A DNA stretch of 64,000 nucleotides from Pecten maximus (taxonomy: Eukaryota): NCBI RefSeq assembly GCF_902652985.1, contig NW_022983034.1, forward strand, positions 1-64,000, read 5' to 3'. Made by a program: the position numbers and the translations under genes. Shown here one piece after another: positions 1 to 64,000 of the stretch (within the stretch, counting starts at the first letter, position 1; the number at the start of each line of letters is the position of its first letter). A model generated the notes under the pieces. The model did no database searches, was not told the DNA's origin, and worked only from the letters and a program-made list of their open reading frames with translations.

Positions 1-1961
1 AAATTGTTGAAGTTAACAATGAATTGATGCTCAATTTAGGTTAGAAAAGAAACTTTTCAAATAGAATTTTATTAACCAGCCTGAGAAAAGTTTATCTCCT
101 GTTCAAGATGAGCGATTTTTGTTAATGTCTGAGTAGTATTTCGGTGTTCAATAAGTCTGATTATGATTGCTCTGTTAAATCCACACAGAAAGTTTTTAAG
201 ATAAAAAGGACATTTAAGGAAAGTTATCTCTTCTAAATATATCAGGTTTAAAACTCATTCTACCATTTAGCTGATGGTTATAGAAAAGGAATCGCCACAA
301 ACTTACACCGTTGTAGACGGATTGCTGTAAAGTTTGTATAATATGTGTAAAATGTGTAGTATTTGTGGAGAGTACGGTGTGTGTGTATATATGCAAATGT
401 ATATGTAGTCTCGGGTAGATAAACTAGTGCATATGAGGTAGCTTTAAATAGAAATGACCTGTTAGCAGGGTATTGTTCTCACTGATACAATAACTGTGGA
501 CGCATCACATCATATTTCATGTAAACGATATGAATGGGTTTTATTTGATTGTATTTACTGTCGGTCATCACACGAGTGTAGAGCACTAAATATTTACCTG
601 AAATAGTCATTGAATTTTAAGGTGTTGTGTTACATATGAAGTATAGTAAAGTAAAATACAATATATACAATATGTGATTTGTTTGGAAAGGGTAATTGTA
701 TATTAACATATACATCACATGTTATTTGTGATTGTCGTTCTGTGATTGGTAAAAATATTCAAGATAACTAAAGCACTCTAATGTTAATGGGCCAACAAAT
801 GATGAGCAAAATTAAAACTAACAAACGAAACATGTAAAAAGGTAAATACATATTGGTACACTCACGTCAAAATGAAAAGTGCATATGCTTACCCAAATCT
901 TGTGATGAAGACAAACAGCTCTCAGATATTTCTAACTTGTGTACATGTATATGCTAACAATTTTGAAAATAACCTTCAATTTAGACTTGCTTTGTTGTAA
1001 ACACTCTCTCGTGTAAGTTGTAAATCAATGTAATCCAATAAAAATGTTTAACGGGAAATGGTTCATTGCATGATGATCATACAACTACAATATAAAGTAT
1101 TGTTGGTGTATGGTATTATATTTTTTCATATGATACGGAACCTGTTAATTTCCACCGCAGCCTCCAAAAACATACACACTACAGCATTTACACGCATGTA
1201 TCTCGAACAAAGGAGAAGCCGTACTGAAATTACATTATCTGTTCAAAGCAAACCATATTGGATCATACCATATAAATCACACAAGTATATACTGATTTTA
1301 AATATATATAACTAATAGTAACTTTATATAGGATTTAGATTTTGTTTTCACATCAGGTTTCTATTAATATTTCAGAGGAGACTTCAGAGGTCATTGAAAC
1401 GTGATCTAATTTATATGTTTAGGAATTTCAAAGACTCAAATACATGAAATAGCGACACTTCTGGAAAAACTTTTGTCATGACTTGCAGTATCATACATAA
1501 TCCTACTTTAGTTGACAGAATTTGTTAAAATCATATTTTTTATATGAACATATCAACCTAGTTGTCTCCCTTAACATGGAAACGAGCCAAACAATGTCCG
1601 TGTGTTGTAGAATCTATACAGATGTAAAAACCAGGAAGAACGTTATCTTATTTCAAGAGTTCGGAGGCTAAAATGTGTAAGTGTATCCATATATTGACCT
1701 ATATACAACATTTTAGATGTTGGATGTCTATTTTTTCAACATTTAGTTGTACATTTTGTAAGAATACGTATTATGTGTAGTCTACAGCAATATAAACAGA
1801 AAGTACATTCAGTTTTCACGAGGGACTAAATCGTATTTACACACTGTAAAATGCATTGTGTTTAACATGGTGTTTTAGATAAGATTATCTTTTCTTTTGT
1901 GATGTACATGTAGGTGTACCGTTGCAAATGATATAGTCTGTGTATTTGAACAGGTTTTCTT

Positions 1962-1970
1962 CCGGAAGTG
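1962..1970 (+). promoter_or_regulatory. ETS-type motif CCGGAAGTG
   Basis: Canonical ETS core, retained in all full copies including the diverged copy-5 upstream region (35237). Confidence 0.45.
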
Positions 1971-2050
1971 GATACCACACAAGGTCAATCTGCTATTCGT
2001 AAGGATGAATCATTATAACAATGATTTAAGGAAAGATTGTGAGAGGAAAG

Positions 2051-2723
2051 GTAAGGAAGTGTCAAATAATTATTACAAATTAAATGAGTAAATATTTCAA
2101 TGTCATTTTTTAAAACTTACAATCCCACTATAGGCATATGGAAATCGAAAGTAGATTATTTTTGTTATTGTTGATGTTCAACAACGAATAGTGGCTGGAT
2201 ATTATATATTCACCTAAGTTTAAGATAATTATGCCGACTTTTACCACGGACTAAGCAATGTGTATGTTAATTTTTTACACATTTACACAATAACATGTCA
2301 ATATTTTTCAGATACTTTACCAAAACATGTCCCAGCAGATATTAGTCATTTCCGACCCCAATATAACTAATTTTCTTCCGAAGCAATAATGAACCCATCT
2401 TCGATTAATATAATGGCAACAGCTTATGTTCTCTAAAGAATCTGGAAGGAATTCTACAGAAGTTGTTATAGAGTACATGTACTAACTGTCAGCAGATATT
2501 TTTCTTTTAAAAAATCCAAAAGGTGTAATTATTTGACTTGTCAATGTTCTACCTTCAAGTAATTTGTCTATATTTAGTAATATCGCTACTTAAAGCAACA
2601 GTTCTGTGGTCTATGATCAACCTTAATGGTACAGTGTACATTGTATAAGATTATATTTAGAATTAATCAGTGGCACTGATCAAAGACTAGTGAAATGATT
2701 TAAGTTTTGTTTTTAACTTGCAG
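2051..2723 (+). other. Putative 5'-UTR intron of the TRIM gene
   Basis: Acceptor ttttgtttttaacttgcag ends 17 nt before the ATG and is conserved in all full copies. The candidate donor AAG|GTAAGG at 2051 (GTATGG in copies 3 and 4) is less certain. Confidence 0.6.
2140..2152 (+). promoter_or_regulatory. ISRE/IRF-element-like motif GGAAATCGAAAGT
   Basis: Fits GAAANNGAAA and is identical upstream of every full copy (about 9230, 17180, 30194, 35302, 42487, 49531, 63027). Confidence 0.55.
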
Positions 2724-2740
2724 ATAAACAAGCAATAGGC

Positions 2741-4807
2741 ATGGCAGAGGCTCATGTAGACAATCGATCTTTCAAATGTCTGATATGTCTCCAGGAATGT
2801 AACACACCCCGACAGCTACCATGTTTTCACACGTTTTGCACGGGTTGTTTAAACACCTATATTAATTCTGAATACGTCACAGAATATAACAGGACGTACT
2901 TCCCCTGTCCGGTATGCGAAAGTCCGTGCTACCCTCACGACAAGGATGCTCCCGTTAGTTGTTGGGCCGGTTCGTTTCCTCGAAATCAGCTATTTGCTTC
3001 CTCAACGTTCAAAGAGACAGAATCAGGTCAGACATTCTGCCACGGATGTCTAACTGACGACGAAGAGAACGTTGCTTCCTTCTGGTGTAAAGCATGCTCG
3101 GAAGCCTTGTGTCAGCCATGTCGCATTGCACACCGACGAAGCAAATTACTTTCAACGCACAAAGTCATTGCCATAGACGAGGTTTCTAAGACGGATATAC
3201 GCATGCCTGTATTCATTGACAACACGTGTCCTCATCATACGGGAAAGACGATCGAAGTATACTGCCACGACCACAACGCCTTATGCTGTGTTCTGTGCGT
3301 GACACTGTCACATAGAAGGTGTACGAATGTTAGTAGCCTTGGAGATACTACAAAGATGTTCTCACTTGATGTCATCGAATGTGAGTTAGGCAAGATGAAG
3401 GACGAGTCAAAAACGATTGTCGAAGAGGACGAAAACAAACTGACCATTATCGAAGACGATTACCAGAAAATGACCAGCAATGTGGCCACGATGATCAAGA
3501 AAGCGAAAGATAAGCTGGATGATCTTCACAAACGTTTTCAAACCGGGTTAGACGTAACATACCGACGTCATCGAGAAAGTCTACATGAACGCTTACGCAC
3601 CAATAGGATATTTCAAGCAAACATTAAAAACACCAACCAACTGATGAGGGTGGTAAAAGGGAAAAGTCCTGACGTTGATACATTTATTGTAACGGAACAA
3701 TCCAAGACACAACTCCTAAGTCACGTGCGGCGTTTACAGCAGAGGACTGGAGACAAGCACAATACTTTTGAATTGAAGATGAGATATGACGACGTATTAG
3801 AGAAGGTCATCAACGTGGTGACAACTGTGGGAAGATTAGAAGTCTCCTCTTCATTGTCATCGTCATCACAAGACTCCCTCACATCTATCAGACAAACCAT
3901 TGACAAACTCCAGGCCACATCGTCCGTGACATCGTTTTCCGAATCAACGTCCTCCTCGGACATGTTGAGAGATGTAGGACACGTGGCAGTTCCATCTTCG
4001 TCAATAGCGCCTCGCATTGACGTGTGGACTGGGTCTTTATCTCTGGTCAAGTCTGTACATAAAGGTTCCATCGGTGGGTCAGTGACTCCATGTCTGACAG
4101 GAGGGATATTTATTGAAGGAGAATGTCTACTCGCTACAGACTACACAAACAAAAAACTTTTACTGTTTGATGATAGCTATGAGTATGTCAGGCATTATGA
4201 TGTGGATAACTGTCCTATTGATATCACATGTAGATTTGAACCGAATCAGTTACTAATGACCCAGCCAAATGGGTCAGTCATTAAGTATACATTTCGGGAT
4301 GGTGTCCTAACCACTGTCGACAGGATACGTAGTACTCAACAATGTTGGGGTATAGATATTCTGGGAGATAACATACTGCTCGGGACTGAAAGTTCTGTCG
4401 AGATTTTAACATCTGACTTTAAACAGGTAGCAGCCTCTATACCTAAACGCGGTTACAATACTTCCGTCGCCGCATCACCAAATAGACTCTTTTACCACGG
4501 AGATGAAGACGTCATCGTATGTCGGTCACATGATGGGAAGGAAGTGTTCCGGCATATGTGTAAAGGTATCAAAGAGCTACGAGGAATTGTTGTTGACCAG
4601 GATGGTAATGTATACGTATGTGGAATGGAGTCGGGAGACATACACCTGATATCACATGACGGCTCAAAGGATCGAATCCTTCTCCCAAGAATGTCTGGAA
4701 TCGCTCGACCGTACGCCATACTTCACCATCCAAGAAGACAGGAGATCATTGTGACATCATGGCAGGAAAACGTGGTGTTTGAAGTGTACAAGTTTTGTGA
4801 TCAGTGA
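2741..4807 (+). CDS. TRIM-NHL-type E3 ubiquitin ligase, copy 1 (intact, 688 aa)
   Basis: C3HC4 RING (CLIC..CFHTFCTGC..CPVC), B-box1 (CHGC..CKAC..CQPC..H..H), B-box2 (CPHH..CHDH..CVLC..H), coiled coil, Ser-rich linker, NHL-like blades (RGIVVDQDGNVYVC, RPYAI). No filamin domain is evident. Orthology cannot be assigned from sequence alone. Confidence 0.95.
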   Translation: MAEAHVDNRSFKCLICLQECNTPRQLPCFHTFCTGCLNTYINSEYVTEYNRTYFPCPVCESPCYPHDKDAPVSCWAGSFPRNQLFASSTFKETESGQTFCHGCLTDDEENVASFWCKACSEALCQPCRIAHRRSKLLSTHKVIAIDEVSKTDIRMPVFIDNTCPHHTGKTIEVYCHDHNALCCVLCVTLSHRRCTNVSSLGDTTKMFSLDVIECELGKMKDESKTIVEEDENKLTIIEDDYQKMTSNVATMIKKAKDKLDDLHKRFQTGLDVTYRRHRESLHERLRTNRIFQANIKNTNQLMRVVKGKSPDVDTFIVTEQSKTQLLSHVRRLQQRTGDKHNTFELKMRYDDVLEKVINVVTTVGRLEVSSSLSSSSQDSLTSIRQTIDKLQATSSVTSFSESTSSSDMLRDVGHVAVPSSSIAPRIDVWTGSLSLVKSVHKGSIGGSVTPCLTGGIFIEGECLLATDYTNKKLLLFDDSYEYVRHYDVDNCPIDITCRFEPNQLLMTQPNGSVIKYTFRDGVLTTVDRIRSTQQCWGIDILGDNILLGTESSVEILTSDFKQVAASIPKRGYNTSVAASPNRLFYHGDEDVIVCRSHDGKEVFRHMCKGIKELRGIVVDQDGNVYVCGMESGDIHLISHDGSKDRILLPRMSGIARPYAILHHPRRQEIIVTSWQENVVFEVYKFCDQ

Positions 4808-6574
4808 TTGGTGTAACTACACTGACTATCGAAATGTTTTCTGTGATTTCCACGATGTCTGTTTCACGAGGAATTAAATTAATTAATGTCACTTCATACT
4901 ATTTCATATAAGTTACGGGAATTATTTGTGCACTATCATTAATCATTAAACCTTAACCGAGTAACCAGTGTTTGATAACCAAGGGAAAAGGGAAACATTA
5001 ACATTATGGGTGCGCGATAGGGTATCCCACCCAAGGACTCGGTGTTTGATGTCCGGGCAAGCTATGGGCACTAACACGTACAGCCATTAGCGAGAACTAC
5101 TTTCAAATGTCGATACTAAACTGCAGTTTTCTTATTGATGTGAATATAAATCAAATGTATAAATGTTATCCTATACCAGTGCGTATAGATATACGATGTC
5201 GTGTAGGAGAGAATAGACAGACAACTGTTTATTTTCTACTAACATGTACTTAACTCCTCCGATTGTTAACCTGACGAAATATTTTTTCCTCACATGTACC
5301 GTGAAACGTAATTAAGTTTGACACGATATCTATTTCTGTGTGTATTTCTATAACTCATCATTTCCCTGTATCAACATAGAAAGTTTCTTTTGTTTACGCG
5401 TTGATAATGGGTGCAGTAGTTGCCCCATTTCGTAAATACTGAGCGCACATGTATACTTGTTACAGGAAAGTGAGAGAACAATACATCTGATAATTTAAAT
5501 AGGTCATTTAGAAGAACAATTAAGATCTTATATTCACAGATAATAAAACAGAGGTTCTATATGTCCGTGCGTCATAATAACCCATCTCAGGTTGGGTTGG
5601 AATAACACGGATACGTTTTGAAAAGCTGATTTCAACAAAAATCAGTTCTCAGTATAGCTAATTTTTATTATTTACTGGAAGGTTAGTTCGGAATGATATT
5701 CCGTAAGTGAAGGGTGGGTTGAGATTTCAAATTCGTAATCTGTATACACATTTTTGTTTAAGTTACCGTCACAGGTACAATTTAAGCAATTGAAATAATT
5801 AGTTAATATAAGATTGTGAATTGTCTATACACGTTACATGTACTTGTCAGTGCTGTGTTGTAATGTGGAAAGTACCTTGTCTAATTTAGTAACGCAGTGT
5901 CATGTACGTGTAGTCCATACTGTGTATGTCCATATTTGGTGGTGTTTACGACTTATATGTAAATTAGGGTATGAAAGTGTAAGAAATCGTGCAAGAGTGA
6001 GAGCGAGAATAGTAAAACCCGTGGGTTATGGTAGAACGCCGCAGTAGCCATTCATAGGTCGGTAGGACATATCCTCTGGGGTCCGGTGACCAATTATGTA
6101 ACAGACATGTGTACAGACTTACCGTTTTACCAGACATAACAGTCTTGGAAGGTATGTTATCCTGACAAATATAATAGAATGACTAATAATTATAACTTTA
6201 TTTAATAGATAGAATCATTACAGTCAGTTAATATGTTGTCGAGTACATGTAGGCTACGTATGTATATCATACAGGCTATTTTGTGTTTCAGAGGGTTTTC
6301 CTTTCGTATCAAGTTATGTCCTAATCTCCGGTAGTAAAATATAGAAAGAACCAGCAGGAGTGTGTTCGTTTTCCTTCCTGTGACATACTTTTAGAGCAAT
6401 GTAGACCATGTTGGACAATATTCTCGCTTTTGAGAGTTTTATCACAGGCGATACAAAAACCGTGCATTTGATACACAATATCAAGAGGTATGTCGACCTG
6501 TCATGTTGAAGAGTGACTTGACCATACTCGAATGTAACCTTACAATGGTGTGTCAAATGATTCATAAAACAACA

Positions 6575-6750
6575 TTTTCTGCAGTAACATTCTGTCCTGA
6601 CGTAATTGTCCAAATAAACTGTGCAAAATATGTGAAAGCACGAGTCGCAGGGAACTACAAATCTCAAGGCAAAGAAAACAATTGAAGGATGGACCTTTAG
6701 AACAAGTTAATTTTTCCGCAATAACCCTTTTGTGTCTAAAATGAAAAACG
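6575..6750 (-). pseudogene. RING-only remnant of the antisense TRIM paralog (unit 1)
   Basis: SFNCFLCLEICSSLRL / CFHIFCTVYLDNYVRTE aligns with SFKCLICLQECNTPRQLPCFHTFCTGCLNTYINSE. Confidence 0.75.
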
Positions 6751-9700
6751 AACATCCAGATACTTCTATTTCAATATTCCTTCAGTCGGGTTATTATAAT
6801 TATATGACCTTTCTTTGTTGGTGATTATATTTCAATCATAGGTTATTAGGACATCAATTTGCATTTACAGATGTGATACACTGTAATCTTTATGTTTACT
6901 CTAATAAAGTAAAGTCAATGGGATCGATTTGACTTGGAATTTTTAACATACTATTGAGTTGAATTAAACTGGGACAGGATGCGTGATAATTACAACAAAA
7001 TTAGTCATCTATATCATGGATAGAAGTCATACACACACAATAATGAAACAAATAGGGTTATTGATATATAGATTGTTGAAGCTAACAATGAAAAACGTTA
7101 ATGGTACAATTGATGCTCAATTTAGGTTAGAAAAAAAGCTTTTCAAATATTATTTTATTAACCAGCTTGAAAAAAGTTTATCTCCTATTCAAGATGAGCG
7201 ATTTTTGTTAATGTCTGAGCAGTATTTCGCTGTTCAATAAGTCTGATTATGATTGCTCTGTTAAATCCACACAGAAAGTTTTTAAGATAAAAAGGACATT
7301 TAAGAAAAAGTTATCTCTTCTAAATATATCAGGTTTAAAACTCATTCTACAATTTAGCTGATGGTTATAGAAAAGGAATCGCCACAAACTTACACCGTTG
7401 TAGACGGATTGCTGTAAAGTTTGTATAATATGTGTAAAATGTGTAGTATTTGTGGCGAGTACGGTGTGTGTGTATATATGCACATGTATATGTAGTCTCG
7501 GGTAGATAAACTAGTGCATATGAGGTAGCTTTAAATAGAAATGACCTGTTAGCAGGGTATTGTTCTCACTGATACAATAACTGTGGACGCATCACACCAT
7601 ATTTCATGTAAACGATATGAATGGGTTTGATTTGATTGTATTTACTGTCGGTCATCACACGAGTGTAGAGCACTAAATATTTACCTGAAATAGTCATTGA
7701 ATTTTAAGGTGTTGTGTTACATATGAAGTATAGTAAAGTAAAATACAATATATACAATATGTGATTTGTTTGGAAAGGGTAATTGTATATTAACATATAC
7801 ATCACATGTGATTTGTGATTGTCATTCTGTGATTGGTAAAAATATTCAAGATAACTATACCACTTTAAGGTTAAATGGACCAACAAATGATGAGCAAAAT
7901 TAAAACTAACAAACAGAACATGTAAAAATGTTAATATATATTGGTACATCCACGTTAAAATGAAAAAGTGCATATGCTTACCCAAATCTTGTGATGAAGA
8001 CAAACAGCTCTCAGATATTTCTAACTTGTGTACATGTATATGCTAACAATTTTGAAAAGAACCTTCAATTTAGACTTGCTTTGTTGTAAACACTGTCTCC
8101 TGTAAGTTGTAGATCAATGTAATCCAATAAAAATGTTTAACGGGAAATGGTTCATTGCATGATGATCATACAACTACAATATAAAGTATTGTTGGTGTAT
8201 GGTATTATATTTTTTCATATGATACGGAACCTGTTAATTTCCACCGCAGCCTCCAAAAACATACACACTACAGCATTTACACGCATGTATCTCGCACACA
8301 GGAGAAGCCGTACTGAAATTACATTATCTGTTCAAAGCAAACCATATTGGATCATACCATATAAATCACACAAGTATATACTGATTTTAAATATTCATAA
8401 CTAATAGTAACTTTATATAGGATTTAGATTTTGTTTTCACATCAGGTTTCTATTAATATTTCAGAGGAGACTTCAGAGGTCATTGAAGCGTGATCTAATT
8501 TATATGTTTAGGAATTTCAAAGACTCAAATACATGAAATAGCGACACTTCTCGAAAAACTTTTGTCATGACTTGCAGTATCATAAATAATCATACTTTAG
8601 TTGACAGAATTTGTTAAAATCATATTTTTTATATGAACATATCAACTTAGTTGTCTCCCTTAACATGGAAACGAGCCAAACAATGTCCGTGTGTTGTAGA
8701 ATCTATACAGATGTAAAAACCAGGAAGAACGTTATCTTATTTCACGAGTTCGGAGGCTAAAATGTGTAAGTGTATCCATATATTGACCTATATACAACAT
8801 TTTAGATGTTGGATGTCTATTTCTTTCAACATTTAGTTGTACATTTTGTAAGAATACGTATTATGTGTAGTCTACAGCAATATAAACAGAAAGTACATTC
8901 AGTTTTCACGAGGGACTAAATCGTATTTACACACTGTAAAATGCATTGTGTTTAACATGGTGTTTTAGATAAGATTATCTTTTCTTTTGTGATGTACATG
9001 TAGGTGTACCGTTGCAAATGATATAGTCTGTGTATTTGAACAGGTTTTCTTCCGGAAGTGGATACCACACAAGGTCAATCTGCTATTCGTAAGGATGAAT
9101 CATTATAACAATGATTTAAGGAAAGATTGTGAGAGGAAAGGTAAGGAAGTGTCAAATAATTATTACAAATTAAATGAGTAAATATTTCAATGTCATTTTT
9201 TAAAACTTACAATCCCACTATAGGCATATGGAAATCGAAAGTAGATTATTTTTGTTATTGTTGATGTTCAACAACGAATAGTGGCTGGATATTATATATT
9301 CACCTAAGTTTAAGCTAATTATGCCGACTTTTACCACGGACTAAGCAATGTGTATGTTAATTTTTTACACATTTACACAATAACATGTCAATATTTTTCA
9401 GATACTTTACCAAAACATGTCCCAGCAGATATTAGTCAATTCCGACCCCAATATAACTAATTTTTTTTCCGAAGCAATAATGAACCCATCTTCGATTAAA
9501 TATAATGGCAACAGCTTATGTTCTCTAAAGAATCTGGAAGGAATTCTACAGAAGTTGTTATAGAGTACATGTACTAACTGTCAGCAGATATTTTTCTTTT
9601 AAAAAATCCAAAAGGTGTAATTATTTGACTTGTCAATGTTCTACCTTCAAGTAATTTGTCTATATTTAGTAATATCGCTACTTAAAGCAACAGTTCTATG

Positions 9701-9832
9701 GTCTATGATCAACCTTAATGGTACAGTGTACATTGTATAAGATTATACTTAGAATTAATCAGTGGCACTGATCAAAGACTAGTGAAATGATTTAAGTTTT
9801 GTTTTCAACTTGCAGATAAACAAGCAATAGGC

Positions 9833-11896
9833 ATGGCAGAGGCTCATGTAGACAATCGATCTTTCAAATGTCTGATATGTCTCCAGGAATGTAACACACC
9901 CCGACAGCTATCATGTTTTCACACGTTTTGCACGGGTTGTTTGGACACCTATATCAATTCTGAATACGTCACAGAAGATAACAGGACGTACTTCCCCTGT
10001 CCGGTATGCGAAAGTCCGTGCTACCCTCACGACAAGGATGATCCCGTTAGTACTTGGGCCGGTTCGTTTCCTCGGAATCAGCTATTCGCTTCCTCAATGT
10101 TCAAAGAGACAGAATCAGGTCAGACATTCTGCAACGGATGTCTAACTGACGACGAAGAGAACGTTGCTTCCTTCTGGTGTAAAGCATGCTCGGAAGCCTT
10201 GTGTCAGCCATGTCGCGTTGCACACCGACGAAGCAAATTACTTTCAACGCACAAAGTCATTGCCATAGACGAGGTTTCTAAGACGGATATACGTATGCCT
10301 GTATTCGTTGACAACACGTGCCCTCGACATACGGGGAAGACGATCGAAGTATACTGCCACGACCACAACGCCTTATGCTGTGTTCTGTGTGTGGCACTGT
10401 TGCATAGAAGGTGTACGAATGTCAAAAGCATTGGAGATACTGCACAGATGTTCTCGCTCGATGTCATCGAATGTGAGTTAGGCAAGATGACGGACGAGTC
10501 AAAAACGATTGTTGAAGAGGACGAAAACAAGCTGACCACTCTCGAAAGCGATTACGAGAAAATGACCAGTAATGTGGCCATGATAATCGAGAAAGCGAAA
10601 GATAAGCTGGATGATCTCCAAAAACGTTTTCAAACCGGGTTAGATGTAACATACCGACGTCATCAAGATAGTCTTCATAAACGCTTACGCACCAATAGGA
10701 TATTTCAAGCAAACATTGAAAACACTAACCAACTGATGAGGATCGTAAAAGATAAAAATCCTGACGTTGAGACATTTATTGTAACGGAACAATCCAAGAC
10801 ACAACTTCTGAGACACGTGCGGCGTTTACAGCAGATGACTGGAGACAAACACAACACATTTGAATTGAAGATGAGATATGACGACGTATTAGAGAAGGTC
10901 ATCAACATGATGACAACTGTGGGAAGGTTAGAAGTCTCCTCTTCATTGTCATCGTCATCACATGACTCCCTCACATCTATCAGACAAATCATTGACACAC
11001 TCCAGACAACATCGTCCGTGACATCGTTTTCCGAATCAACGTCCTCCTCGGACATGTTGAGAGATGTAGGACACGTGACAGTTCCATCTTCGTCAATAGC
11101 GCCTCGTATTGACGTGTGGACTGGGTCTTTATCTCTGGTCAAGTCTGTAAATAAAGGATCCATCGGTGGGTCAAAGACTCCGCGGCTGACAGGAGGGGTA
11201 TTTATTGAAGGAGAAGGTCTACTCGCTACAGACTACAAAAACAAAAAACTGTTACTGTTTGATGATAGCTATGAGTATATCGGGCATTATGATATGGATA
11301 ATAGTCCTATTGATATCACACGTGGATTTGAACCGAATGAGTTAATAATGACCCAGATTGATAGTTCACTCATTAGGTATACATTTCGGGATGGTTGCAT
11401 AACCACTACCGACAGTATAAGTAGTGCTCAACAATGTTGGGGTATAGATACCCTGGGAGATAACATGCTGACCGGGACTGATTATTCTGTCGAGATTTCA
11501 ACATCTGACTTTAAGCAGGTAGCCTCTATTCCTAAACGCGGTTACAATACTTTCGTTGCCGCATCCCCAAATGGACTCTTTTACCACAGTGATGAAGACG
11601 TCATCGTATGTCGGTCACGTGACGGGAAGGAAGTGCACCGGATTATGTGTAAAGGTATCAAAGAGCTACGAGGTATTACCCTTGACCAGGATGGTAATGT
11701 ATACGTGTGTGGAATGGAGTCAGGAGACATACACCTGATATCACATGACGGCTCAAAGGGGAGAATCCTTCTCTCAAGAATTTCTGGAATCACTCGACCA
11801 TACGCCATACTTCACCATCCAACAAGACAGGAGATCATTGTGACGTCATGGCAGGAAAACGTCGTCTTTGAAGTGTACAAGTTTTGTGACCAGTGA
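9833..11896 (+). CDS. TRIM-NHL-type E3 ligase, copy 2 (intact, 687 aa)
   Basis: Same architecture as copy 1, uninterrupted ORF, Zn ligands retained. Confidence 0.95.
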   Translation: MAEAHVDNRSFKCLICLQECNTPRQLSCFHTFCTGCLDTYINSEYVTEDNRTYFPCPVCESPCYPHDKDDPVSTWAGSFPRNQLFASSMFKETESGQTFCNGCLTDDEENVASFWCKACSEALCQPCRVAHRRSKLLSTHKVIAIDEVSKTDIRMPVFVDNTCPRHTGKTIEVYCHDHNALCCVLCVALLHRRCTNVKSIGDTAQMFSLDVIECELGKMTDESKTIVEEDENKLTTLESDYEKMTSNVAMIIEKAKDKLDDLQKRFQTGLDVTYRRHQDSLHKRLRTNRIFQANIENTNQLMRIVKDKNPDVETFIVTEQSKTQLLRHVRRLQQMTGDKHNTFELKMRYDDVLEKVINMMTTVGRLEVSSSLSSSSHDSLTSIRQIIDTLQTTSSVTSFSESTSSSDMLRDVGHVTVPSSSIAPRIDVWTGSLSLVKSVNKGSIGGSKTPRLTGGVFIEGEGLLATDYKNKKLLLFDDSYEYIGHYDMDNSPIDITRGFEPNELIMTQIDSSLIRYTFRDGCITTTDSISSAQQCWGIDTLGDNMLTGTDYSVEISTSDFKQVASIPKRGYNTFVAASPNGLFYHSDEDVIVCRSRDGKEVHRIMCKGIKELRGITLDQDGNVYVCGMESGDIHLISHDGSKGRILLSRISGITRPYAILHHPTRQEIIVTSWQENVVFEVYKFCDQ

Positions 11897-12629
11897 TTGG
11901 TGTAACTACACTGACTATATCGAAATGTTTTCTGTGATTTCCACGATGTCTGTTTCATGAGGAATTAAATCAATTAATGGCTCTTCATACTGTTTCATAT
12001 AAGTTACGGGAATTGCTTGTGCACTAGCATTAATCATTAAATCTTAACCGACTAACCAGTGTTTGATAACCAAGAGAAAAAGGGATGATTAACATTATGG
12101 GTGCGCGATAGGGTATCCCAACCAAAGACTCGGTGTTTGATGTCCAGGGCAAGCTATGCGCACTAACACGTACAGCCATTAGCGAGAAATACTTTCAAAC
12201 GTCGATACTAAACTGCAGTCTTATTGATGTGAATAAATCAAATGTATAAATGTTATCCTATCCCAGTGAGTATAGATATACGATGTCGTGTAGGAGAGAA
12301 TAGACTGACAACTGTTTATCAAAGTTATTTTCTACAAACATCTACTGAACTTATTTGTTACTTAATTATTCCTCCGATTGTTAACATGACAAAATAATTA
12401 TTTCCTCACATGTAATGTGAAACGTAATAAAGTTTGACACGATATCTATTTCTGTGTTTACTTCTTTAACCTACCATTTCTCTGTATCAACATAGACAAT
12501 TTCTTTTGTTAACGCGCTCATAATGGGTGAGTAGTTGCCTCATTTCGTAAATACTGAGCGTAAATGTATACTTGTGACAGGAAAATGAGAGAACAATACA
12601 TATGATAATTTAAATAAGTCATGTTGTAG

Positions 12630-13935
12630 AAATCCGCATATCCAATCTCCTCCAGTAAGCCATATTATCTGTGACCTCCAAAGTGTAGTAGAATGCACAA
12701 ATTTGACAAGATACGTGGACCCGGTCCATATGTCAACACGTGTCGGTTCCGCCGAAGACTGCATCTTCAACTGCTCTGCATCACTCACCATCTTTGACGA
12801 CGATGGTGCTGGTAAGGCTAACGTGGCGGTAATGTTTTGATTTCGTCGTCGATTTCCTCGATGAATGCAAGAGCAACCGATGAAAACGATGACAACGACG
12901 TTGTTATTTCTGGTTTTCCAACTGAAATCGTTGAGGTAAGAAGTGTGATAATTTTTTTTATCGAATTTCATCGTTAAAATATAACAGTTGTAATTATTAA
13001 TATATATATTTTGTAATCTCTGTTAAGAATGTGTGTTGGATACTTCACTGACAATACCTGTTCTGCGGTTGCGTTCGTTTAACACGTGGTTGTGTTCGTT
13101 TAACCACCTATGTGTGAGTATGCGACAAAGCCAGTGTCTTTTTGACATTGTATGTTCGATCGAGGTCATTTTGAAATCGAAAATGCAGCTCATCGACTTT
13201 ATCTTTGACGGTTTGTTTAGTCTTGTCACATTATTTGACATTGTTTAGTGATCTATGTCGAGGGCAAAATCTTTGGCTTCATCCTCTTTAATCATTATTC
13301 CTATTTCGTATTCCTGGCTGTTTAGCGCAAAGCCAATTCGTCTTGGTGCGAATTTTGTTACGGCGTCGTCCATAGATATCACCTGCTCGCATGAAACATG
13401 GTACTGACTCAAACTCAGCTTACAGCAAAGACTGTTGTTGTCTATGCAATATGTTTCTAATCTTTCCTTAATGTGTCGTGGACAATACTTTACCGACAAG
13501 TGTTTTACATTCTCGTGTTTATGCAAAGGAACCACTTTGTGCAGGGAAAGAAATGTACCGAGTTTGTGAGTCATTCGGCATTGATCAATCAGAGCTTCCA
13601 TGCATACGTTACACCAAAAAGAAGCACTCTTCTCTTTGTTGTGTAGCAAACACCCATAGCAGAATGCCTCACCCAGTTCTTCCTTGTCAGTTGAGTTTAC
13701 AAAAAGGGGAAGGGAAAAACTTAGTACACTGGTTCGAGGGTGTGTTCCCGGAAACTGGACAAGCCATATTTTCTGCAATAACATGTGCTCTCCTGACGTA
13801 ATTGTCCAAAACAAAAGCTGTGCAAAATATGTGAAAGCCCGGTAACATTCGCAGGGAACTACAAATGTCAAGACAAAGTAAGCAATTGAAGGATTGGCTT
13901 TTGGAACACGTACCATCACCTGTTCGTGCCTAAAA
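12630..13935 (-). pseudogene. Decayed, distantly related TRIM paralog on the opposite strand
   Basis: GEAFCYGCLLHNKEKSASFWCNVCMEAL..H..SLHKVV (B-box1), YCPRHIKERLETYCIDNNSLCC (B-box2) and RVDIWTGSTYLVKFVH..WLTGG (propeller start) are colinear with the + strand gene but contain stops and frameshifts. Confidence 0.88.
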
Positions 13936-14467
13936 TGAAACGAGCATCCAAATAATTCTCTTATTCTAATATTATGTCAGTCAGGATATTATAATTATAA
14001 TACCGTTCTTTATTGTTTTTTAATTGTGCCATAGGATATAACAGTTGTTCATTTGGTACTTTTCGGTAATTAATTATCTCAATGGTTCCATTTTATGGGT
14101 GTCATGATATATATTGGGGATTAGACTTCAATCATAAGTTATTAGGACAACAATATACATGTACAGATATGTTTTACATATTCGATTGTGGGAGGTGACA
14201 AATATGATACATTGTAATCTTTATGTTTACTATAATAAAGTAAAGTAAATAAGATCGGTTTGACTAGGCATTGTTAACGCCCTATTGAGGCGATTGAAAC
14301 TGGGAAGAGGATGCGTGAAAATTACAACGAAATGAGTCATCTATATCATGGATAGAAGTCAAACACAAAAAAAAACGAAAATCAAAGCAAACAAAAAACA
14401 AAAAACAAAAAAAAATGAAAAAATAGGGTTAGGGTTTATTGATATATATATTGTTGAAGTTAACAAT

Positions 14468-14812
14468 GAAACATCTAACAACATCCCATAAAGGGGTCAC
14501 GTCGGGGTATCCTTTTAGATTAGCCAATCAAATGACTACCTCCAGAATCTTGGAAGATAATTTTATTTGTGCGAATTAGCATGACTAGAGTCCACAGCCT
14601 GCATAATATGTCAACTTGTTTTAAGCCATTTCGTCCCAGACAGCATATAGCTACATTTATATATAATGCTTTGCCCTAAATGGTTTGCTTGAGATGCATA
14701 CTCTGACGAAATGGTTTGCTTCGATGACATCGATAAATTGACTATTCGCCCTGAAAGGGAAATACATAGTCATCAGAACGTGACCCCATATGGTATGGTG
14801 TTAGATGTTCAT
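14468..14812. mobile_element. MITE-like insertion (~340 bp) with ~30-bp imperfect TIRs
   Basis: Left aacatctaacaacatcccataaaggggtcacgt versus right acgtgaccccatatggtatggtgttagatgtt. Absent from the homologous position in other units. TSD is unclear. Confidence 0.75.
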
Positions 14813-15969
14813 TTAACGTAGTGAGAATGACCATCTAGGTTTTAATTAGATTGAATAAGTCTTATTATGATAGTTCCCTTAAATCCACACAGAAAGTTTT
14901 TTAAGATAAAAAACAAATATTTAAGAAAATGTTATCTCTTCTAAATATCTCCAGTTTAACACTCATTCTAGAATTAAACTGGTGGTTATAAAAAGGGAAT
15001 CGTCACAAACTTACACCGTCGTAAACGGATTGCTGTAAAGTGTTATTATATGTGTAAAATGAGTGGTATTTGTGGCGAGTACGGTGTGTATGTCTGTATG
15101 CACATGTATATGTAGTCTCGGGTAGATAAACTAGTGCATATGAGGTAGCTTTAAATAGAAATGACCTGTTAACAAGGAATGTTTCTCATTGATACAATAA
15201 CTATGGACGCATACCACTATATTTCATGTACAGTGAATGAATTTCAATTTATTGTATTTACTGCCGGTGATCAAATGTGTGTAGGGCAGTAAATATTGAC
15301 CTGAAATAGCCATTAAATTTTAAAGGTGTTGTGTTACATATGAAGTATAATAAAGAGAAATACAATATACACTATGTGATGTGTGTGGAACCGGTAATTG
15401 TATATTTACATATACAATTTTGAAAAGAACCTTCAATTTAGACTTAAACACTCTCTCTTGTAAGTTGTAGATCAATGTAATCCAATAAACATGTTTAACG
15501 GGAAATGGTTCATTGCATGATGATTTTACAACTACAGTATAAAGTATTGTTGGTGTATGGTAATATATTGTTTTTTGAGATACGGAACCTGTGCGTTCCC
15601 CCACAGCCTCCCAAAACACACACAGACTAAACCATGTACACGCATGAATCTCGTACACAGGGGAGGTCATACTTAAATGACATTATATGTTCCAACCAAA
15701 CCATATTGGATCTTACCATACAAAAATCACACAAGTATATACTGATTTTGAATAGTCATAACTAATACGAAAATGCATGGGGAGAAATGGCTATAACTGT
15801 GCTGTATAGCAGTTTTGTGTTTCTAGGACTCACCCGTGGTATTGATGGTCACCATTGTTATAGAAAGCAAATTCAGAGTAAACTATTGTTAAATAATAAG
15901 GGACAAACTATTTAATTAGTTTAAATATTCAAATCTGTTCATCTGTTCTCTATGGTTAATATATCTTTA

Positions 15970-16362
15970 TGTAACCGGGTTGCCTAGACAGGATAGTGAA
16001 AAACCAGAAGACAACCGGGTCGGGTTCGAGTTCTTTATTGATGAATATGAAGAATTGATTGGACAGTACATGCACAATTGGACAACAAAGAGATAGACTA
16101 ATCACATGACTGTACATACATACCACACGTACAGGTAAAATCTATTTATATATTACAGACTCACAGGTAGTGTGAGTGAGCACTATATAGAGTATGTGTA
16201 TACCTGCATGCAGAGTACCTACCAACTCTGCAGCGAACACCGCAATATTTGATACATTAACTTGACCTGTAATAACAATACTTATACAAATATTAAAACA
16301 AGCATATCACAAATTTATAACATCTTAATTGTAGCAATACCGAAATAGTTCACCTGGTCACA
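15970..16362 (-). mobile_element. Solo LTR (393 bp), probably Ty3/Gypsy type
   Basis: TG...CA ends with a short inverted repeat (tgtaaccggg / cctggtcaca) and a 4-bp TSD ttta on both sides. Minus-strand TATA-like motif near 16185 and AATAAA near 16035. Absent upstream of copy 4 (about 29392). Confidence 0.82.
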
Positions 16363-17683
16363 TTTACAAAGGATTTAGATTTTATTTTCACATCGGATTT
16401 TTATTTATAGTTCATAGGAGAGTTCAGAGGTCATTCAAACGTGATCTTTTTAATTTGTTAAGGAATTTCAAAGACTCAAATATATGAAATGGCGACACTT
16501 TTCGAAAAACTTTTGTCATGGCTAGCAGTAACATAAATAATCTTACTTTAGTTGACAGCATTTATTAAAATTTTATTTTTTATAGGAACATATCAACCTA
16601 GTTGTACCCCTTAACATGGAAACGAGCCAAACGTTGTCCGTGTGTTGTGTACAGATGTAAAAACCAAGAAGAGCATTATCTTATTTCATCAGTTCGGAGG
16701 CTAAAATGTGTAAGTGTATCCATATATTGACCTATATGCAACATTTTGGATGTTGGATGTCTATTTTTTGCAACATTTATGTGTACATTTTGTAAGAATA
16801 CGTATTATGTGTAATCAACAGCAACATAAACAGAAAGAAAGTACATTCAGTTTTCACTAGGGACTAAATCGTATTTACACACTGTAAAATGCATTGTGTT
16901 TTAAATGGCGTTTTAGATGAAATTATCATTTCTATTGTGAGATACCTGTAAGTGTACTGTTGTAAATTATATAGTCAGTGTATTTGAACAGGTTTCTCTA
17001 CCGGAAGTGGATACCACACAAGGGCAATCTGCTATTCGTAATGATCAATCGTTATAGCAACGGTTTTGGAGAAGATAGAGAGAGGAAAGGTATGGAAGTG
17101 TCAGAAGTAATTATTTCATATTAAATGAGTAAATCTTTAAATGTCATTTTTTATAACTTACAATCCCATTTGGGCATATGGAAATCGAAAGTAGATTATT
17201 TTGTTAATGTTGATGTTCAACAACGAAAAGTGGCTGGATATTATATATTTACCTAAGTATACGCAAACTATGCCTACTTTTACCACGGACTAAGCAACAT
17301 GTATGTATAACTATACATATAACTAATTTTCTTCCGAAGCTATAATGAACCCATCTTCGATAAGATAAAGCAAATGGAAAGAATTCTACAGAAATTGATA
17401 TAGAGTACATGTACTAACTGTAAGCAGATATTTTTCCAAAAAGGTTTAATTATTTATTCAATGTTCTATCTTCAATTAATTTGTCTATATTTAGTAATAT
17501 AGCTACTTAATCATGAAGCAACAGCTCTGTGTTCTATGATCAACCTTTTCATTATCAAGTTTATGGTACAGTGTACATTGTATAAGATTATATTTAGAAT
17601 TAAAAAATTTGTGGCAGAGATGAAAGATTCTTGAAATGATTTTAAGTTTTTGTTCTTAACTTGCAGATAAACAAGCAATATGC

Positions 17684-19720
17684 ATGGCAGAGGCTCATGT
17701 AGACAATCGATCTTTCAAATGTCTGATATGTCTCCAGGAATGTAACATACCCGGACAGCTGGCATGTTTCCACACGTTCTGTACGGGTTGTCTGAACACC
17801 TATATTAATTCTGAATACGTCACAGAAGATAACAGGACGTACTTCCCCTGTCCGGTATGCGAAAGTTCGTGCTACCCTCACGACAAGGATGCTCACGTTA
17901 GCTCTTGGGCCGGTTCGTTTCCTCGGAATCAGCTCTTCGCTTCATCAACGTATAAAGAGACAAAATCAGGTCAGACATTCTGCCACGGATGTCTTACGAC
18001 GAAGAGAACGTTGCTTCCTTCTGGTGTAAAGCATGCTCGGAAGCCTTGTGTCAGCCATGTCGCGTTGCACACCGACGAAGCAAATTACTTTCAACGCACA
18101 AAGTTATTGCCATAGACGATGTTTCTAAGACAGATATACGCATGCCTGTATCCATTGACAACACGTGTCCTCGTCATACGTGGAAGACGATCGAAGTATA
18201 CTGCCACGACCACAACGCCTTATGCTGTGTTCTGTGCGTGACACTGTCGCATAGAAGGTGTACGCATGTCAGTAGCCTTGAAGATACTACAAAGATGTTG
18301 TCACTTGATGTCATCGAATGTGAGTTAGGCAAGATGAACGACGAGTCAAAAACAATTGTTGAAGAGGACGAAAACAAATTGACCACTCTCGAATACAATT
18401 ACCAGAACATGACCAGTAATGTGGCCATGATGATCAAGAAAGCGAAAGATAAGCTGGATGATCTTCACAAACGTTTTCAAATCGGGTTAGATGTAACATA
18501 CCGACGTCATCGAGAAAGTCTACATGAACGCTTACGCAACAATAGGATATTTCAAGCAAACATTGAAAACACCAACCAACTGATGAGGGTGGTAAAAGGA
18601 AAAAGTCCTGTCGTTGATACATTTATTGTAACGGAACAATCCAAGACACAACTTCTGAGACACGTACGGCGTTTACAGCAGAAGACTGGAGACAAACACA
18701 ACACATTTGAATTGAAGATTAGATATGACGACGTATTAGAGAATGTCATCAGCGTGATGACATCTGTGGGAAGATTAGAAGTCTCCTCTTCATTGTCATC
18801 TTCCTCACATGACTCCTTCACATCTATCAGACAAATCATTGACATACTCCAGGCCACATCATCTGTGACATCGTTTTCCGAATCAACGTCCTCCTCGGAC
18901 ATGCTGAGTGATGTAGGACACGTGGCAGTTCCATCTTCGTCAATAGCGCTTCGTATTGACGTATGGACTGGGTCTTTATCTCTGGTCAAGTCTGTACATA
19001 AAGATTCCATCGATGGGTTAGGGATTCAGTGGCTAACAGGAGGAGTATTTATTGAAGGGGAAGGTCTACTTGCTATAGACGATTACAGAATGTTACTGTT
19101 TGATGATAGCTATGATTATATCAGGCATTATGATATGGATAACTGTCCTATTGATATCACACGCGGATTTGAGCCGAACGAGTTACTAATGACCCAGACA
19201 AATGAGTCAGTCATTAGGTGTACATTTCGGGATGGTGTCCTAACCACTGTCGACAGGATAAGGAGAACTCAACAATGTTGGGGTATAGATACTCTGGCAG
19301 ATAACGTGCTGACCGGGACTAATTATTCTGTCGAGATTTCAACATCTGACTTTAAACAGGTCGCCTCTATACCTAAACGAGGTAACAATACCTTCGTCGC
19401 CGCATCACCCCGGGGACTCCTTTACCACAGAGATGAAGACGTCATCGTGTGTCGGTCACGTGATGGGAAGGAAGTGTTCCGGCATGTGTGTAAATGTATC
19501 AAAGAGCCACGAGGAATTGTTGTTTATCAGGATGGTAATGTATACGTGTGTGGAATGGAGTCGAGAGACATACACCTGATATCACATGACGGCTCCAAGG
19601 ATCGAATCCTTCTCCCAAGCACGTATGGAATCACTCGACCGTACGCCATACTTCTCCATCATTGTGACGTCATGGCAGGAAAACGTGGCCTTTGAAGTGT
19701 ACAAGTTTTGTGATCAGTGA
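17684..19720 (+). pseudogene. TRIM-NHL copy 3, disrupted
   Basis: 4-nt deletion near 17993 (frameshift in B-box1), 6-nt in-frame deletion near 19085 and 17-nt deletion near 19660. The span is 27 nt shorter than copy 2, matching 4+6+17. Confidence 0.88.
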
Positions 19721-20814
19721 TTGGTGTAACTGCACTGACTATCGAAATGATTTATATGATTTCTCCAATAGTTGTTTTACGCAAAATAAATACAATTCAA
19801 GTCACTTCATACTATTTCATATAAGTTACGGGAATTGCTTTGTGCACTCGTATTAATCTTTAAATCAGAATCGACCAGTGTGTAATAACAAGGGGAAAGG
19901 AAAAGACTAATATTATAGGTGCGTGATAGGGTATCCCACTCAAGGACTCAGTGTTTGATATCCGGGGCAAGCTATGAGCACTACTTCAAACGTCGATACT
20001 AAACTGCAGTCTCATTGATGTGAATAAATCAAATGCATAAATGTTATCCTATACCAGTGAGTATAGATATATTTACGATGTCGTGTAAGAGAGAATAGAC
20101 AGACGACTGTTTATCAAAGTTATTTTCTACTAACATGTACTTAACTTATTTGTTACTCGTCAAATTATTCCTCCGTTTGGTAACCTGACGAATTTTTTTC
20201 CCCTCACACATACTGTGAAACGTAATAAAGTTTGACATGATATCTATTTCTGTTTGTATTTCTATGACTTATCATTAATCTGTATCAACATAGAAAATTT
20301 ATTTGTTTACGCGTTGATAATGGGTGAAGTAGTTGCCCCATTTTGTAAATACTGAGCGCAAATGTATACTTGTTACAAGAAAGTGAGAGAACAATACATC
20401 TGATAATTTGAATAGGTCATTTGGAAGAACAATTAAGATATTATATTAACAGATCAAAAACAGAAGTTCTATATGTCCGTGCGTCATAATAATCCATCCC
20501 AGGTTGGGTTGGGTTGAAAAGCTGATGTTAACTAATTTTGATTACTTACTGGAAGGTTAGTTCGGAATGATATTCCGTAAGTGAAGAGTGTGTTGAGATT
20601 TCAAATACGTAATCTGTATACACATTTTTATTTAAGTTACTGTTAGAGCGATGTAGACCATGTTGGACAATGTTCTCGCTTTCGAGACTTTTCATCACAG
20701 GCGATACAAAAACCGTGCATTTGATACACAATTTAAAGAGGTATGTCGACCTGTCATGTTGAAGAGTGACCCGGCCATACTTACAATGGTGTGTCAAATG
20801 ATTTATAAAACATT

Positions 20815-20990
20815 TTCTGCAACAACATTCTGTCCTGACGTAATTGTCCATATACGCTGTGCTAAATATGTGAAAGCACGATCACAGTCGCAGGGAACTA
20901 CAAACTCAAGGCAAAGTAAGTAATTGAAGGATGGTCCTTTAGAACAAGTTCATGTTTCCACCATAACCCTTTCGTGTCTAAAACGAAAAA
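20815..20990 (-). pseudogene. RING remnant of the antisense TRIM paralog (unit 3)
   Basis: Homologous to 6575-6750, with the ATG and upstream ttttag acceptor retained. Confidence 0.7.
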
Positions 20991-21254
20991 CGAACATCCA
21001 GATACTTCTATTTTAATATTCCTTCAGTCGGGATATTATAATTATAATACCTTTCTTTGTTGGTGATTATTTTTCAATCATAGGTTATTAGGACATCAAT
21101 TTGCATTTACAGATGTGATACACTGTAATCTTTATGTTTACTCTAATAAAGTAAAGTCAATGGGATCGATTTGACTTGGAATTTTTAACATACTATTGAG
21201 TTGAATTAAACTAGGAACAAGATGCGTGATAATTACAACAAAATTAGTCATCTA

Positions 21255-21842
21255 TTTAAGCATTAAACTGTCTTGATTTGGCATCTCTGTTCGATATAAA
21301 TGACAGAGCTTTGCAGACAAACTGCATTATGACATGTTTGTCTGCAAAGCTCTGTCATTTATCTCGAACAGAGATGCCATATCAAGACAGTTTAATGCTT
21401 ATATTTACGTTTGATGAATTGTTTTTATCTAAAAAATATGTAGGTTTCGACTTATAATTTAAATTTCCCGCCTTATCGTCAATCGCGAAATTACCGTTTC
21501 AAAACTGGAACAGCCTTTCTTCTCACGTGCAGATTGCCACACAAAATAGTGCATACAAAAACGACAAAAATAATTATATTGGTTTTCACAATGTTTTATT
21601 TATTTTCATATTTTCTTTATTTGATGTGTTTTTGTCGATATTATACCATTTAGTTTAGTTGTTTCAAATTTCTTGTGTTTAGTTCAGAGTTCGATTCACA
21701 TTGGCCGCCATCTTTGTTTACATTGTACATGTATTCTTACGCACTGGAATCATGGCATGCTTTGGGTGTCAGTTATACTCTCATAGACAACACTTTGTTT
21801 TGGTTAGTTTATTTAGTGGCATTGTCAGGCAAATGTAAATAT
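21255..21842. mobile_element. Non-autonomous element with a terminal 66-bp hairpin and a sub-terminal inverted repeat (Crypton-like, tentative)
   Basis: Interrupts 'gtcatctata..gatagaagtca', which is intact in other units. Hairpin at 21257-21401, plus tatttacgtttg (21402) paired with caaatgtaaata (21830-21841). Confidence 0.72.
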
Positions 21843-23600
21843 ATTATTGATAGAAGTCAAACACACACAATAATGAAACAAATAGGGTTATTGATATATA
21901 AATTGTTGAAGATAACAATGAAAAACGTTAATGGTACAATTGATGCTCAATTTAGGTTAGAAAAAGAGCTTTTCAAATATTATTTTATTAACCAGCTTGA
22001 AAAAAATTTATCTCCTGCTCAAGATGAGCGATTTTCGTTAAAGGGACTAAATGGTTAGATTTCAATAATTTCTACATGCATTTGATTTCCGGAAAGCGTT
22101 GTGATACTTGAAATTAAATTGTTTACAAAATTATGACACTTTTTGTGAAATATTGGCAATGTTAATCAACTTCGAATTATCGCTGAACAACATTTGCTGT
22201 TTACATCGGAGAGAGCCGAGTGCGTCACATGATTTCAGTATCCTCGCTTTCACCCGACGAAAATGGAATCGAGGTAAGTGTAAACATTTTGTCACGTGGA
22301 TGTAGAACATGTGATTACTTTGCAATCGGACGGTCTCTAGGAATACCAATCGTTATTCGCTATTGTTGATTGAGAGCTCAAACAGATAAAAGTACGTATA
22401 ACCCTCAGAAGTAGCATGTGAAATTTTGACATTCGGCGATGGGGCCTCCAAAGGGGACTTCGTTTCGTTTATTGTGATCTAGGAAAATATTATCATTATT
22501 TATCTTTGAAGTGTTAATTCAATTCAATATCGTCCCAATGTAGGAAATCGAAGTGTACACTAAAATTGGAATTGCTATTTTGTATGACCGTAAGTGCTGT
22601 GACGACGTAACAGTTATACAGTTGTAACCAGACATATATGTCTCTGTTGTAACATACAAAAAAAAATAAAAAATGCCGATCACTAACGTGATAGGCCTAC
22701 CCAAATGTGAATTCGATTTAAATCTGATTAATGGAGATCTACATTGTAAATTGATTGCACTGAGTGCAATACACAAACTGTAAGTCTAGATATAAGAAAA
22801 AATAATTCAGTTTTACTCTGAAATTGTAATTTATTCGACTGTTTGAATTCCCTCGGCCTTTCAGATTGACATCCTAATTAAAAATCGGAACCTTCATTGA
22901 GTTAGTAGTTTTTGCACTTAACTTTGCTTCTGTTTAATGATTGTAGTTAAAATGTTGAAATTCTTGTACGTTATTTGATGAATTATATAATTAAATATGT
23001 ACGTTAAGAAATGGATAACACTGATACATGGTAAAAGATGGATATGAGTATTGTTGATTATCTCATTTATATCAATAATGTATTATCTCATTTATATCAA
23101 TTTATCATCGATATAAATGAGATATTTAATTCACAATACTGATGTCCATACTATTTTAATAATTCAATGATTAGCTGACAGTCTCAATGACAGTCATGGA
23201 TTGAGGAATTGGACTATTCTCAAGTTTACCTACATGTACAATTATGTTCATTTATATGTTACATTTTCTTGTATTTCAGTCAACCTCAATATCATCTTGA
23301 TTGGCAAGTCAGCAGAGCATGCAGTCTAACTATATATGGGTAGAGGTCAAGGTGACAGGAGTAAATAAAATATAGAAATCGTGAAAATTTAAGCATTTTA
23401 TTGGTAATCACGTTATCTGTTTGCCCATACACATAAGCTGAATTATCTTATTTCAAGGAAGTTGTTTTGACACCTGTGCAGTGAAAAGGTTTGATATAAA
23501 ACCAAAATAAATTACATTACATCATTGACTTCATGGAAACCTTTTGTTTTATTTACCATATTTCATATGCATCAGTTTTCACTGATACTGGCTTATGTAA

Positions 23601-24086
23601 AACAAGAGGCCCATTGGCCTTAATGGTCACCTGAGTTTTGAAATATTCAATTTAATTGACCCTTTTTAGCCTTGCCCATCAGCCCAGAAGGTCAGTCAGG
23701 GTCAACATGTGCATGCCATCAAGCTGTCATCCAATGCTGATAATGTTAATGAAGTTAGAATGAATTTCAATAGAAATCAAACAAATGCTGATCAAAATTG
23801 TGATTTCCCTATATAAATTTTAGTCCCCCCTCAGGGTCATGAAATTCCAAATTTTTGTTAAAGACACCAGTATATGATTCTACCATATCTGCGAGCTGAG
23901 AAGATCTTTTAAATTTTAGTCAATTTGACCCTTTCTGACCCTGCCCCTCAGGTCCCTGGGTGTTGGGACTATGTAATTCACAGTTTTGGTTGACCTTTTG
24001 ACCATGAAAGCTTACTGACAAATTGTTTAAAGAGAAACAACGCAGTTAGAATAGGTCACTTCATACTTCATCTCAGGTGACCTAAA
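23601..24086 (-). mobile_element. HINE (non-autonomous Helentron-like) element nested in the Kolobok
   Basis: aacaagaggcccattggcct palindrome, sub-terminal inverted repeat ggtcacctgag...ctcaggtgacc and an A-tract end. Confidence 0.72.
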
Positions 24087-24344
24087 GATACAACCCTAAT
24101 TTATCAGAATATCAACAGAACAGTGACTTATGATGTTGATAATACACAAAACAGTAAATGCACAGTACAGTTTGTCTCACAAATAGTTTTGATATAGAAA
24201 ACATTGAGAAAAGTCAAACATGCAAATAAAGAATTTACCACATTGTATTTATTGTCTTGCTTAGATGTAAGCATTGGCATCAATGACTAGAGAAAGTTGA
24301 CTGCCATGACTACGTAGTGACTTAACATCAATGACAATTGTTGG

Positions 24345-24615
24345 CATCAGTGATAATTGAGTGTTGACATCAATGACTATTGAGTATTATGGAGTGTTGA
24401 CATACATGACTATTGAGTATTAGTGAGTGTTGACATAAATGATTATTGAGTATTAGTGAGTGTTGACATATATGACAATTGAGTATTAGTGAGTGTTGAC
24501 ATAAATGACTATTGAGTACTAGTGTGTGTTGACATTAAAGACTATTGAGCACTAGTGGGTGTTGACATCAATGAATTTTGAGAGTTTATAAATTACTTGT
24601 GAGTGTTAACATGAA
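24345..24615. repeat. Minisatellite, 33-bp unit, about 7-8 degenerate copies
   Basis: gagtgttgacataaatgactattgagtattagt recurs at 24425, 24458, 24491 and onward. Confidence 0.9.
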
Positions 24616-24805
24616 TATTTCAATTGTGCACACATGTACAGCTATGAATAATCATTTTTGACTAAGCATTTAAATTTCAGACCAGACAATGTTGTTTGTC
24701 TCTTGAGATCATATAAATTTCGAAATGAAGGCTGCACTGATTTAATATCATATGACATTTATGGAATGGATAACATTAAGCTATTATAGTAACATTATAC
24801 CAATA

Positions 24806-25420
24806 AACTAAAGGCCCAGAGGGCCTGCATCGCTAACCTGGATAATTCAGTAATGATGGCAAAATACTCAAATTTAAGTTTCATTTCAAACATTTTTCTA
24901 CTTTTGAACTACCTCTCCCAACAATGGTTCAAACAACAAGTGGACTAGATGTAATTCTTGGAAAAAAAATGAGTTAAATCTGTTTTTTTTTTTTTTGCTA
25001 TACCAGGTAATTCTCTTATTTTGCCCCGAAAGGTGCCACTCAGATGATGGTGACGCTTCATTTATGCAACATATAACATTGCCACATAATTCTCCTGACC
25101 AAATTTCATCAAATCCATTTAATTGTTCAGGACTAGTAGAATTTCTAAAAGGGTTTCCATTCTGACCAGTGAACTAAAAACATGTTAATAATAAGACCAT
25201 TACAAAGGGCAATAACTCTGCAAACTACTGTCCAATAATTTCCATTTTTGAAGTTGTCTGAGATCTTGTCAATATATGGCTGCGTATAAAGTTTTATCAA
25301 ATTTGGTATATTCTGACATTTACTCAAGTTATTCAAATATTGTGTTCACAATGTTGACAGACGAATGCCGGACGCCTCAGTATGGCATACTCACCTTGGT
25401 CCTTCGGACCAGGTCAGCTA
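24806..25420 (-). mobile_element. Second HINE-like element nested in the Kolobok
   Basis: aggcccagagggcct palindrome, gctaacctgg...ccaggtcagc sub-terminal inverted repeat and a tggtcc-ttc-ggacca hairpin. Confidence 0.65.
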
Positions 25421-25495
25421 CTAAACGTAAGGACAGATATTCAAAAGTAATAGTCTCTGGAACATGATTAGTCTCAAAATTTCAATTATTCCCAT

Positions 25496-25740
25496 TCATC
25501 TTAATTGGGATTTCTTCTCCTCTACCATTTGGACAGTAGATGGTGGAGGAGCATGGGCTAGGAGTTTGAATATTCTGGGATCTATTTGATGCAAGGGTTT
25601 TGGCTAGATATTCCAGTTCTATCTGTTATTCTGTTGGCCACTATCAGATTGATGAGTCCCTGGATGTGTTGGTATGTCCTTTCCACCTTGTACGGCACTA
25701 TTGTCCTCCGAGAACTTTTGTGTTATAAATCCTGTGATAT
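25496..25740 (-). pseudogene. Decayed last exon of a probable Kolobok transposase
   Basis: A polypyrimidine acceptor precedes YHRIYN/KSSRRTIVPYKVERTYQHIQGLINLIVANRITD../LHQIDPRIFKLLAHAPPPSTVQMVEEKKSQLR*, read across two frameshifts. Family assignment is by motif recall, not by search. Confidence 0.6.
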
Positions 25741-26365
25741 CTATAAGAAGAAAAAAAAGATATTTTCTTACACAAAATCAATGTAATTTCCAGTTACACA
25801 AACCAACAAAATGTGCAAAATTGGCAATATTATAATCATGCCTTATATTGAAACATAGCAGTCATTATTTATCATGCAAAGATGGCTCTTCACGATATCT
25901 TGTCTGATATTTCATCAAATAATGTGCCTGTCAACATTTTCTCAACTCACATGCAAGCTTAATTAGCCTCTACACATAATCAAGGCTTCTGCTGGGTCTT
26001 AAATATGTATACCAGTATCAATAGTTGAAAAAGGTAAATTCAACACAACATACGCTTACGCTTTCAGGCCTAATGACCATCTTAAGGCATGATATTGTAT
26101 ATGTGACATCATAATGTGGTATCCAAGACGTCAAATAAATGAAGCGCATGAAGATGGCCATTAGGCCCGAAAACACCATGGGAAATAACTTAACTAACTA
26201 TGGTGTTATTACATTAATTTGGTGAATCAATCACTATCAATATGTAATGCAAAAAAAAAAAAAAATTATTACTAAATTCACAAAATTGATACTCCAGAAG
26301 TTTTTCAATCTCCAATTGCACAATATCTTACCAAATACACTAAGAACTCAGCAATTTTCAACAAG

Positions 26366-26483
26366 TGTTAACAGTAGCGGCCAGACCGGGGTTCCAACTC
26401 TGACCTCCGAACACCAGCCGGATGCTCTACCAACTATTGAGTTACCTGGTCACTGATGATCGACTCAGTCCAGTCCCGCTACA
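26366..26483 (-). mobile_element. Short tRNA-derived repeat (SINE head or tRNA-containing mini-LTR)
   Basis: Minus strand shows degenerate A-box (taactcaatagttggtagagc) and B-box (gagttggaaccc) motifs, enclosed by a gtagcgg/ccgctac inverted pair. Confidence 0.55.
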
Positions 26484-29400
26484 CATGCATGCAGCTCATG
26501 CATGAATTATAGCGGTCAAAACTGATTGGTTCACCTTTTCTGATTCAATTTATTAATTACAAAAAAATCCATTATTGGTAGCTGCTAAACAAAAACAATA
26601 TTTCAAATCCATTCATTTTAATTAGAAAAAAAAATTGTTATCGAAAATTGATCGGTTGGTGGTATCTGATTACAAACCAATACATGTATAGGAATTGGTT
26701 ATGTTTTTAAACTGATTATATACAATATGTGTCATATACTATAGACCAAAACATGTAATCAAACTTGACGCCTATATACGTATATATATCTACAATTTTT
26801 TGTATATCAATATGCAAATCATAACGTAATAACAGTTCACAGTGATACATGACTTGTGTTGTATAATTATGAGAATTTTGAATGTTAATTAGCATCGACA
26901 GAAACTATTCCACGACTTTCTAATTATACGACTCAATAAATAAATAATGTTCTTCCTTCGCATCCAAATGCTAATGATTTATATAAATATTTGTTAATTA
27001 ATGGCCTCTAGGATTAGTAATTAATTAACTATGAAAAATACCTAAGTGCGACTGGTAATAGTGTCGTCCGTTGTGGCTGGACTCCATGTCGCCTGTGGTC
27101 ATCTTCATTGGCTTCAGTTTCTTTATGACCAAACGCTGTAGATCTCAGGCTTGCTTTCAAAACTGTACAACGGAATATTAATAACACAATGTAAACTTAA
27201 TGTGTAATATACAGGCAGTCTAACAAAAGCATAAAGTCATCAAGTTTACTTTCTGGTATGATGCGATTAATTTGACAAATGTCAAAATCCCCTCTTGGGC
27301 GCCCCCTTTGATTTGTATTCCCATTTAGGACTTGTTGAGGCCAATACCAAGCGATTCATGCCGTGTTAACACTACGTGACCTTTCTTAAGCTTAATCTCG
27401 ATATCAGTTGTTACCATTTATGATAATTATGTACCATCAAGTACTATCAAGTCATCATCTGGGCGTACACGACAGTTGATCTACGAAACATCGAAGTCCA
27501 GTGCTGTCAACTAACCTGTTCAAGGCATTAGCTTGGCCAAAGGAGGGTCTGTTTTAATCCCTTCGGTATATTTTAACTGATGCCATCTGCTTGCTCTGTC
27601 TCTAAGATACGTGTTCGTCTGTTAGAAGTTAAAATCACGTTCTCGATTATTCGTTTCTTCGTGCTCTCGGTTAAAACTGATTCAGAACCCTTCCACTTAG
27701 ATCGGGTGTTCGCCATCTTTGTTATGATGTTTCCAATTTCCCGCATCGCGCATGCGCAAAGGTACGCAGAGGTATTTGTTTACACACATCGAAAAATAAT
27801 AATATGAAATAACTACTAGGTTAATCAAATTTATTTTATTTTTTTCATTAAATTTTAACAAATTGTTATGGACACTTCTGAAATGTATAATTATCATAAA
27901 GTGCTTAACTTTTTACATCATTTTAAATCGTATACCCTTTTTTATATATTATTTTAGTGGAAATCTAGCCATTTAGTCCCTTTAATGTCTGAGCAGTATT
28001 TCGGTGTTCAATAAGTCTGATTATGATTGCTCTGTTAAATCCACACAGAAAGTTTTTAAAATAAAAAGGACATTTAAGGAAAGTTATCTCTTCTAAATAT
28101 ATCAGGTTTAAAACTCATTCTACCATTTAGCTGATGGTTATAGAAAAGGAATCGCCACAAACTTACACCGTTGTAGACGGATTGCTGTAAAGTTTGTATG
28201 CTATGTGTAAAATGTGTAGTATTTGTGGCGAGTACGGTGTGTGTGTATATATGAACATGTATATGTAGTCTCGGGTAGACAAACGAGTGCATATGAGGTA
28301 GCTTCAAATAGAAATGACCTGTTAACAAGGAGTGTTTCTCATTGATACAATAACTGTGGACGCATCACACCATATTTCATGTACAGTGAATGGGTTTCAT
28401 TTGATTGTATTTACTGTCGGTCTTCACACGTGTGTAGGGCAGTAAATATTTACCTGAAATAGTCATTGAATTTGAAGGTGTTGTGTTACATACAGTGTAT
28501 GAAGTATAATAAAGTAAAATACAACATACACTATGTGATGTGTGTGGAACTGGTTATTGTATACAGTGTATTTACATATACATCACATATTATTTGTGAT
28601 TGTCGGTTTGTGGTTTGTAAAAACATTCAAGATAACTATACCACTTTAAGGTCAATAGGTCCAACAAATGATGAGCAAAATTAAAACCAAGAAACGAAAC
28701 AGGTAAAAATGTTGATATATATTGGTACACTCACGTCAAAATGAAAAAGTGCATATGCTAACTCAAATCTTGTGATAAAGACAAACAGCTCTTGGATATT
28801 TCAAAATTTTGTACATGTATATTTTGAAAAGAACCTTCAATTTAGACTTGCTTTGTTGTAAAACATCTCTCTTATAAGTTGTAGATCAATGTAATCCAAC
28901 AAAAACGTTTAACGGGAAATGGTTCATTGCATGATGACTGAACAACTGCAGTATAAAGTATTGTTGGTGTATGGTAGTATATTGTTTTTCAGATACGGGA
29001 CCTGTGAATTTCCTCCGCAGCCTCCAAAAACACACACACACTACAGCATTTACACGCATGTATCTCGCACACAGTAAAATCCGTACTGAAATGACATTAT
29101 CTGTTCAAGCCATATTATTTGATCTTACCATAAAAAACAAACAGGTGTATACTACATAATCTTCATAAGTAATACGTAAAATATATCGGGGGAAATGGCT
29201 ATAACTGTGCTGTATAGCAGTTTCGTGTTTCTAGGGCTCACCAGTGGCATTAAAGATTACCATCAGTATAGAAATCAAATTCAAATAAAAAAATTGTTGA
29301 ATAATAAGGGACAAACTATTCAATTTGTGTAAATTTTCAGATTCCCATTGATATATGTTGTTCATCTGTTCTCTATGATTAATATATCTTTATTTAGGAC

Positions 29401-30800
29401 TTATATTTTGTTTTCTTATCGGATTTCTATTGATATTTCATAGGAGAGTTCAGAGGTCATTCAAACGTGATCTAATTAATTTGTTTAGGAATTTCAAAGA
29501 CTCAAATACATGAAATGTCGACACTTTTCGAAAACCTTTTTCATGACTTGCAGTATCATTAATAATCCTCCTTTACTTAACAGGATTTCTAAAAAAATAT
29601 TTTTTTTTATATGAACATATCAACCTAGTTGTCTCCCTTAACATGTAAACGAGCCAAACGATATCCGTGTGTTGTCTACAGATGTAAAAACCAGGAAGAA
29701 TGTTATCTTATTTCACCAGTTCGGAGGCTAAAATGTGTAAGTGTATCCATATATAGACCTATATACAACATTTTAGATGTTGGATATCTATTTTTTCAAC
29801 ATTTAGTTGTACATTTTGTAAGAATACGTATTATGTGTAGTCTACACCAACATAAACAGAAAGTACATTCAGTTTTCACTAGAGACTAAATCGTATTTAC
29901 ACACTGTAATATGTATTGTGTTTAACATGGCGTTTTAGATAAAATAATCATTTCTATTGTGATGTACGTGTAGGTGTACTGTTGTAAATGATATAGTCTG
30001 TGTATTTGAATAGGTTTCTCTACCGGAAGTGGATACCACACAAGGGCAATCTGCTATCGTAATGATGAATCGTTATAACAACGGTTTGAGAGAAGAGGAA
30101 AGGTATGGAAGTTTCAAAACTAATTATTACATATTAAATGAGTAAATATTTAAATGTCATTTTTCAAAACTTACCATCCCATTATAGACATATGGAAATC
30201 GAAAGTAGATTATTTTGTTATTGTTGATGTTCAACAACGAAAAGTGGCTTGACGGTATATATTTACTTAAGTTTAAGCAAATTATGCCTACTTTTACCAA
30301 GGACTAAGCAATATGTATGTTAAGTTTTTAAACATTTACACAACAACATGTCAATATTTTTCAGATACTTTACCAAAACATGTCCCAGCAGATATTAGTC
30401 ATTTACGACCCCAATATAACTAATTTTCTTCCGAAGCAATAATGAACCCATCTTCGATTAAATATAATGGCAACAGCTTATGTTCTTTAAAGAAACTGGA
30501 AGGAATTCTACAGAAGTTGTTATAGAGTACATGTACTAACTGTCAGCAGATATTTTTCTTTTAAAAAATCCAAAAGGTGTAATTATTTGACTTGTCAATG
30601 TTCTATCTTCAAGTAATTTGTCTATATTTAGTAATATTTGTACTTAAAGCAACATTAACAGTTCTGTGGTCTATGATCAACCTTAATGGTACAGTGTACA
30701 TTGTATATGATTATACTTAGAATTAATCAGTGGCACTGATCAAAGACTAGTGAAATGATTTAAGTTTTGTTTTTAACTTGCAGATAAACAAGCAATAGGC

Positions 30801-32864
30801 ATGGCAGAGGCTCATGTAGACAATCGATCTTTCAAATGTCTGATATGTCTCCATGAATGTAACACACCCCGACAGCTACCATGTTTTCACACGTTTTGCA
30901 CGGGTTGTTTGGACACCTATATCAATTCTGAATACGTCACAGAAGATAACAGGACGTACTTCCCCTGTCCGGTATGCGAAAGTCCATGTTACCGTCACGA
31001 CAAGAATGCTCCCGTTAGCTCGTGGGCCGGTTCGTTTCCTCGGAATCAGCTTTTTGCTTCCTCAACGTTCAAAGAGACAGAATCAGGTCAGACATTCTGC
31101 CACGGATGTCTAACTGACGACGAAGAGAACGTTGCTTCCTTCTGGTGTAAAGCATGCTCGGAAGCCTTGTGTCAGCCATGTCGCGTTGCACACCGACGAA
31201 GCAAATTACTTTCGACTCACAAAGTTATTGCCATAGACGAGGTTTCTAAGACAGATATACGCATGCCTGTATCCATTGTCAACACGTGTCCTCGTCATAC
31301 GGGGAAGACGATCGAAGTATACTGCCACAACCACAACGCCTTATGCTGTGTTCTGTGCGTGACACTGTCACATAGAATGTGTACGCAGGTCAGTAGCCTT
31401 GAAGATACTACAATGATGTTCTCACTTGATCTCATCGAATGTGAGTTAGGCAAGATGAAGGACGAGTCAAAAACAATTGTTGAAGAGGACGAAAACAAAC
31501 TGACCACTCTCGAAGACGATTACCAGAAAATGACCAGTAATATGGCCATGATGATCAAGAAAGCGAAAGATAAGATGGGTGATCTCCACCAACGTTTTCA
31601 AACCGGGTTAGACGTAACATACCGACGTCATCGAGAAAGTCTACATGAACGCTTACGCACCAATAGGATATTTCAAGCAAACATTGAAAACACCAACCAA
31701 CTGATGAGGGTGGTGAAAGAAAAAAATCCTGTCGTTGATATATTTATTGTAACGGAACAATCCAAGACACAACTCCTAAGTCACGTGCGGCGTTTACAGC
31801 AGAAGACTGGAGACAAACACAACACATTTGAATTGAAGATTAGATATGACGACGTATTAGAGAAGGTCAACAACGTGATGACAACTGTAGGAAGATTAGA
31901 AGTCTCCTCTTCATTGTCATCGTCATCACAAGACTCCCTCACATCTATCAGACAAATCATTGACACACTCCACACAACATCGTCCGTGACATCGTTTTCC
32001 GAATCAACGTCCTCCTCGGACATGTTGAGTGATGTAGGACACGTGGCAGTTCCATCTTCGTCAATAGCGCCTCGTATTGACGTGTGGACTGGGTCTTTAT
32101 CTCTGGTCAAGTCTGTACATAAAGGTTCCATCGGTGGGTTAGTGACTCCATGGCTGACAGGAGGGGTATTTATTGAAGGAGAAGGTCTACTCGCTACAGA
32201 CTACAATAATAAAAAACTTTTACTGTTTGATGATAGCTATGAGTATTTAAGGCATTATGATATGGATAACAGTCCTATTGATATCACACGTGGATTTGAA
32301 CCGAATCAGTTACTAATGACCCAGACAAATGGGTCAATCATTAGGTGTACATTTCGGGATGGTGTTCTTACCACTGTCGACAGTATAAGAAGTTATCCAA
32401 GTCAATGGGGTATAGATACTCTGGGAGATAACGTACTGATCGGGACTGATTATTCTGTCAAGATTTCAACATCTGATTTTAAACAGGTATCGTCAATACC
32501 TAACCTCAGTTACAGCACGTATGTGGCCGCATCAACCCGGGGACTCCTTTGCCACAGAGATGAAGACGTCATCGTTTGTCGGTCACGTGATGGGACGGAG
32601 GTGTTCCGGCATATGTGCAAAGGTATCAAACAGCCACGAGGAATTGTTGTTGATCAGGATGGTAATGTATACGTGTGTGGAATGAAATCGGGAGACATAC
32701 ACCTGATATCACATGACGGCTTCAAGGATCGAATCCTTCTCCCAAGAATGTCTGGAATCACTCAACCGTTCGCTGTAGTTCTCCATCCAACAAGACAGGA
32801 GATCATTGTGACATCAAGGCGGGAAAACGTGGCGTTTGAAGTGTACAAGTTTTGTGACCAGTGA
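30801..32864 (+). CDS. TRIM-NHL-type E3 ligase, copy 4 (intact, 687 aa)
   Basis: Uninterrupted ORF with the same domains and distinctive propeller loops (RSYPSQWG, PNLSYSTYV). Confidence 0.95.
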   Translation: MAEAHVDNRSFKCLICLHECNTPRQLPCFHTFCTGCLDTYINSEYVTEDNRTYFPCPVCESPCYRHDKNAPVSSWAGSFPRNQLFASSTFKETESGQTFCHGCLTDDEENVASFWCKACSEALCQPCRVAHRRSKLLSTHKVIAIDEVSKTDIRMPVSIVNTCPRHTGKTIEVYCHNHNALCCVLCVTLSHRMCTQVSSLEDTTMMFSLDLIECELGKMKDESKTIVEEDENKLTTLEDDYQKMTSNMAMMIKKAKDKMGDLHQRFQTGLDVTYRRHRESLHERLRTNRIFQANIENTNQLMRVVKEKNPVVDIFIVTEQSKTQLLSHVRRLQQKTGDKHNTFELKIRYDDVLEKVNNVMTTVGRLEVSSSLSSSSQDSLTSIRQIIDTLHTTSSVTSFSESTSSSDMLSDVGHVAVPSSSIAPRIDVWTGSLSLVKSVHKGSIGGLVTPWLTGGVFIEGEGLLATDYNNKKLLLFDDSYEYLRHYDMDNSPIDITRGFEPNQLLMTQTNGSIIRCTFRDGVLTTVDSIRSYPSQWGIDTLGDNVLIGTDYSVKISTSDFKQVSSIPNLSYSTYVAASTRGLLCHRDEDVIVCRSRDGTEVFRHMCKGIKQPRGIVVDQDGNVYVCGMKSGDIHLISHDGFKDRILLPRMSGITQPFAVVLHPTRQEIIVTSRRENVAFEVYKFCDQ

Positions 32865-34417
32865 TTGGTTTAACTACATTGACTATCGAAATGTTTCATA
32901 TGATTTCTACAATGGGTGTTTTACGAGAAATAAATACAATTCAAGTCACTGCATTCTACTTCATATAAGTTACGGAAATTGTTTTGTGCTCTGGTATTAA
33001 TAATTTTTTCTTCATCGACTATTCAGTGTGTAATAGGCAATCAAATGCATAAAGCTTGAGTATAAATATATGTCAGGTAGGAATGACGAAATTAAAATAA
33101 GTTTCTACTAACATCTTGTTTGTTTCAAATTATTCATCCGATTGTTAACGTGACGAAATCATTGTTACGTCACATGTAATGGGAAACGTAATAAAAGTTG
33201 TACAGGATATCACTTTCTGTGTGTACTTCTATGACTTATCATTTATCTGTATCAACATAGAAAAGGTCTGTCTTCAGAGAAGTCAGAATTAACCCGTAAA
33301 TATAACTTGAACTTCTATTACATATTTGGTTTGGGTTTTGAATTTCGACAGCTATGGTCATTGACTTGTATGTGAGGGATACATGCGTGTAGTAACTGTT
33401 TGTGTGTTTGAGACTACAGTATGTCCGTGCGTGTCTCTTTGTGATAGCGGGGAATTTATCTCTGATTTAATTTTTGATCTCAAAATATATCATTGTTAAC
33501 ATAACAAGGATAATGCAAATAGGTATAACATAGAAAATGTATAGAATATATATAGAAAATAAATCAGTACAGACAACTATTCCTGTGGCAGAGGAATTAG
33601 TTGAATTTTTTTTTCTTTTTTTTCTTTTTAACATATAAATTTAATACGTAGTTAATACGTAACTTGTTAAAATAAGCTGGTAAGATTATCCCCCTCACAT
33701 ATAAATTACTTATATAATTACATATATTACATATATAATTACTTTTATAAATATAAGACAGCTACTGATTTTTTTCACCTCCCTTTCAATTTAAATCCTC
33801 TGTCTTTTTGTGAATCGTCTACTGCCGCTTTTTTCCGCATTGTTTTATTTTACTTATATACACTATTATTATCCACGCATACAGTCGCAAGCACCATATG
33901 GACTCCCCAGACCATATATACATCCAGTCAAGCCCGGCAAAACCATTAAGTACTGTACCTTACGGAAGCAGTGACGTCCTGGACTGTCGGACGTAACTGG
34001 TGGTCTTAGGCCCGGGGTCCATAACAGACAAAATATTTACCGCCCCTATTTGACCACCAATCTACAAACAATAATTTCTCTTTTGAACATACATACATAT
34101 ATACCCATATTCTATTTTGTAAAGATAACTAACATACATATAAAGATAAGTTTTTATTTAATTATAAAGTTAGCCTTTTGGCTCCCTTCGGTCGCCCTCC
34201 CACGACAAGAAAACTATAACTTGGAAATATTTCTGCACCACAATAGAGCGACTGGCGTACATGGGCTTGCCCAAAACGCTACACCCCATGATTTGTTCTA
34301 TAAACATTTACAGGAGTTCGATTATAATTATCAGTCGATACCACAACACAATTGGCAGTAATCCATGAAATGAGTAAGTGGTATGACAATGCAAGAAATA
34401 TCGTATGTATAAGCTGA

Positions 34418-34590
34418 AACGCCGAAATGGCAGCTCCGAATGTATGTTCGCCAGGGAGTTGAGAAAGACATTGACTGGTTGTTAAAATCCAAATAACCAC
34501 AGAAAAGAATTTGTGAAACACTTTAAGGCGGTTATGTTGCTGTGATATAACTGTATATAATATTTCAAGCTATTATCATCATTATATTTT
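34418..34590 (+). mobile_element. Degenerate SINE 3' fragment
   Basis: cgccgaaatggcagc..tgtatgttcgccagggagttgag followed by a (tat/cat)n tail, resembling invertebrate SINE bodies from recall. Confidence 0.4.
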
Positions 34591-35984
34591 CCTATTGAAA
34601 TCTTCTGTTGATACATTTTGTTTTCATCTTCATTTGAGATTAAGGTTTTGTTTTTCACATCGGTTTTCTCTTAATATATCATAGGAGAGGTCAGAAATAA
34701 TTAAGAATTATCTAATTAGTTTCTTAAGGCATTTCAAAGAGCCTCAATTATATGAAATATCGGCACTTTTCGTTACACTTTTGTCTTGGCTTGTAGTAAC
34801 ACAGGTAATATAATTTTTAGTTGAAAGCATTTGTTGAAATTCAATCATCGATTTTTGATGGGAACATATTTACTCCGTGTTGTCTCCCTTAGCACGGAAA
34901 CGAGGCGCACAAAGTGTCATGCAGACGTCTGTTCTTAGGCAAAACGGTGTAAGTATATCCATATATAGGCATATATTCAACACAATAGATGTTGGTTGTG
35001 TGTTCTTCTTTTGTTTTATATACAGTAATGTGTAAGATTATAAGATTGTCTGTGTAGTCAACAGCATAAACTGAAAATACATTAATTCTCACGGTTTCTA
35101 CTGAGGACCAAAATCGCGTTTGTTTGCACACCCATGTACAACGTGTTTTGTTTTATATCACGTCTTAGATAAGATTAAAACATTTCAATGATTGTGATGT
35201 ATGTGTTTGTATACCGTTGTGGAACAGGTGTCTGTACCGGAAGTGGAGTGAATCTTTAAACGTCTGTTGTTTTTTAATGTACAATCCTGTTATAGGTATA
35301 TGGAAATCGAAAGTACAGACAAGGGTTTCCCGTGTAAATTTATTGTTTTTTATTGATGCTCAACAACGATTAGTTGTTGGATATCAGACCTATGTTTCAC
35401 TTAAGTTTAAACAATTTATGGCTATTTTAACCACAGAATAAGCAAAATCTACACGTTTACACAGGCAAATGTTTGCCAGATACCAATGTTTACAAAAATA
35501 TGTCCCAACAGTTACCAGCCAACTCCGACCTCAAAATAACTAATTACACTCCTAAGCAATAACGAATTCATTTTTGTTTTTAAATACTTTAAAAAGGTAA
35601 TATGGTTATAATGGCAACATACATTTTTATTATGTTTTCTACAGAAACTGGAAGGAAACCTACAAACGCTAATATTCTAGAGTACATATACATACTGTTG
35701 ACAGATATTTTCATACAAAACCCCAACAATATAATAATTCAATTATTTGACTTGTCAATATCCTATCTTCAAGTGATTTGTCTATATTTTGTAACACCAC
35801 TAAACGTTATATCTTACACTTAATTATAAAGTAATCGTTCTGTGGTCTTTGATCAAACTTGTCGTTGTCAAGTTTATGGCATATTGTTAAACATGATATT
35901 TATAATTAATCAGTAGAAATTATAAAACACTCGTGAAATGATTTATGTTTTCGATTTTTACTTGCAGATACAACAACAATAGTC

Positions 35985-38054
35985 ATGGCGGAGGCTCTTA
36001 TAGACAATCAACCCTTCAAATGTCTGATATGTCTCCAGGAATGTAACATACCCCGACAGCTACCATGTTTTCACACGTTTTGCACCGGTTGTTTAAACAC
36101 CTATATTAATTCAGAATACGTCACAGAAGATAACAGGACGTACTTCCCCTGTCCGGTATGCGAAAGTCCGTGTTACCCTCAAAACAAGGATGCTCCCGTT
36201 AGTTCTTGGGCCGGTTCGTTTCCTCGGAACCAGCTGTTCGCTTCATCAACGTATAAAGAGACAGAATCAGGTCAGACATTCTGCCACGGATGTCTAACTG
36301 ACGACGAAGAGAACGTTGCTTCCTTCTGGTGTAAAGCATGCTCGGAAGCCTTGTGTCAGCCATGTCGCGTTGCACACCGACGAAGCAAATTACTTTCAAC
36401 GCACAAAGTCATTGCCATAGACGAGGTTTCTAAGACGGATATACGCATGCCTGTATTCATTGACAACACGTGTCCTCATCATACGGGAAAGACGATCGAA
36501 GTATACTGCCACGACCACAACGCCTTATGCTGTGTTCTGTGCGTGACACTGTCACATAGAAGGTGTACGAATGTTAGTAGCCTTGGAGATACTACAAAGA
36601 TGTTCTCACTTGATCTCATCGAATGTGAGTTAGAAAAGATGAAGGACGAGTCAAAAACGATTGTCGAAGAGGACGAAAACAAACTGACCACTCTCGAAGA
36701 CGATTACCAGAAAATGACCAGCAATGTGGCCACGATGATCAAGAAAGCGAAAGATAAGCTGGATGATCTTCACAAACGTTTTCAAACCGGGTTAGACGTA
36801 ACATACCGACGTCATCGAGAAAGTCTACATGAACGCTTACGCACCAATAGGATATTTCAAGCAAACATTGAAAACACCAACCAACTGATGAGGGTGGTAA
36901 AAGGAAAAAGTCCTGACGTTGATACATTTATTGTAACGGAACAATCCAAGACACAACTCCTAAGTCACGTGCGGCGTTTACAGCAGAGGACTGGAAGCAA
37001 GCACAACACATTTGAATTGAAGATTAGATATGACGACGTATTAGAGAAGGTCGTCAACGTGATGACAACTGTGGGAAGATTAGAAGTCTCCTCTTCATTG
37101 TCATCGTCATCACAAGACTCCCTCACATCTATCAGAAAAACCATTGACACACTCCAGGCAACATCGTCCGTGACATCGTTTTCCGAATCAACGTCCTCCT
37201 CGGACATGCTGAGAGATGTAGGACACGTGGCAGTTCCATCTTCAGTCAGTAGCGCCTCGTATTGACGTGTGGACTGGGTCTTTATCTCTGGTCAAGTCTG
37301 TACATAAAGGTTCCATCGGTGGGTCAGTGACTACATGTCTGACAGGAGGGATATTTATTGAAGGAGAAGGGTCTACTCGCTACAGACTACTACAAACAAA
37401 CAACTTTTACTGTTTGATGATAGCTATGAGTATATCAGGCATTATGATGTGGATAACCTTCCTATTGATATCACACGTGGATTTGAACCGAATCAGTTAC
37501 TAATGACCCAGACAAATGGGTCAGTCATTAAGTATACATTTCGGGATGGTGTCCTAACCACTGTCGACAGGATACGTAGTACTCAACAATGTTGGGGTAT
37601 AGATATTCTGGGAGATAACATACTGCTCGGGACTGAAAGTTCTGTCGAGATTTTAACATCTGACTTTAAACAGATAGCAGCCTCTATACCTAAACGCGGT
37701 TACAATACTTCCGTCGCCGCATCACCAAATGGACTCTTTTACCACGGAGATGAAGACGTCATCGTATGTCGGTCACATGATGGGAAGGAAGTGTTCCGGC
37801 ATATGTGTAAAGGTATCAAAGAGCTACGAGGAATTGTTGTTGACCAGGATGGTAATGTATACGTATGTAGAATGGAGTCGGGAGACATACACCTGATATC
37901 ACATGACGGCTCAAGGGAGAGAGTCCTTCTCCTAAGAATGTGTGGAATCACTCGACCGTACGCTATTGTTCTCCATCCAACAAGACAGGAGATCATTGTG
38001 ACGTCATGGCAGGAAAACGTGGTGTTTGAAGTGTACAAGTTTTGTGACCAGTGA
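35985..38054 (+). pseudogene. TRIM-NHL copy 5, three +1 insertions (pseudogene or consensus error)
   Basis: ORFs 35985-37265, 37267-37503 and 37449-38054 tile one gene. Single-base insertions lie near 37245, 37369 and 37390, and the span is copy 1 plus 3 nt. Confidence 0.75.
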
Positions 38055-39844
38055 TTGGTGTAACTACACTGATTATCGAAATGTGTTCTGTGATTTCCAC
38101 GATGTCTGTTTCATGAGGAATTAAATTAATTAATGTCACTACATACTATTTCATATAAGTTACGGGAATTGTGTGTGCACTAGCATTAATCATTAAACCT
38201 TAACCGACTAACCATTGTTTGATAACCAAGGGGAAAAGGGAATGATTAACATTATGGGTGCGCGATAGGGTATCCCACCCAAGGACTCTCAGTGTTTGAT
38301 GTCCGGTTCAAGCTATGAGCACTAACACATACAGCCATTAGCGAGAACTACTCTCAAACGTCGATACTAAACTGCAGTCTTCTTATTGGTGTGAATAAAT
38401 GAAATGTATAAAAGTTACCCTATTCCAGTGCGTATATATTTACGATGTCGTGTAGGAGAGAATAGACTGACAACTGTTTATTTTCTACTAACATGTACTT
38501 AACTTATTGTTACTTAATTATTCCTCCGATTGTTAACCTGACGAACTATTTTTTCCTCACATGTACCGTGAAACGTAATTAAGTTTGACACGATATCTAT
38601 TTCTGTGTGTATTTCTATGACTTATCATTTCTCTGTATCAATATAGAAAATTTATTTTGTTTACGCGTTGATAATGGGTGAAGTAGTTGCCCCATTTTGT
38701 AAATACTGAGCGCAAATGTATACTTGTTACAGGAAAGTGAGAGAACAATACATCTGATAATTTAAATAGGTCATTTAGAAGAACAATTAAGATCTTATAT
38801 TCACAGATAATAAAACAGAGGTTCTATATGTCCGTGCGTCATAATAACCCATCTCAGGTTGGGTTGGAATAACACGGATACGTTTTGAAAAGCTGATTTC
38901 AACAAAAATCAGTTCTCAGTATAGCTAATTTTTATTATTTACTGGAAGGTTTGTTCGGAATGATATTCCGTAAGTGAAGGGTGGGTTGAGATTTCAAATT
39001 CGTAATCTGTATACACATTTTTGTTTAAGTTACCGTCACAGGTACACTTTAAGCAATTGAAATAATTAGTTAATATAAGATTGTGAATTGTCTATACACG
39101 TTACATGTACTTGTCAGTGCTGTGTTGTAATGTGGAAAGTACCTTGTCTAATTTAGTAACGCAGTGTCATGTACGTGTAGTCCATACTGTGTATGTCCAT
39201 ATTTGGTGGTGTTTACGACTTATATGTAAATTAGGGTATGAAAGTGTAAGAAATCGTGCAAGAGTGAGAGCGAGAATAGTAAAACCCGTGGGTTATGGTA
39301 GAACGCCGCAGTAGCCATTCATAGGTCGGTAGGACATATCCTCTGGGGTCCGGTGACCAATTATGTAACAGACATGTGTACAGACTTACCGTTTTACCAG
39401 ACATAACAGTCTTGGAAGGTATGTTATCCTGACAAATATAATAGAATGACTAATAATTATAACTTTATTTAATAGATAGAATCATTACAGTCAGTTAATA
39501 TGTTGTCGAGTACATGTAGGCTACGTATGTATATCATACAGGCTATTTTGTGTTTCAGAGGGTTTTCCTTTTGTATCAAGTTATGTCCTAATCTCCGGTA
39601 GTAAAATATAGAAAGAACCAGCAGGAGTGTGTTCGTTTTCCTTCCTGTGACATACTTTTAGAGCAATGTAGACCATGTTGGACAATATTCTCGCTTTTGA
39701 GAGTTTTATCACAGGCGATACAAAAACAGTGCATTTGATACACACTATAAAGAGGTATGTCGACCTGTCATGTTGAAGAGTGACTTGACCATACTCGAAT
39801 GTAACCTTACAATGGTGTGTCAAATGATTCATAAAACAACATTT

Positions 39845-40018
39845 TCTGCAGTAACATTCTGTCCTGACGTAATTGTCCAAATAAACTGTGCAAAATATGT
39901 GAAAGCACGAGTCGCAGGGAACTACAAATCTCAAGGCAAAGAAAACAATTGAAGGATGGACCTTTAGAACAAGTTCATGTTTCCGCAATAACCCTTTTGT
40001 GTCTAAAATGAAAAACGA
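39845..40018 (-). pseudogene. RING remnant of the antisense TRIM paralog (unit 5)
   Basis: Near-identical to 6575-6750. Confidence 0.72.
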
Positions 40019-43000
40019 ACATCCAGATACTTCTATTTCAATATTCCTTCAGTCGGGTTATTATAATTATATGACCTTTCTTTGTTGGTGATTATATTTC
40101 AATCATAGGTTATTAGGACATCAATTTGCATTTACAGATGTGATACACTGTAATCTTTATGTTTACTCTAATAAAGTAAAGTCAATGGGATCGATTTGAC
40201 TTGGAATTTTTAACATACTATTGAGTTGAATTAAACTGGGACAGGATGCGTGATAATTACAACAAAATTAGTCATCTATATCATGGATAGAAGTCATACA
40301 CACACAATAATGAAACAAATAGGGTTATTGATATATAGATTGTTGAAGCTAACAATGAAAAACGTTAATGGTACAATTGATGCTCAATTTAGGTTAGAAA
40401 AAAAGCTTTTCAAATATTATTTTATTAACCAGCTTGAAAAAAGTTTATCTCCTGTTCAAGATGAGCGATTTTTGTTAATGTCTGAGCAGTATTTCGGTGT
40501 TCAATAAGTATGATTATGATTGCTCTGTTAAATCCACACAGAAAGTTTTTAAAATAAAAAGGACATTTAAGGAAAGTTATCTCTTCTAAATATATCAGGT
40601 TTAAAACTCATTCTACTATTAAGCTGATGGTTATAGAAAAGGAATCGCCACAAACTTACACCGTTGTAGACGGATTGCTGTAAAGTTTGTATAATATGTG
40701 TAAAATGTGTAGTATTTGAGGCGAGTACGGTGTGTGTGTATATATGCACATGTATATTGGTCTCGGGTAGATAAACTAGTGCATATGAGGTAGCTTTAAA
40801 TAGAAATGACCTGTTAGCAGGGTATTGTTCTCACTGATACAATAACTGTGGACGCATCACACCATATTTCATGTACAGTGAATGGGTTTGATTTGATTGT
40901 ATTTACTGTCGGTCATCACACGAGTGTAGAGCACTAAATATTTACCTGAAATAGTCATTGAATTTTAAGGTGTTGTGTTACATATGATGTATAATAAAGT
41001 AAAATACAATATACAATATGTGATTTGTTTAGAAACGGTAATTGTATATTAACATATACATCACATGTGATTTGTGATTGTCGTTCTGTGATTGGTAAAA
41101 ATATTCAAGATAACTAAAGCACTCTAATGTTAATGGGCCAACAAATGATGAGCAAAATTAAAACTAACAAACGAAACATGTAAAAAGGTAAATACATATT
41201 GGTACACTCACGTCGAAATGAAAAGTGCATATGCTTACCCAAATCTTGTGATGAAGACAAACAGCTCTCAGATATTTCTAACTTGTGTACATGTATATGC
41301 TAACAATTTTGAAAATAACCTTCAATTTAGACTTGCTTTGTTGTAAACACTCTCTCGTGTAAGTTGTAAATCAATGTAATCCAATAAAAATGTTTAACGG
41401 GAAATGGTTCATTGCATGATGATCATACAACTACAATATAAAGTATTGTTGGTGTATGGTATTATATTTTTTCATATGATACGGAACCTGTTAATTTCCA
41501 CCGCAGCCTCCAAAAACATACACACTACAGCATTTACACGCATGTATCTCGCACACAGGAGAAGCCGTACTGAAATTACATTATCTGTTCAAAGCAAACC
41601 ATATTGGATCATACCATATAAATCACACAAGTATATACTGATTTTAAATATTCATAACTAATAGTAACTTTATATAGGATTTAGATTTTGTTTTCACATC
41701 AGGTTTCTATTAATATTTCAGAGGAGACTTCAGAGGTCATTGAAACGTGATCTAATTTATATGTTTAGGAATTTCAAAGACTCAAATACATGAAATAGCG
41801 ACACTTCTGGAAAAACTTTTGTCATGACTTGCAGTATCATACATAATCATACTTTAGTTGACAGAATTTGTTAAAATCATATTTTTTATATGAACATATC
41901 AACCTAGTTGTCTCCCTTAACATGGAAACGAGCCAAACAATGTCCGTGTGTTGTAGAATCTATACAGATGTAAAAACCAGGAAGAACGTTATCTTATTTC
42001 ACGAGTTCGGAGGCTAAAATGTGTAAGTGTATCCATATATTGACCTATATACAACATTTTAGATGTTGGATGTCTATTTTTTTCAACATTTAGTTGTACA
42101 TTTTGTAAGAATACGTATTATGTGTAGTCTACAGCAATATAAACAGAAAATACATTCAGTTTTCACGAGGGACTAAATCGTATTTACACACTGTAAAATG
42201 CATTGTGTTTAACATGGTGTTTTAGATAAGATTATCTTTTCTTTTGTAATGTACATGTAGGTGTACCGTTGCAAATGATATAGTCTGTGTATTTGAACAG
42301 GTTTTCTTCCGGAAGTGGATACCACACAAGGTCAATCTGCTATTCGTAAGGATGAATCATTATAACAATGATTTAAGGAAAGATTGTGAGAGGAAAGGTA
42401 AGGAAGTGTCAAATAATTATTACAAATTAAATGAGTAAATATTTCAATGTCATTTTTTAAAACTTACAATCCCACTATAGGCATATGGAAATCGAAAGTA
42501 GATTATTTTTGTTATTGTTGATGTTCAACAACGAATAGTGGCTGGATATTATATATTCACCTAAGTTTAAGATAATTATGCCGACTTTTACCACGGACTA
42601 AGCAATGTGTATGTTAATTTTTTACACATTTACACAATAACATGTCAATATTTTTCAGATGCTTTACCAAAACATGTCCCAGCAGATATTAGTCATTTCC
42701 GACCCCAATATAACTAATTTTCTTCCGAAGCAATAATGAACCCATCTTCGATTAAATATAATGGCAACAGCTTATGTTCTCTAAAGAATCTGGAAGGAAT
42801 TCTACAGAAGTTGTTATAGAGTACATGTACTAACTGTCAGCAGATATTTTTCTTTTAAAAAATCCAAAAGGTGTAATTATTTGACTTGTCAATGTTCTAC
42901 CTTCAAGTAATTTGTCTATATTTAGTAATATCGCTACTTAAAGCAACAGTTCTATGGTCTATGATCAACCTTAATGGTACAGTGTACATTGTATAAGATT

Positions 43001-43088
43001 ATACTTAGAATTAATCAGTGGCACTGATCAAAGACTAGTGAAATGATTTAAGTTTTGTTTTTAACTTGCAGATAAACAAGCAATAGGC

Positions 43089-45125
43089 ATGGCAGAGGCT
43101 CATGTAGACAATCGATCTTTCAAATGTCTGATATGTCTCCAGGAATGTAACACACCCCGACAGCTACCATGTTTTCACACGTTTTGCACGGGTTGTTTAA
43201 ACACCTATATTAATTCTGAATACGTCACAGAATATAACAGGACGTACTTCCCCTGTCCGGTATGCGAAAGTCCGTGCTACCCTCACGACAAGGATGCTCC
43301 CGTTAGTTCTTGGGCCGGTTCGTTTCCTCGAAATCAGCTATTTGCTTCCTCAACGTTCAAAGAGACAGAATCAGGTCAGACATTCTGCCACGGATGTCTA
43401 ACTGACGACGAAGAGAACGTTGCTTCCTTCTGGTGTAAAGCATGCTCGGAAGCCTTGTGTCAGCCATGTCGCGTTGCACACCGACGAAGCAAATTACTTT
43501 CAACGCACAAAGTCATTGCCATAGACGAGGTTTCTAAGACGGATATACGCATGCCTGTATTCATTGACAACACGTGTCCTCATCATACGGGAAAGACGAT
43601 CGAAGTATACTGCCACGACCACAACGCCTTATGCTGTGTTCTGTGCGTGACACTGTCACATAGAAGGTGTACGAATGTTAGTAGCCTTGGAGATACTACA
43701 AAGATGTTCTCACTTGATGTCATCGAATGTGAGTTAGAAAAGATGAAGGACGAGTCAAAAACGATTGTCGAAGAGGACGAAAACAAACTGACCACTCTCG
43801 AAGACGATTACCAGAAAATGACCAGCAATGTGGCCACGATGATCAAGAAAGCGAAAGATAAGCTGGATGATCTTCACAAACGTTTTCAAACCGGGTTAGA
43901 CGTAACATACCGACGTCATCGAGAAAGTCTACATGAACGCTTACGCACCAATAGGATATTTCAAGCAAACATTAAAAACACCAACCAACTGATGAGGGTG
44001 GTAAAAGGGAAAAGTCCTGACGTTGATGCATTTATTGTAACGGAACAATCCAAGACACAACTCCTAAGTCACGTGCGGCGTTTACAGCAGAGGACTGGAG
44101 ACAAGCACAATACTTTTGAATTGAAGATGAGATATGACGACGTATTAGAGAAGGTCATCAACGTGATGACAACTGTGGGAAGATTAGAAGTCTCCTCTTC
44201 ATTGTCATCGTCATCACAAGACTCCCTCACATCTATCAGACAAACCATTGACAAACTCCAGGCCACATCGTCCGTGACATCGTTTTCCGAATCAACGTCC
44301 TCCTCGGACATGCTGTCGTCAATAGCGCCTCGCATTGACGTGTGGACTGGGTCTTTATCTCTGGTCAAGTCTGTACATAAAGGTTCCATCGGTGGGTCAG
44401 TGACTCCATGTCTGACAGGAGGGATATTTATTGAAGGAGAATGTCTACTCGCTACAGACTACACAAACAAAAAACTTTTACTGTTTGATGATAGCTATGA
44501 GTATGTCAGGCATTATGATGTGGATAACAGTCCTATTGATATCACATGTAGATTTGAACCGAATCAGTTACTAATGACCCAGCCAAATGGGTCAGTCATT
44601 AAGTATACATTTCGGGATGGTGTCCTAACCACTGTCGACAGGATACGTAGTACTCAACAATGTTGGGGTATAGATATTCTGGGAGATAACATACTGCTCG
44701 GGACTGAAAGTTCTGTCGAGATTTTAACATCTGACTTTAAACAGGTAGCAGCCTCTATACCTAAACGCGGTTACAATACTTCCGTCGCCGCATCACCAAA
44801 TGGACTCTTTTACCACGGAGATGAAGACGTCATCGTATGTCGGTCACATGATGGGAAGGAAGTGTTCCGGCATATGTGTAAAGGTATCAAAGAGCTACGA
44901 GGAATTGTTGTTGACCAGGATGGTAATGTATACGTATGTGGAATGGAGTCGGGAGACATACACCTGATATCACATGACGGCTCAAAGGATCGAATCCTTC
45001 TCCCAAGAATGTCTGGAATCGCTCGACCGTACGCCATACTTCACCATCCAAGAAGACAGGAGATCATTGTGACATCATGGCAGGAAAACGTGGTGTTTGA
45101 AGTGTACAAGTTTTGTGATCAGTGA
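43089..45125 (+). CDS. TRIM-NHL-type E3 ligase, copy 6 (678 aa, 10-aa linker deletion)
   Basis: Nearly identical to copy 1, with an in-frame 30-nt deletion removing RDVGHVAVPS near 44315. Confidence 0.94.
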   Translation: MAEAHVDNRSFKCLICLQECNTPRQLPCFHTFCTGCLNTYINSEYVTEYNRTYFPCPVCESPCYPHDKDAPVSSWAGSFPRNQLFASSTFKETESGQTFCHGCLTDDEENVASFWCKACSEALCQPCRVAHRRSKLLSTHKVIAIDEVSKTDIRMPVFIDNTCPHHTGKTIEVYCHDHNALCCVLCVTLSHRRCTNVSSLGDTTKMFSLDVIECELEKMKDESKTIVEEDENKLTTLEDDYQKMTSNVATMIKKAKDKLDDLHKRFQTGLDVTYRRHRESLHERLRTNRIFQANIKNTNQLMRVVKGKSPDVDAFIVTEQSKTQLLSHVRRLQQRTGDKHNTFELKMRYDDVLEKVINVMTTVGRLEVSSSLSSSSQDSLTSIRQTIDKLQATSSVTSFSESTSSSDMLSSIAPRIDVWTGSLSLVKSVHKGSIGGSVTPCLTGGIFIEGECLLATDYTNKKLLLFDDSYEYVRHYDVDNSPIDITCRFEPNQLLMTQPNGSVIKYTFRDGVLTTVDRIRSTQQCWGIDILGDNILLGTESSVEILTSDFKQVAASIPKRGYNTSVAASPNGLFYHGDEDVIVCRSHDGKEVFRHMCKGIKELRGIVVDQDGNVYVCGMESGDIHLISHDGSKDRILLPRMSGIARPYAILHHPRRQEIIVTSWQENVVFEVYKFCDQ

Positions 45126-46924
45126 TTGGTGTAACTACACTGACTATCGAAATGTTTTCTGTGATTTCCACGATGTCTGTTTCATGAGGAATCAAATAAA
45201 TTAATGTCACTACATACTATTTCATATAAGTTTCGGGAATTGTTTTGTGCACTAGCATTAATCAATAAACATTAACCGACTAACCAGTGTTTGATAACCA
45301 AGGGAAAAATGGAATGATTAACATTATGGGTGCGCGATAGGGTATCCCACCCAAGGACTCTCAGTGTTTGATGTCCGGGCAAGTTATGGGCACTAACACG
45401 TACAGCCATTAGCGAGAACTACTTTCAAACGTCGATACTAAGCTGCAGTTTTCTTATTGATGTGAATATAAATCAAATGTATAAATGTTATCCTATTCCA
45501 GTGCGTATATATTTACGATGTCGTGTAGGAGAGAATAGACAGACAACTGTTTATTTTCTACTAACATGTACTTAACTTATTTGTTACTTAATTATTCCTC
45601 CGAATGTTAACCTGACGAACTATTTTTTCCTCACATGTACCGTGAAACGTAATTAAGTTTGACACGATATCTATTTCAGTGTGTATTTCTATGACTTATC
45701 ATTTCTCTTTATCAACATAGAAAAATTTCTTTTGTTTACGCATTGATAATGGGTGCAGTAGTTGCCCCATTTCGTAAATACTTAGCGCAAATGTATACTT
45801 GTTACAGGAAAGCGAGAGAACAATACATCTGATAATTTAAATAGGTCATTTAGAAGAACAATTAAGATCTTATATTCACAGATAATAAAACAGAGGTTCT
45901 ATATGTCCGTGCGTCATAATAACCCATCTCGGGTTGGGTTGGAATAACACGGATACGTTTTGAAAAGCTGATTTCAACAAAAATCAGTTCTCAGTATAGC
46001 TAATTTTTATTATTTACTGGAAGGTTAGTTCGGAATGATATTCCGTAAGTGAAGGGTGGGTTGAGATTTCAAATTCGTAATCGGTATACACATTTTTGTT
46101 TAACTTACCGTCACAGGTACAATTTAATTTAATTGAAATAATTAGTTAATATAAGATTGTGAATTGTCTATACACGTTACATGTATTTGTCAGTGCTGTG
46201 TTGTAATGTGGAAGTACCTTGTCCAATTTCGTAACATAGTGTCATGTACGTGTAGTCCATACTGTGTATGTCCATATTTGGTGGTGTTTACGACTTATAT
46301 GTAAATTAGGGTATGAAAGTGTAAGAAATCGTGTAAGAGTGAGAGTGAGAATAGTAAAACCCGTGGGTCAGGGTAGAACGCCGCAGTAGCCGTTCATAGG
46401 TCGGTAGGACATATCCTCTGGGGTCCGGTGACCAATTATGTAACAGACATGTGTACAGACTTGCCGTTTTACCAGACATAACAGTCTTGGAAGGTATGTT
46501 ATCCTGACAAATAAAATAGAATGACTAATAATTATAACTTTATTTAATAGATAGAATTATTACAGTCAGTTAATATTGTGTCGAGTACATGTAGGCTACG
46601 TATGTATATCATACTTATACAGGCTATTTTGTGTTTCAGGGGTTTTTCCTTTTGTATCAAGTTATGTCCTAATCTCCAGTAGTAAAATATAGAAAGAACC
46701 AGCAGGAGTGTGTTCGTTTTCCTTCCTGTGACATACTTTTAGAGCAATGTAGACCATGTGGACAATATTCTCGCTTTTGAGAGTTTTTATCACAGGCGAT
46801 ACAAAAGCCGTGCATTTGATACACAATTTAAAGAGGTATGTGGACCTGTCGTGTTGAAGAGTGATTTGACCATAATCGCGTGTAACTTCACAATGGTGTG
46901 TCAAATGATTCAGAAAACAACATT

Positions 46925-47100
46925 TTCTGCAATAACATTCTGTCCTGACGTAATTGTCCAAATAAGCAGTGCAAAGTATGTAAAACACGATCACAGTCGC
47001 AGGGAACTTCAAACCTAAGGCAAAGTAAGCAATTGAAGGATGGTACTTTAGAACACGTTCATGTTTCCGCCATAACCTTTCCGTGCCTAAAACGAAAAAC
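46925..47100 (-). pseudogene. RING remnant of the antisense TRIM paralog (unit 6)
   Basis: Minus-strand ATG at 47073 reads MAET*TCSKVPSFNCLLCL, with an acceptor 13 nt upstream. Confidence 0.75.
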
Positions 47101-50100
47101 GAACATCCAGATACTTCTATTTCAATATTCCTTCAGTCGGGATATTATAATTATATTACCTTTCTTTGTTGGTGATTAGATTTCAATCATAGATTATTAG
47201 GACACCAATTTGCATGTACAGATGTGTTTTACATTATCGATTGTCGGAGGTGACAGAAGTCAATGGGATCGGTTTGAATTAGCATTTTTAACATCCTATT
47301 GAGTCGATTTAAACTGGGAACAAGATGCATGAAAATTACAACAAAATGAGTCATCTATATCATTGATAGAAGTCAAACACACAAAAGAAATATGACAAAT
47401 GTTGAAGTTAACAATGAAAAACGTTAATGGTACAATTGATGCTCAATTTAGGTTAGAAAAGAAACTTTTCAAATAGAATTTTATTAACCAGCTTGGGAAA
47501 AGTGTATCTCCTGTTCAAGATGAGCGATTTTTGTTAATGTCTGAGCAGTATTTCGGTGTTCAATAAGTCTGATTATGATTGCTCTGTTAAATCCACACAG
47601 AAAGTTTTTAAGATAAAAAGGACATTTAAGAAAAAGTTATCTCTTATAAATATATCAGGTTTAAAACTCATTCTACCATTTAGCTGATGGTTATAGAAAA
47701 GGAATCGCCACAAACTTACACCGTTATAGACGGATTGCGGTACAGTTTTGATGTGTAAAATGTGTAGTATTTGTGGCGAGTACGGTGTGTGTGTATATAT
47801 GCACATGTATAGGTAGTCTCGGGTGGATAAACTAGTGCATATAAGGTTGCTTTAAATAGAAATGACCTGTTAGCAGGGAATTGTTCTCATTGATACAATA
47901 ACTGTGGACGCATCACATAATATTTCATGTACAGTGAATGGGTTTCATTTGATTGTATTTACTGTCGGTCTTCACACGAGTGTAGAGCACTAAATATTTA
48001 CCTGAAATAGTTATTGATTTTTTAAGGTGTTGTGTTCCATATGATGTATAATAAAGTAAAATACAATATACAATATGTGATTTGTTTGGAAACGGTAATT
48101 GTATATTAACATATACATCACATGTGATTTGTGATTGTCGTTCTGTGATTGGTTAAAATATTCAAGATAACTATACCACTTTAAGGTTAAATGGGCCAAC
48201 AAATGATTAGCAAAATTAAAACTAACAAACAGAAATGTAAAAATGTTAATATATATTGGTACACCCACGTTAAAATGAAAAAGTGCATATGCTTACCCAA
48301 ATCTTGTGATGAAGACAAACAGCTCTCAGATATTTCAAACTTGTGTACATGTATATGCTAACAATTTTGAAAAGAACCTTAAATATAGACTTAAACACTC
48401 TTTCTTGTAAGTTGTAGATCAATGTAATCCAATAAAAATGTTTAACGGGAAATGGTTCATTGCATGATGATTGTACAACTACAATATAAAGTATTGTTGG
48501 TGTATGGATATTATATTTTTTCAGATGATACGGAACCTGTTAATTTCCTCCGCAGCCTCCAAAAGCATACACACTACAGCATTTACACGCATGTATCTCG
48601 CACACAGGAGAAGCCGTACTGAAATGACATTATCTGTTCAAAGCAAACCATATTGGATCATACCATCAAAAATCACACAAGTATATACTGATTTTAAATA
48701 TTCATAACTAATAGTAACTTTATATAGGATTTAGATTTTGTTTTCACATCAGGTTTCTATTAATATTTCAGAGGAGACTTCAGAGGTCATTGAAACGTGA
48801 TCTAATTTATATGTTTAGGAATTTCAAAGACACAAATACATGAAATGGCGACACTTCTCGAAAACACTTTTGACATGACTTGCAGTATCATAAATAATCC
48901 TACTTTAGTTGACAGCATTTGTTAAAATCATATTTTTATATGAACATATCAACCTAGTTGTCTCCCTTAACATGGAAACGAGCCAAACAATGTCCGTGTG
49001 TTGTATACAGATGTAAAAACCAGGAAGAAGGTTATCTTATTTCACGAGTTCGGAGGCTAAAATGTGTAAGTGTATCCATATATTGACCTATATACAACAT
49101 TTTAGATGTTGGATGTCTATTTTTTTCAACATTTAGTTGTACATTTTGTAAGAATACGTATTATGTGTAGTCAACAGCAATATAAACAGAAAGTACATTC
49201 AGTTTTCACTAGGGACTAAATCGTATTTACACACTGTAAAATGTATTGTGTTTAACATGGCGTTTTAGATAAGATTATCTTTTCTATTGTGATGTACATG
49301 TAGGTGTACCGTTGCAAATGATATAGTCTGTGTATTTGAACAGATTTTCTTCCGGAAGTGGATACCACGCAAGGTCAATCTGCTATTCGTAAGGATGAAT
49401 CATTATAACAATGATTTAAGGAAAGATTGAGAGAGGAAAGGTAAGGAAGTGTCAAATAATTATTACAAATTAAATGAGTAAATCTTTCAATGTCATTTTT
49501 TCAAAACTTACAATCCTACTATAGGCATATGGAAATCGAAAGTAGATTATTTTTGTTATTGTTGATGTTCAACAACGAATAGTGGCTCGATATTATATAT
49601 TCACCTAAGTTTAAGCTAATTATGCCGACTTTTACCACGGACTAAGCAATGTGTATGTTAATTTTTTACACATTTACACAATAACATGTCAATATTTTTC
49701 AGATACTTTACCAAAACATGTCCCAGCAGATATTAGTCATTTCCGACCCCAATATAACTAATTTTCTTCCGAAGCAATAATGAACCCATCTTCGATTAAA
49801 TATAATGGCAACAGCTTATGTTCTCTAAAGAAACTGGAAGGAATTCTACAGAAGTTGATATAGAGTACATGTTCTAACAGTCAGCAGATATTTTTATTTT
49901 AGAAAAATCCAAAAGGTGTAATTATTTGACTTCTCAATGTTCTATCTTCAAGTAATTTGTCTATATTTAGTAATATCGCTACTTAAAGCAACAGTTCTGT
50001 GGTCTATGATCAACCTTAATGGTACAGTGTACATTGTATAAGATTATACTCAGACTTAATCAGTGGCACTGATCAAAGACTTGTGAAATGATTTAAGTTT

Positions 50101-50133
50101 TGTTTTTAACTTGCAGATAAACAAGCAATAGGC

Positions 50134-52201
50134 ATGGCGGAGGCTCTTATAGACAATCAAACCTTCAAATGTCTGATATGTCTCCAGGAATGTAACACAC
50201 CCCGACAGCTACCATGTTTTCACACGTTTTGCACGGGTTGTTTGGACACCTATATCAATTCTGAATACGTCACAGAAGATAACAGGACGTACTTCCCCTG
50301 TCCGGTATACGAAAGTCCGTGCTACCCTCAAAACAAGGATGCTCCCGTTAGTTCTTGGGCCGGTTCGTTTCCTCGGAATCAGCTATTTGCTTCCTCAACG
50401 TTCAAAGAGACAGAATCAGGTCAGACATTCTGCCACGGATGTCTAACTGACGACGAAGAGAACGTTGCTTCCTTCTGGTGTAAAGCATGCTCGGAAGCCT
50501 TGTGTCAGCCATGTCGCATTGCACACCGACGAAGCAAATTACTTTCAACACACAAAGTCATTGCCATAGACGAGGTTTCTAAGACAGATATACGCATGCC
50601 TGTATTCCATTGTCAACACGTGTCCTCGTCATACAGGGAAGACGATCGAAGTATACTGCCACGACCACAACGTCTTATGCTGTGTTCTGTGCGTGACACT
50701 GTCACATAGAAGGTGTACGAATGTCAGCAGCCTTGAAGATACTACAAAGATGTTCTCACTTGATGTCATCGAATGTGAGTTAGGCAAGATGAAGGACGAG
50801 TCAAAAACGATTGTTGAAGAGGACGAAAACAAACTGACCGCTCTCGAAGACGATTACCAGAAAATGACCAGTAATGTGGCCATGATGATCAAGAAAGCGA
50901 AAGATAAGCTGGATCATCTCCACCAACGTTTTCAAACCGGGTTAGATGTAACATACCGACGTCATCGAGAAAGTCTACATGAACGCTTACGCACCAATAG
51001 GATATTTCAAGCAAACATTGAAAACACCAACCAACTGATGAGGGTGGCGAAAGAAAAAAATCCTGACGTTGACACATTTATTGTAACGGAACAATCCAAG
51101 ACACAACTTCTGAGACACGTGCGGCGTTTACAGCAGATGACTGGAGAAAAACACAACACATTTGAATTGAAGATGGGGTATGACGACGTATTAGAGAAGG
51201 TCATCAACGTGATGACAACTGTGGGAAGATTAGAAGTCTCATCTTCATTGTCATCGTCATCACATGACTCCCTCACATCTATCAGACAAATCATTGACAC
51301 ACTTCAGGCAACATCGTCCGTGACATCGTTTTCCGAATCAACGTCCTCCTCGGACATGCTGAGTGATGTAGGACACGTGGCCGTTCCATCTTCATCAGTA
51401 GCGCCTCGTATTGACGTGTGGACTGGGTCTTTATCTCTGGTCAAGTCTGTACATAAAGGTTCCATCGGTGGGTCAATGACTCCATGGCTGACAGGAGGGG
51501 TATTTATTGAAGGAGAGGGTCTACTCGTTATAAACTTCCAAAACAAACAACTTTTACTGTTTGATTATAGCTATGAGTATATCAGGCATTATGATGTGGA
51601 TAACAGTCCTATTGATATCACACGTGGATTTAAACCGAATGAGTTACTAATGACCCAGATGGGTAGGTCAGTCATTAGGTGTACATTTGGGGATGGTGTC
51701 CTAACCACTGTCGACAGGATACGTAGTACTCAACAATGTTGGGGTATAGATATTCTGGGAGATAAGATACTGCTCGGGACTGAAGGTTCTGTCGGGATTT
51801 TAACATCTGACTTGAAACAGGTAGCAGCCTCTATACCTAAACGCGGTCACAATACTTCCGTCGCCGCATCACCAAATGGACTCTTTTACCACAGAGATGA
51901 AGACGTCATTGTTTGTCCGTCACTTGATGGGAAGGAAGTGTTCCGGCATATGTGTAAAGGTATCAAAGAGCCAAGAGGAATTGTTGTTGACCAGGATGGT
52001 AATGTATACGTGTGTGGAATGGAGTCGGGAGACATACACCTGATATCACATGACGGCTCCAAGGATCGAATCCTTCTCCCAAGAATGTCTGGAATCACTC
52101 GACCGTACGCCATACTTCACCATCCAACAAGACAGGAGCTCATTGTGACGTCAAGGCAGGAAAACGTGATTTTTGAAGTGTACAAGTTTTGTGATCAGTG
52201 A
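50134..52201 (+). pseudogene. TRIM-NHL copy 7, one +1 frameshift and a RING Cys-to-Tyr change
   Basis: ORFs 50134-50709 and 50693-52201 overlap around a +1 at about 50606 (gtattccatt). The last RING pair reads CPVY instead of CPVC. Confidence 0.75.
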
Positions 52202-52871
52202 TTGGTGTAACTACACTGACTATCGAAATGTTTTCTGTGATTTCCACGATGTCTGTTTCATGAGGAATCAAATAAATTAATGTCACTACATACTATTTTA
52301 TATAAGTTTCGGTAATTGTTTTGTGCACTAGCATTAATCATTAAACCTTAACCGACTAACCAGTGTGTGATAACAAAGGGAAAAAGGGAAAGATTAACAT
52401 TATGGGTGCGCGATAGGGTATCCCACCCAAGGACTCTCAGTGTTTGATGTCCGGTCCATCTATGAGCACTAACACGTACAGCCATTAGCGAGAACTACTT
52501 TCAAACGTCGATACTTAACTGCAGTCTTCTTATTGATGTGAATAAATGAAATGTATAAATGTTATCCTATCCCAGTGAGTATAGATATACGATGTCGTGT
52601 AGGAGAGATTAGACAGACAACTGTTATTTTCTAACATCTACTTATCTGATATGTTTCTTATCAAATTATTCCTCCGATTGCGATTGTTAACCTGACGAAA
52701 TCATTGTTACGTCACATGTAATGGGAAACGTAATAAAAGTTTTACAGGATATCACTTTCTGTGTGTACTTCTAAAACTTATTGTTTATTATTTATCTGTA
52801 TCAACATAGAAAACGTCTTACTCCAGAGAAGTGAAAATTAACCCGTAAATATACCCTCGATTTTAAACATA

Positions 52872-53120
52872 TTTGGTTTTGAATTTCAACAACTATGGTC
52901 ATTAAACTTTATGTGAGATATACATGCGTGTAGTAACTGTTTGTGTATTTTGGGGAGACTAAAGTATGTTTGTCTGTGTTTCTCTTTGTGATAGCGGAGA
53001 ATTGATCTAACAGGCTAAGGCTATATTAGACCTTTCCTATAAGTTCCTGTAGAAACGATGCCGGATTTATAGTGTTACCTCATTGAAATACACTGCCGAG
53101 GACATGTAGAAGGACACACC
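52872..53120 (-). mobile_element. Degenerate SINE-like fragment (partial homolog at about 33326-33460)
   Basis: tatagtgttacctcattgaaatacactgccgaggacat resembles bivalve SINE sequence from recall. The left part is shared with the copy-4 3' flank. Confidence 0.35.
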
Positions 53121-54117
53121 TTGACCTAGTTTCAGGTCGTTATTTTACATTTGAAAGTAATCGTTAGTCGACTGATGGTTATTCAATAACAATGTCCATA
53201 TGTATCACGGCGTTTTAGCCGTATATACCATGTGGAGTGGACGGACGGACGGACGTACGGCCGGTTGTGACCGAGGTTCGAGAGAGACTGCCCGCCGATA
53301 ATGGGTGAACCAATCGCCTAATGTCGAAAATGCTGAGCGCAAATAAATATTTGTTACAAGAAAGTTAGAGGATAATAATTTAATTTTTCTTGTAACAAGC
53401 ATTTTCATTGGCTCAAAAAATTATGGTATCATCTCATAACATAAAAAAAAATAAACTGTGACGTCATCGGAGTAATCGTTGTTCACGGGATTTTGTATTT
53501 ATCGATGCGTTTTTAAATATCTGGAGCAAAATAAACATGTTAAACTTTATGAAAATGTTTCTTATCGTTGTTAATTAAATTATAAGGGTTAACTGTAATA
53601 TTTGTTTTACGTTATTGAGCAATAACACAAAAAAACTGGGGTGTTCTCTTTTCATAAAAACCCTTAAATGCATCTGATACATTATAGAGCTTATTCAAAT
53701 TTCACTATCAACTACTTATTTGAAGTCATTTTGAAGGAACAATTAAGATATTATATTAGCATCTCAAAAAAACGGATACGTTTTGAGAAACTGAATTCTC
53801 AGTATACCTTATTTTCACTAGTCCGTTAATTTGGAATATTCTGTAAATGAAGTTCTTTGAAAACAAATCGTAAGGTAGCAGTGTACAGTAAAAATGTGTC
53901 TCTGTTACATAGAATTTTCAGGGATGTCAACAGCATTGAAGATGCATGTACAGTAAAAATGCCTAATTCTGAAAAAAATAAGGCACACGTTTTAAATAAG
54001 CCCTGTTAAACATAAATATTACCTAAACTGAAGTATATATATTTGTAATCTATGCAACCTTTGCAATTTAAATACAGCCGTGAAGTATGAGTATTCTGTA
54101 ACGGATGTTACCTGATG

Positions 54118-54985
54118 ACGAAGACAACGTATCCATTGACAACACGTGTCCTCCTCATACGGGAAAGACGATCGAATTATACTGCCACCACCACAACGCC
54201 TTATGCTGCGTTCTTCGCGTGTCTCTGTTACATAGAACTTTCAAGGATGTCAATAGCATTGACGATACTACAAAGTCGTTCCCGTTTGATTTTATAGAAT
54301 ATGTGTTTAGCAAGATGAGGGACGAGTCAAAAACGATTGTTGAAGAGGACGAAAACAAACTGGCCACTCTAATCGCCGATTGCCAGACAGTGACCAATAA
54401 TGTTGCTGCGGTGATCAAGAAAGCGAAAGATAAGCTTGACGACCTCCACCGTAGTTTTCAAACCGAGCTTGACGTGACATACCAACGTCATAAAGATAGT
54501 CTAAATGATCGATTACACACCAAGAAGATATTCCATGCGAACGTGGAGAATACCAACCAGCTAAAGGTGGTGATTAAAGAACGATTTTATGACAGTCAGA
54601 CGTTTATTGCAATGGAACAATCCAAAATACAACTTACAAAACACGTGCGACGTTTACAATAGAGGACCAACGACAAACACTTTTGAACTAAATCTTACGT
54701 ATGACGACTTATTAGAGAAAGTCATTAACGTGATGACAACTGTCTGAGGATTAGATGTCTGCTCTTTCTTGTCATTGTCCTCGTACGACTCCCTCACCGA
54801 GACAGTTCGTGTGGACTGGAGATCCGTCGCTGCTCAATTCTGTTCAGAAATTTTCTATCAGAGGGGCAGAGACTCCATGGCTAACACGAGGAATGTTTAT
54901 TAAAGGCGACGGTCTTATTTTTCCGGACTTTAACATCTAAAGACCGTACGATGATAACTTAGACTATATAAGACATTACGATGTA
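54118..54985 (+). pseudogene. Older, divergent TRIM fragment (B-box2, coiled coil, start of propeller)
   Basis: SIDNTCPPHTGKTIELYCHHHNALCC...KHVRRLQ* followed by frameshifted VWTG..TPWLTRG. No RING or B-box1. Confidence 0.9.
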
Positions 54986-56197
54986 GAAATACATTTTATT
55001 GTGCTCTTACAGTTTTCAAATTGTGCAAAATATCTAATCTTTGAAAGAGGATTAAAATACCGTTGTTGAAGAGCAATGTACATAACAGATGCAGTATAAG
55101 GTATTCCATTCAAGAATTCACTAATCGATATCCGGGACAATTCACGAGGCTCAAGCATTTACCAAAGTTGATAACTTTTTCTCGGCGTACAGACACAAAC
55201 TATGTGAACTAATTTTTAAAAATTAGTTAAAAAATGGATGATAAATACCTCTCATTTTATTTCGGCACAAAACTTTCCTTAGCTACACAATTTGACATAA
55301 AAATAAAGTTAAATATTCCGATAAATTATTCAGATTTTGAATGTTGCGTAGCTCGACATGCTACAATTAGCATTTAGAATTATTCGGATTTATAATCAAC
55401 AATCAGAACATGAATTTTAAGTAGCGCGATTTACGACATTCAACATCTAGAATCATTTAAAATTTAAATGTTGTGAACCTCGACTATTTTTGAGCATCGT
55501 AAAAAGTATTGAGACACCATATCTATGCCAGTAATACCGATTCACCTGCGTTGACTTCTACAAAAAACAAAACCCTTAGCACTGAAACGAGGTGTACAAA
55601 GTCCAGAGTAGGTGTATACACAATCTGTTCTTAGACGAAACGGTGTAAGTATCCATATATAGGCATTTTTCAGCATAATAGATGTTGGATGTCTGTTCTA
55701 CTTTTGTTTTTATATATTGTGTAAGAAAAACTAAATAATAAGATTGTATATGTAATCAACAACAGCATAAACTGAAAGTAAATTCATTCTCACGGTTTCT
55801 ACTGAGGACCGAAATCGCGTTTGTTTGCACACACATGTACAACGTGTTTTGTTTTATATGACGTCTTAGATAAGATTAAAGTATTTCCATTGTGATGTAC
55901 GTATATGTGTACCGTTGTTGAACAGTTTCTGTACCGGAGGTGGATACCACACAAGAACGATCTGCTTTTCATGAAGATGCATCGTTATATTAATTAATTT
56001 ATATTTATACTCAAGCTTTATGCATTTGTTTACTGATTACACACTCATTAGTCGATTTAGATCAAATAGCTAATGCTAGAGCACAAAACAATTTCCGTAA
56101 CGTATATGAAGTAGTATGCAGTGACTTGAATTTATTTATTTCTCGTAAAACACCAATTGTAGAAATCATATGAAACATTTCAATGTAGTTAAACCAA

Positions 56198-57245
56198 TCA
56201 CTGGTCACAAAACTTGTACACTTCAAACGCCACGTTTTCCTGCAATGACGTCACAATGAGCTCCTGTCTTGTTGGATGGAGAACTACAGCGTACGGTTGA
56301 GTGATTCCACACATTCTTGGGAGAAGGACTCTCTCCTTTGAGCCGTCATGTGATATCAGGTATATGTCTCCCGACTCCATTCCACACACGTATACATTAC
56401 CATCCTGGTCAACAACGATTCCTCGTGGCCCTTTGATACCTTTACACATATGCCGGAACACTTCCTTCCCATCATGTGACCGACATACGATGACATCTTC
56501 ATCGCTGTGGTAAAGGAGTCCATTTGGTGATGCGGCCACGTACAGGTTGTTACCGCAATAAGGTAGAGAGGGTACCTATTTAAAGTCTGATGTTAAAATC
56601 TCGACAGAACCTTTAGTCCCGGTCAGTATCTTATCTCCCAGAGTATCTATACCCCATTGATTTGGATAACTTCTTATACTGTCGACAGTGGTAAGGACAC
56701 CATCCCGAAATGTACACCTAATGACTGACCCATTTGTCTGGGTCATTAGTAACTCATTCGGTTCAAATCCACGTGTGATATCAATAGGACGGTTATCCAC
56801 ATCATAATGCCTGATATACTCATAGCGATCATCAAACAGTAAAAGTTTTTTTTAGTACTGGAGTCAGAAGCGAGTAGACCTTCTCCTTCAATAAATACCC
56901 CTCCTGTCAGCCATGGAGTCATTGACCCACCGATGGAACCTTTATGTACAGACTTGACCAGAGATAAAGACCCAGTCCACACGTCTATACGAGGCGATAT
57001 TGACGAAGATGGAACTGCCACGTGTCCTACATCACTCAACATGTCCGAGGAGGACGTAGATTCGGAAAACGATGTCACGGACGATGTTGCCTGGAGTGTG
57101 TCAATGATTTGTCTGATAGATGTGAGGGAGTCATGTGATGACGATGACAATGAAGAGGAGACTTCTAATCTTCCCACAGTTGTCATCACGTTGACGACCT
57201 TCTCTAATACGTCGTCATACCCGATCTTCAATTCAAAAGTATTGT
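56198..57245 (-). pseudogene. Inverted 3' half of a TRIM-NHL copy
   Basis: Minus-strand ORFs 56746-57231, 56576-56800 and 56198-56539 match the linker and propeller through FEVYKFCDQ. There is a frameshift in an A-run near 56850 and a premature TAG near 56577. Confidence 0.92.
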
Positions 57246-57248
57246 ACG

Positions 57249-58605
57249 CTGACCGCTCTCGAAGACGATTACCAGAAAATGACCAGTAATGTGGCCATGA
57301 TGATCAAGAAAGCGAAAGATAAGCTGGATGATCTCCACCAACGTTTTCAAACGGGTCAGACGTAACATACCGACGTCATCAAGATAGTCTACATGAACGC
57401 TTACGCACTAATAGGATATTTCAAGCAAACATTGAAAACACCAACCAACTGGTGAGGGTGGTCAAAGAAAAAAGTCCCGACGTTGATACATTTATTGTAA
57501 CGGAACAATCCAAGACACAACTTCTGAGACACATGCGGCGTTTACAGCAGAAGACTGGAGACAAACACAACACATTTGAATTGAAGATGATATATGACGA
57601 CGTATTAGAAGTCATCAACGTGATGACAACTGTAGGAAGATTAGAAGTCTCCTCTTCATTGTCATCGTCATCACATGACTCCCTCACATCTATCAGACAA
57701 ATCATTGACACACTCCAGGCCACATCGTCCGTGACATCGTTTTCCGAATCAACGTCCTCCTCGGACATGCTGAGTGATGTAGGACACGTGGCAGTTCCAT
57801 ATTCATCAGTAGCGCCTCGTATTGACGTGTGGACTGGGTCTTTATCTCTGGTCAAGTCTGTACATAAAGGTTCCATCGGTGGGTCAATGACTCCATGGCT
57901 GACAGGAGGGGTATTTATTGAAGGAGAGGGTCTACTCGTTATAAACTTCCAAAACAAACAACTCTTACTGTTTGATGATAGCTATGAGTATATCAGGCAT
58001 TATGATGTGGATAACCATCCTATTGATATCACACGTGGATTTGAACCGAATGAGTTACTGATGACCCAGATGGGTAGGTCAGTCATTAGGTGTACATTTC
58101 GGGATGGTGTCCTTACCACTGTCGGCAGGATAAGTAGTTATCTCAGTCAATGGGGTATAGATACTCTGGGAGATAAGATACTGACCGGGACTATAGGTTG
58201 TGTCGAGTTTTAACATCAGACTTTAAACAAGTAGCGTCTATACCTAAACGCAGTAATAGTACGTTCGTTGCCGCATCACCAAATGGACTCTTTTACCACA
58301 AAGACGAAGACGTCATCGTATGTCGGTCACTTGATGGGAAGGAAGTGTTCCGGCATATGTGTAAAGGTATCAAAGAGCCACGAGGAATTGTTGTTGACCA
58401 GGATGGTAATGTATACGTGTGTGGAATGGAGTCGAGAGACATACACCTGATATCACATGACGGCTCAAAGGAGGGAGTCCTCTCAAGAATGTGTGGAATC
58501 ACTCGACCGTACGCCATACTTCACCATCCAAAAAGACAGGAGATCATTGTGACGTCAAGGCAGGAAAACGTGGTCTTTGAAGTGTACAAGTTTTGAGACC
58601 AGTGA
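57249..58605 (+). pseudogene. 5'-truncated TRIM-NHL copy (coiled coil to C-terminus)
   Basis: Starts mid-coiled-coil (ctgaccgctctcgaagac). Has 1-nt deletions near 57352 and 58208 and a TGT-to-TGA change three codons before the normal stop. Confidence 0.92.
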
Positions 58606-60377
58606 TTGGTGTAACTACACTGATTATCAAAATGTTTTCTGTGATTTCCACGATGTCTGTTTCATGAGGAATTAAATTAATTAATGTCACTTCATACTGT
58701 TTCATATAAGTTACGGGAATTGTTTGTGCACTATCATTAATCATTAAACCCTAACCGACTAACCAGTGTGTGATAACCAAAGGAAAGGGAAACATTAACA
58801 TTATGGGTGCGCGATAGGGTATCCCACCCAAGGACTCTCAGTGTTTGATGTCCGGTTCAAGCTATGGGCACTAACACGTACAGCCATTAGCGAGAACTAC
58901 TTTCAAATGTCGATACTAAACTGCAGTCTTCGTATTTATGTGAATATAAATCAAATGTATAAATGTTATCCTATACCAGTGAGTATAGATATACGATGTC
59001 GTGTAGGAGAGAATAGACAGACAACTGCTTATTTTCTACTAACATGTACTTAACTCCTCCGATTGTTAACCTGACGAAATATTTTTTCCTCTCATGTACC
59101 GTGAAACGTAATTAAGTTTGACACGATATCTATTTCTGTGTGTATTTCTATAACTCATCATTTCCCTGTATCAACATAGAAAGTTTCTTTTGTTTACGCG
59201 TTGATAATGGGTGCAGTAGTTGCCCCATTTCGTAAATACTGAGCGCACATGTATACTTGTTACAGGAAAGTGAGAGAACAATACATCTGATAATTTAAAT
59301 AGGTCATTTAGAAGAACAATTAAGATCTTATATTCACAGATAATAAAACAGAGGTTCTATATGTCCGTGCGTCATAATAACCCATCTCAGGTTGGGTTGG
59401 AATAACACGGATACGTTTTGAAAAGCTGATTTCAACTAAAATCAGTTCTCAGTATAGCTAATTTTTATTATTTACTGGAAGGTTAGTTCGGAATGATATT
59501 CCGTAAGTGAAGGGTGGGTTGAGATTTCAAATTCGTAATCGGTATACACATTTTTGTTTAAGTTACCGTCACAGGTACAATTTAAGCAATTGAAATAATT
59601 AGTTAATATAAGATTATGAATTGTCTATACACGTTACATGTACTTGTCAGTGCTGTGTTGTAATGTGGAAAGTACCTTGTCTAATTTAGTAACGTAGTGT
59701 CATGTACGTGTAGTCCATACTGTGTATGTCCATATTTGGTGGTGTTTACGACTTATATGTAAATTAGGGTATGAAAGTGTAAGAAATCGTGAAAGAGTGA
59801 GAGCGAGAATAGTAAAACCCGTGGGTTATGGTAGAACGCTGCAGTAGCCATTCATAGGTCGGTAGGACATATCCTCTGGGGTCCGGTGACCAATTATGTA
59901 ACAGACATGTGTACAGACTTACCGTTTTACCAGACATAACAGTCTTGGAAGGTATGTTATCCTGACAAATATAATAGAATGACTAATAATTATAACTTTA
60001 TTTAATAGATAGAATCATTACAGTCAGTTAATATGTTGTCGAGTACATGTAGGCTACGTATGTATATCATACAGGCTATTTTGTGTTTCAGAGGGTTTTC
60101 CTTTCGTATCAAGTTATGTCCTAATCTCCGGTAGTAAAATATAGAAAGAACCAGCAGAATGTGTGTTCGTTTTTCTTCCTGTGACATACTTTTAGAGCAA
60201 TGTAGACCATGTTGGACAATATTCTCGCTTTTGAGAGTTTTATCACAGGCGATACAAAAACCGTGCATTTGATACACAATTTAAAGAGGTATGTCGACCT
60301 GTCATGTTGAAGAGTGACTTGACCATACTCGAATGTAACCTTACAATGGTGTGTCAAATGATTCATAAAACAACATT

Positions 60378-60552
60378 TTCTGCAGTAACATTCTGTCCTG
60401 ACGTAATTGTCCAAATAAACTGTGCAAAATATGTGAAAGCACGAGTCGCAGGGAACTACAAATCTCAAGGCAAAGAAAACAATTGAAGGATGGACCTTTA
60501 GAACAAGTTCATGTTTCCGCAATAACCCTTTTGTGTCTAAAATGAAAAACGA
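60378..60552 (-). pseudogene. RING remnant of the antisense TRIM paralog (last spacer)
   Basis: Near-identical to 39845-40018. Confidence 0.72.
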
Positions 60553-63500
60553 ACATCCAGATACTTCTATTTCAATATTCCTTCAGTCGGGTTATTATAA
60601 TTATATGACCTTTCTTTGTTGGTGATTATATTTCAATCATAGGTTATTAGGACATCAATTTGCATTTACAGATGTGATACACTGTAATCTTTATGTTTAC
60701 TCTAATAAAGTAAAGTCAATGGGATCGATTTGACTTGGAATTTTTAACATACTATTGAGTTGAATTAAACTGGGACAGGATGCGTGATAATTACAACAAA
60801 ATTAGTCATCTATATCATGGATAGAAGTCAAACACACACAATAATGAAACAAATAGGGTTATTGATATATAGATTGTTGAAGCTAACAATGAAAAACGTT
60901 AATGGTACAATTGATGCTCAATTTAGGTTAGAAAAAAAGCTTTTCAAATATTATTTTATTAACCAGCTTGAAAAAAGTTTATCTCCTGTTCAAGATGAGC
61001 GATTTTTGTTAATGTCTGAGTAGTATTTCGGTGTTCAATAAGTCTGATTATGATTGCTCTGTTAAATCCACACAGAAAGTTTTTAAGATAAAAAGGACAT
61101 TTAAGGAAAGTTATCTCTTCTAAATATATCAGGTTTAAAACTCATTCTACCATTTAGCTGATGGTTATAGAAAAGGAATCGCCACAAACTTACACCGTTG
61201 TAGACGGATTGCTGTAAAGTTTGTATAATATGTGTAAAATGTGTAGTATTTGAGGCGAGTACGGTGTGTGTGTATATATGCACATGTATATTGGTCTCGG
61301 GTAGATAAACTAGTGCATATGAGGTAGCTTTAAATAGAAATGACCTGTTAGCAGGGTATTGTTCTCACTGATACAATAACTGTGGACGCATCACACCATA
61401 TTTCATGTAAACGATATGAATGGGTTTTATTTGATTGTATTTACTGTCGGTCATCACACGAGTGTAGAGCACTAAATATTTACCTGAAATAGTCATTGAA
61501 TTTTAAGGTGTTGTGTTACATATGAAGTATAGTAAAGTAAAATACAATATATACAATATGTGATTTGTTTGGAAACGGTAATTGTATATTAACATATACA
61601 TCACATGTTATTTGTGATTGTCGTTCTGTGATTGGTAAAAATATTCAAGATAACTAAAGCACTCTAATGTTAATGGGCCAACAAATGATGAGCAAAATTA
61701 AAACTAACAAACGAAACATGTAAAAAGGTAAATACATATTGGTACACTCACGTCAAAATGAAAAGTGCATATGCTTACCCAAATCTTGTGATGAAGACAA
61801 ACAGCTCTCAGATATTTCTAACTTGTGTACATGTATATGCTAACAATTTTGAAAATAACCTTCAATTTAGACTTGCTTTGTTGTAAACACTCTCTCGTGT
61901 AAGTTGTAAATCAATGTAATCCAATAAAAATGTTTAACGGGAAATGGTTCATTGCATGATGATCATACAACTACAATATAAAGTATTGTTGGTGTATGGT
62001 ATTATATTTTTTCATATGATACGGAACCTGTTAATTTCCACCGCAGCCTCCAAAAACATACACACTACAGCATTTACACGCATATATCTCGCACACAGGA
62101 GAAGCCGTACTGAAATGACATTATCTGTTCAAAGCAAACCATATTGGATCATACCATATCAATCACACAAGTATATACTGATTTTAAATATTCATAACTA
62201 ATAGTAACTTTATATAGGATTTAGATTTTGTTTTCACATCAGGTTTCTATTAATATTTCAGAGGAGACTTCAGAGGTCATTGAAACGTGATCTAATTTAT
62301 ATGTTTAGGAATTTCAAAGACTCAAATACATGAAATAGCGACACTTCTCGAAAAACTTTTGTCATGACTTGCAGTATCATACATAATCCTACTTTAGTTG
62401 ACAGAATTTGTTAAAATCATATTTTTTATATGAACATATCAACCTAGTTGTCTCCCTTAACATGGAAACGAGCCAAACAATGTCCGTGTGTTGTAGAATC
62501 TATACAGATGTAAAAACCAGGAAGAACGTTATCTTATTTCAAGAGTTCGGAGGCTAAAATGTGTAAGTGTATCCATATATTGACCTATATACAACATTTT
62601 AGATGTTGGATGTCTATTTTTTTCAACATTTAGTTGTACATTTTGTAAGAATACGTATTATGTGTAGTCTACAGCAATATAAACAGAAAGTACATTCAGT
62701 TTTCACGAGGGACTAAATCGTATTTACACACTGTAAAATGCATTGTGTTTAACATGGTGTTTTAGATAAGATTATCTTTTCTTTTGTGATGTACATGTAG
62801 GTGTACCGTTGCAAATGATATAGTCTGTGTATTTGAACAGGTTTTCTTCCGGAAGTGGATACCACACAAGGTCAATCTGCTATTCGTAAGGATGAATCAT
62901 TATAACAATGATTTAAGGAAAGATTGTGAGAGGAAAGGTAAGGAAGTGTCAAATAATTATTACAAATTAAATGAGTAAATATTTCATTGTCATTTTTTAA
63001 AACTTACAATCCCACTATAGGCATATGGAAATCGAAAGTAGATTATTTTTGTTATTGTTGATGTTCAACAACGAATAGTGGCTGGATATTATATATTCAC
63101 CTAAGTTTAAGCTAATTATGCCGACTTTTACCACGGACTAAGCAATGTGTATGTTAATTTTTTACACATTTACACAATAACATGTCAATATTTTTCAGAT
63201 GCTTTACCAAAACATGTCCCAGCAGATATTAGTCATTTCCGACCCCAATATAACTAATTTTCTTCCGAAGCAATAATGAACCCATCTTCGATTAAATATA
63301 ATGGCAACAGCTTATGTTCTCTAAAGAATCTGGAAGGAATTCTACAGAAGTTGTTATAGAGTACATGTACTAACTGTCAGCAGATATTTTTCTTTAAAAA
63401 ATCCAATGTTCTACCTTCAAGTAATTTGTCTATATTTAGTAATATCGCTACTTAAAGCAACAGTTCTGTGGTCTATGATCAACCTTAATGGTACAGTGTA

Positions 63501-63601
63501 CATTGTATAAGATTATACTTAGAATTAATCAGTGGCACTGATCAAAGACTAGTGAAATGATTTAAGTTTTTTTTCAACTTGCAGATAAACAAGCAATAGG
63601 C

Positions 63602-64000
63602 ATGGCAGAGGCTCATGTAGACAATCGATCTTTCAAATGTCTGATATGTCTCCAGGAATGTAACACACCCCGACAGCTACCATGCTTTCACACGTTTTGC
63701 ACGGGTTGTTTGGACACCTATATCAATTCTGAATACGTCACAGAAGATAACAGGACGTACTTCCCCTGTCCGGTATGCGAAAGTCCGTGCTACCCTCACG
63801 ACAAGGATGATCCCGTTAGTTCTTGGGCCGGTTCGTTTCCTCGGAATCAGCTATTCGCTTCCTCAATGTTCAAAGAGACAGAATCAGGTAAGACATTCTG
63901 CCACGGATGTCTAACTGACGACGAAGAGAACGTTGCTTCCTTCTGGTGTAAAGCATGCTCGGAAGCCTTGTGTCAGCCATGTCGCGTTGCACACCGACGA
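63602..64000 (+). CDS. TRIM-NHL copy, 5' part (runs off the window)
   Basis: ATG GCA GAG GCT CAT... is open to the window end, covers the RING and most of B-box1, and has the same upstream acceptor. Confidence 0.9.
   Translation, partial: MAEAHVDNRSFKCLICLQECNTPRQLPCFHTFCTGCLDTYINSEYVTEDNRTYFPCPVCESPCYPHDKDDPVSSWAGSFPRNQLFASSMFKETESGKTFCHGCLTDDEENVASFWCKACSEALCQPCRVAHRR

Follow-up and report, generated by a model that had tools for sequence, protein, structure and literature searches.

TRIM5 acts in antiviral restriction, and in vertebrates the B30.2/SPRY domain is the one found in the fast-evolving, positively selected multigene TRIM proteins. In Brat and LIN-41/TRIM71, the NHL propeller binds cellular RNA through its top face. 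Molluscs have no adaptive immunity, and viruses cause mass mortalities among them. Among fish, tandem expansion together with positive selection marks those multigene TRIM subsets that the authors linked to virus sensing or restriction (PMC3137616), and in the Pacific oyster the loci associated with surviving herpesvirus include TRIM genes (PMC9437489). Bivalve immune families are known to expand via tandem duplication (PMC6835236, PMC10279657). Full-text searches of the literature returned no account of a TRIM-NHL propeller under positive selection and none of the scallop family described here.

We analyzed a 64-kb stretch of Pecten maximus DNA (the window). Using blastn with copy 1 as the query, we found that the window holds 11 copies of one intronless gene in a tandem array: four intact, a fifth intact copy that crosses the window end, and six that are broken or partial. 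The plus strand carries the intact genes C1 (2741 to 4807, 688 amino acids, from its open reading frame), C2 and C4 (9833 to 11896 and 30801 to 32864, 687 amino acids each, from blastn and open reading frames), and C6 (43089 to 45125, 678 amino acids, with a 30-bp in-frame linker deletion). C4 is the most distinct among the intact window copies. C11 starts at 63602 on the same strand and continues past position 64000 to 65674 on the same contig; its blade-2/3 patch is unique, and it has an insertion of 9 bp. Three full-length pseudogenes also lie on the plus strand. C3 (17684 to 19720) carries three deletions: 4 bp at coding nucleotide 310, 6 bp (in frame) within the B-C loop of blade 1, and 17 bp close to the 3' end. 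C5 (35985 to 38054) has three 1-bp insertions at about coding nucleotides 1259, 1383, and 1404, and C7 (50134 to 52201) has a 1-bp insertion at coding nucleotide 473 together with a RING Cys59-to-Tyr change. C8 (54129 to 54915, plus strand) is a diverged fragment with B-box2 and coiled coil that is 75 to 78% identical to C1. C9 and C10 are back-to-back partial copies. C9 (56198 to 57245, minus strand) is an inverted 3' half interrupted by a stop codon and an insertion of 2 bp; C10 (57249 to 58605, plus strand) starts from about codon 234 and contains a stop codon as well as frameshifts.

Four further copies on another chromosome bring the clade to 15, with 76 to 100% amino acid identity to C1. 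Nine of these 15 are broken or partial, so part of the diversity resides in dead genes. With pseudogenes and fragments in the majority, the array is of the birth-and-death kind and not a clean repertoire. Tens of additional paralogs in the same genome have 25 to 40% identity, and the nearest relatives outside it (41 to 63% identical) are all scallop proteins. Taken together, the array is a young, lineage-specific, birth-and-death tandem set of intronless TRIM-type genes. We ruled out that the unplaced contig C3905 is a simple haplotig of the array on chromosome C15, as the best identity is 92 to 94% and the copy layout differs. It may represent a highly divergent haplotype of that array, in which case some of the "paralogs" would be alleles.

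The encoded order is RING, two B-boxes, coiled coil, Ser-rich linker, and six-bladed NHL-like propeller. On the plus-strand C1 gene, the RING (2777 to 2917) scored above the Pfam cut-offs (PF00097, 24.8 bits versus 21; PF13445, 25.9 bits versus 25.2), and its C3HC4 Cys/His ligands are invariant in 21 family members. PF00643 matched two stretches (26.7 bits versus a cut-off of 24.1), B-box1 (3035 to 3166), which also matched PF22586 below the cut-off, and B-box2 (3221 to 3316). The full-length AF2 model predicts a coiled coil (about 3365 to 3748) with continuous helices at residues 209 to 308 and 311 to 336 (pLDDT of about 70 to 81), followed by a Ser-rich disordered linker (about 3821 to 4027) in which residues 393 to 423 are predicted to be disordered. 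No filamin domain was matched in Pfam, the region between coiled coil and propeller being this disordered Ser-rich segment, and no SPRY domain was matched, the C-terminal domain being a propeller. The propeller (4028 to 4804) was modeled by AF2 as six four-stranded blades with a pLDDT of 90.9. Its top PDB matches were the NHL domains of TRIM2 and Thin (TM of 0.73 to 0.84), the best being TRIM2 (0.81 to 0.84). Pfam NHL scored 15.7 bits in one copy, short of its cut-off of 20, and had no match in another. By fold, the structural model supports a six-bladed NHL-type propeller as the C-terminal domain. The proteins are predicted cytosolic E3 ligases with neither a signal peptide nor an LRR. For C4, 33 to 55% of its 31-mers were present in four RNA-Seq runs; such 31-mers shared with RNA-seq contigs weakly suggest that array copies are expressed.

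Many of the segment variants listed in an earlier sequence-only reading of this DNA derive from the broken copies C3, C5, C7, C9, and C10, and every listed motif was found in frame-projected translations. All of them could be placed in D-A or B-C loops of the modeled propeller and hence, as that reading had proposed, on what appears to be one face, a face defined by strand order in the model and not by measured exposure. Among the copies, 18 codons encode at least four amino acids; the propeller holds 17 of them, and its 63 D-A/B-C loop codons account for 12. Six amino acids occur at codon 491, where the third base is unchanged and the neighboring codons are invariant. Amino acid identity among intact copies is 75 to 84% across the propeller, with 56 to 78% in the top loops versus 80 to 94% in the bottom loops. 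The RING, B-boxes, and linker had been described as almost invariant; we found them to be constrained instead, with 88 to 94% amino acid identity over residues 1 to 429 and a dN/dS (NG86) of 0.33 to 0.5 in the RBCC part and linker. We ruled out compensated frameshifts behind the "radically different" patches, which consist of in-frame base substitutions plus in-frame indels of only 3, 6, and 9 bp.

Trees of different segments were incongruent, and the PHI test for recombination was significant (P < 0.001). Some patches (codons 531 to 535 and 465 to 469) are blocks of adjacent-nucleotide changes that are common to copies as whole blocks. The 1.5 kb upstream of C1 (1241 to 2740, plus strand) is near-identical across several units: it matches the corresponding stretch of C7 at 97.7% identity and those of C2, C6, and C11 at 99.1 to 99.4%. 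The C1 and C2 coding sequences are 92.6% identical, below the likeness of their upstream regions. Downstream spacers are 73 to 84% identical, except among C1, C5, and C6. Thus, the earlier observation that many spacers are near-identical stands for the upstream regions of C1, C2, C6, C7, and C11 only and fails for most downstream spacers. We conclude that recombination or gene conversion among copies, including those on the other chromosome and the broken ones, reassorts the loop patches and has homogenized some upstream spacers.

Selection was assessed with our own codon maximum-likelihood implementation of the site models, which used a separate tree per partition and relative branch lengths fixed from M0 or IQ-TREE and so differs from PAML/HyPhy fits. 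Loops were classed as top or bottom from DSSP alone. Purifying selection acts on the RBCC part, and the propeller as a whole has a dN/dS of 0.7 (NG86). Within the propeller, M2a was favored over M1a (LRT of 27.4, P = 1e-6) and M8 over M7 (LRT of 34.6, P = 3e-8), with about 16 to 21% of codons in a positively selected class at a dN/dS of 2.4 to 2.7. The N-terminal 429 codons, used as a control, gave no signal (LRT of 4.4, P = 0.11). Selected sites fell in top loops in 7 of 12 cases (Fisher P = 0.01). The propeller therefore holds a positively selected codon class that is concentrated in the D-A/B-C loops of one face. A dN/dS above 1 for the array top loops as a class was unsupported, the estimate of 1.10 (95% interval, 0.67 to 1.84; dN 0.207, dS 0.187) being compatible with neutrality, and only the site-class tests were significant. 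The proposal that the loops are under selection thus applies to a subset of loop codons, identified by recombination-aware site models, and not to the whole top-loop class.

We also examined a sister clade of nine intact paralogs located elsewhere in the genome. The signal is stronger there than in the array: 11.5% of sites were at a dN/dS of 7, 12 of 18 selected sites were in top loops, and the N-terminal control again gave no signal (P = 0.27). Per-site posteriors correlate across the two clades (rho = 0.32, P = 1e-7).

The interval spanning 1 for the top-loop class would also be expected from relaxed constraint only, that is, if surface loops tolerant of change drifted neutrally, pseudogenes decayed, and positive selection played no part. 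A tree-free MST count gave a top-loop ratio of 0.90, and 6 of the 11 window copies are broken or partial, both of which fit such drift. However, the neutral class of M8a was rejected against M8 (LRT of 26.4), and the six intact genes by themselves retained the signal (LRT of 15.1, P = 5e-4). Bottom loops are equally exposed, yet their dN/dS is 0.29 at the same dS (dN 0.057, dS 0.195). In the sister clade, where all nine genes are intact, the LRT was 92 and the top loops as a class reached 1.95 (1.30 to 3.41). Moreover, C1 and C6, the youngest pair at 99.5% identity, already differ at hypervariable codon 491. We consider relaxed constraint alone to be quite improbable. Pervasive recombination, together with the blocks at codons 531 to 535 and 465 to 469, raises the concern that gene conversion tracts and multi-nucleotide mutations produced clustered changes and homoplasy that were misread as a dN/dS above 1. 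Against this, the results were the same with three or six partition-specific trees (LRT of 28.1 with six), and 12 M1a null simulations with unmodeled recombination (six trees, analyzed with three) gave a maximum LRT of 3.3. Synonymous change is not raised at the selected codons (density of 0.73 versus 0.64 in the rest of the propeller), several selected sites are lone codons with invariant flanks, and the C11/K15c patch has no outside donor in the assembly. The N-terminal half recombines too, yet shows no signal. A mutational artifact of this kind is very improbable.

Diversifying selection could be real without being immune in origin, if the face tracks fast-evolving endogenous partners. Examples would be RNAs of transposons or the germline, selfish elements (those causing meiotic drive among them), and cues that tell self from non-self. 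The RNAs bound by the top face of known NHL propellers (Brat and LIN-41/TRIM71) are cellular, and the content of the window gives no tie of these genes to infection. We nevertheless regard a non-immune cause as unlikely, by analogy with the tandemly expanded, positively selected fish TRIM subsets linked to virus sensing or restriction (PMC3137616) and with the TRIM genes among herpesvirus survival loci in the Pacific oyster (PMC9437489).

We favor a young birth-and-death TRIM-propeller array with a selected variable face whose members would act as target-selecting E3s. The evolutionary part of this explanation we hold with strong confidence, and the explanation as a whole we consider likely. 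In such proteins, the coiled coil would dimerize, the RING would recruit an E2, and the variable propeller face would pick the target, so that different copies could aim ubiquitination or signaling at different, fast-changing ligands. By likeness to TRIM5 and fish finTRIMs, the likeliest ligands would be components of viruses or other intracellular parasites. Whether the genes serve in immunity or against parasites we see as an even call, and casting them as pattern-recognition or restriction factors under selection by pathogens is an argument from analogy. A broader and tentative proposal, which we regard as possible rather than probable, is that scallops, and perhaps bivalves generally, have a germline, propeller-based repertoire of variable intracellular receptors, with several arrays that together encode dozens of RBCC-NHL E3 ligases. 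Selection would diversify the loop patches on the top face, gene conversion would reshuffle them, and broken copies would serve as a patch reservoir. The viral RNAs or proteins recognized would differ from copy to copy, and the system would be equivalent in function to TRIM5 and finTRIM while using another fold. Candidate specificity-determining codons include 447 to 451, 469, 491, 550, 572 to 573, 587, 611 to 613, 629 to 632, 649 to 652, and 674 to 679. In these genes, the fast-evolving role falls to an NHL-type propeller, with two separate clades of one genome diversifying the same face. This would extend intracellular immunity with a constant effector and a variable recognition domain to a new fold and to molluscs.

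Like finTRIM/ftr, btr, hltr, and primate TRIM5alpha, the scallop genes have a constrained RBCC scaffold of E3-ligase type, have expanded in tandem within their lineage into multigene sets, show positive selection in the loops of the recognition domain, and recombine between copies (PMC3137616). The recognition domain of finTRIM and TRIM5alpha is a B30.2/PRY-SPRY beta-sandwich, whereas that of the scallop genes is a six-bladed NHL-like propeller. An antiviral function is documented for TRIM5 and hypothetical for the scallop genes. [quoted passage not shown] They differ from canonical TRIM-NHL proteins in having no filamin domain (a filamin/Ig domain lies between coiled coil and NHL in TRIM2/3/71 and is absent in TRIM32), in a Pfam NHL score below the cut-off, and in their many recent paralogs. 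Canonical TRIM-NHL genes are conserved across animals at low copy number, whereas the scallop family has 15 copies plus tens of paralogs and its nearest outside relatives are scallop-only. The protein folds and cellular locations differ from those of plant NLR/R-gene, KIR, and bivalve C1qDC/TLR clusters, but the organization is alike: birth-and-death tandem arrays rich in pseudogenes, exchange through gene conversion or unequal crossing-over, and a recognition surface more diverged than the non-coding flanks.

Searching the window by blastn with the first ORF revealed a tandem array whose unit spans ∼7.1 kb. The contig that carries it (C3905) is an unplaced sequence of 100.6 kb, of which the window covers the first 64 kb, in an AT-rich genome of 918 Mb. 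Intact copies are C1 (2741 to 4807), C2 (9833 to 11896), C4 (30801 to 32864), C6 (43089 to 45125), and C11, which starts at 63602 and extends past the window end. C3 (17684 to 19720), C5 (35985 to 38054), and C7 (50134 to 52201) are frameshifted, C8 (54129 to 54915) is a diverged fragment, and C9 (56198 to 57245, minus strand) and C10 (57249 to 58605, plus strand) are partial copies lying back to back. Dead copies make up more than half of the total. C9 and C10, tail to tail (56198 to 58605), form inverted arms of ∼330 to 400 nt with 97% identity, separated by ∼400 nt; this is a local rearrangement at the array end. The spacers at 19721 to 30800 and 52202 to 54128, far longer than the standard unit, hold no ORFs of at least 150 amino acids. 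After C2, a minus-strand spacer ORF (13245 to 13919) has a subthreshold B-box match (22.5 bits; cutoff, 24.1) and looks like a remnant of a different TRIM gene.

Four further copies, one of them intact, were found on the chromosome-scale contig C15 (32.94 to 32.97 Mb). C3905 was rejected as a simple haplotig of this region because the best identity was just 92 to 94%. The C4-C5 pair (5.2 kb apart; window 30478 to 38224) has as counterparts two similarly spaced pairs on this contig (G000:C15:32940996-32948787 and 32965384-32972835), with 92 to 93% identity over 7.5 to 7.8 kb, which implies duplication of a two-gene unit, either from one array to the other or inside an array.

The C3HC4 RING and the B-boxes matched Pfam above the cutoffs, and NHL scored 15.7 bits, below its cutoff of 20. 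An AF2 model of residues 430 to 688, run with an alignment of 18 family members, gave six four-stranded blades (pLDDT, 90.9). Their top-ranked Foldseek match was the human TRIM2 NHL domain (TM, 0.81 to 0.84). In the full-length AF2 model, a 100-residue helix (209 to 308) is followed by a second helix (311 to 336), in the manner of TRIM coiled coils. The Ser-rich linker (393 to 423) is predicted to be disordered; a 30-bp in-frame deletion in C6 (coding sequence [CDS] nucleotides 1228 to 1257) removes ten residues of this linker and keeps the frame. Neither a filamin domain nor a SPRY domain is present in the protein, and the coding part has no intron. Outside this genome, scallops supply all of the nearest proteins (Mizuhopecten, 63%; Ylistrum, 59 to 60%; Argopecten, 41%), which places the source among the pectinids.

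The sequence-only reading had quoted several series of variable motifs and assigned them to the propeller face. Every series is present in the copies. Strands A to D of each blade were assigned from the DSSP string of the model alone, with face position taken from strand order, and on this model all of the quoted segments are predicted to map to D-A or B-C loops. As each blade is a four-stranded antiparallel meander, these two kinds of loops share one blade end. The usual propeller convention names this end the “top” face, the side through which Brat and LIN-41 bind RNA. Among the 18 codons with at least four amino acids, 17 lie in the propeller and 12 are among the 63 codons of these top loops. 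The description of the scaffold as almost invariant was too strong, with residues 1 to 429 at 88 to 94% amino acid identity among intact copies, but the contrast with the propeller (75 to 84%) is real. Identity was 56 to 78% in the top loops compared to 80 to 94% in the bottom loops. Codon 491 appears as TGT, AGT, CTT, CGT, CAT, or GGT across copies, with the third base constant and the flanking codons invariant; C1 and C6 are 99.5% identical, yet they differ at this codon.

Pairwise dN/dS (NG86) was 0.33 to 0.5 across the RING, B-boxes, coiled coil, and linker. In the propeller, it was 0.7, with dS just ∼1.5-fold higher. We then estimated dN/dS by structural class, with intervals from a codon bootstrap. 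Loop dN/dS above 1 did not hold for the top loops as a class in the window array (1.10 [0.67 to 1.84]; dN, 0.207; dS, 0.187). The bottom loops gave 0.29 (dN, 0.057; dS, 0.195), the strands gave 0.69 (dN, 0.090; dS, 0.131), and the N-terminal 429 codons gave 0.38 (dN, 0.045; dS, 0.119). From these class-wise values, the excess is nonsynonymous and specific to one face.

Because the segment trees were strongly incongruent, recombination-aware site models were fitted with a separate tree for each partition and shared omega classes, using our own implementation of a Goldman-Yang-type codon model (F3x4) in a likelihood program. With this self-written program, a propeller codon class with an omega of >1 was significant. 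For 14 copies and three partitions, the likelihood ratio test (LRT) statistic was 27.4 for M1a versus M2a (P = 1e-6), 34.6 for M7 versus M8 (P = 3e-8), and 26.4 for M8a versus M8 (P = 1.4e-7). M1a versus M2a gave 28.1 with six blade-wise partitions (P = 8e-7) and 15.1 with only the six intact genes (P = 5e-4), compared to 4.4 for the N-terminal 429 codons as a control (P = 0.11). M2a placed 16% of propeller codons at an omega of 2.7, and M8 placed 21% at 2.4. Null data sets came from M1a simulations in which six blade trees differed from one another; they were analyzed with three partitions, so that recombination was deliberately undermodeled, and all 12 gave an LRT of ≤3.3. Sites with a posterior of >0.8 were 447, 451, 469, 491, 530, 547, 581, 613, 649, 652, 674, and 679. 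Top loops contain seven of these 12 (Fisher P = 0.01); of the others, 530 and 613 adjoin a top loop and 679 is two residues away from one. Synonymous density at the selected codons (0.73 per synonymous site) matched that in the rest of the propeller (0.64), and these codons are therefore not hot spots of mutation.

A sister clade elsewhere in the genome comprises nine or more intact genes, along with several broken ones, in two C12 clusters and on other contigs (G000:C12:10.32-10.57 Mb and 16.47-16.71 Mb; C17:17.40 and 21.29 Mb; C270). We analyzed nine intact paralogs from C12, C17, and C270, whose identity is ∼40% with the window clade and 86 to 94% with the query, itself a member of the sister clade. 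The propeller had an M0 omega of 1.0, and M2a placed 11.5% of codons at an omega of 7.0 (LRT, 92; P = 1e-20), while the N-terminal control gave no signal (P = 0.27). Taken as an a priori class, the top loops had a dN/dS of 1.95 (1.30 to 3.41), and 12 of the 18 selected sites fell within them (P = 9e-5). Sites 469, 491, and 679 were selected in both clades, and per-site posteriors were correlated between them (rho = 0.32; P = 1e-7). The sister clade, an independent replicate, shows the pattern of the window clade more strongly.

The PHI test was significant (P < 0.001). As an example of the conflict between segment trees, C11 grouped with C2 in the RING region (bootstrap, 100) and with K15c, a family copy beyond C1 to C11, in blades 1 to 4 (94 to 98). 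Whether in intact or in broken copies, and on either contig, loop patches occur as blocks in varying combinations; for the patch that only C11 and K15c carry, no other donor was found in the assembly. The spacers had been called near-identical, which holds for the 1.5 kb upstream of C1, C2, C6, and C11 (1241 to 2740, 8333 to 9832, 41589 to 43088, and 62102 to 63601; 99.1 to 99.4%) and of C7 (97.7% to these) but not for the downstream 1.5 kb (73 to 84% in most pairs). Coding sequences differ by up to 7 to 8% among units with near-identical upstream DNA (C1 and C2 are 92.6% identical). The usual relation of coding to noncoding DNA is reversed here, with the upstream noncoding DNA more alike. These unlike identities upstream, within, and downstream of the coding regions imply that the units are mosaics of different ages. 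The alignments suggest that promoter-proximal DNA alone was recently homogenized. Recent unequal crossing-over or conversion probably did this, and the coding regions retain older, reassorted variation.

Taken together, the family combines a constrained E3-type scaffold with a recognition domain that has one diversifying face. The observation made in the sequence-only reading is confirmed, and its interpretation is supported in part: the case for diversifying selection on one face of the propeller is good, and the putative immune role is drawn by analogy. Expression of the array genes is weakly suggested by 31-mers of C4, partly common to other copies, of which 33 to 55% occurred in four runs recorded as RNA-Seq from one study and 17 to 54% in possible RNA runs from other studies. 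Our literature search found no paper on positive selection in TRIM-NHL propellers or on this scallop family. In the Pacific oyster, the loci linked to herpesvirus survival included TRIM genes, in a paper on genes other than this family (PMC9437489). In the fish ftr, btr, and hltr families, partition-based tests found the same selection signature in B30.2 loops (PMC3137616). By analogy with these families and TRIM5, the array may have an immune or restriction-factor role. In evolutionary terms, the finding is a TRIM5/finTRIM-like regime that, in this mollusc, acts on an NHL-type propeller.

What the first reader, a model, noticed from the sequence alone, without database searches (positions are those of the whole stretch)
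35985..58605. Patchwork of shared variants shows segment shuffling between paralogs
Copy 7 shares SMTPW..VINFQNKQ..TQMGRS with the fragment at 57249, then switches to the copy 1/5/6 block (RSTQQCWGIDILGD..LLGTE..QVAASIPKRG.NTSV, including the extra Ala codon). Copies 5 and 7 share the N-terminus MAEALIDNQ although their upstream regions are of different types. The inverted copy combines SMTPW with the copy-4-type SYP.QWG. No single tree fits, which points to gene conversion or unequal crossover recombining propeller blades. The intron-free CDS and invariant linker could serve as homology anchors (inference).
Basis: partly seen in the sequence, partly recalled or inferred. Interest (0 to 1): 0.7.

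Follow-up and report, generated by a model that had tools for sequence, protein, structure and literature searches.

The report
Recombining scallop TRIM-propeller gene array
Neighbouring copies of a scallop zinc-finger/propeller (TRIM-like) gene are patchworks of one another, most likely because they have repeatedly swapped DNA, which remixes the variable loops on one predicted face of the propeller and would give a varied set of intracellular binding proteins, possibly for immunity; the swapping does not follow whole propeller blades.

Summary
The patchwork is real. The window is a tandem array of RING–B-box–B-box–coiled-coil–six-bladed-propeller genes in a scallop (fold closest to the TRIM2 NHL domain); four more copies lie on contig C15. 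One tree is rejected: PHI p≤1/10,000 in 14 of 14 subsets, z −13.8 against a minimum of −2.6 in 400 no-recombination simulations. Copy 7 switches from fragment-type to copy-1/6-type at 51,681–51,703, and contigs of 2 of 4 runs laid there carry that junction without a difference. Copy 7 also has a 25–65 nt conversion-like tract at its ATG; copy 8 shows flank exchange (crossover). Corrections: switches do not favour blade boundaries or the linker, which is not invariant; they occur along the whole gene and reassort single top-face loops. The inverted copy is a weak example. The gene has an upstream intron. Some frameshifts in copies 5 and 7 look like consensus-mixing errors. Top-face loops are hypervariable, with modest evidence of positive selection. 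An immune-sensor role is inferred, not shown. This scan reported similar arrays in mussel, oyster, clam and sea star.

The parts
2741..4807 (+). copy 1, intact 688-aa ORF
9833..11896 (+). copy 2, intact 687-aa ORF
17684..19720 (+). copy 3, broken by a 4-nt and a 17-nt deletion
30801..32864 (+). copy 4, intact 687-aa ORF; used as coordinate reference and for structure models
35985..38054 (+). copy 5; second type of upstream region; three single-base insertions near 37244, 37369, 37391, two of which hold both paralog alleles (possible consensus errors)
43089..45125 (+). copy 6, intact, 0.5% from copy 1, 30-nt in-frame deletion in the linker
49373..49440 (+). 3' part of the upstream (probably non-coding) exon of copy 7, GT donor at 49441; intron 49441-50116
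   Evidence: RNA contig loose end, located
50134..52201 (+). copy 7, mosaic; single-base insertion near 50607 that holds both paralog alleles
50139..50163 (+). short tract of the other N-terminal type (LIDNQT), flanked on both sides by copy-1-type sequence: conversion-like
51224..51681 (+). fragment-like tract of copy 7 (SMTPW, VINFQ, MGRS)
51681..51703 (+). switch interval, in the c-d hairpin of predicted blade 2
51703..51897 (+). copy-1/5/6-like tract of copy 7 (RSTQQC, extra Ala codon)
54105..55001 (+). old degenerate remnant, about 78% identical to the other copies
56198..57245 (-). inverted 5'-truncated copy (from CDS nt 1019), frameshift and stop
57249..58605 (+). 5'-truncated fragment (from CDS nt 700), back to back with the inverted copy across 3 extra bases
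63602..64000 (+). copy 8 (continues to contig base 65674, intact 690 aa): copy-2-like to nt 786, then other types, other downstream flank

Best explanation
The copies of this tandem TRIM-like gene are mosaics that most likely arose by repeated germline recombination between misaligned paralogs (short gene-conversion tracts plus unequal crossovers), which reassorts the variable top-face loops of a predicted six-bladed NHL-type propeller on a more conserved RING/B-box/coiled-coil scaffold. Shown: mosaic structure, switch positions, loop-centred variability, one junction in independent contigs. Inferred: homologous recombination as the cause (conversion for tracts bounded on both sides, crossover where the flanks also switch, which also changes copy number). 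Inferred and untested: each protein dimerises by its coiled coil, binds a ligand on the propeller top face and ubiquitinates it through the RING, so that mutation in the loops makes new loop alleles and recombination combines them into new specificities, probably against intracellular pathogens. About 0.9 for real paralog recombination, about 0.5 for the immune-sensor purpose.
For: PHI p<=1/10,000 in 10 of 10 subsets incl. third positions, non-CpG sites, N-terminus and propeller alone and 0/10,000 in 4 of 4 subsets without the suspect copies, incl. only the intact copies 1, 2, 4, 8. 43% incompatible site pairs vs at most 33% and 36% in 2x200 single-tree simulations; PHI z -13.8 vs minimum -2.6. 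30 of 30 cross-partition trees rejected by AU at p<0.05 (biased towards each partition's own tree). Painting: 35 switches vs simulated mean 5.3, max 11, at the strictest penalty. Multi-base markers travel in different company: 3-nt insertion in c1/5/6/7, 9-nt insertion in c8 and b2 on two contigs. c8 vs c2: 8 differences in nt 1-786, 141 in the other 1275, and different downstream flanks. Contigs across the c7 switch with 0 differences: X2, 199 nt; X8, 94 nt. Donor-like tracts keep 2-4% differences, unlike a join of assembled copies. Propeller model pLDDT 97, top hit TRIM2 NHL, TM 0.82. Top loops 2.59 residue types per site vs 1.60 in bottom loops, p 1.4e-6; dN/dS 1.11 vs 0.27. Site model with w>1 preferred in the propeller (2dL 14.2, p 0.0008), not in the N-terminus (1.25).
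Against: No run holds copy 7 whole (best share of words 0.53). 4 of 8 single-base insertions in c5, c7, b1, b2 hold both paralog alleles (chance 0.106, p 0.006), so part of the fine detail of these copies may be mixed consensus. The tool marks X2 as possibly this DNA's source; the X8 contig has depth 2 and only 22 bases left of the switch interval; X3 and X5 showed no bridging piece among those listed. The largest-triplet-run statistic did not separate data from simulation (41 vs maxima 45 and 30), and painting at the laxest penalty did not either (151 vs mean 134). Top-loop dN/dS interval includes 1 (0.69-1.93); fitted w is only about 1.7 and residual recombination or multi-base changes can inflate the test. 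No ligand, expression response or ligase activity was tested. Donor and recipient cannot be ordered.
Confidence: 0.8

Rival explanations
1. The recombination is real but is a neutral by-product of tandem arrangement; top-face loops are merely unconstrained and the array is a birth-and-death cluster without a recognition role.
For: Switches occur along the whole gene and spacers too are patchy. Top-loop dN/dS 1.11 with interval 0.69-1.93. Many copies are broken as assembled. Higher switch density in the propeller may reflect more informative sites.
Against: Bottom loops are constrained (0.27) while top loops are not; w>1 class preferred only in the propeller; two paralogs of another scallop differ at the same loops, 27 of 49 differences in the propeller, which is 38% of the length.
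Confidence: 0.35
2. The mosaics are assembly chimeras or polishing mixtures of reads from different copies or haplotypes.
For: Both-allele single-base insertions in c5, c7, b1; unplaced contig of a repeat array; no run holds c7 whole; the c7 frameshift sits at an inferred switch (nt 473-494).
Against: Signal persists in copies without such insertions; the c7 junction is in contigs of two runs of different studies; tracts differ from their best donors by 2-4%; the same loop alleles recombine across three separate contigs.
Confidence: 0.06
3. One tree plus parallel mutation at hot or selected sites explains the shared variants.
For: The propeller is fast-evolving and several sites have four or more residues.
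Against: Simulations with fitted and sharpened site rates do not reach the observed incompatibility; shared indels and multi-base blocks; signal at third positions and in the N-terminus.
Confidence: 0.02
4. A directed cassette system in which the truncated fragment and inverted copy act as silent donors for expressed copies.
For: The closest match to the c7 tract 1090-1547 is the truncated fragment.
Against: The tract differs from it at 11 of 458 bases, the same block is in b3, intact copies are mosaics of each other, and switches are not at fixed sites.
Confidence: 0.04

Closest known systems
TRIM-NHL proteins (class VII / Marin subfamily C: TRIM2, TRIM3, TRIM32/Thin, TRIM56, TRIM71, Brat)
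   Same: RING, two B-boxes, long coiled-coil helix, six-bladed propeller whose best structural matches are TRIM2, Thin, TRIM71, TRIM3 NHL domains. In Brat the b-c and d-a loops form the ligand-binding top surface (PMC4015489, passages read).
   Different: No filamin domain; no Pfam NHL-repeat hit; 14-18% identity to those domains; single coding exon; multi-copy, mosaic and variable on the top face, whereas that paper counts three to five members per species.
Fish btr/finTRIM and primate TRIM5-like B30.2 clusters
   Same: Tandem RBCC genes with a fast-evolving C-terminal binding domain; recombination breakpoints in zebrafish btr B30.2 (PMC3137616, passages read); copy-number variation and gene conversion in primate TRIM clusters (PMC3228819, passages read).
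   Different: Binding domain is an NHL-type propeller, not B30.2/PRY-SPRY; mosaicism here covers the whole gene; no antiviral test exists for these genes.
Variable propellers of invertebrate DED-TRADD-N proteins
   Same: Lineage-specific expansions in marine invertebrates with variable C-terminal propellers, proposed to diversify by recombination (PMC8195603, passages read).
   Different: WD40 propellers on death-fold adaptors, with variable repeat number; here a RING ligase with a fixed six blades.

Membership tests
TRIM (RBCC) proteins | N-terminal RING finger | tested here: met
   PF00097 and PF13445 at or near cut-off in c1 and c4
TRIM (RBCC) proteins | one or two B-boxes | tested here: met
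   PF00643 above cut-off, two stretches; Cys/His conserved in alignment
TRIM (RBCC) proteins | coiled-coil region | tested here: met
   predicted helices 209-308 and 311-336, pLDDT about 80-90
TRIM (RBCC) proteins | E3 ligase activity | not testable with these tools
   inferred from the RING only
TRIM-NHL (class VII) | six-bladed NHL-type propeller fold | tested here: met
   model pLDDT 97; Foldseek ranks 1-9 are NHL domains of TRIM2, Thin, TRIM71
TRIM-NHL (class VII) | NHL repeat sequence signature (Pfam) | tested here: not met
   no NHL family among hits at E<=0.01; only SGL and SBBP propeller models
TRIM-NHL (class VII) | filamin-type domain before the propeller (present in most members; recalled) | tested here: not met
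   no Pfam hit; the region is one helix plus a disordered Ser-rich stretch
TRIM-NHL (class VII) | RNA binding by a positively charged top face | not tested
   no electrostatics or binding test; top loops are variable
TRIM-NHL (class VII) | phylogenetic placement with TRIM2/3/32/56/71 | not tested
   no tree with those proteins was built
B30.2/PRY-SPRY antiviral TRIM clusters | C-terminal B30.2 domain | tested here: not met
   propeller instead
Paralog gene conversion / unequal crossover | clustered incompatible sites and tracts with sharp ends | tested here: met
Paralog gene conversion / unequal crossover | mosaic present in real molecules | tested here: inconclusive
Paralog gene conversion / unequal crossover | copy-number difference between haplotypes | tested here: inconclusive
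   C3905 (8 full + 3 partial copies) and C15 (4 copies) share the right flank at 94-95%; allelic or duplicated locus not settled

The most novel reading that the evidence does not exclude
Scallops keep an NHL-propeller counterpart of vertebrate TRIM5/finTRIM clusters: a polymorphic intracellular recognition locus in which recombination combines twelve top-face loops into new ubiquitin-ligase specificities, and in which the two haplotypes of one animal (at least 8 versus 4 full-length copies, none closer than 5.8%) carry entirely different repertoires held by balancing selection.
Probability: 0.3. Interest if true: 0.72.

Novelty: new variant of a known kind. Interest (0 to 1): 0.45.

Why it matters
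Recombination among tandem paralogs is ordinary. What adds value is what is being mixed: the predicted ligand face of an NHL-type propeller on a RING ligase, in a family with at least 123 related loci in this genome. If these are sensors, they are a candidate intracellular recognition repertoire for bivalves, and the natural loop mosaics give ready-made reagents to map specificity. Practically, it warns that gene trees, ortholog calls, dN/dS tests and pseudogene calls in such arrays are unreliable on unphased assemblies.

Tried and rejected
Blade-boundary and linker-anchor models: not supported. Largest triplet run as a test: not discriminating. Painting with lax penalties (and penalty 8) oversplits; at penalty 16 about 25 of 66 switches are expected without recombination, so only regional patterns and triplet-confirmed switches are used. 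Pairwise identical-run test: 3 of 66 pairs reached 0/1000 permutations; the others would not survive correction. First codon-model fit had an unmoved mixture weight in the null; replaced by a grid/EM fit. Triplets for inverted copy, fragment and c7/c5/c6 were weak or null. Summed contig depth was not used as copy number. The c7 insertion is absent from the contigs laid there in 4 of 4 runs, but those carry other paralog differences, so this does not prove an error. c6 was dropped from loop statistics and codon models as near-identical to c1; c1/c6 and b1/b4 were barred as each other's donors in painting; the old remnant and (in most tests) the C884 piece were left out. Ten paper searches listed no paper on recombining TRIM-propeller arrays in bivalves; subscription journals and supplements were not seen. 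No complex was predicted.
Full report
SETTING. The window is bases 1-64,000 of a 100,570-base contig (C3905) in a 918-Mb genome. Self-comparison and ORF listing show a tandem array of 2.06-kb ORFs in 5-7 kb units: copies 1-7 in the window, copy 8 running to contig base 65,674, a 5'-truncated fragment, a 5'-truncated inverted copy and older remnants. Pfam gives RING, two B-boxes and weak propeller hits. Closest outside proteins are from scallops at 47-64% identity, and two neighbours on contigs of the same lengths are labelled Pecten maximus. A protein search of the genome gave 123 matches among 150 of 272 candidates scored, many in open frames of about 670-720 codons, so this is one subfamily of a large family. 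Four further copies (b1-b4) lie on C15 at 32.94-32.97 Mb.

OBSERVATION. Copy 7 differs from the fragment at 11 of 458 bases in CDS nt 1090-1547 and at 32 of 191 in nt 1569-1760; against copy 6 the figures are 35 of 428 and 6 of 192. The switch lies between window 51,681 and 51,703 (MaxChi 34.2, 0 of 2000 permutations). At its start, copy 7 has the second type at 6 of 6 diagnostic sites in nt 6-30, with copy-1-type DNA upstream and at nt 65 and 189: a tract of 25-65 bases bounded on both sides. The inverted copy's SMTPW + YPNQ pairing also occurs in b1 and b4 and, with small changes, in the fragment and b3, so it is more likely a parent than a product; its triplet tests were weak.

MORE THAN CHANCE. 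PHI gave p<=1/10,000 in 10 of 10 subsets and 0/10,000 in 4 of 4 subsets limited to intact copies or copies without suspect insertions. In 400 simulations on one tree with site rates kept in order or sharpened, incompatible pairs reached at most 33% and 36% (observed 43%) and PHI z at least -2.6 (observed -13.8); the longest-run statistic did not discriminate (41 vs maxima 45 and 30). Each of six partitions rejected all five other partition trees by AU, and five of six rejected the whole-gene tree; that test favours each partition's own tree. Calibrated painting gave 66, 49 and 35 switches at penalties 16, 20, 25 against simulated means 25.5, 12.6, 5.3. Well-supported trees conflict: c8 groups with c2 at 100% in the N-terminus and with b2 at 100% in mid-propeller, where both carry a 9-nt insertion.

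REAL OR ASSEMBLY? No public run holds copy 7 whole (best 0.53 of words). Laying four runs on 51,600-51,800, a 453-base contig of X2 (depth 11) matches 51,602-51,800 and a 94-base contig of X8 (depth 2, another study) matches 51,659-51,752, both without a difference; both join the MGRS codons to the RSTQQC codons. X3 and X5 showed no bridging piece among the 13 listed of 33. The tool notes that X2 could be this DNA's source. Tracts keep 2-4% differences from their best donors, which a join of assembled copies would not. Against this, 4 of 8 single-base insertions in c5, c7, b1, b2 carry both paralog alleles side by side (chance 0.106, p 0.006), which I read from general knowledge as a mark of consensus over mixed reads. 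So the broken state of copies 5 and 7 is doubtful, and some fine switches in them may be artefacts; the overall signal does not depend on them.

TWO KINDS OF EVENT. The tract at the ATG of copy 7 has the form of gene conversion. Copy 8 has the form of a crossover: it differs from copy 2 at 8 of the first 786 bases and 141 of the remaining 1275, its upstream spacer is 1.5% from that of copy 2, and its downstream flank is of the other type (98.4% to the b3-b4 spacer). C3905 and C15 share the right flank at 94-95% and the copy-4/5 spacer at 94-95%; that flank had full-length matches only on C15, and the 170 kb of C15 fetched has no gap. C3905 is therefore most likely the other haplotype of the C15 locus, or a close duplicate. 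No copy on one contig is closer than 5.8% to a copy on the other. In Mizuhopecten, neighbouring paralogs on one scaffold are 93% identical to each other but 64% to this array, as expected from concerted evolution or independent expansion.

WHAT IS MIXED. The C-terminal 263 residues model as a six-bladed propeller (pLDDT 97), closest to NHL domains of TRIM2, Thin and TRIM71 (TM up to 0.82, 14-18% identity). The full-length model shows zinc-finger regions, a 100-residue helix, a short helix, a disordered stretch and no filamin domain. Using the definition of the top surface as the b-c and d-a loops (PMC4015489, passages read), and assigning loops from secondary structure only, top loops have 2.59 residue types per site vs 1.60 in bottom loops and 1.72 in strands; dN/dS is 1.11 (0.69-1.93), 0.27 and 0.67. 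Domain dN/dS is 0.28-0.49 in the N-terminal parts and 0.68 in the propeller. A class with w about 1.7 is preferred in the propeller on segment-wise trees (2dL 14.2) and not in the N-terminus (1.25); this is modest evidence. The loop table shows loop alleles in many combinations, e.g. MGRS with RSTQQC (c7), YLSQ (fragment) or YPSQ (b3); IDRS with YPNQ (b1, b4) or CVGMV (b2).

Of 66 switches, 40 are in the propeller (51 per kb, partly a matter of detection power), 26 outside; 3 are in the linker; 4 of the 40 have midpoints in inter-blade loops, which make up 17% of the length. The c7 switch is in the c-d hairpin of blade 2 and separates two top-face loops. The unit of exchange is thus a DNA tract of tens to hundreds of bases, not a blade. 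The linker is no more conserved than the B-boxes; at 90-95% identity the whole coding exon offers homology. An RNA contig joins an upstream exon to 50,117 across canonical GT-AG sites; in copy 7's version of this exon an in-frame TGA follows the upstream ATG, so it is probably untranslated.

MECHANISM. Shown: mosaics, tract ends, variable top loops. Inferred: misaligned homologous recombination; RING ligase activity; ligand binding on the top face. Most likely purpose: diversification of an intracellular binding repertoire, by analogy with btr/finTRIM and primate TRIM clusters (PMC3137616, PMC3228819, passages read) and with TRIM56, an antiviral NHL-like TRIM (PMC6623546, PMC11768893, search listing and start of abstract only). 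A mussel transcript annotated as TRIM56 rose about 3.6-fold with poly(I:C) (PMC7773633, passages read), but its relation to this subfamily was not checked. Hemizygosity is widespread in molluscs including P. maximus (10.1101/2020.09.15.298695, passages read; B-box genes are not mentioned in its main text; supplements not seen). PMC3503706 (passages) gave the subfamily C definition; PMC8195603 (passages) the variable-propeller parallel.

NOVELTY AND SCORE. The process is well known; its occurrence in a propeller-type TRIM array of a bivalve was not found in ten searches. This scan's unreviewed notes describe similar arrays in mussel, oyster, clam and sea star; they are leads, not support. It works like a B30.2 TRIM cluster but is not one; it is an RBCC protein with an NHL-type fold that fails two sequence-level TRIM-NHL features. 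Interest 0.45.

Noticed in passing
window 22042-27982: About 5.9-kb element with terminal inverted repeats and a TTAA duplication, inserted in a spacer; its first 1.4 kb has about 38 near-full-length matches elsewhere in the genome at 82-96% among 40 candidates scored; contains a 33-bp minisatellite; no long ORF. TTAA and AG termini recall Kolobok-type transposons (from memory).
   Followed up: partly
G000:C15:32,939,700-32,981,800 (L006-L011): Second array of four copies sharing the right flank with C3905; only b4 is intact as assembled; no near-identical counterpart between the two arrays.
   Followed up: yes
G000:C15:32,972,916-32,981,837: 4.46-kb tandem duplication at 99.66% identity next to the array; recent duplication or assembly artefact.
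   Followed up: no
L014 (G000:C884, 6.7 kb): Small contig with a further degenerate 3' half of the gene and spacer, possibly the leftward continuation of the array; it also joins an IGRS loop to RSTQQ.
   Followed up: partly
window 13245-13916 (-): Older, about 45% identical paralog remnant on the minus strand with a B-box hit.
   Followed up: no
window 37244, 37369, 50607: Single-base insertions that contain both paralog alleles; probable consensus errors that make copies 5 and 7 look like pseudogenes.
   Followed up: partly
window 57245-57249: Back-to-back junction of two 5'-truncated copies that differ by 8.3%, so not a fold-back read artefact; three extra bases at the joint.
   Followed up: partly
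window 21255-21840: About 585-base insertion in the spacer after copy 3.
   Followed up: no
run X4/X7/X12 loose ends near 51739: Other animals carry the CVGMV-type loop with further variants, so loop alleles seen in c8 and b2 segregate more widely.
   Followed up: no
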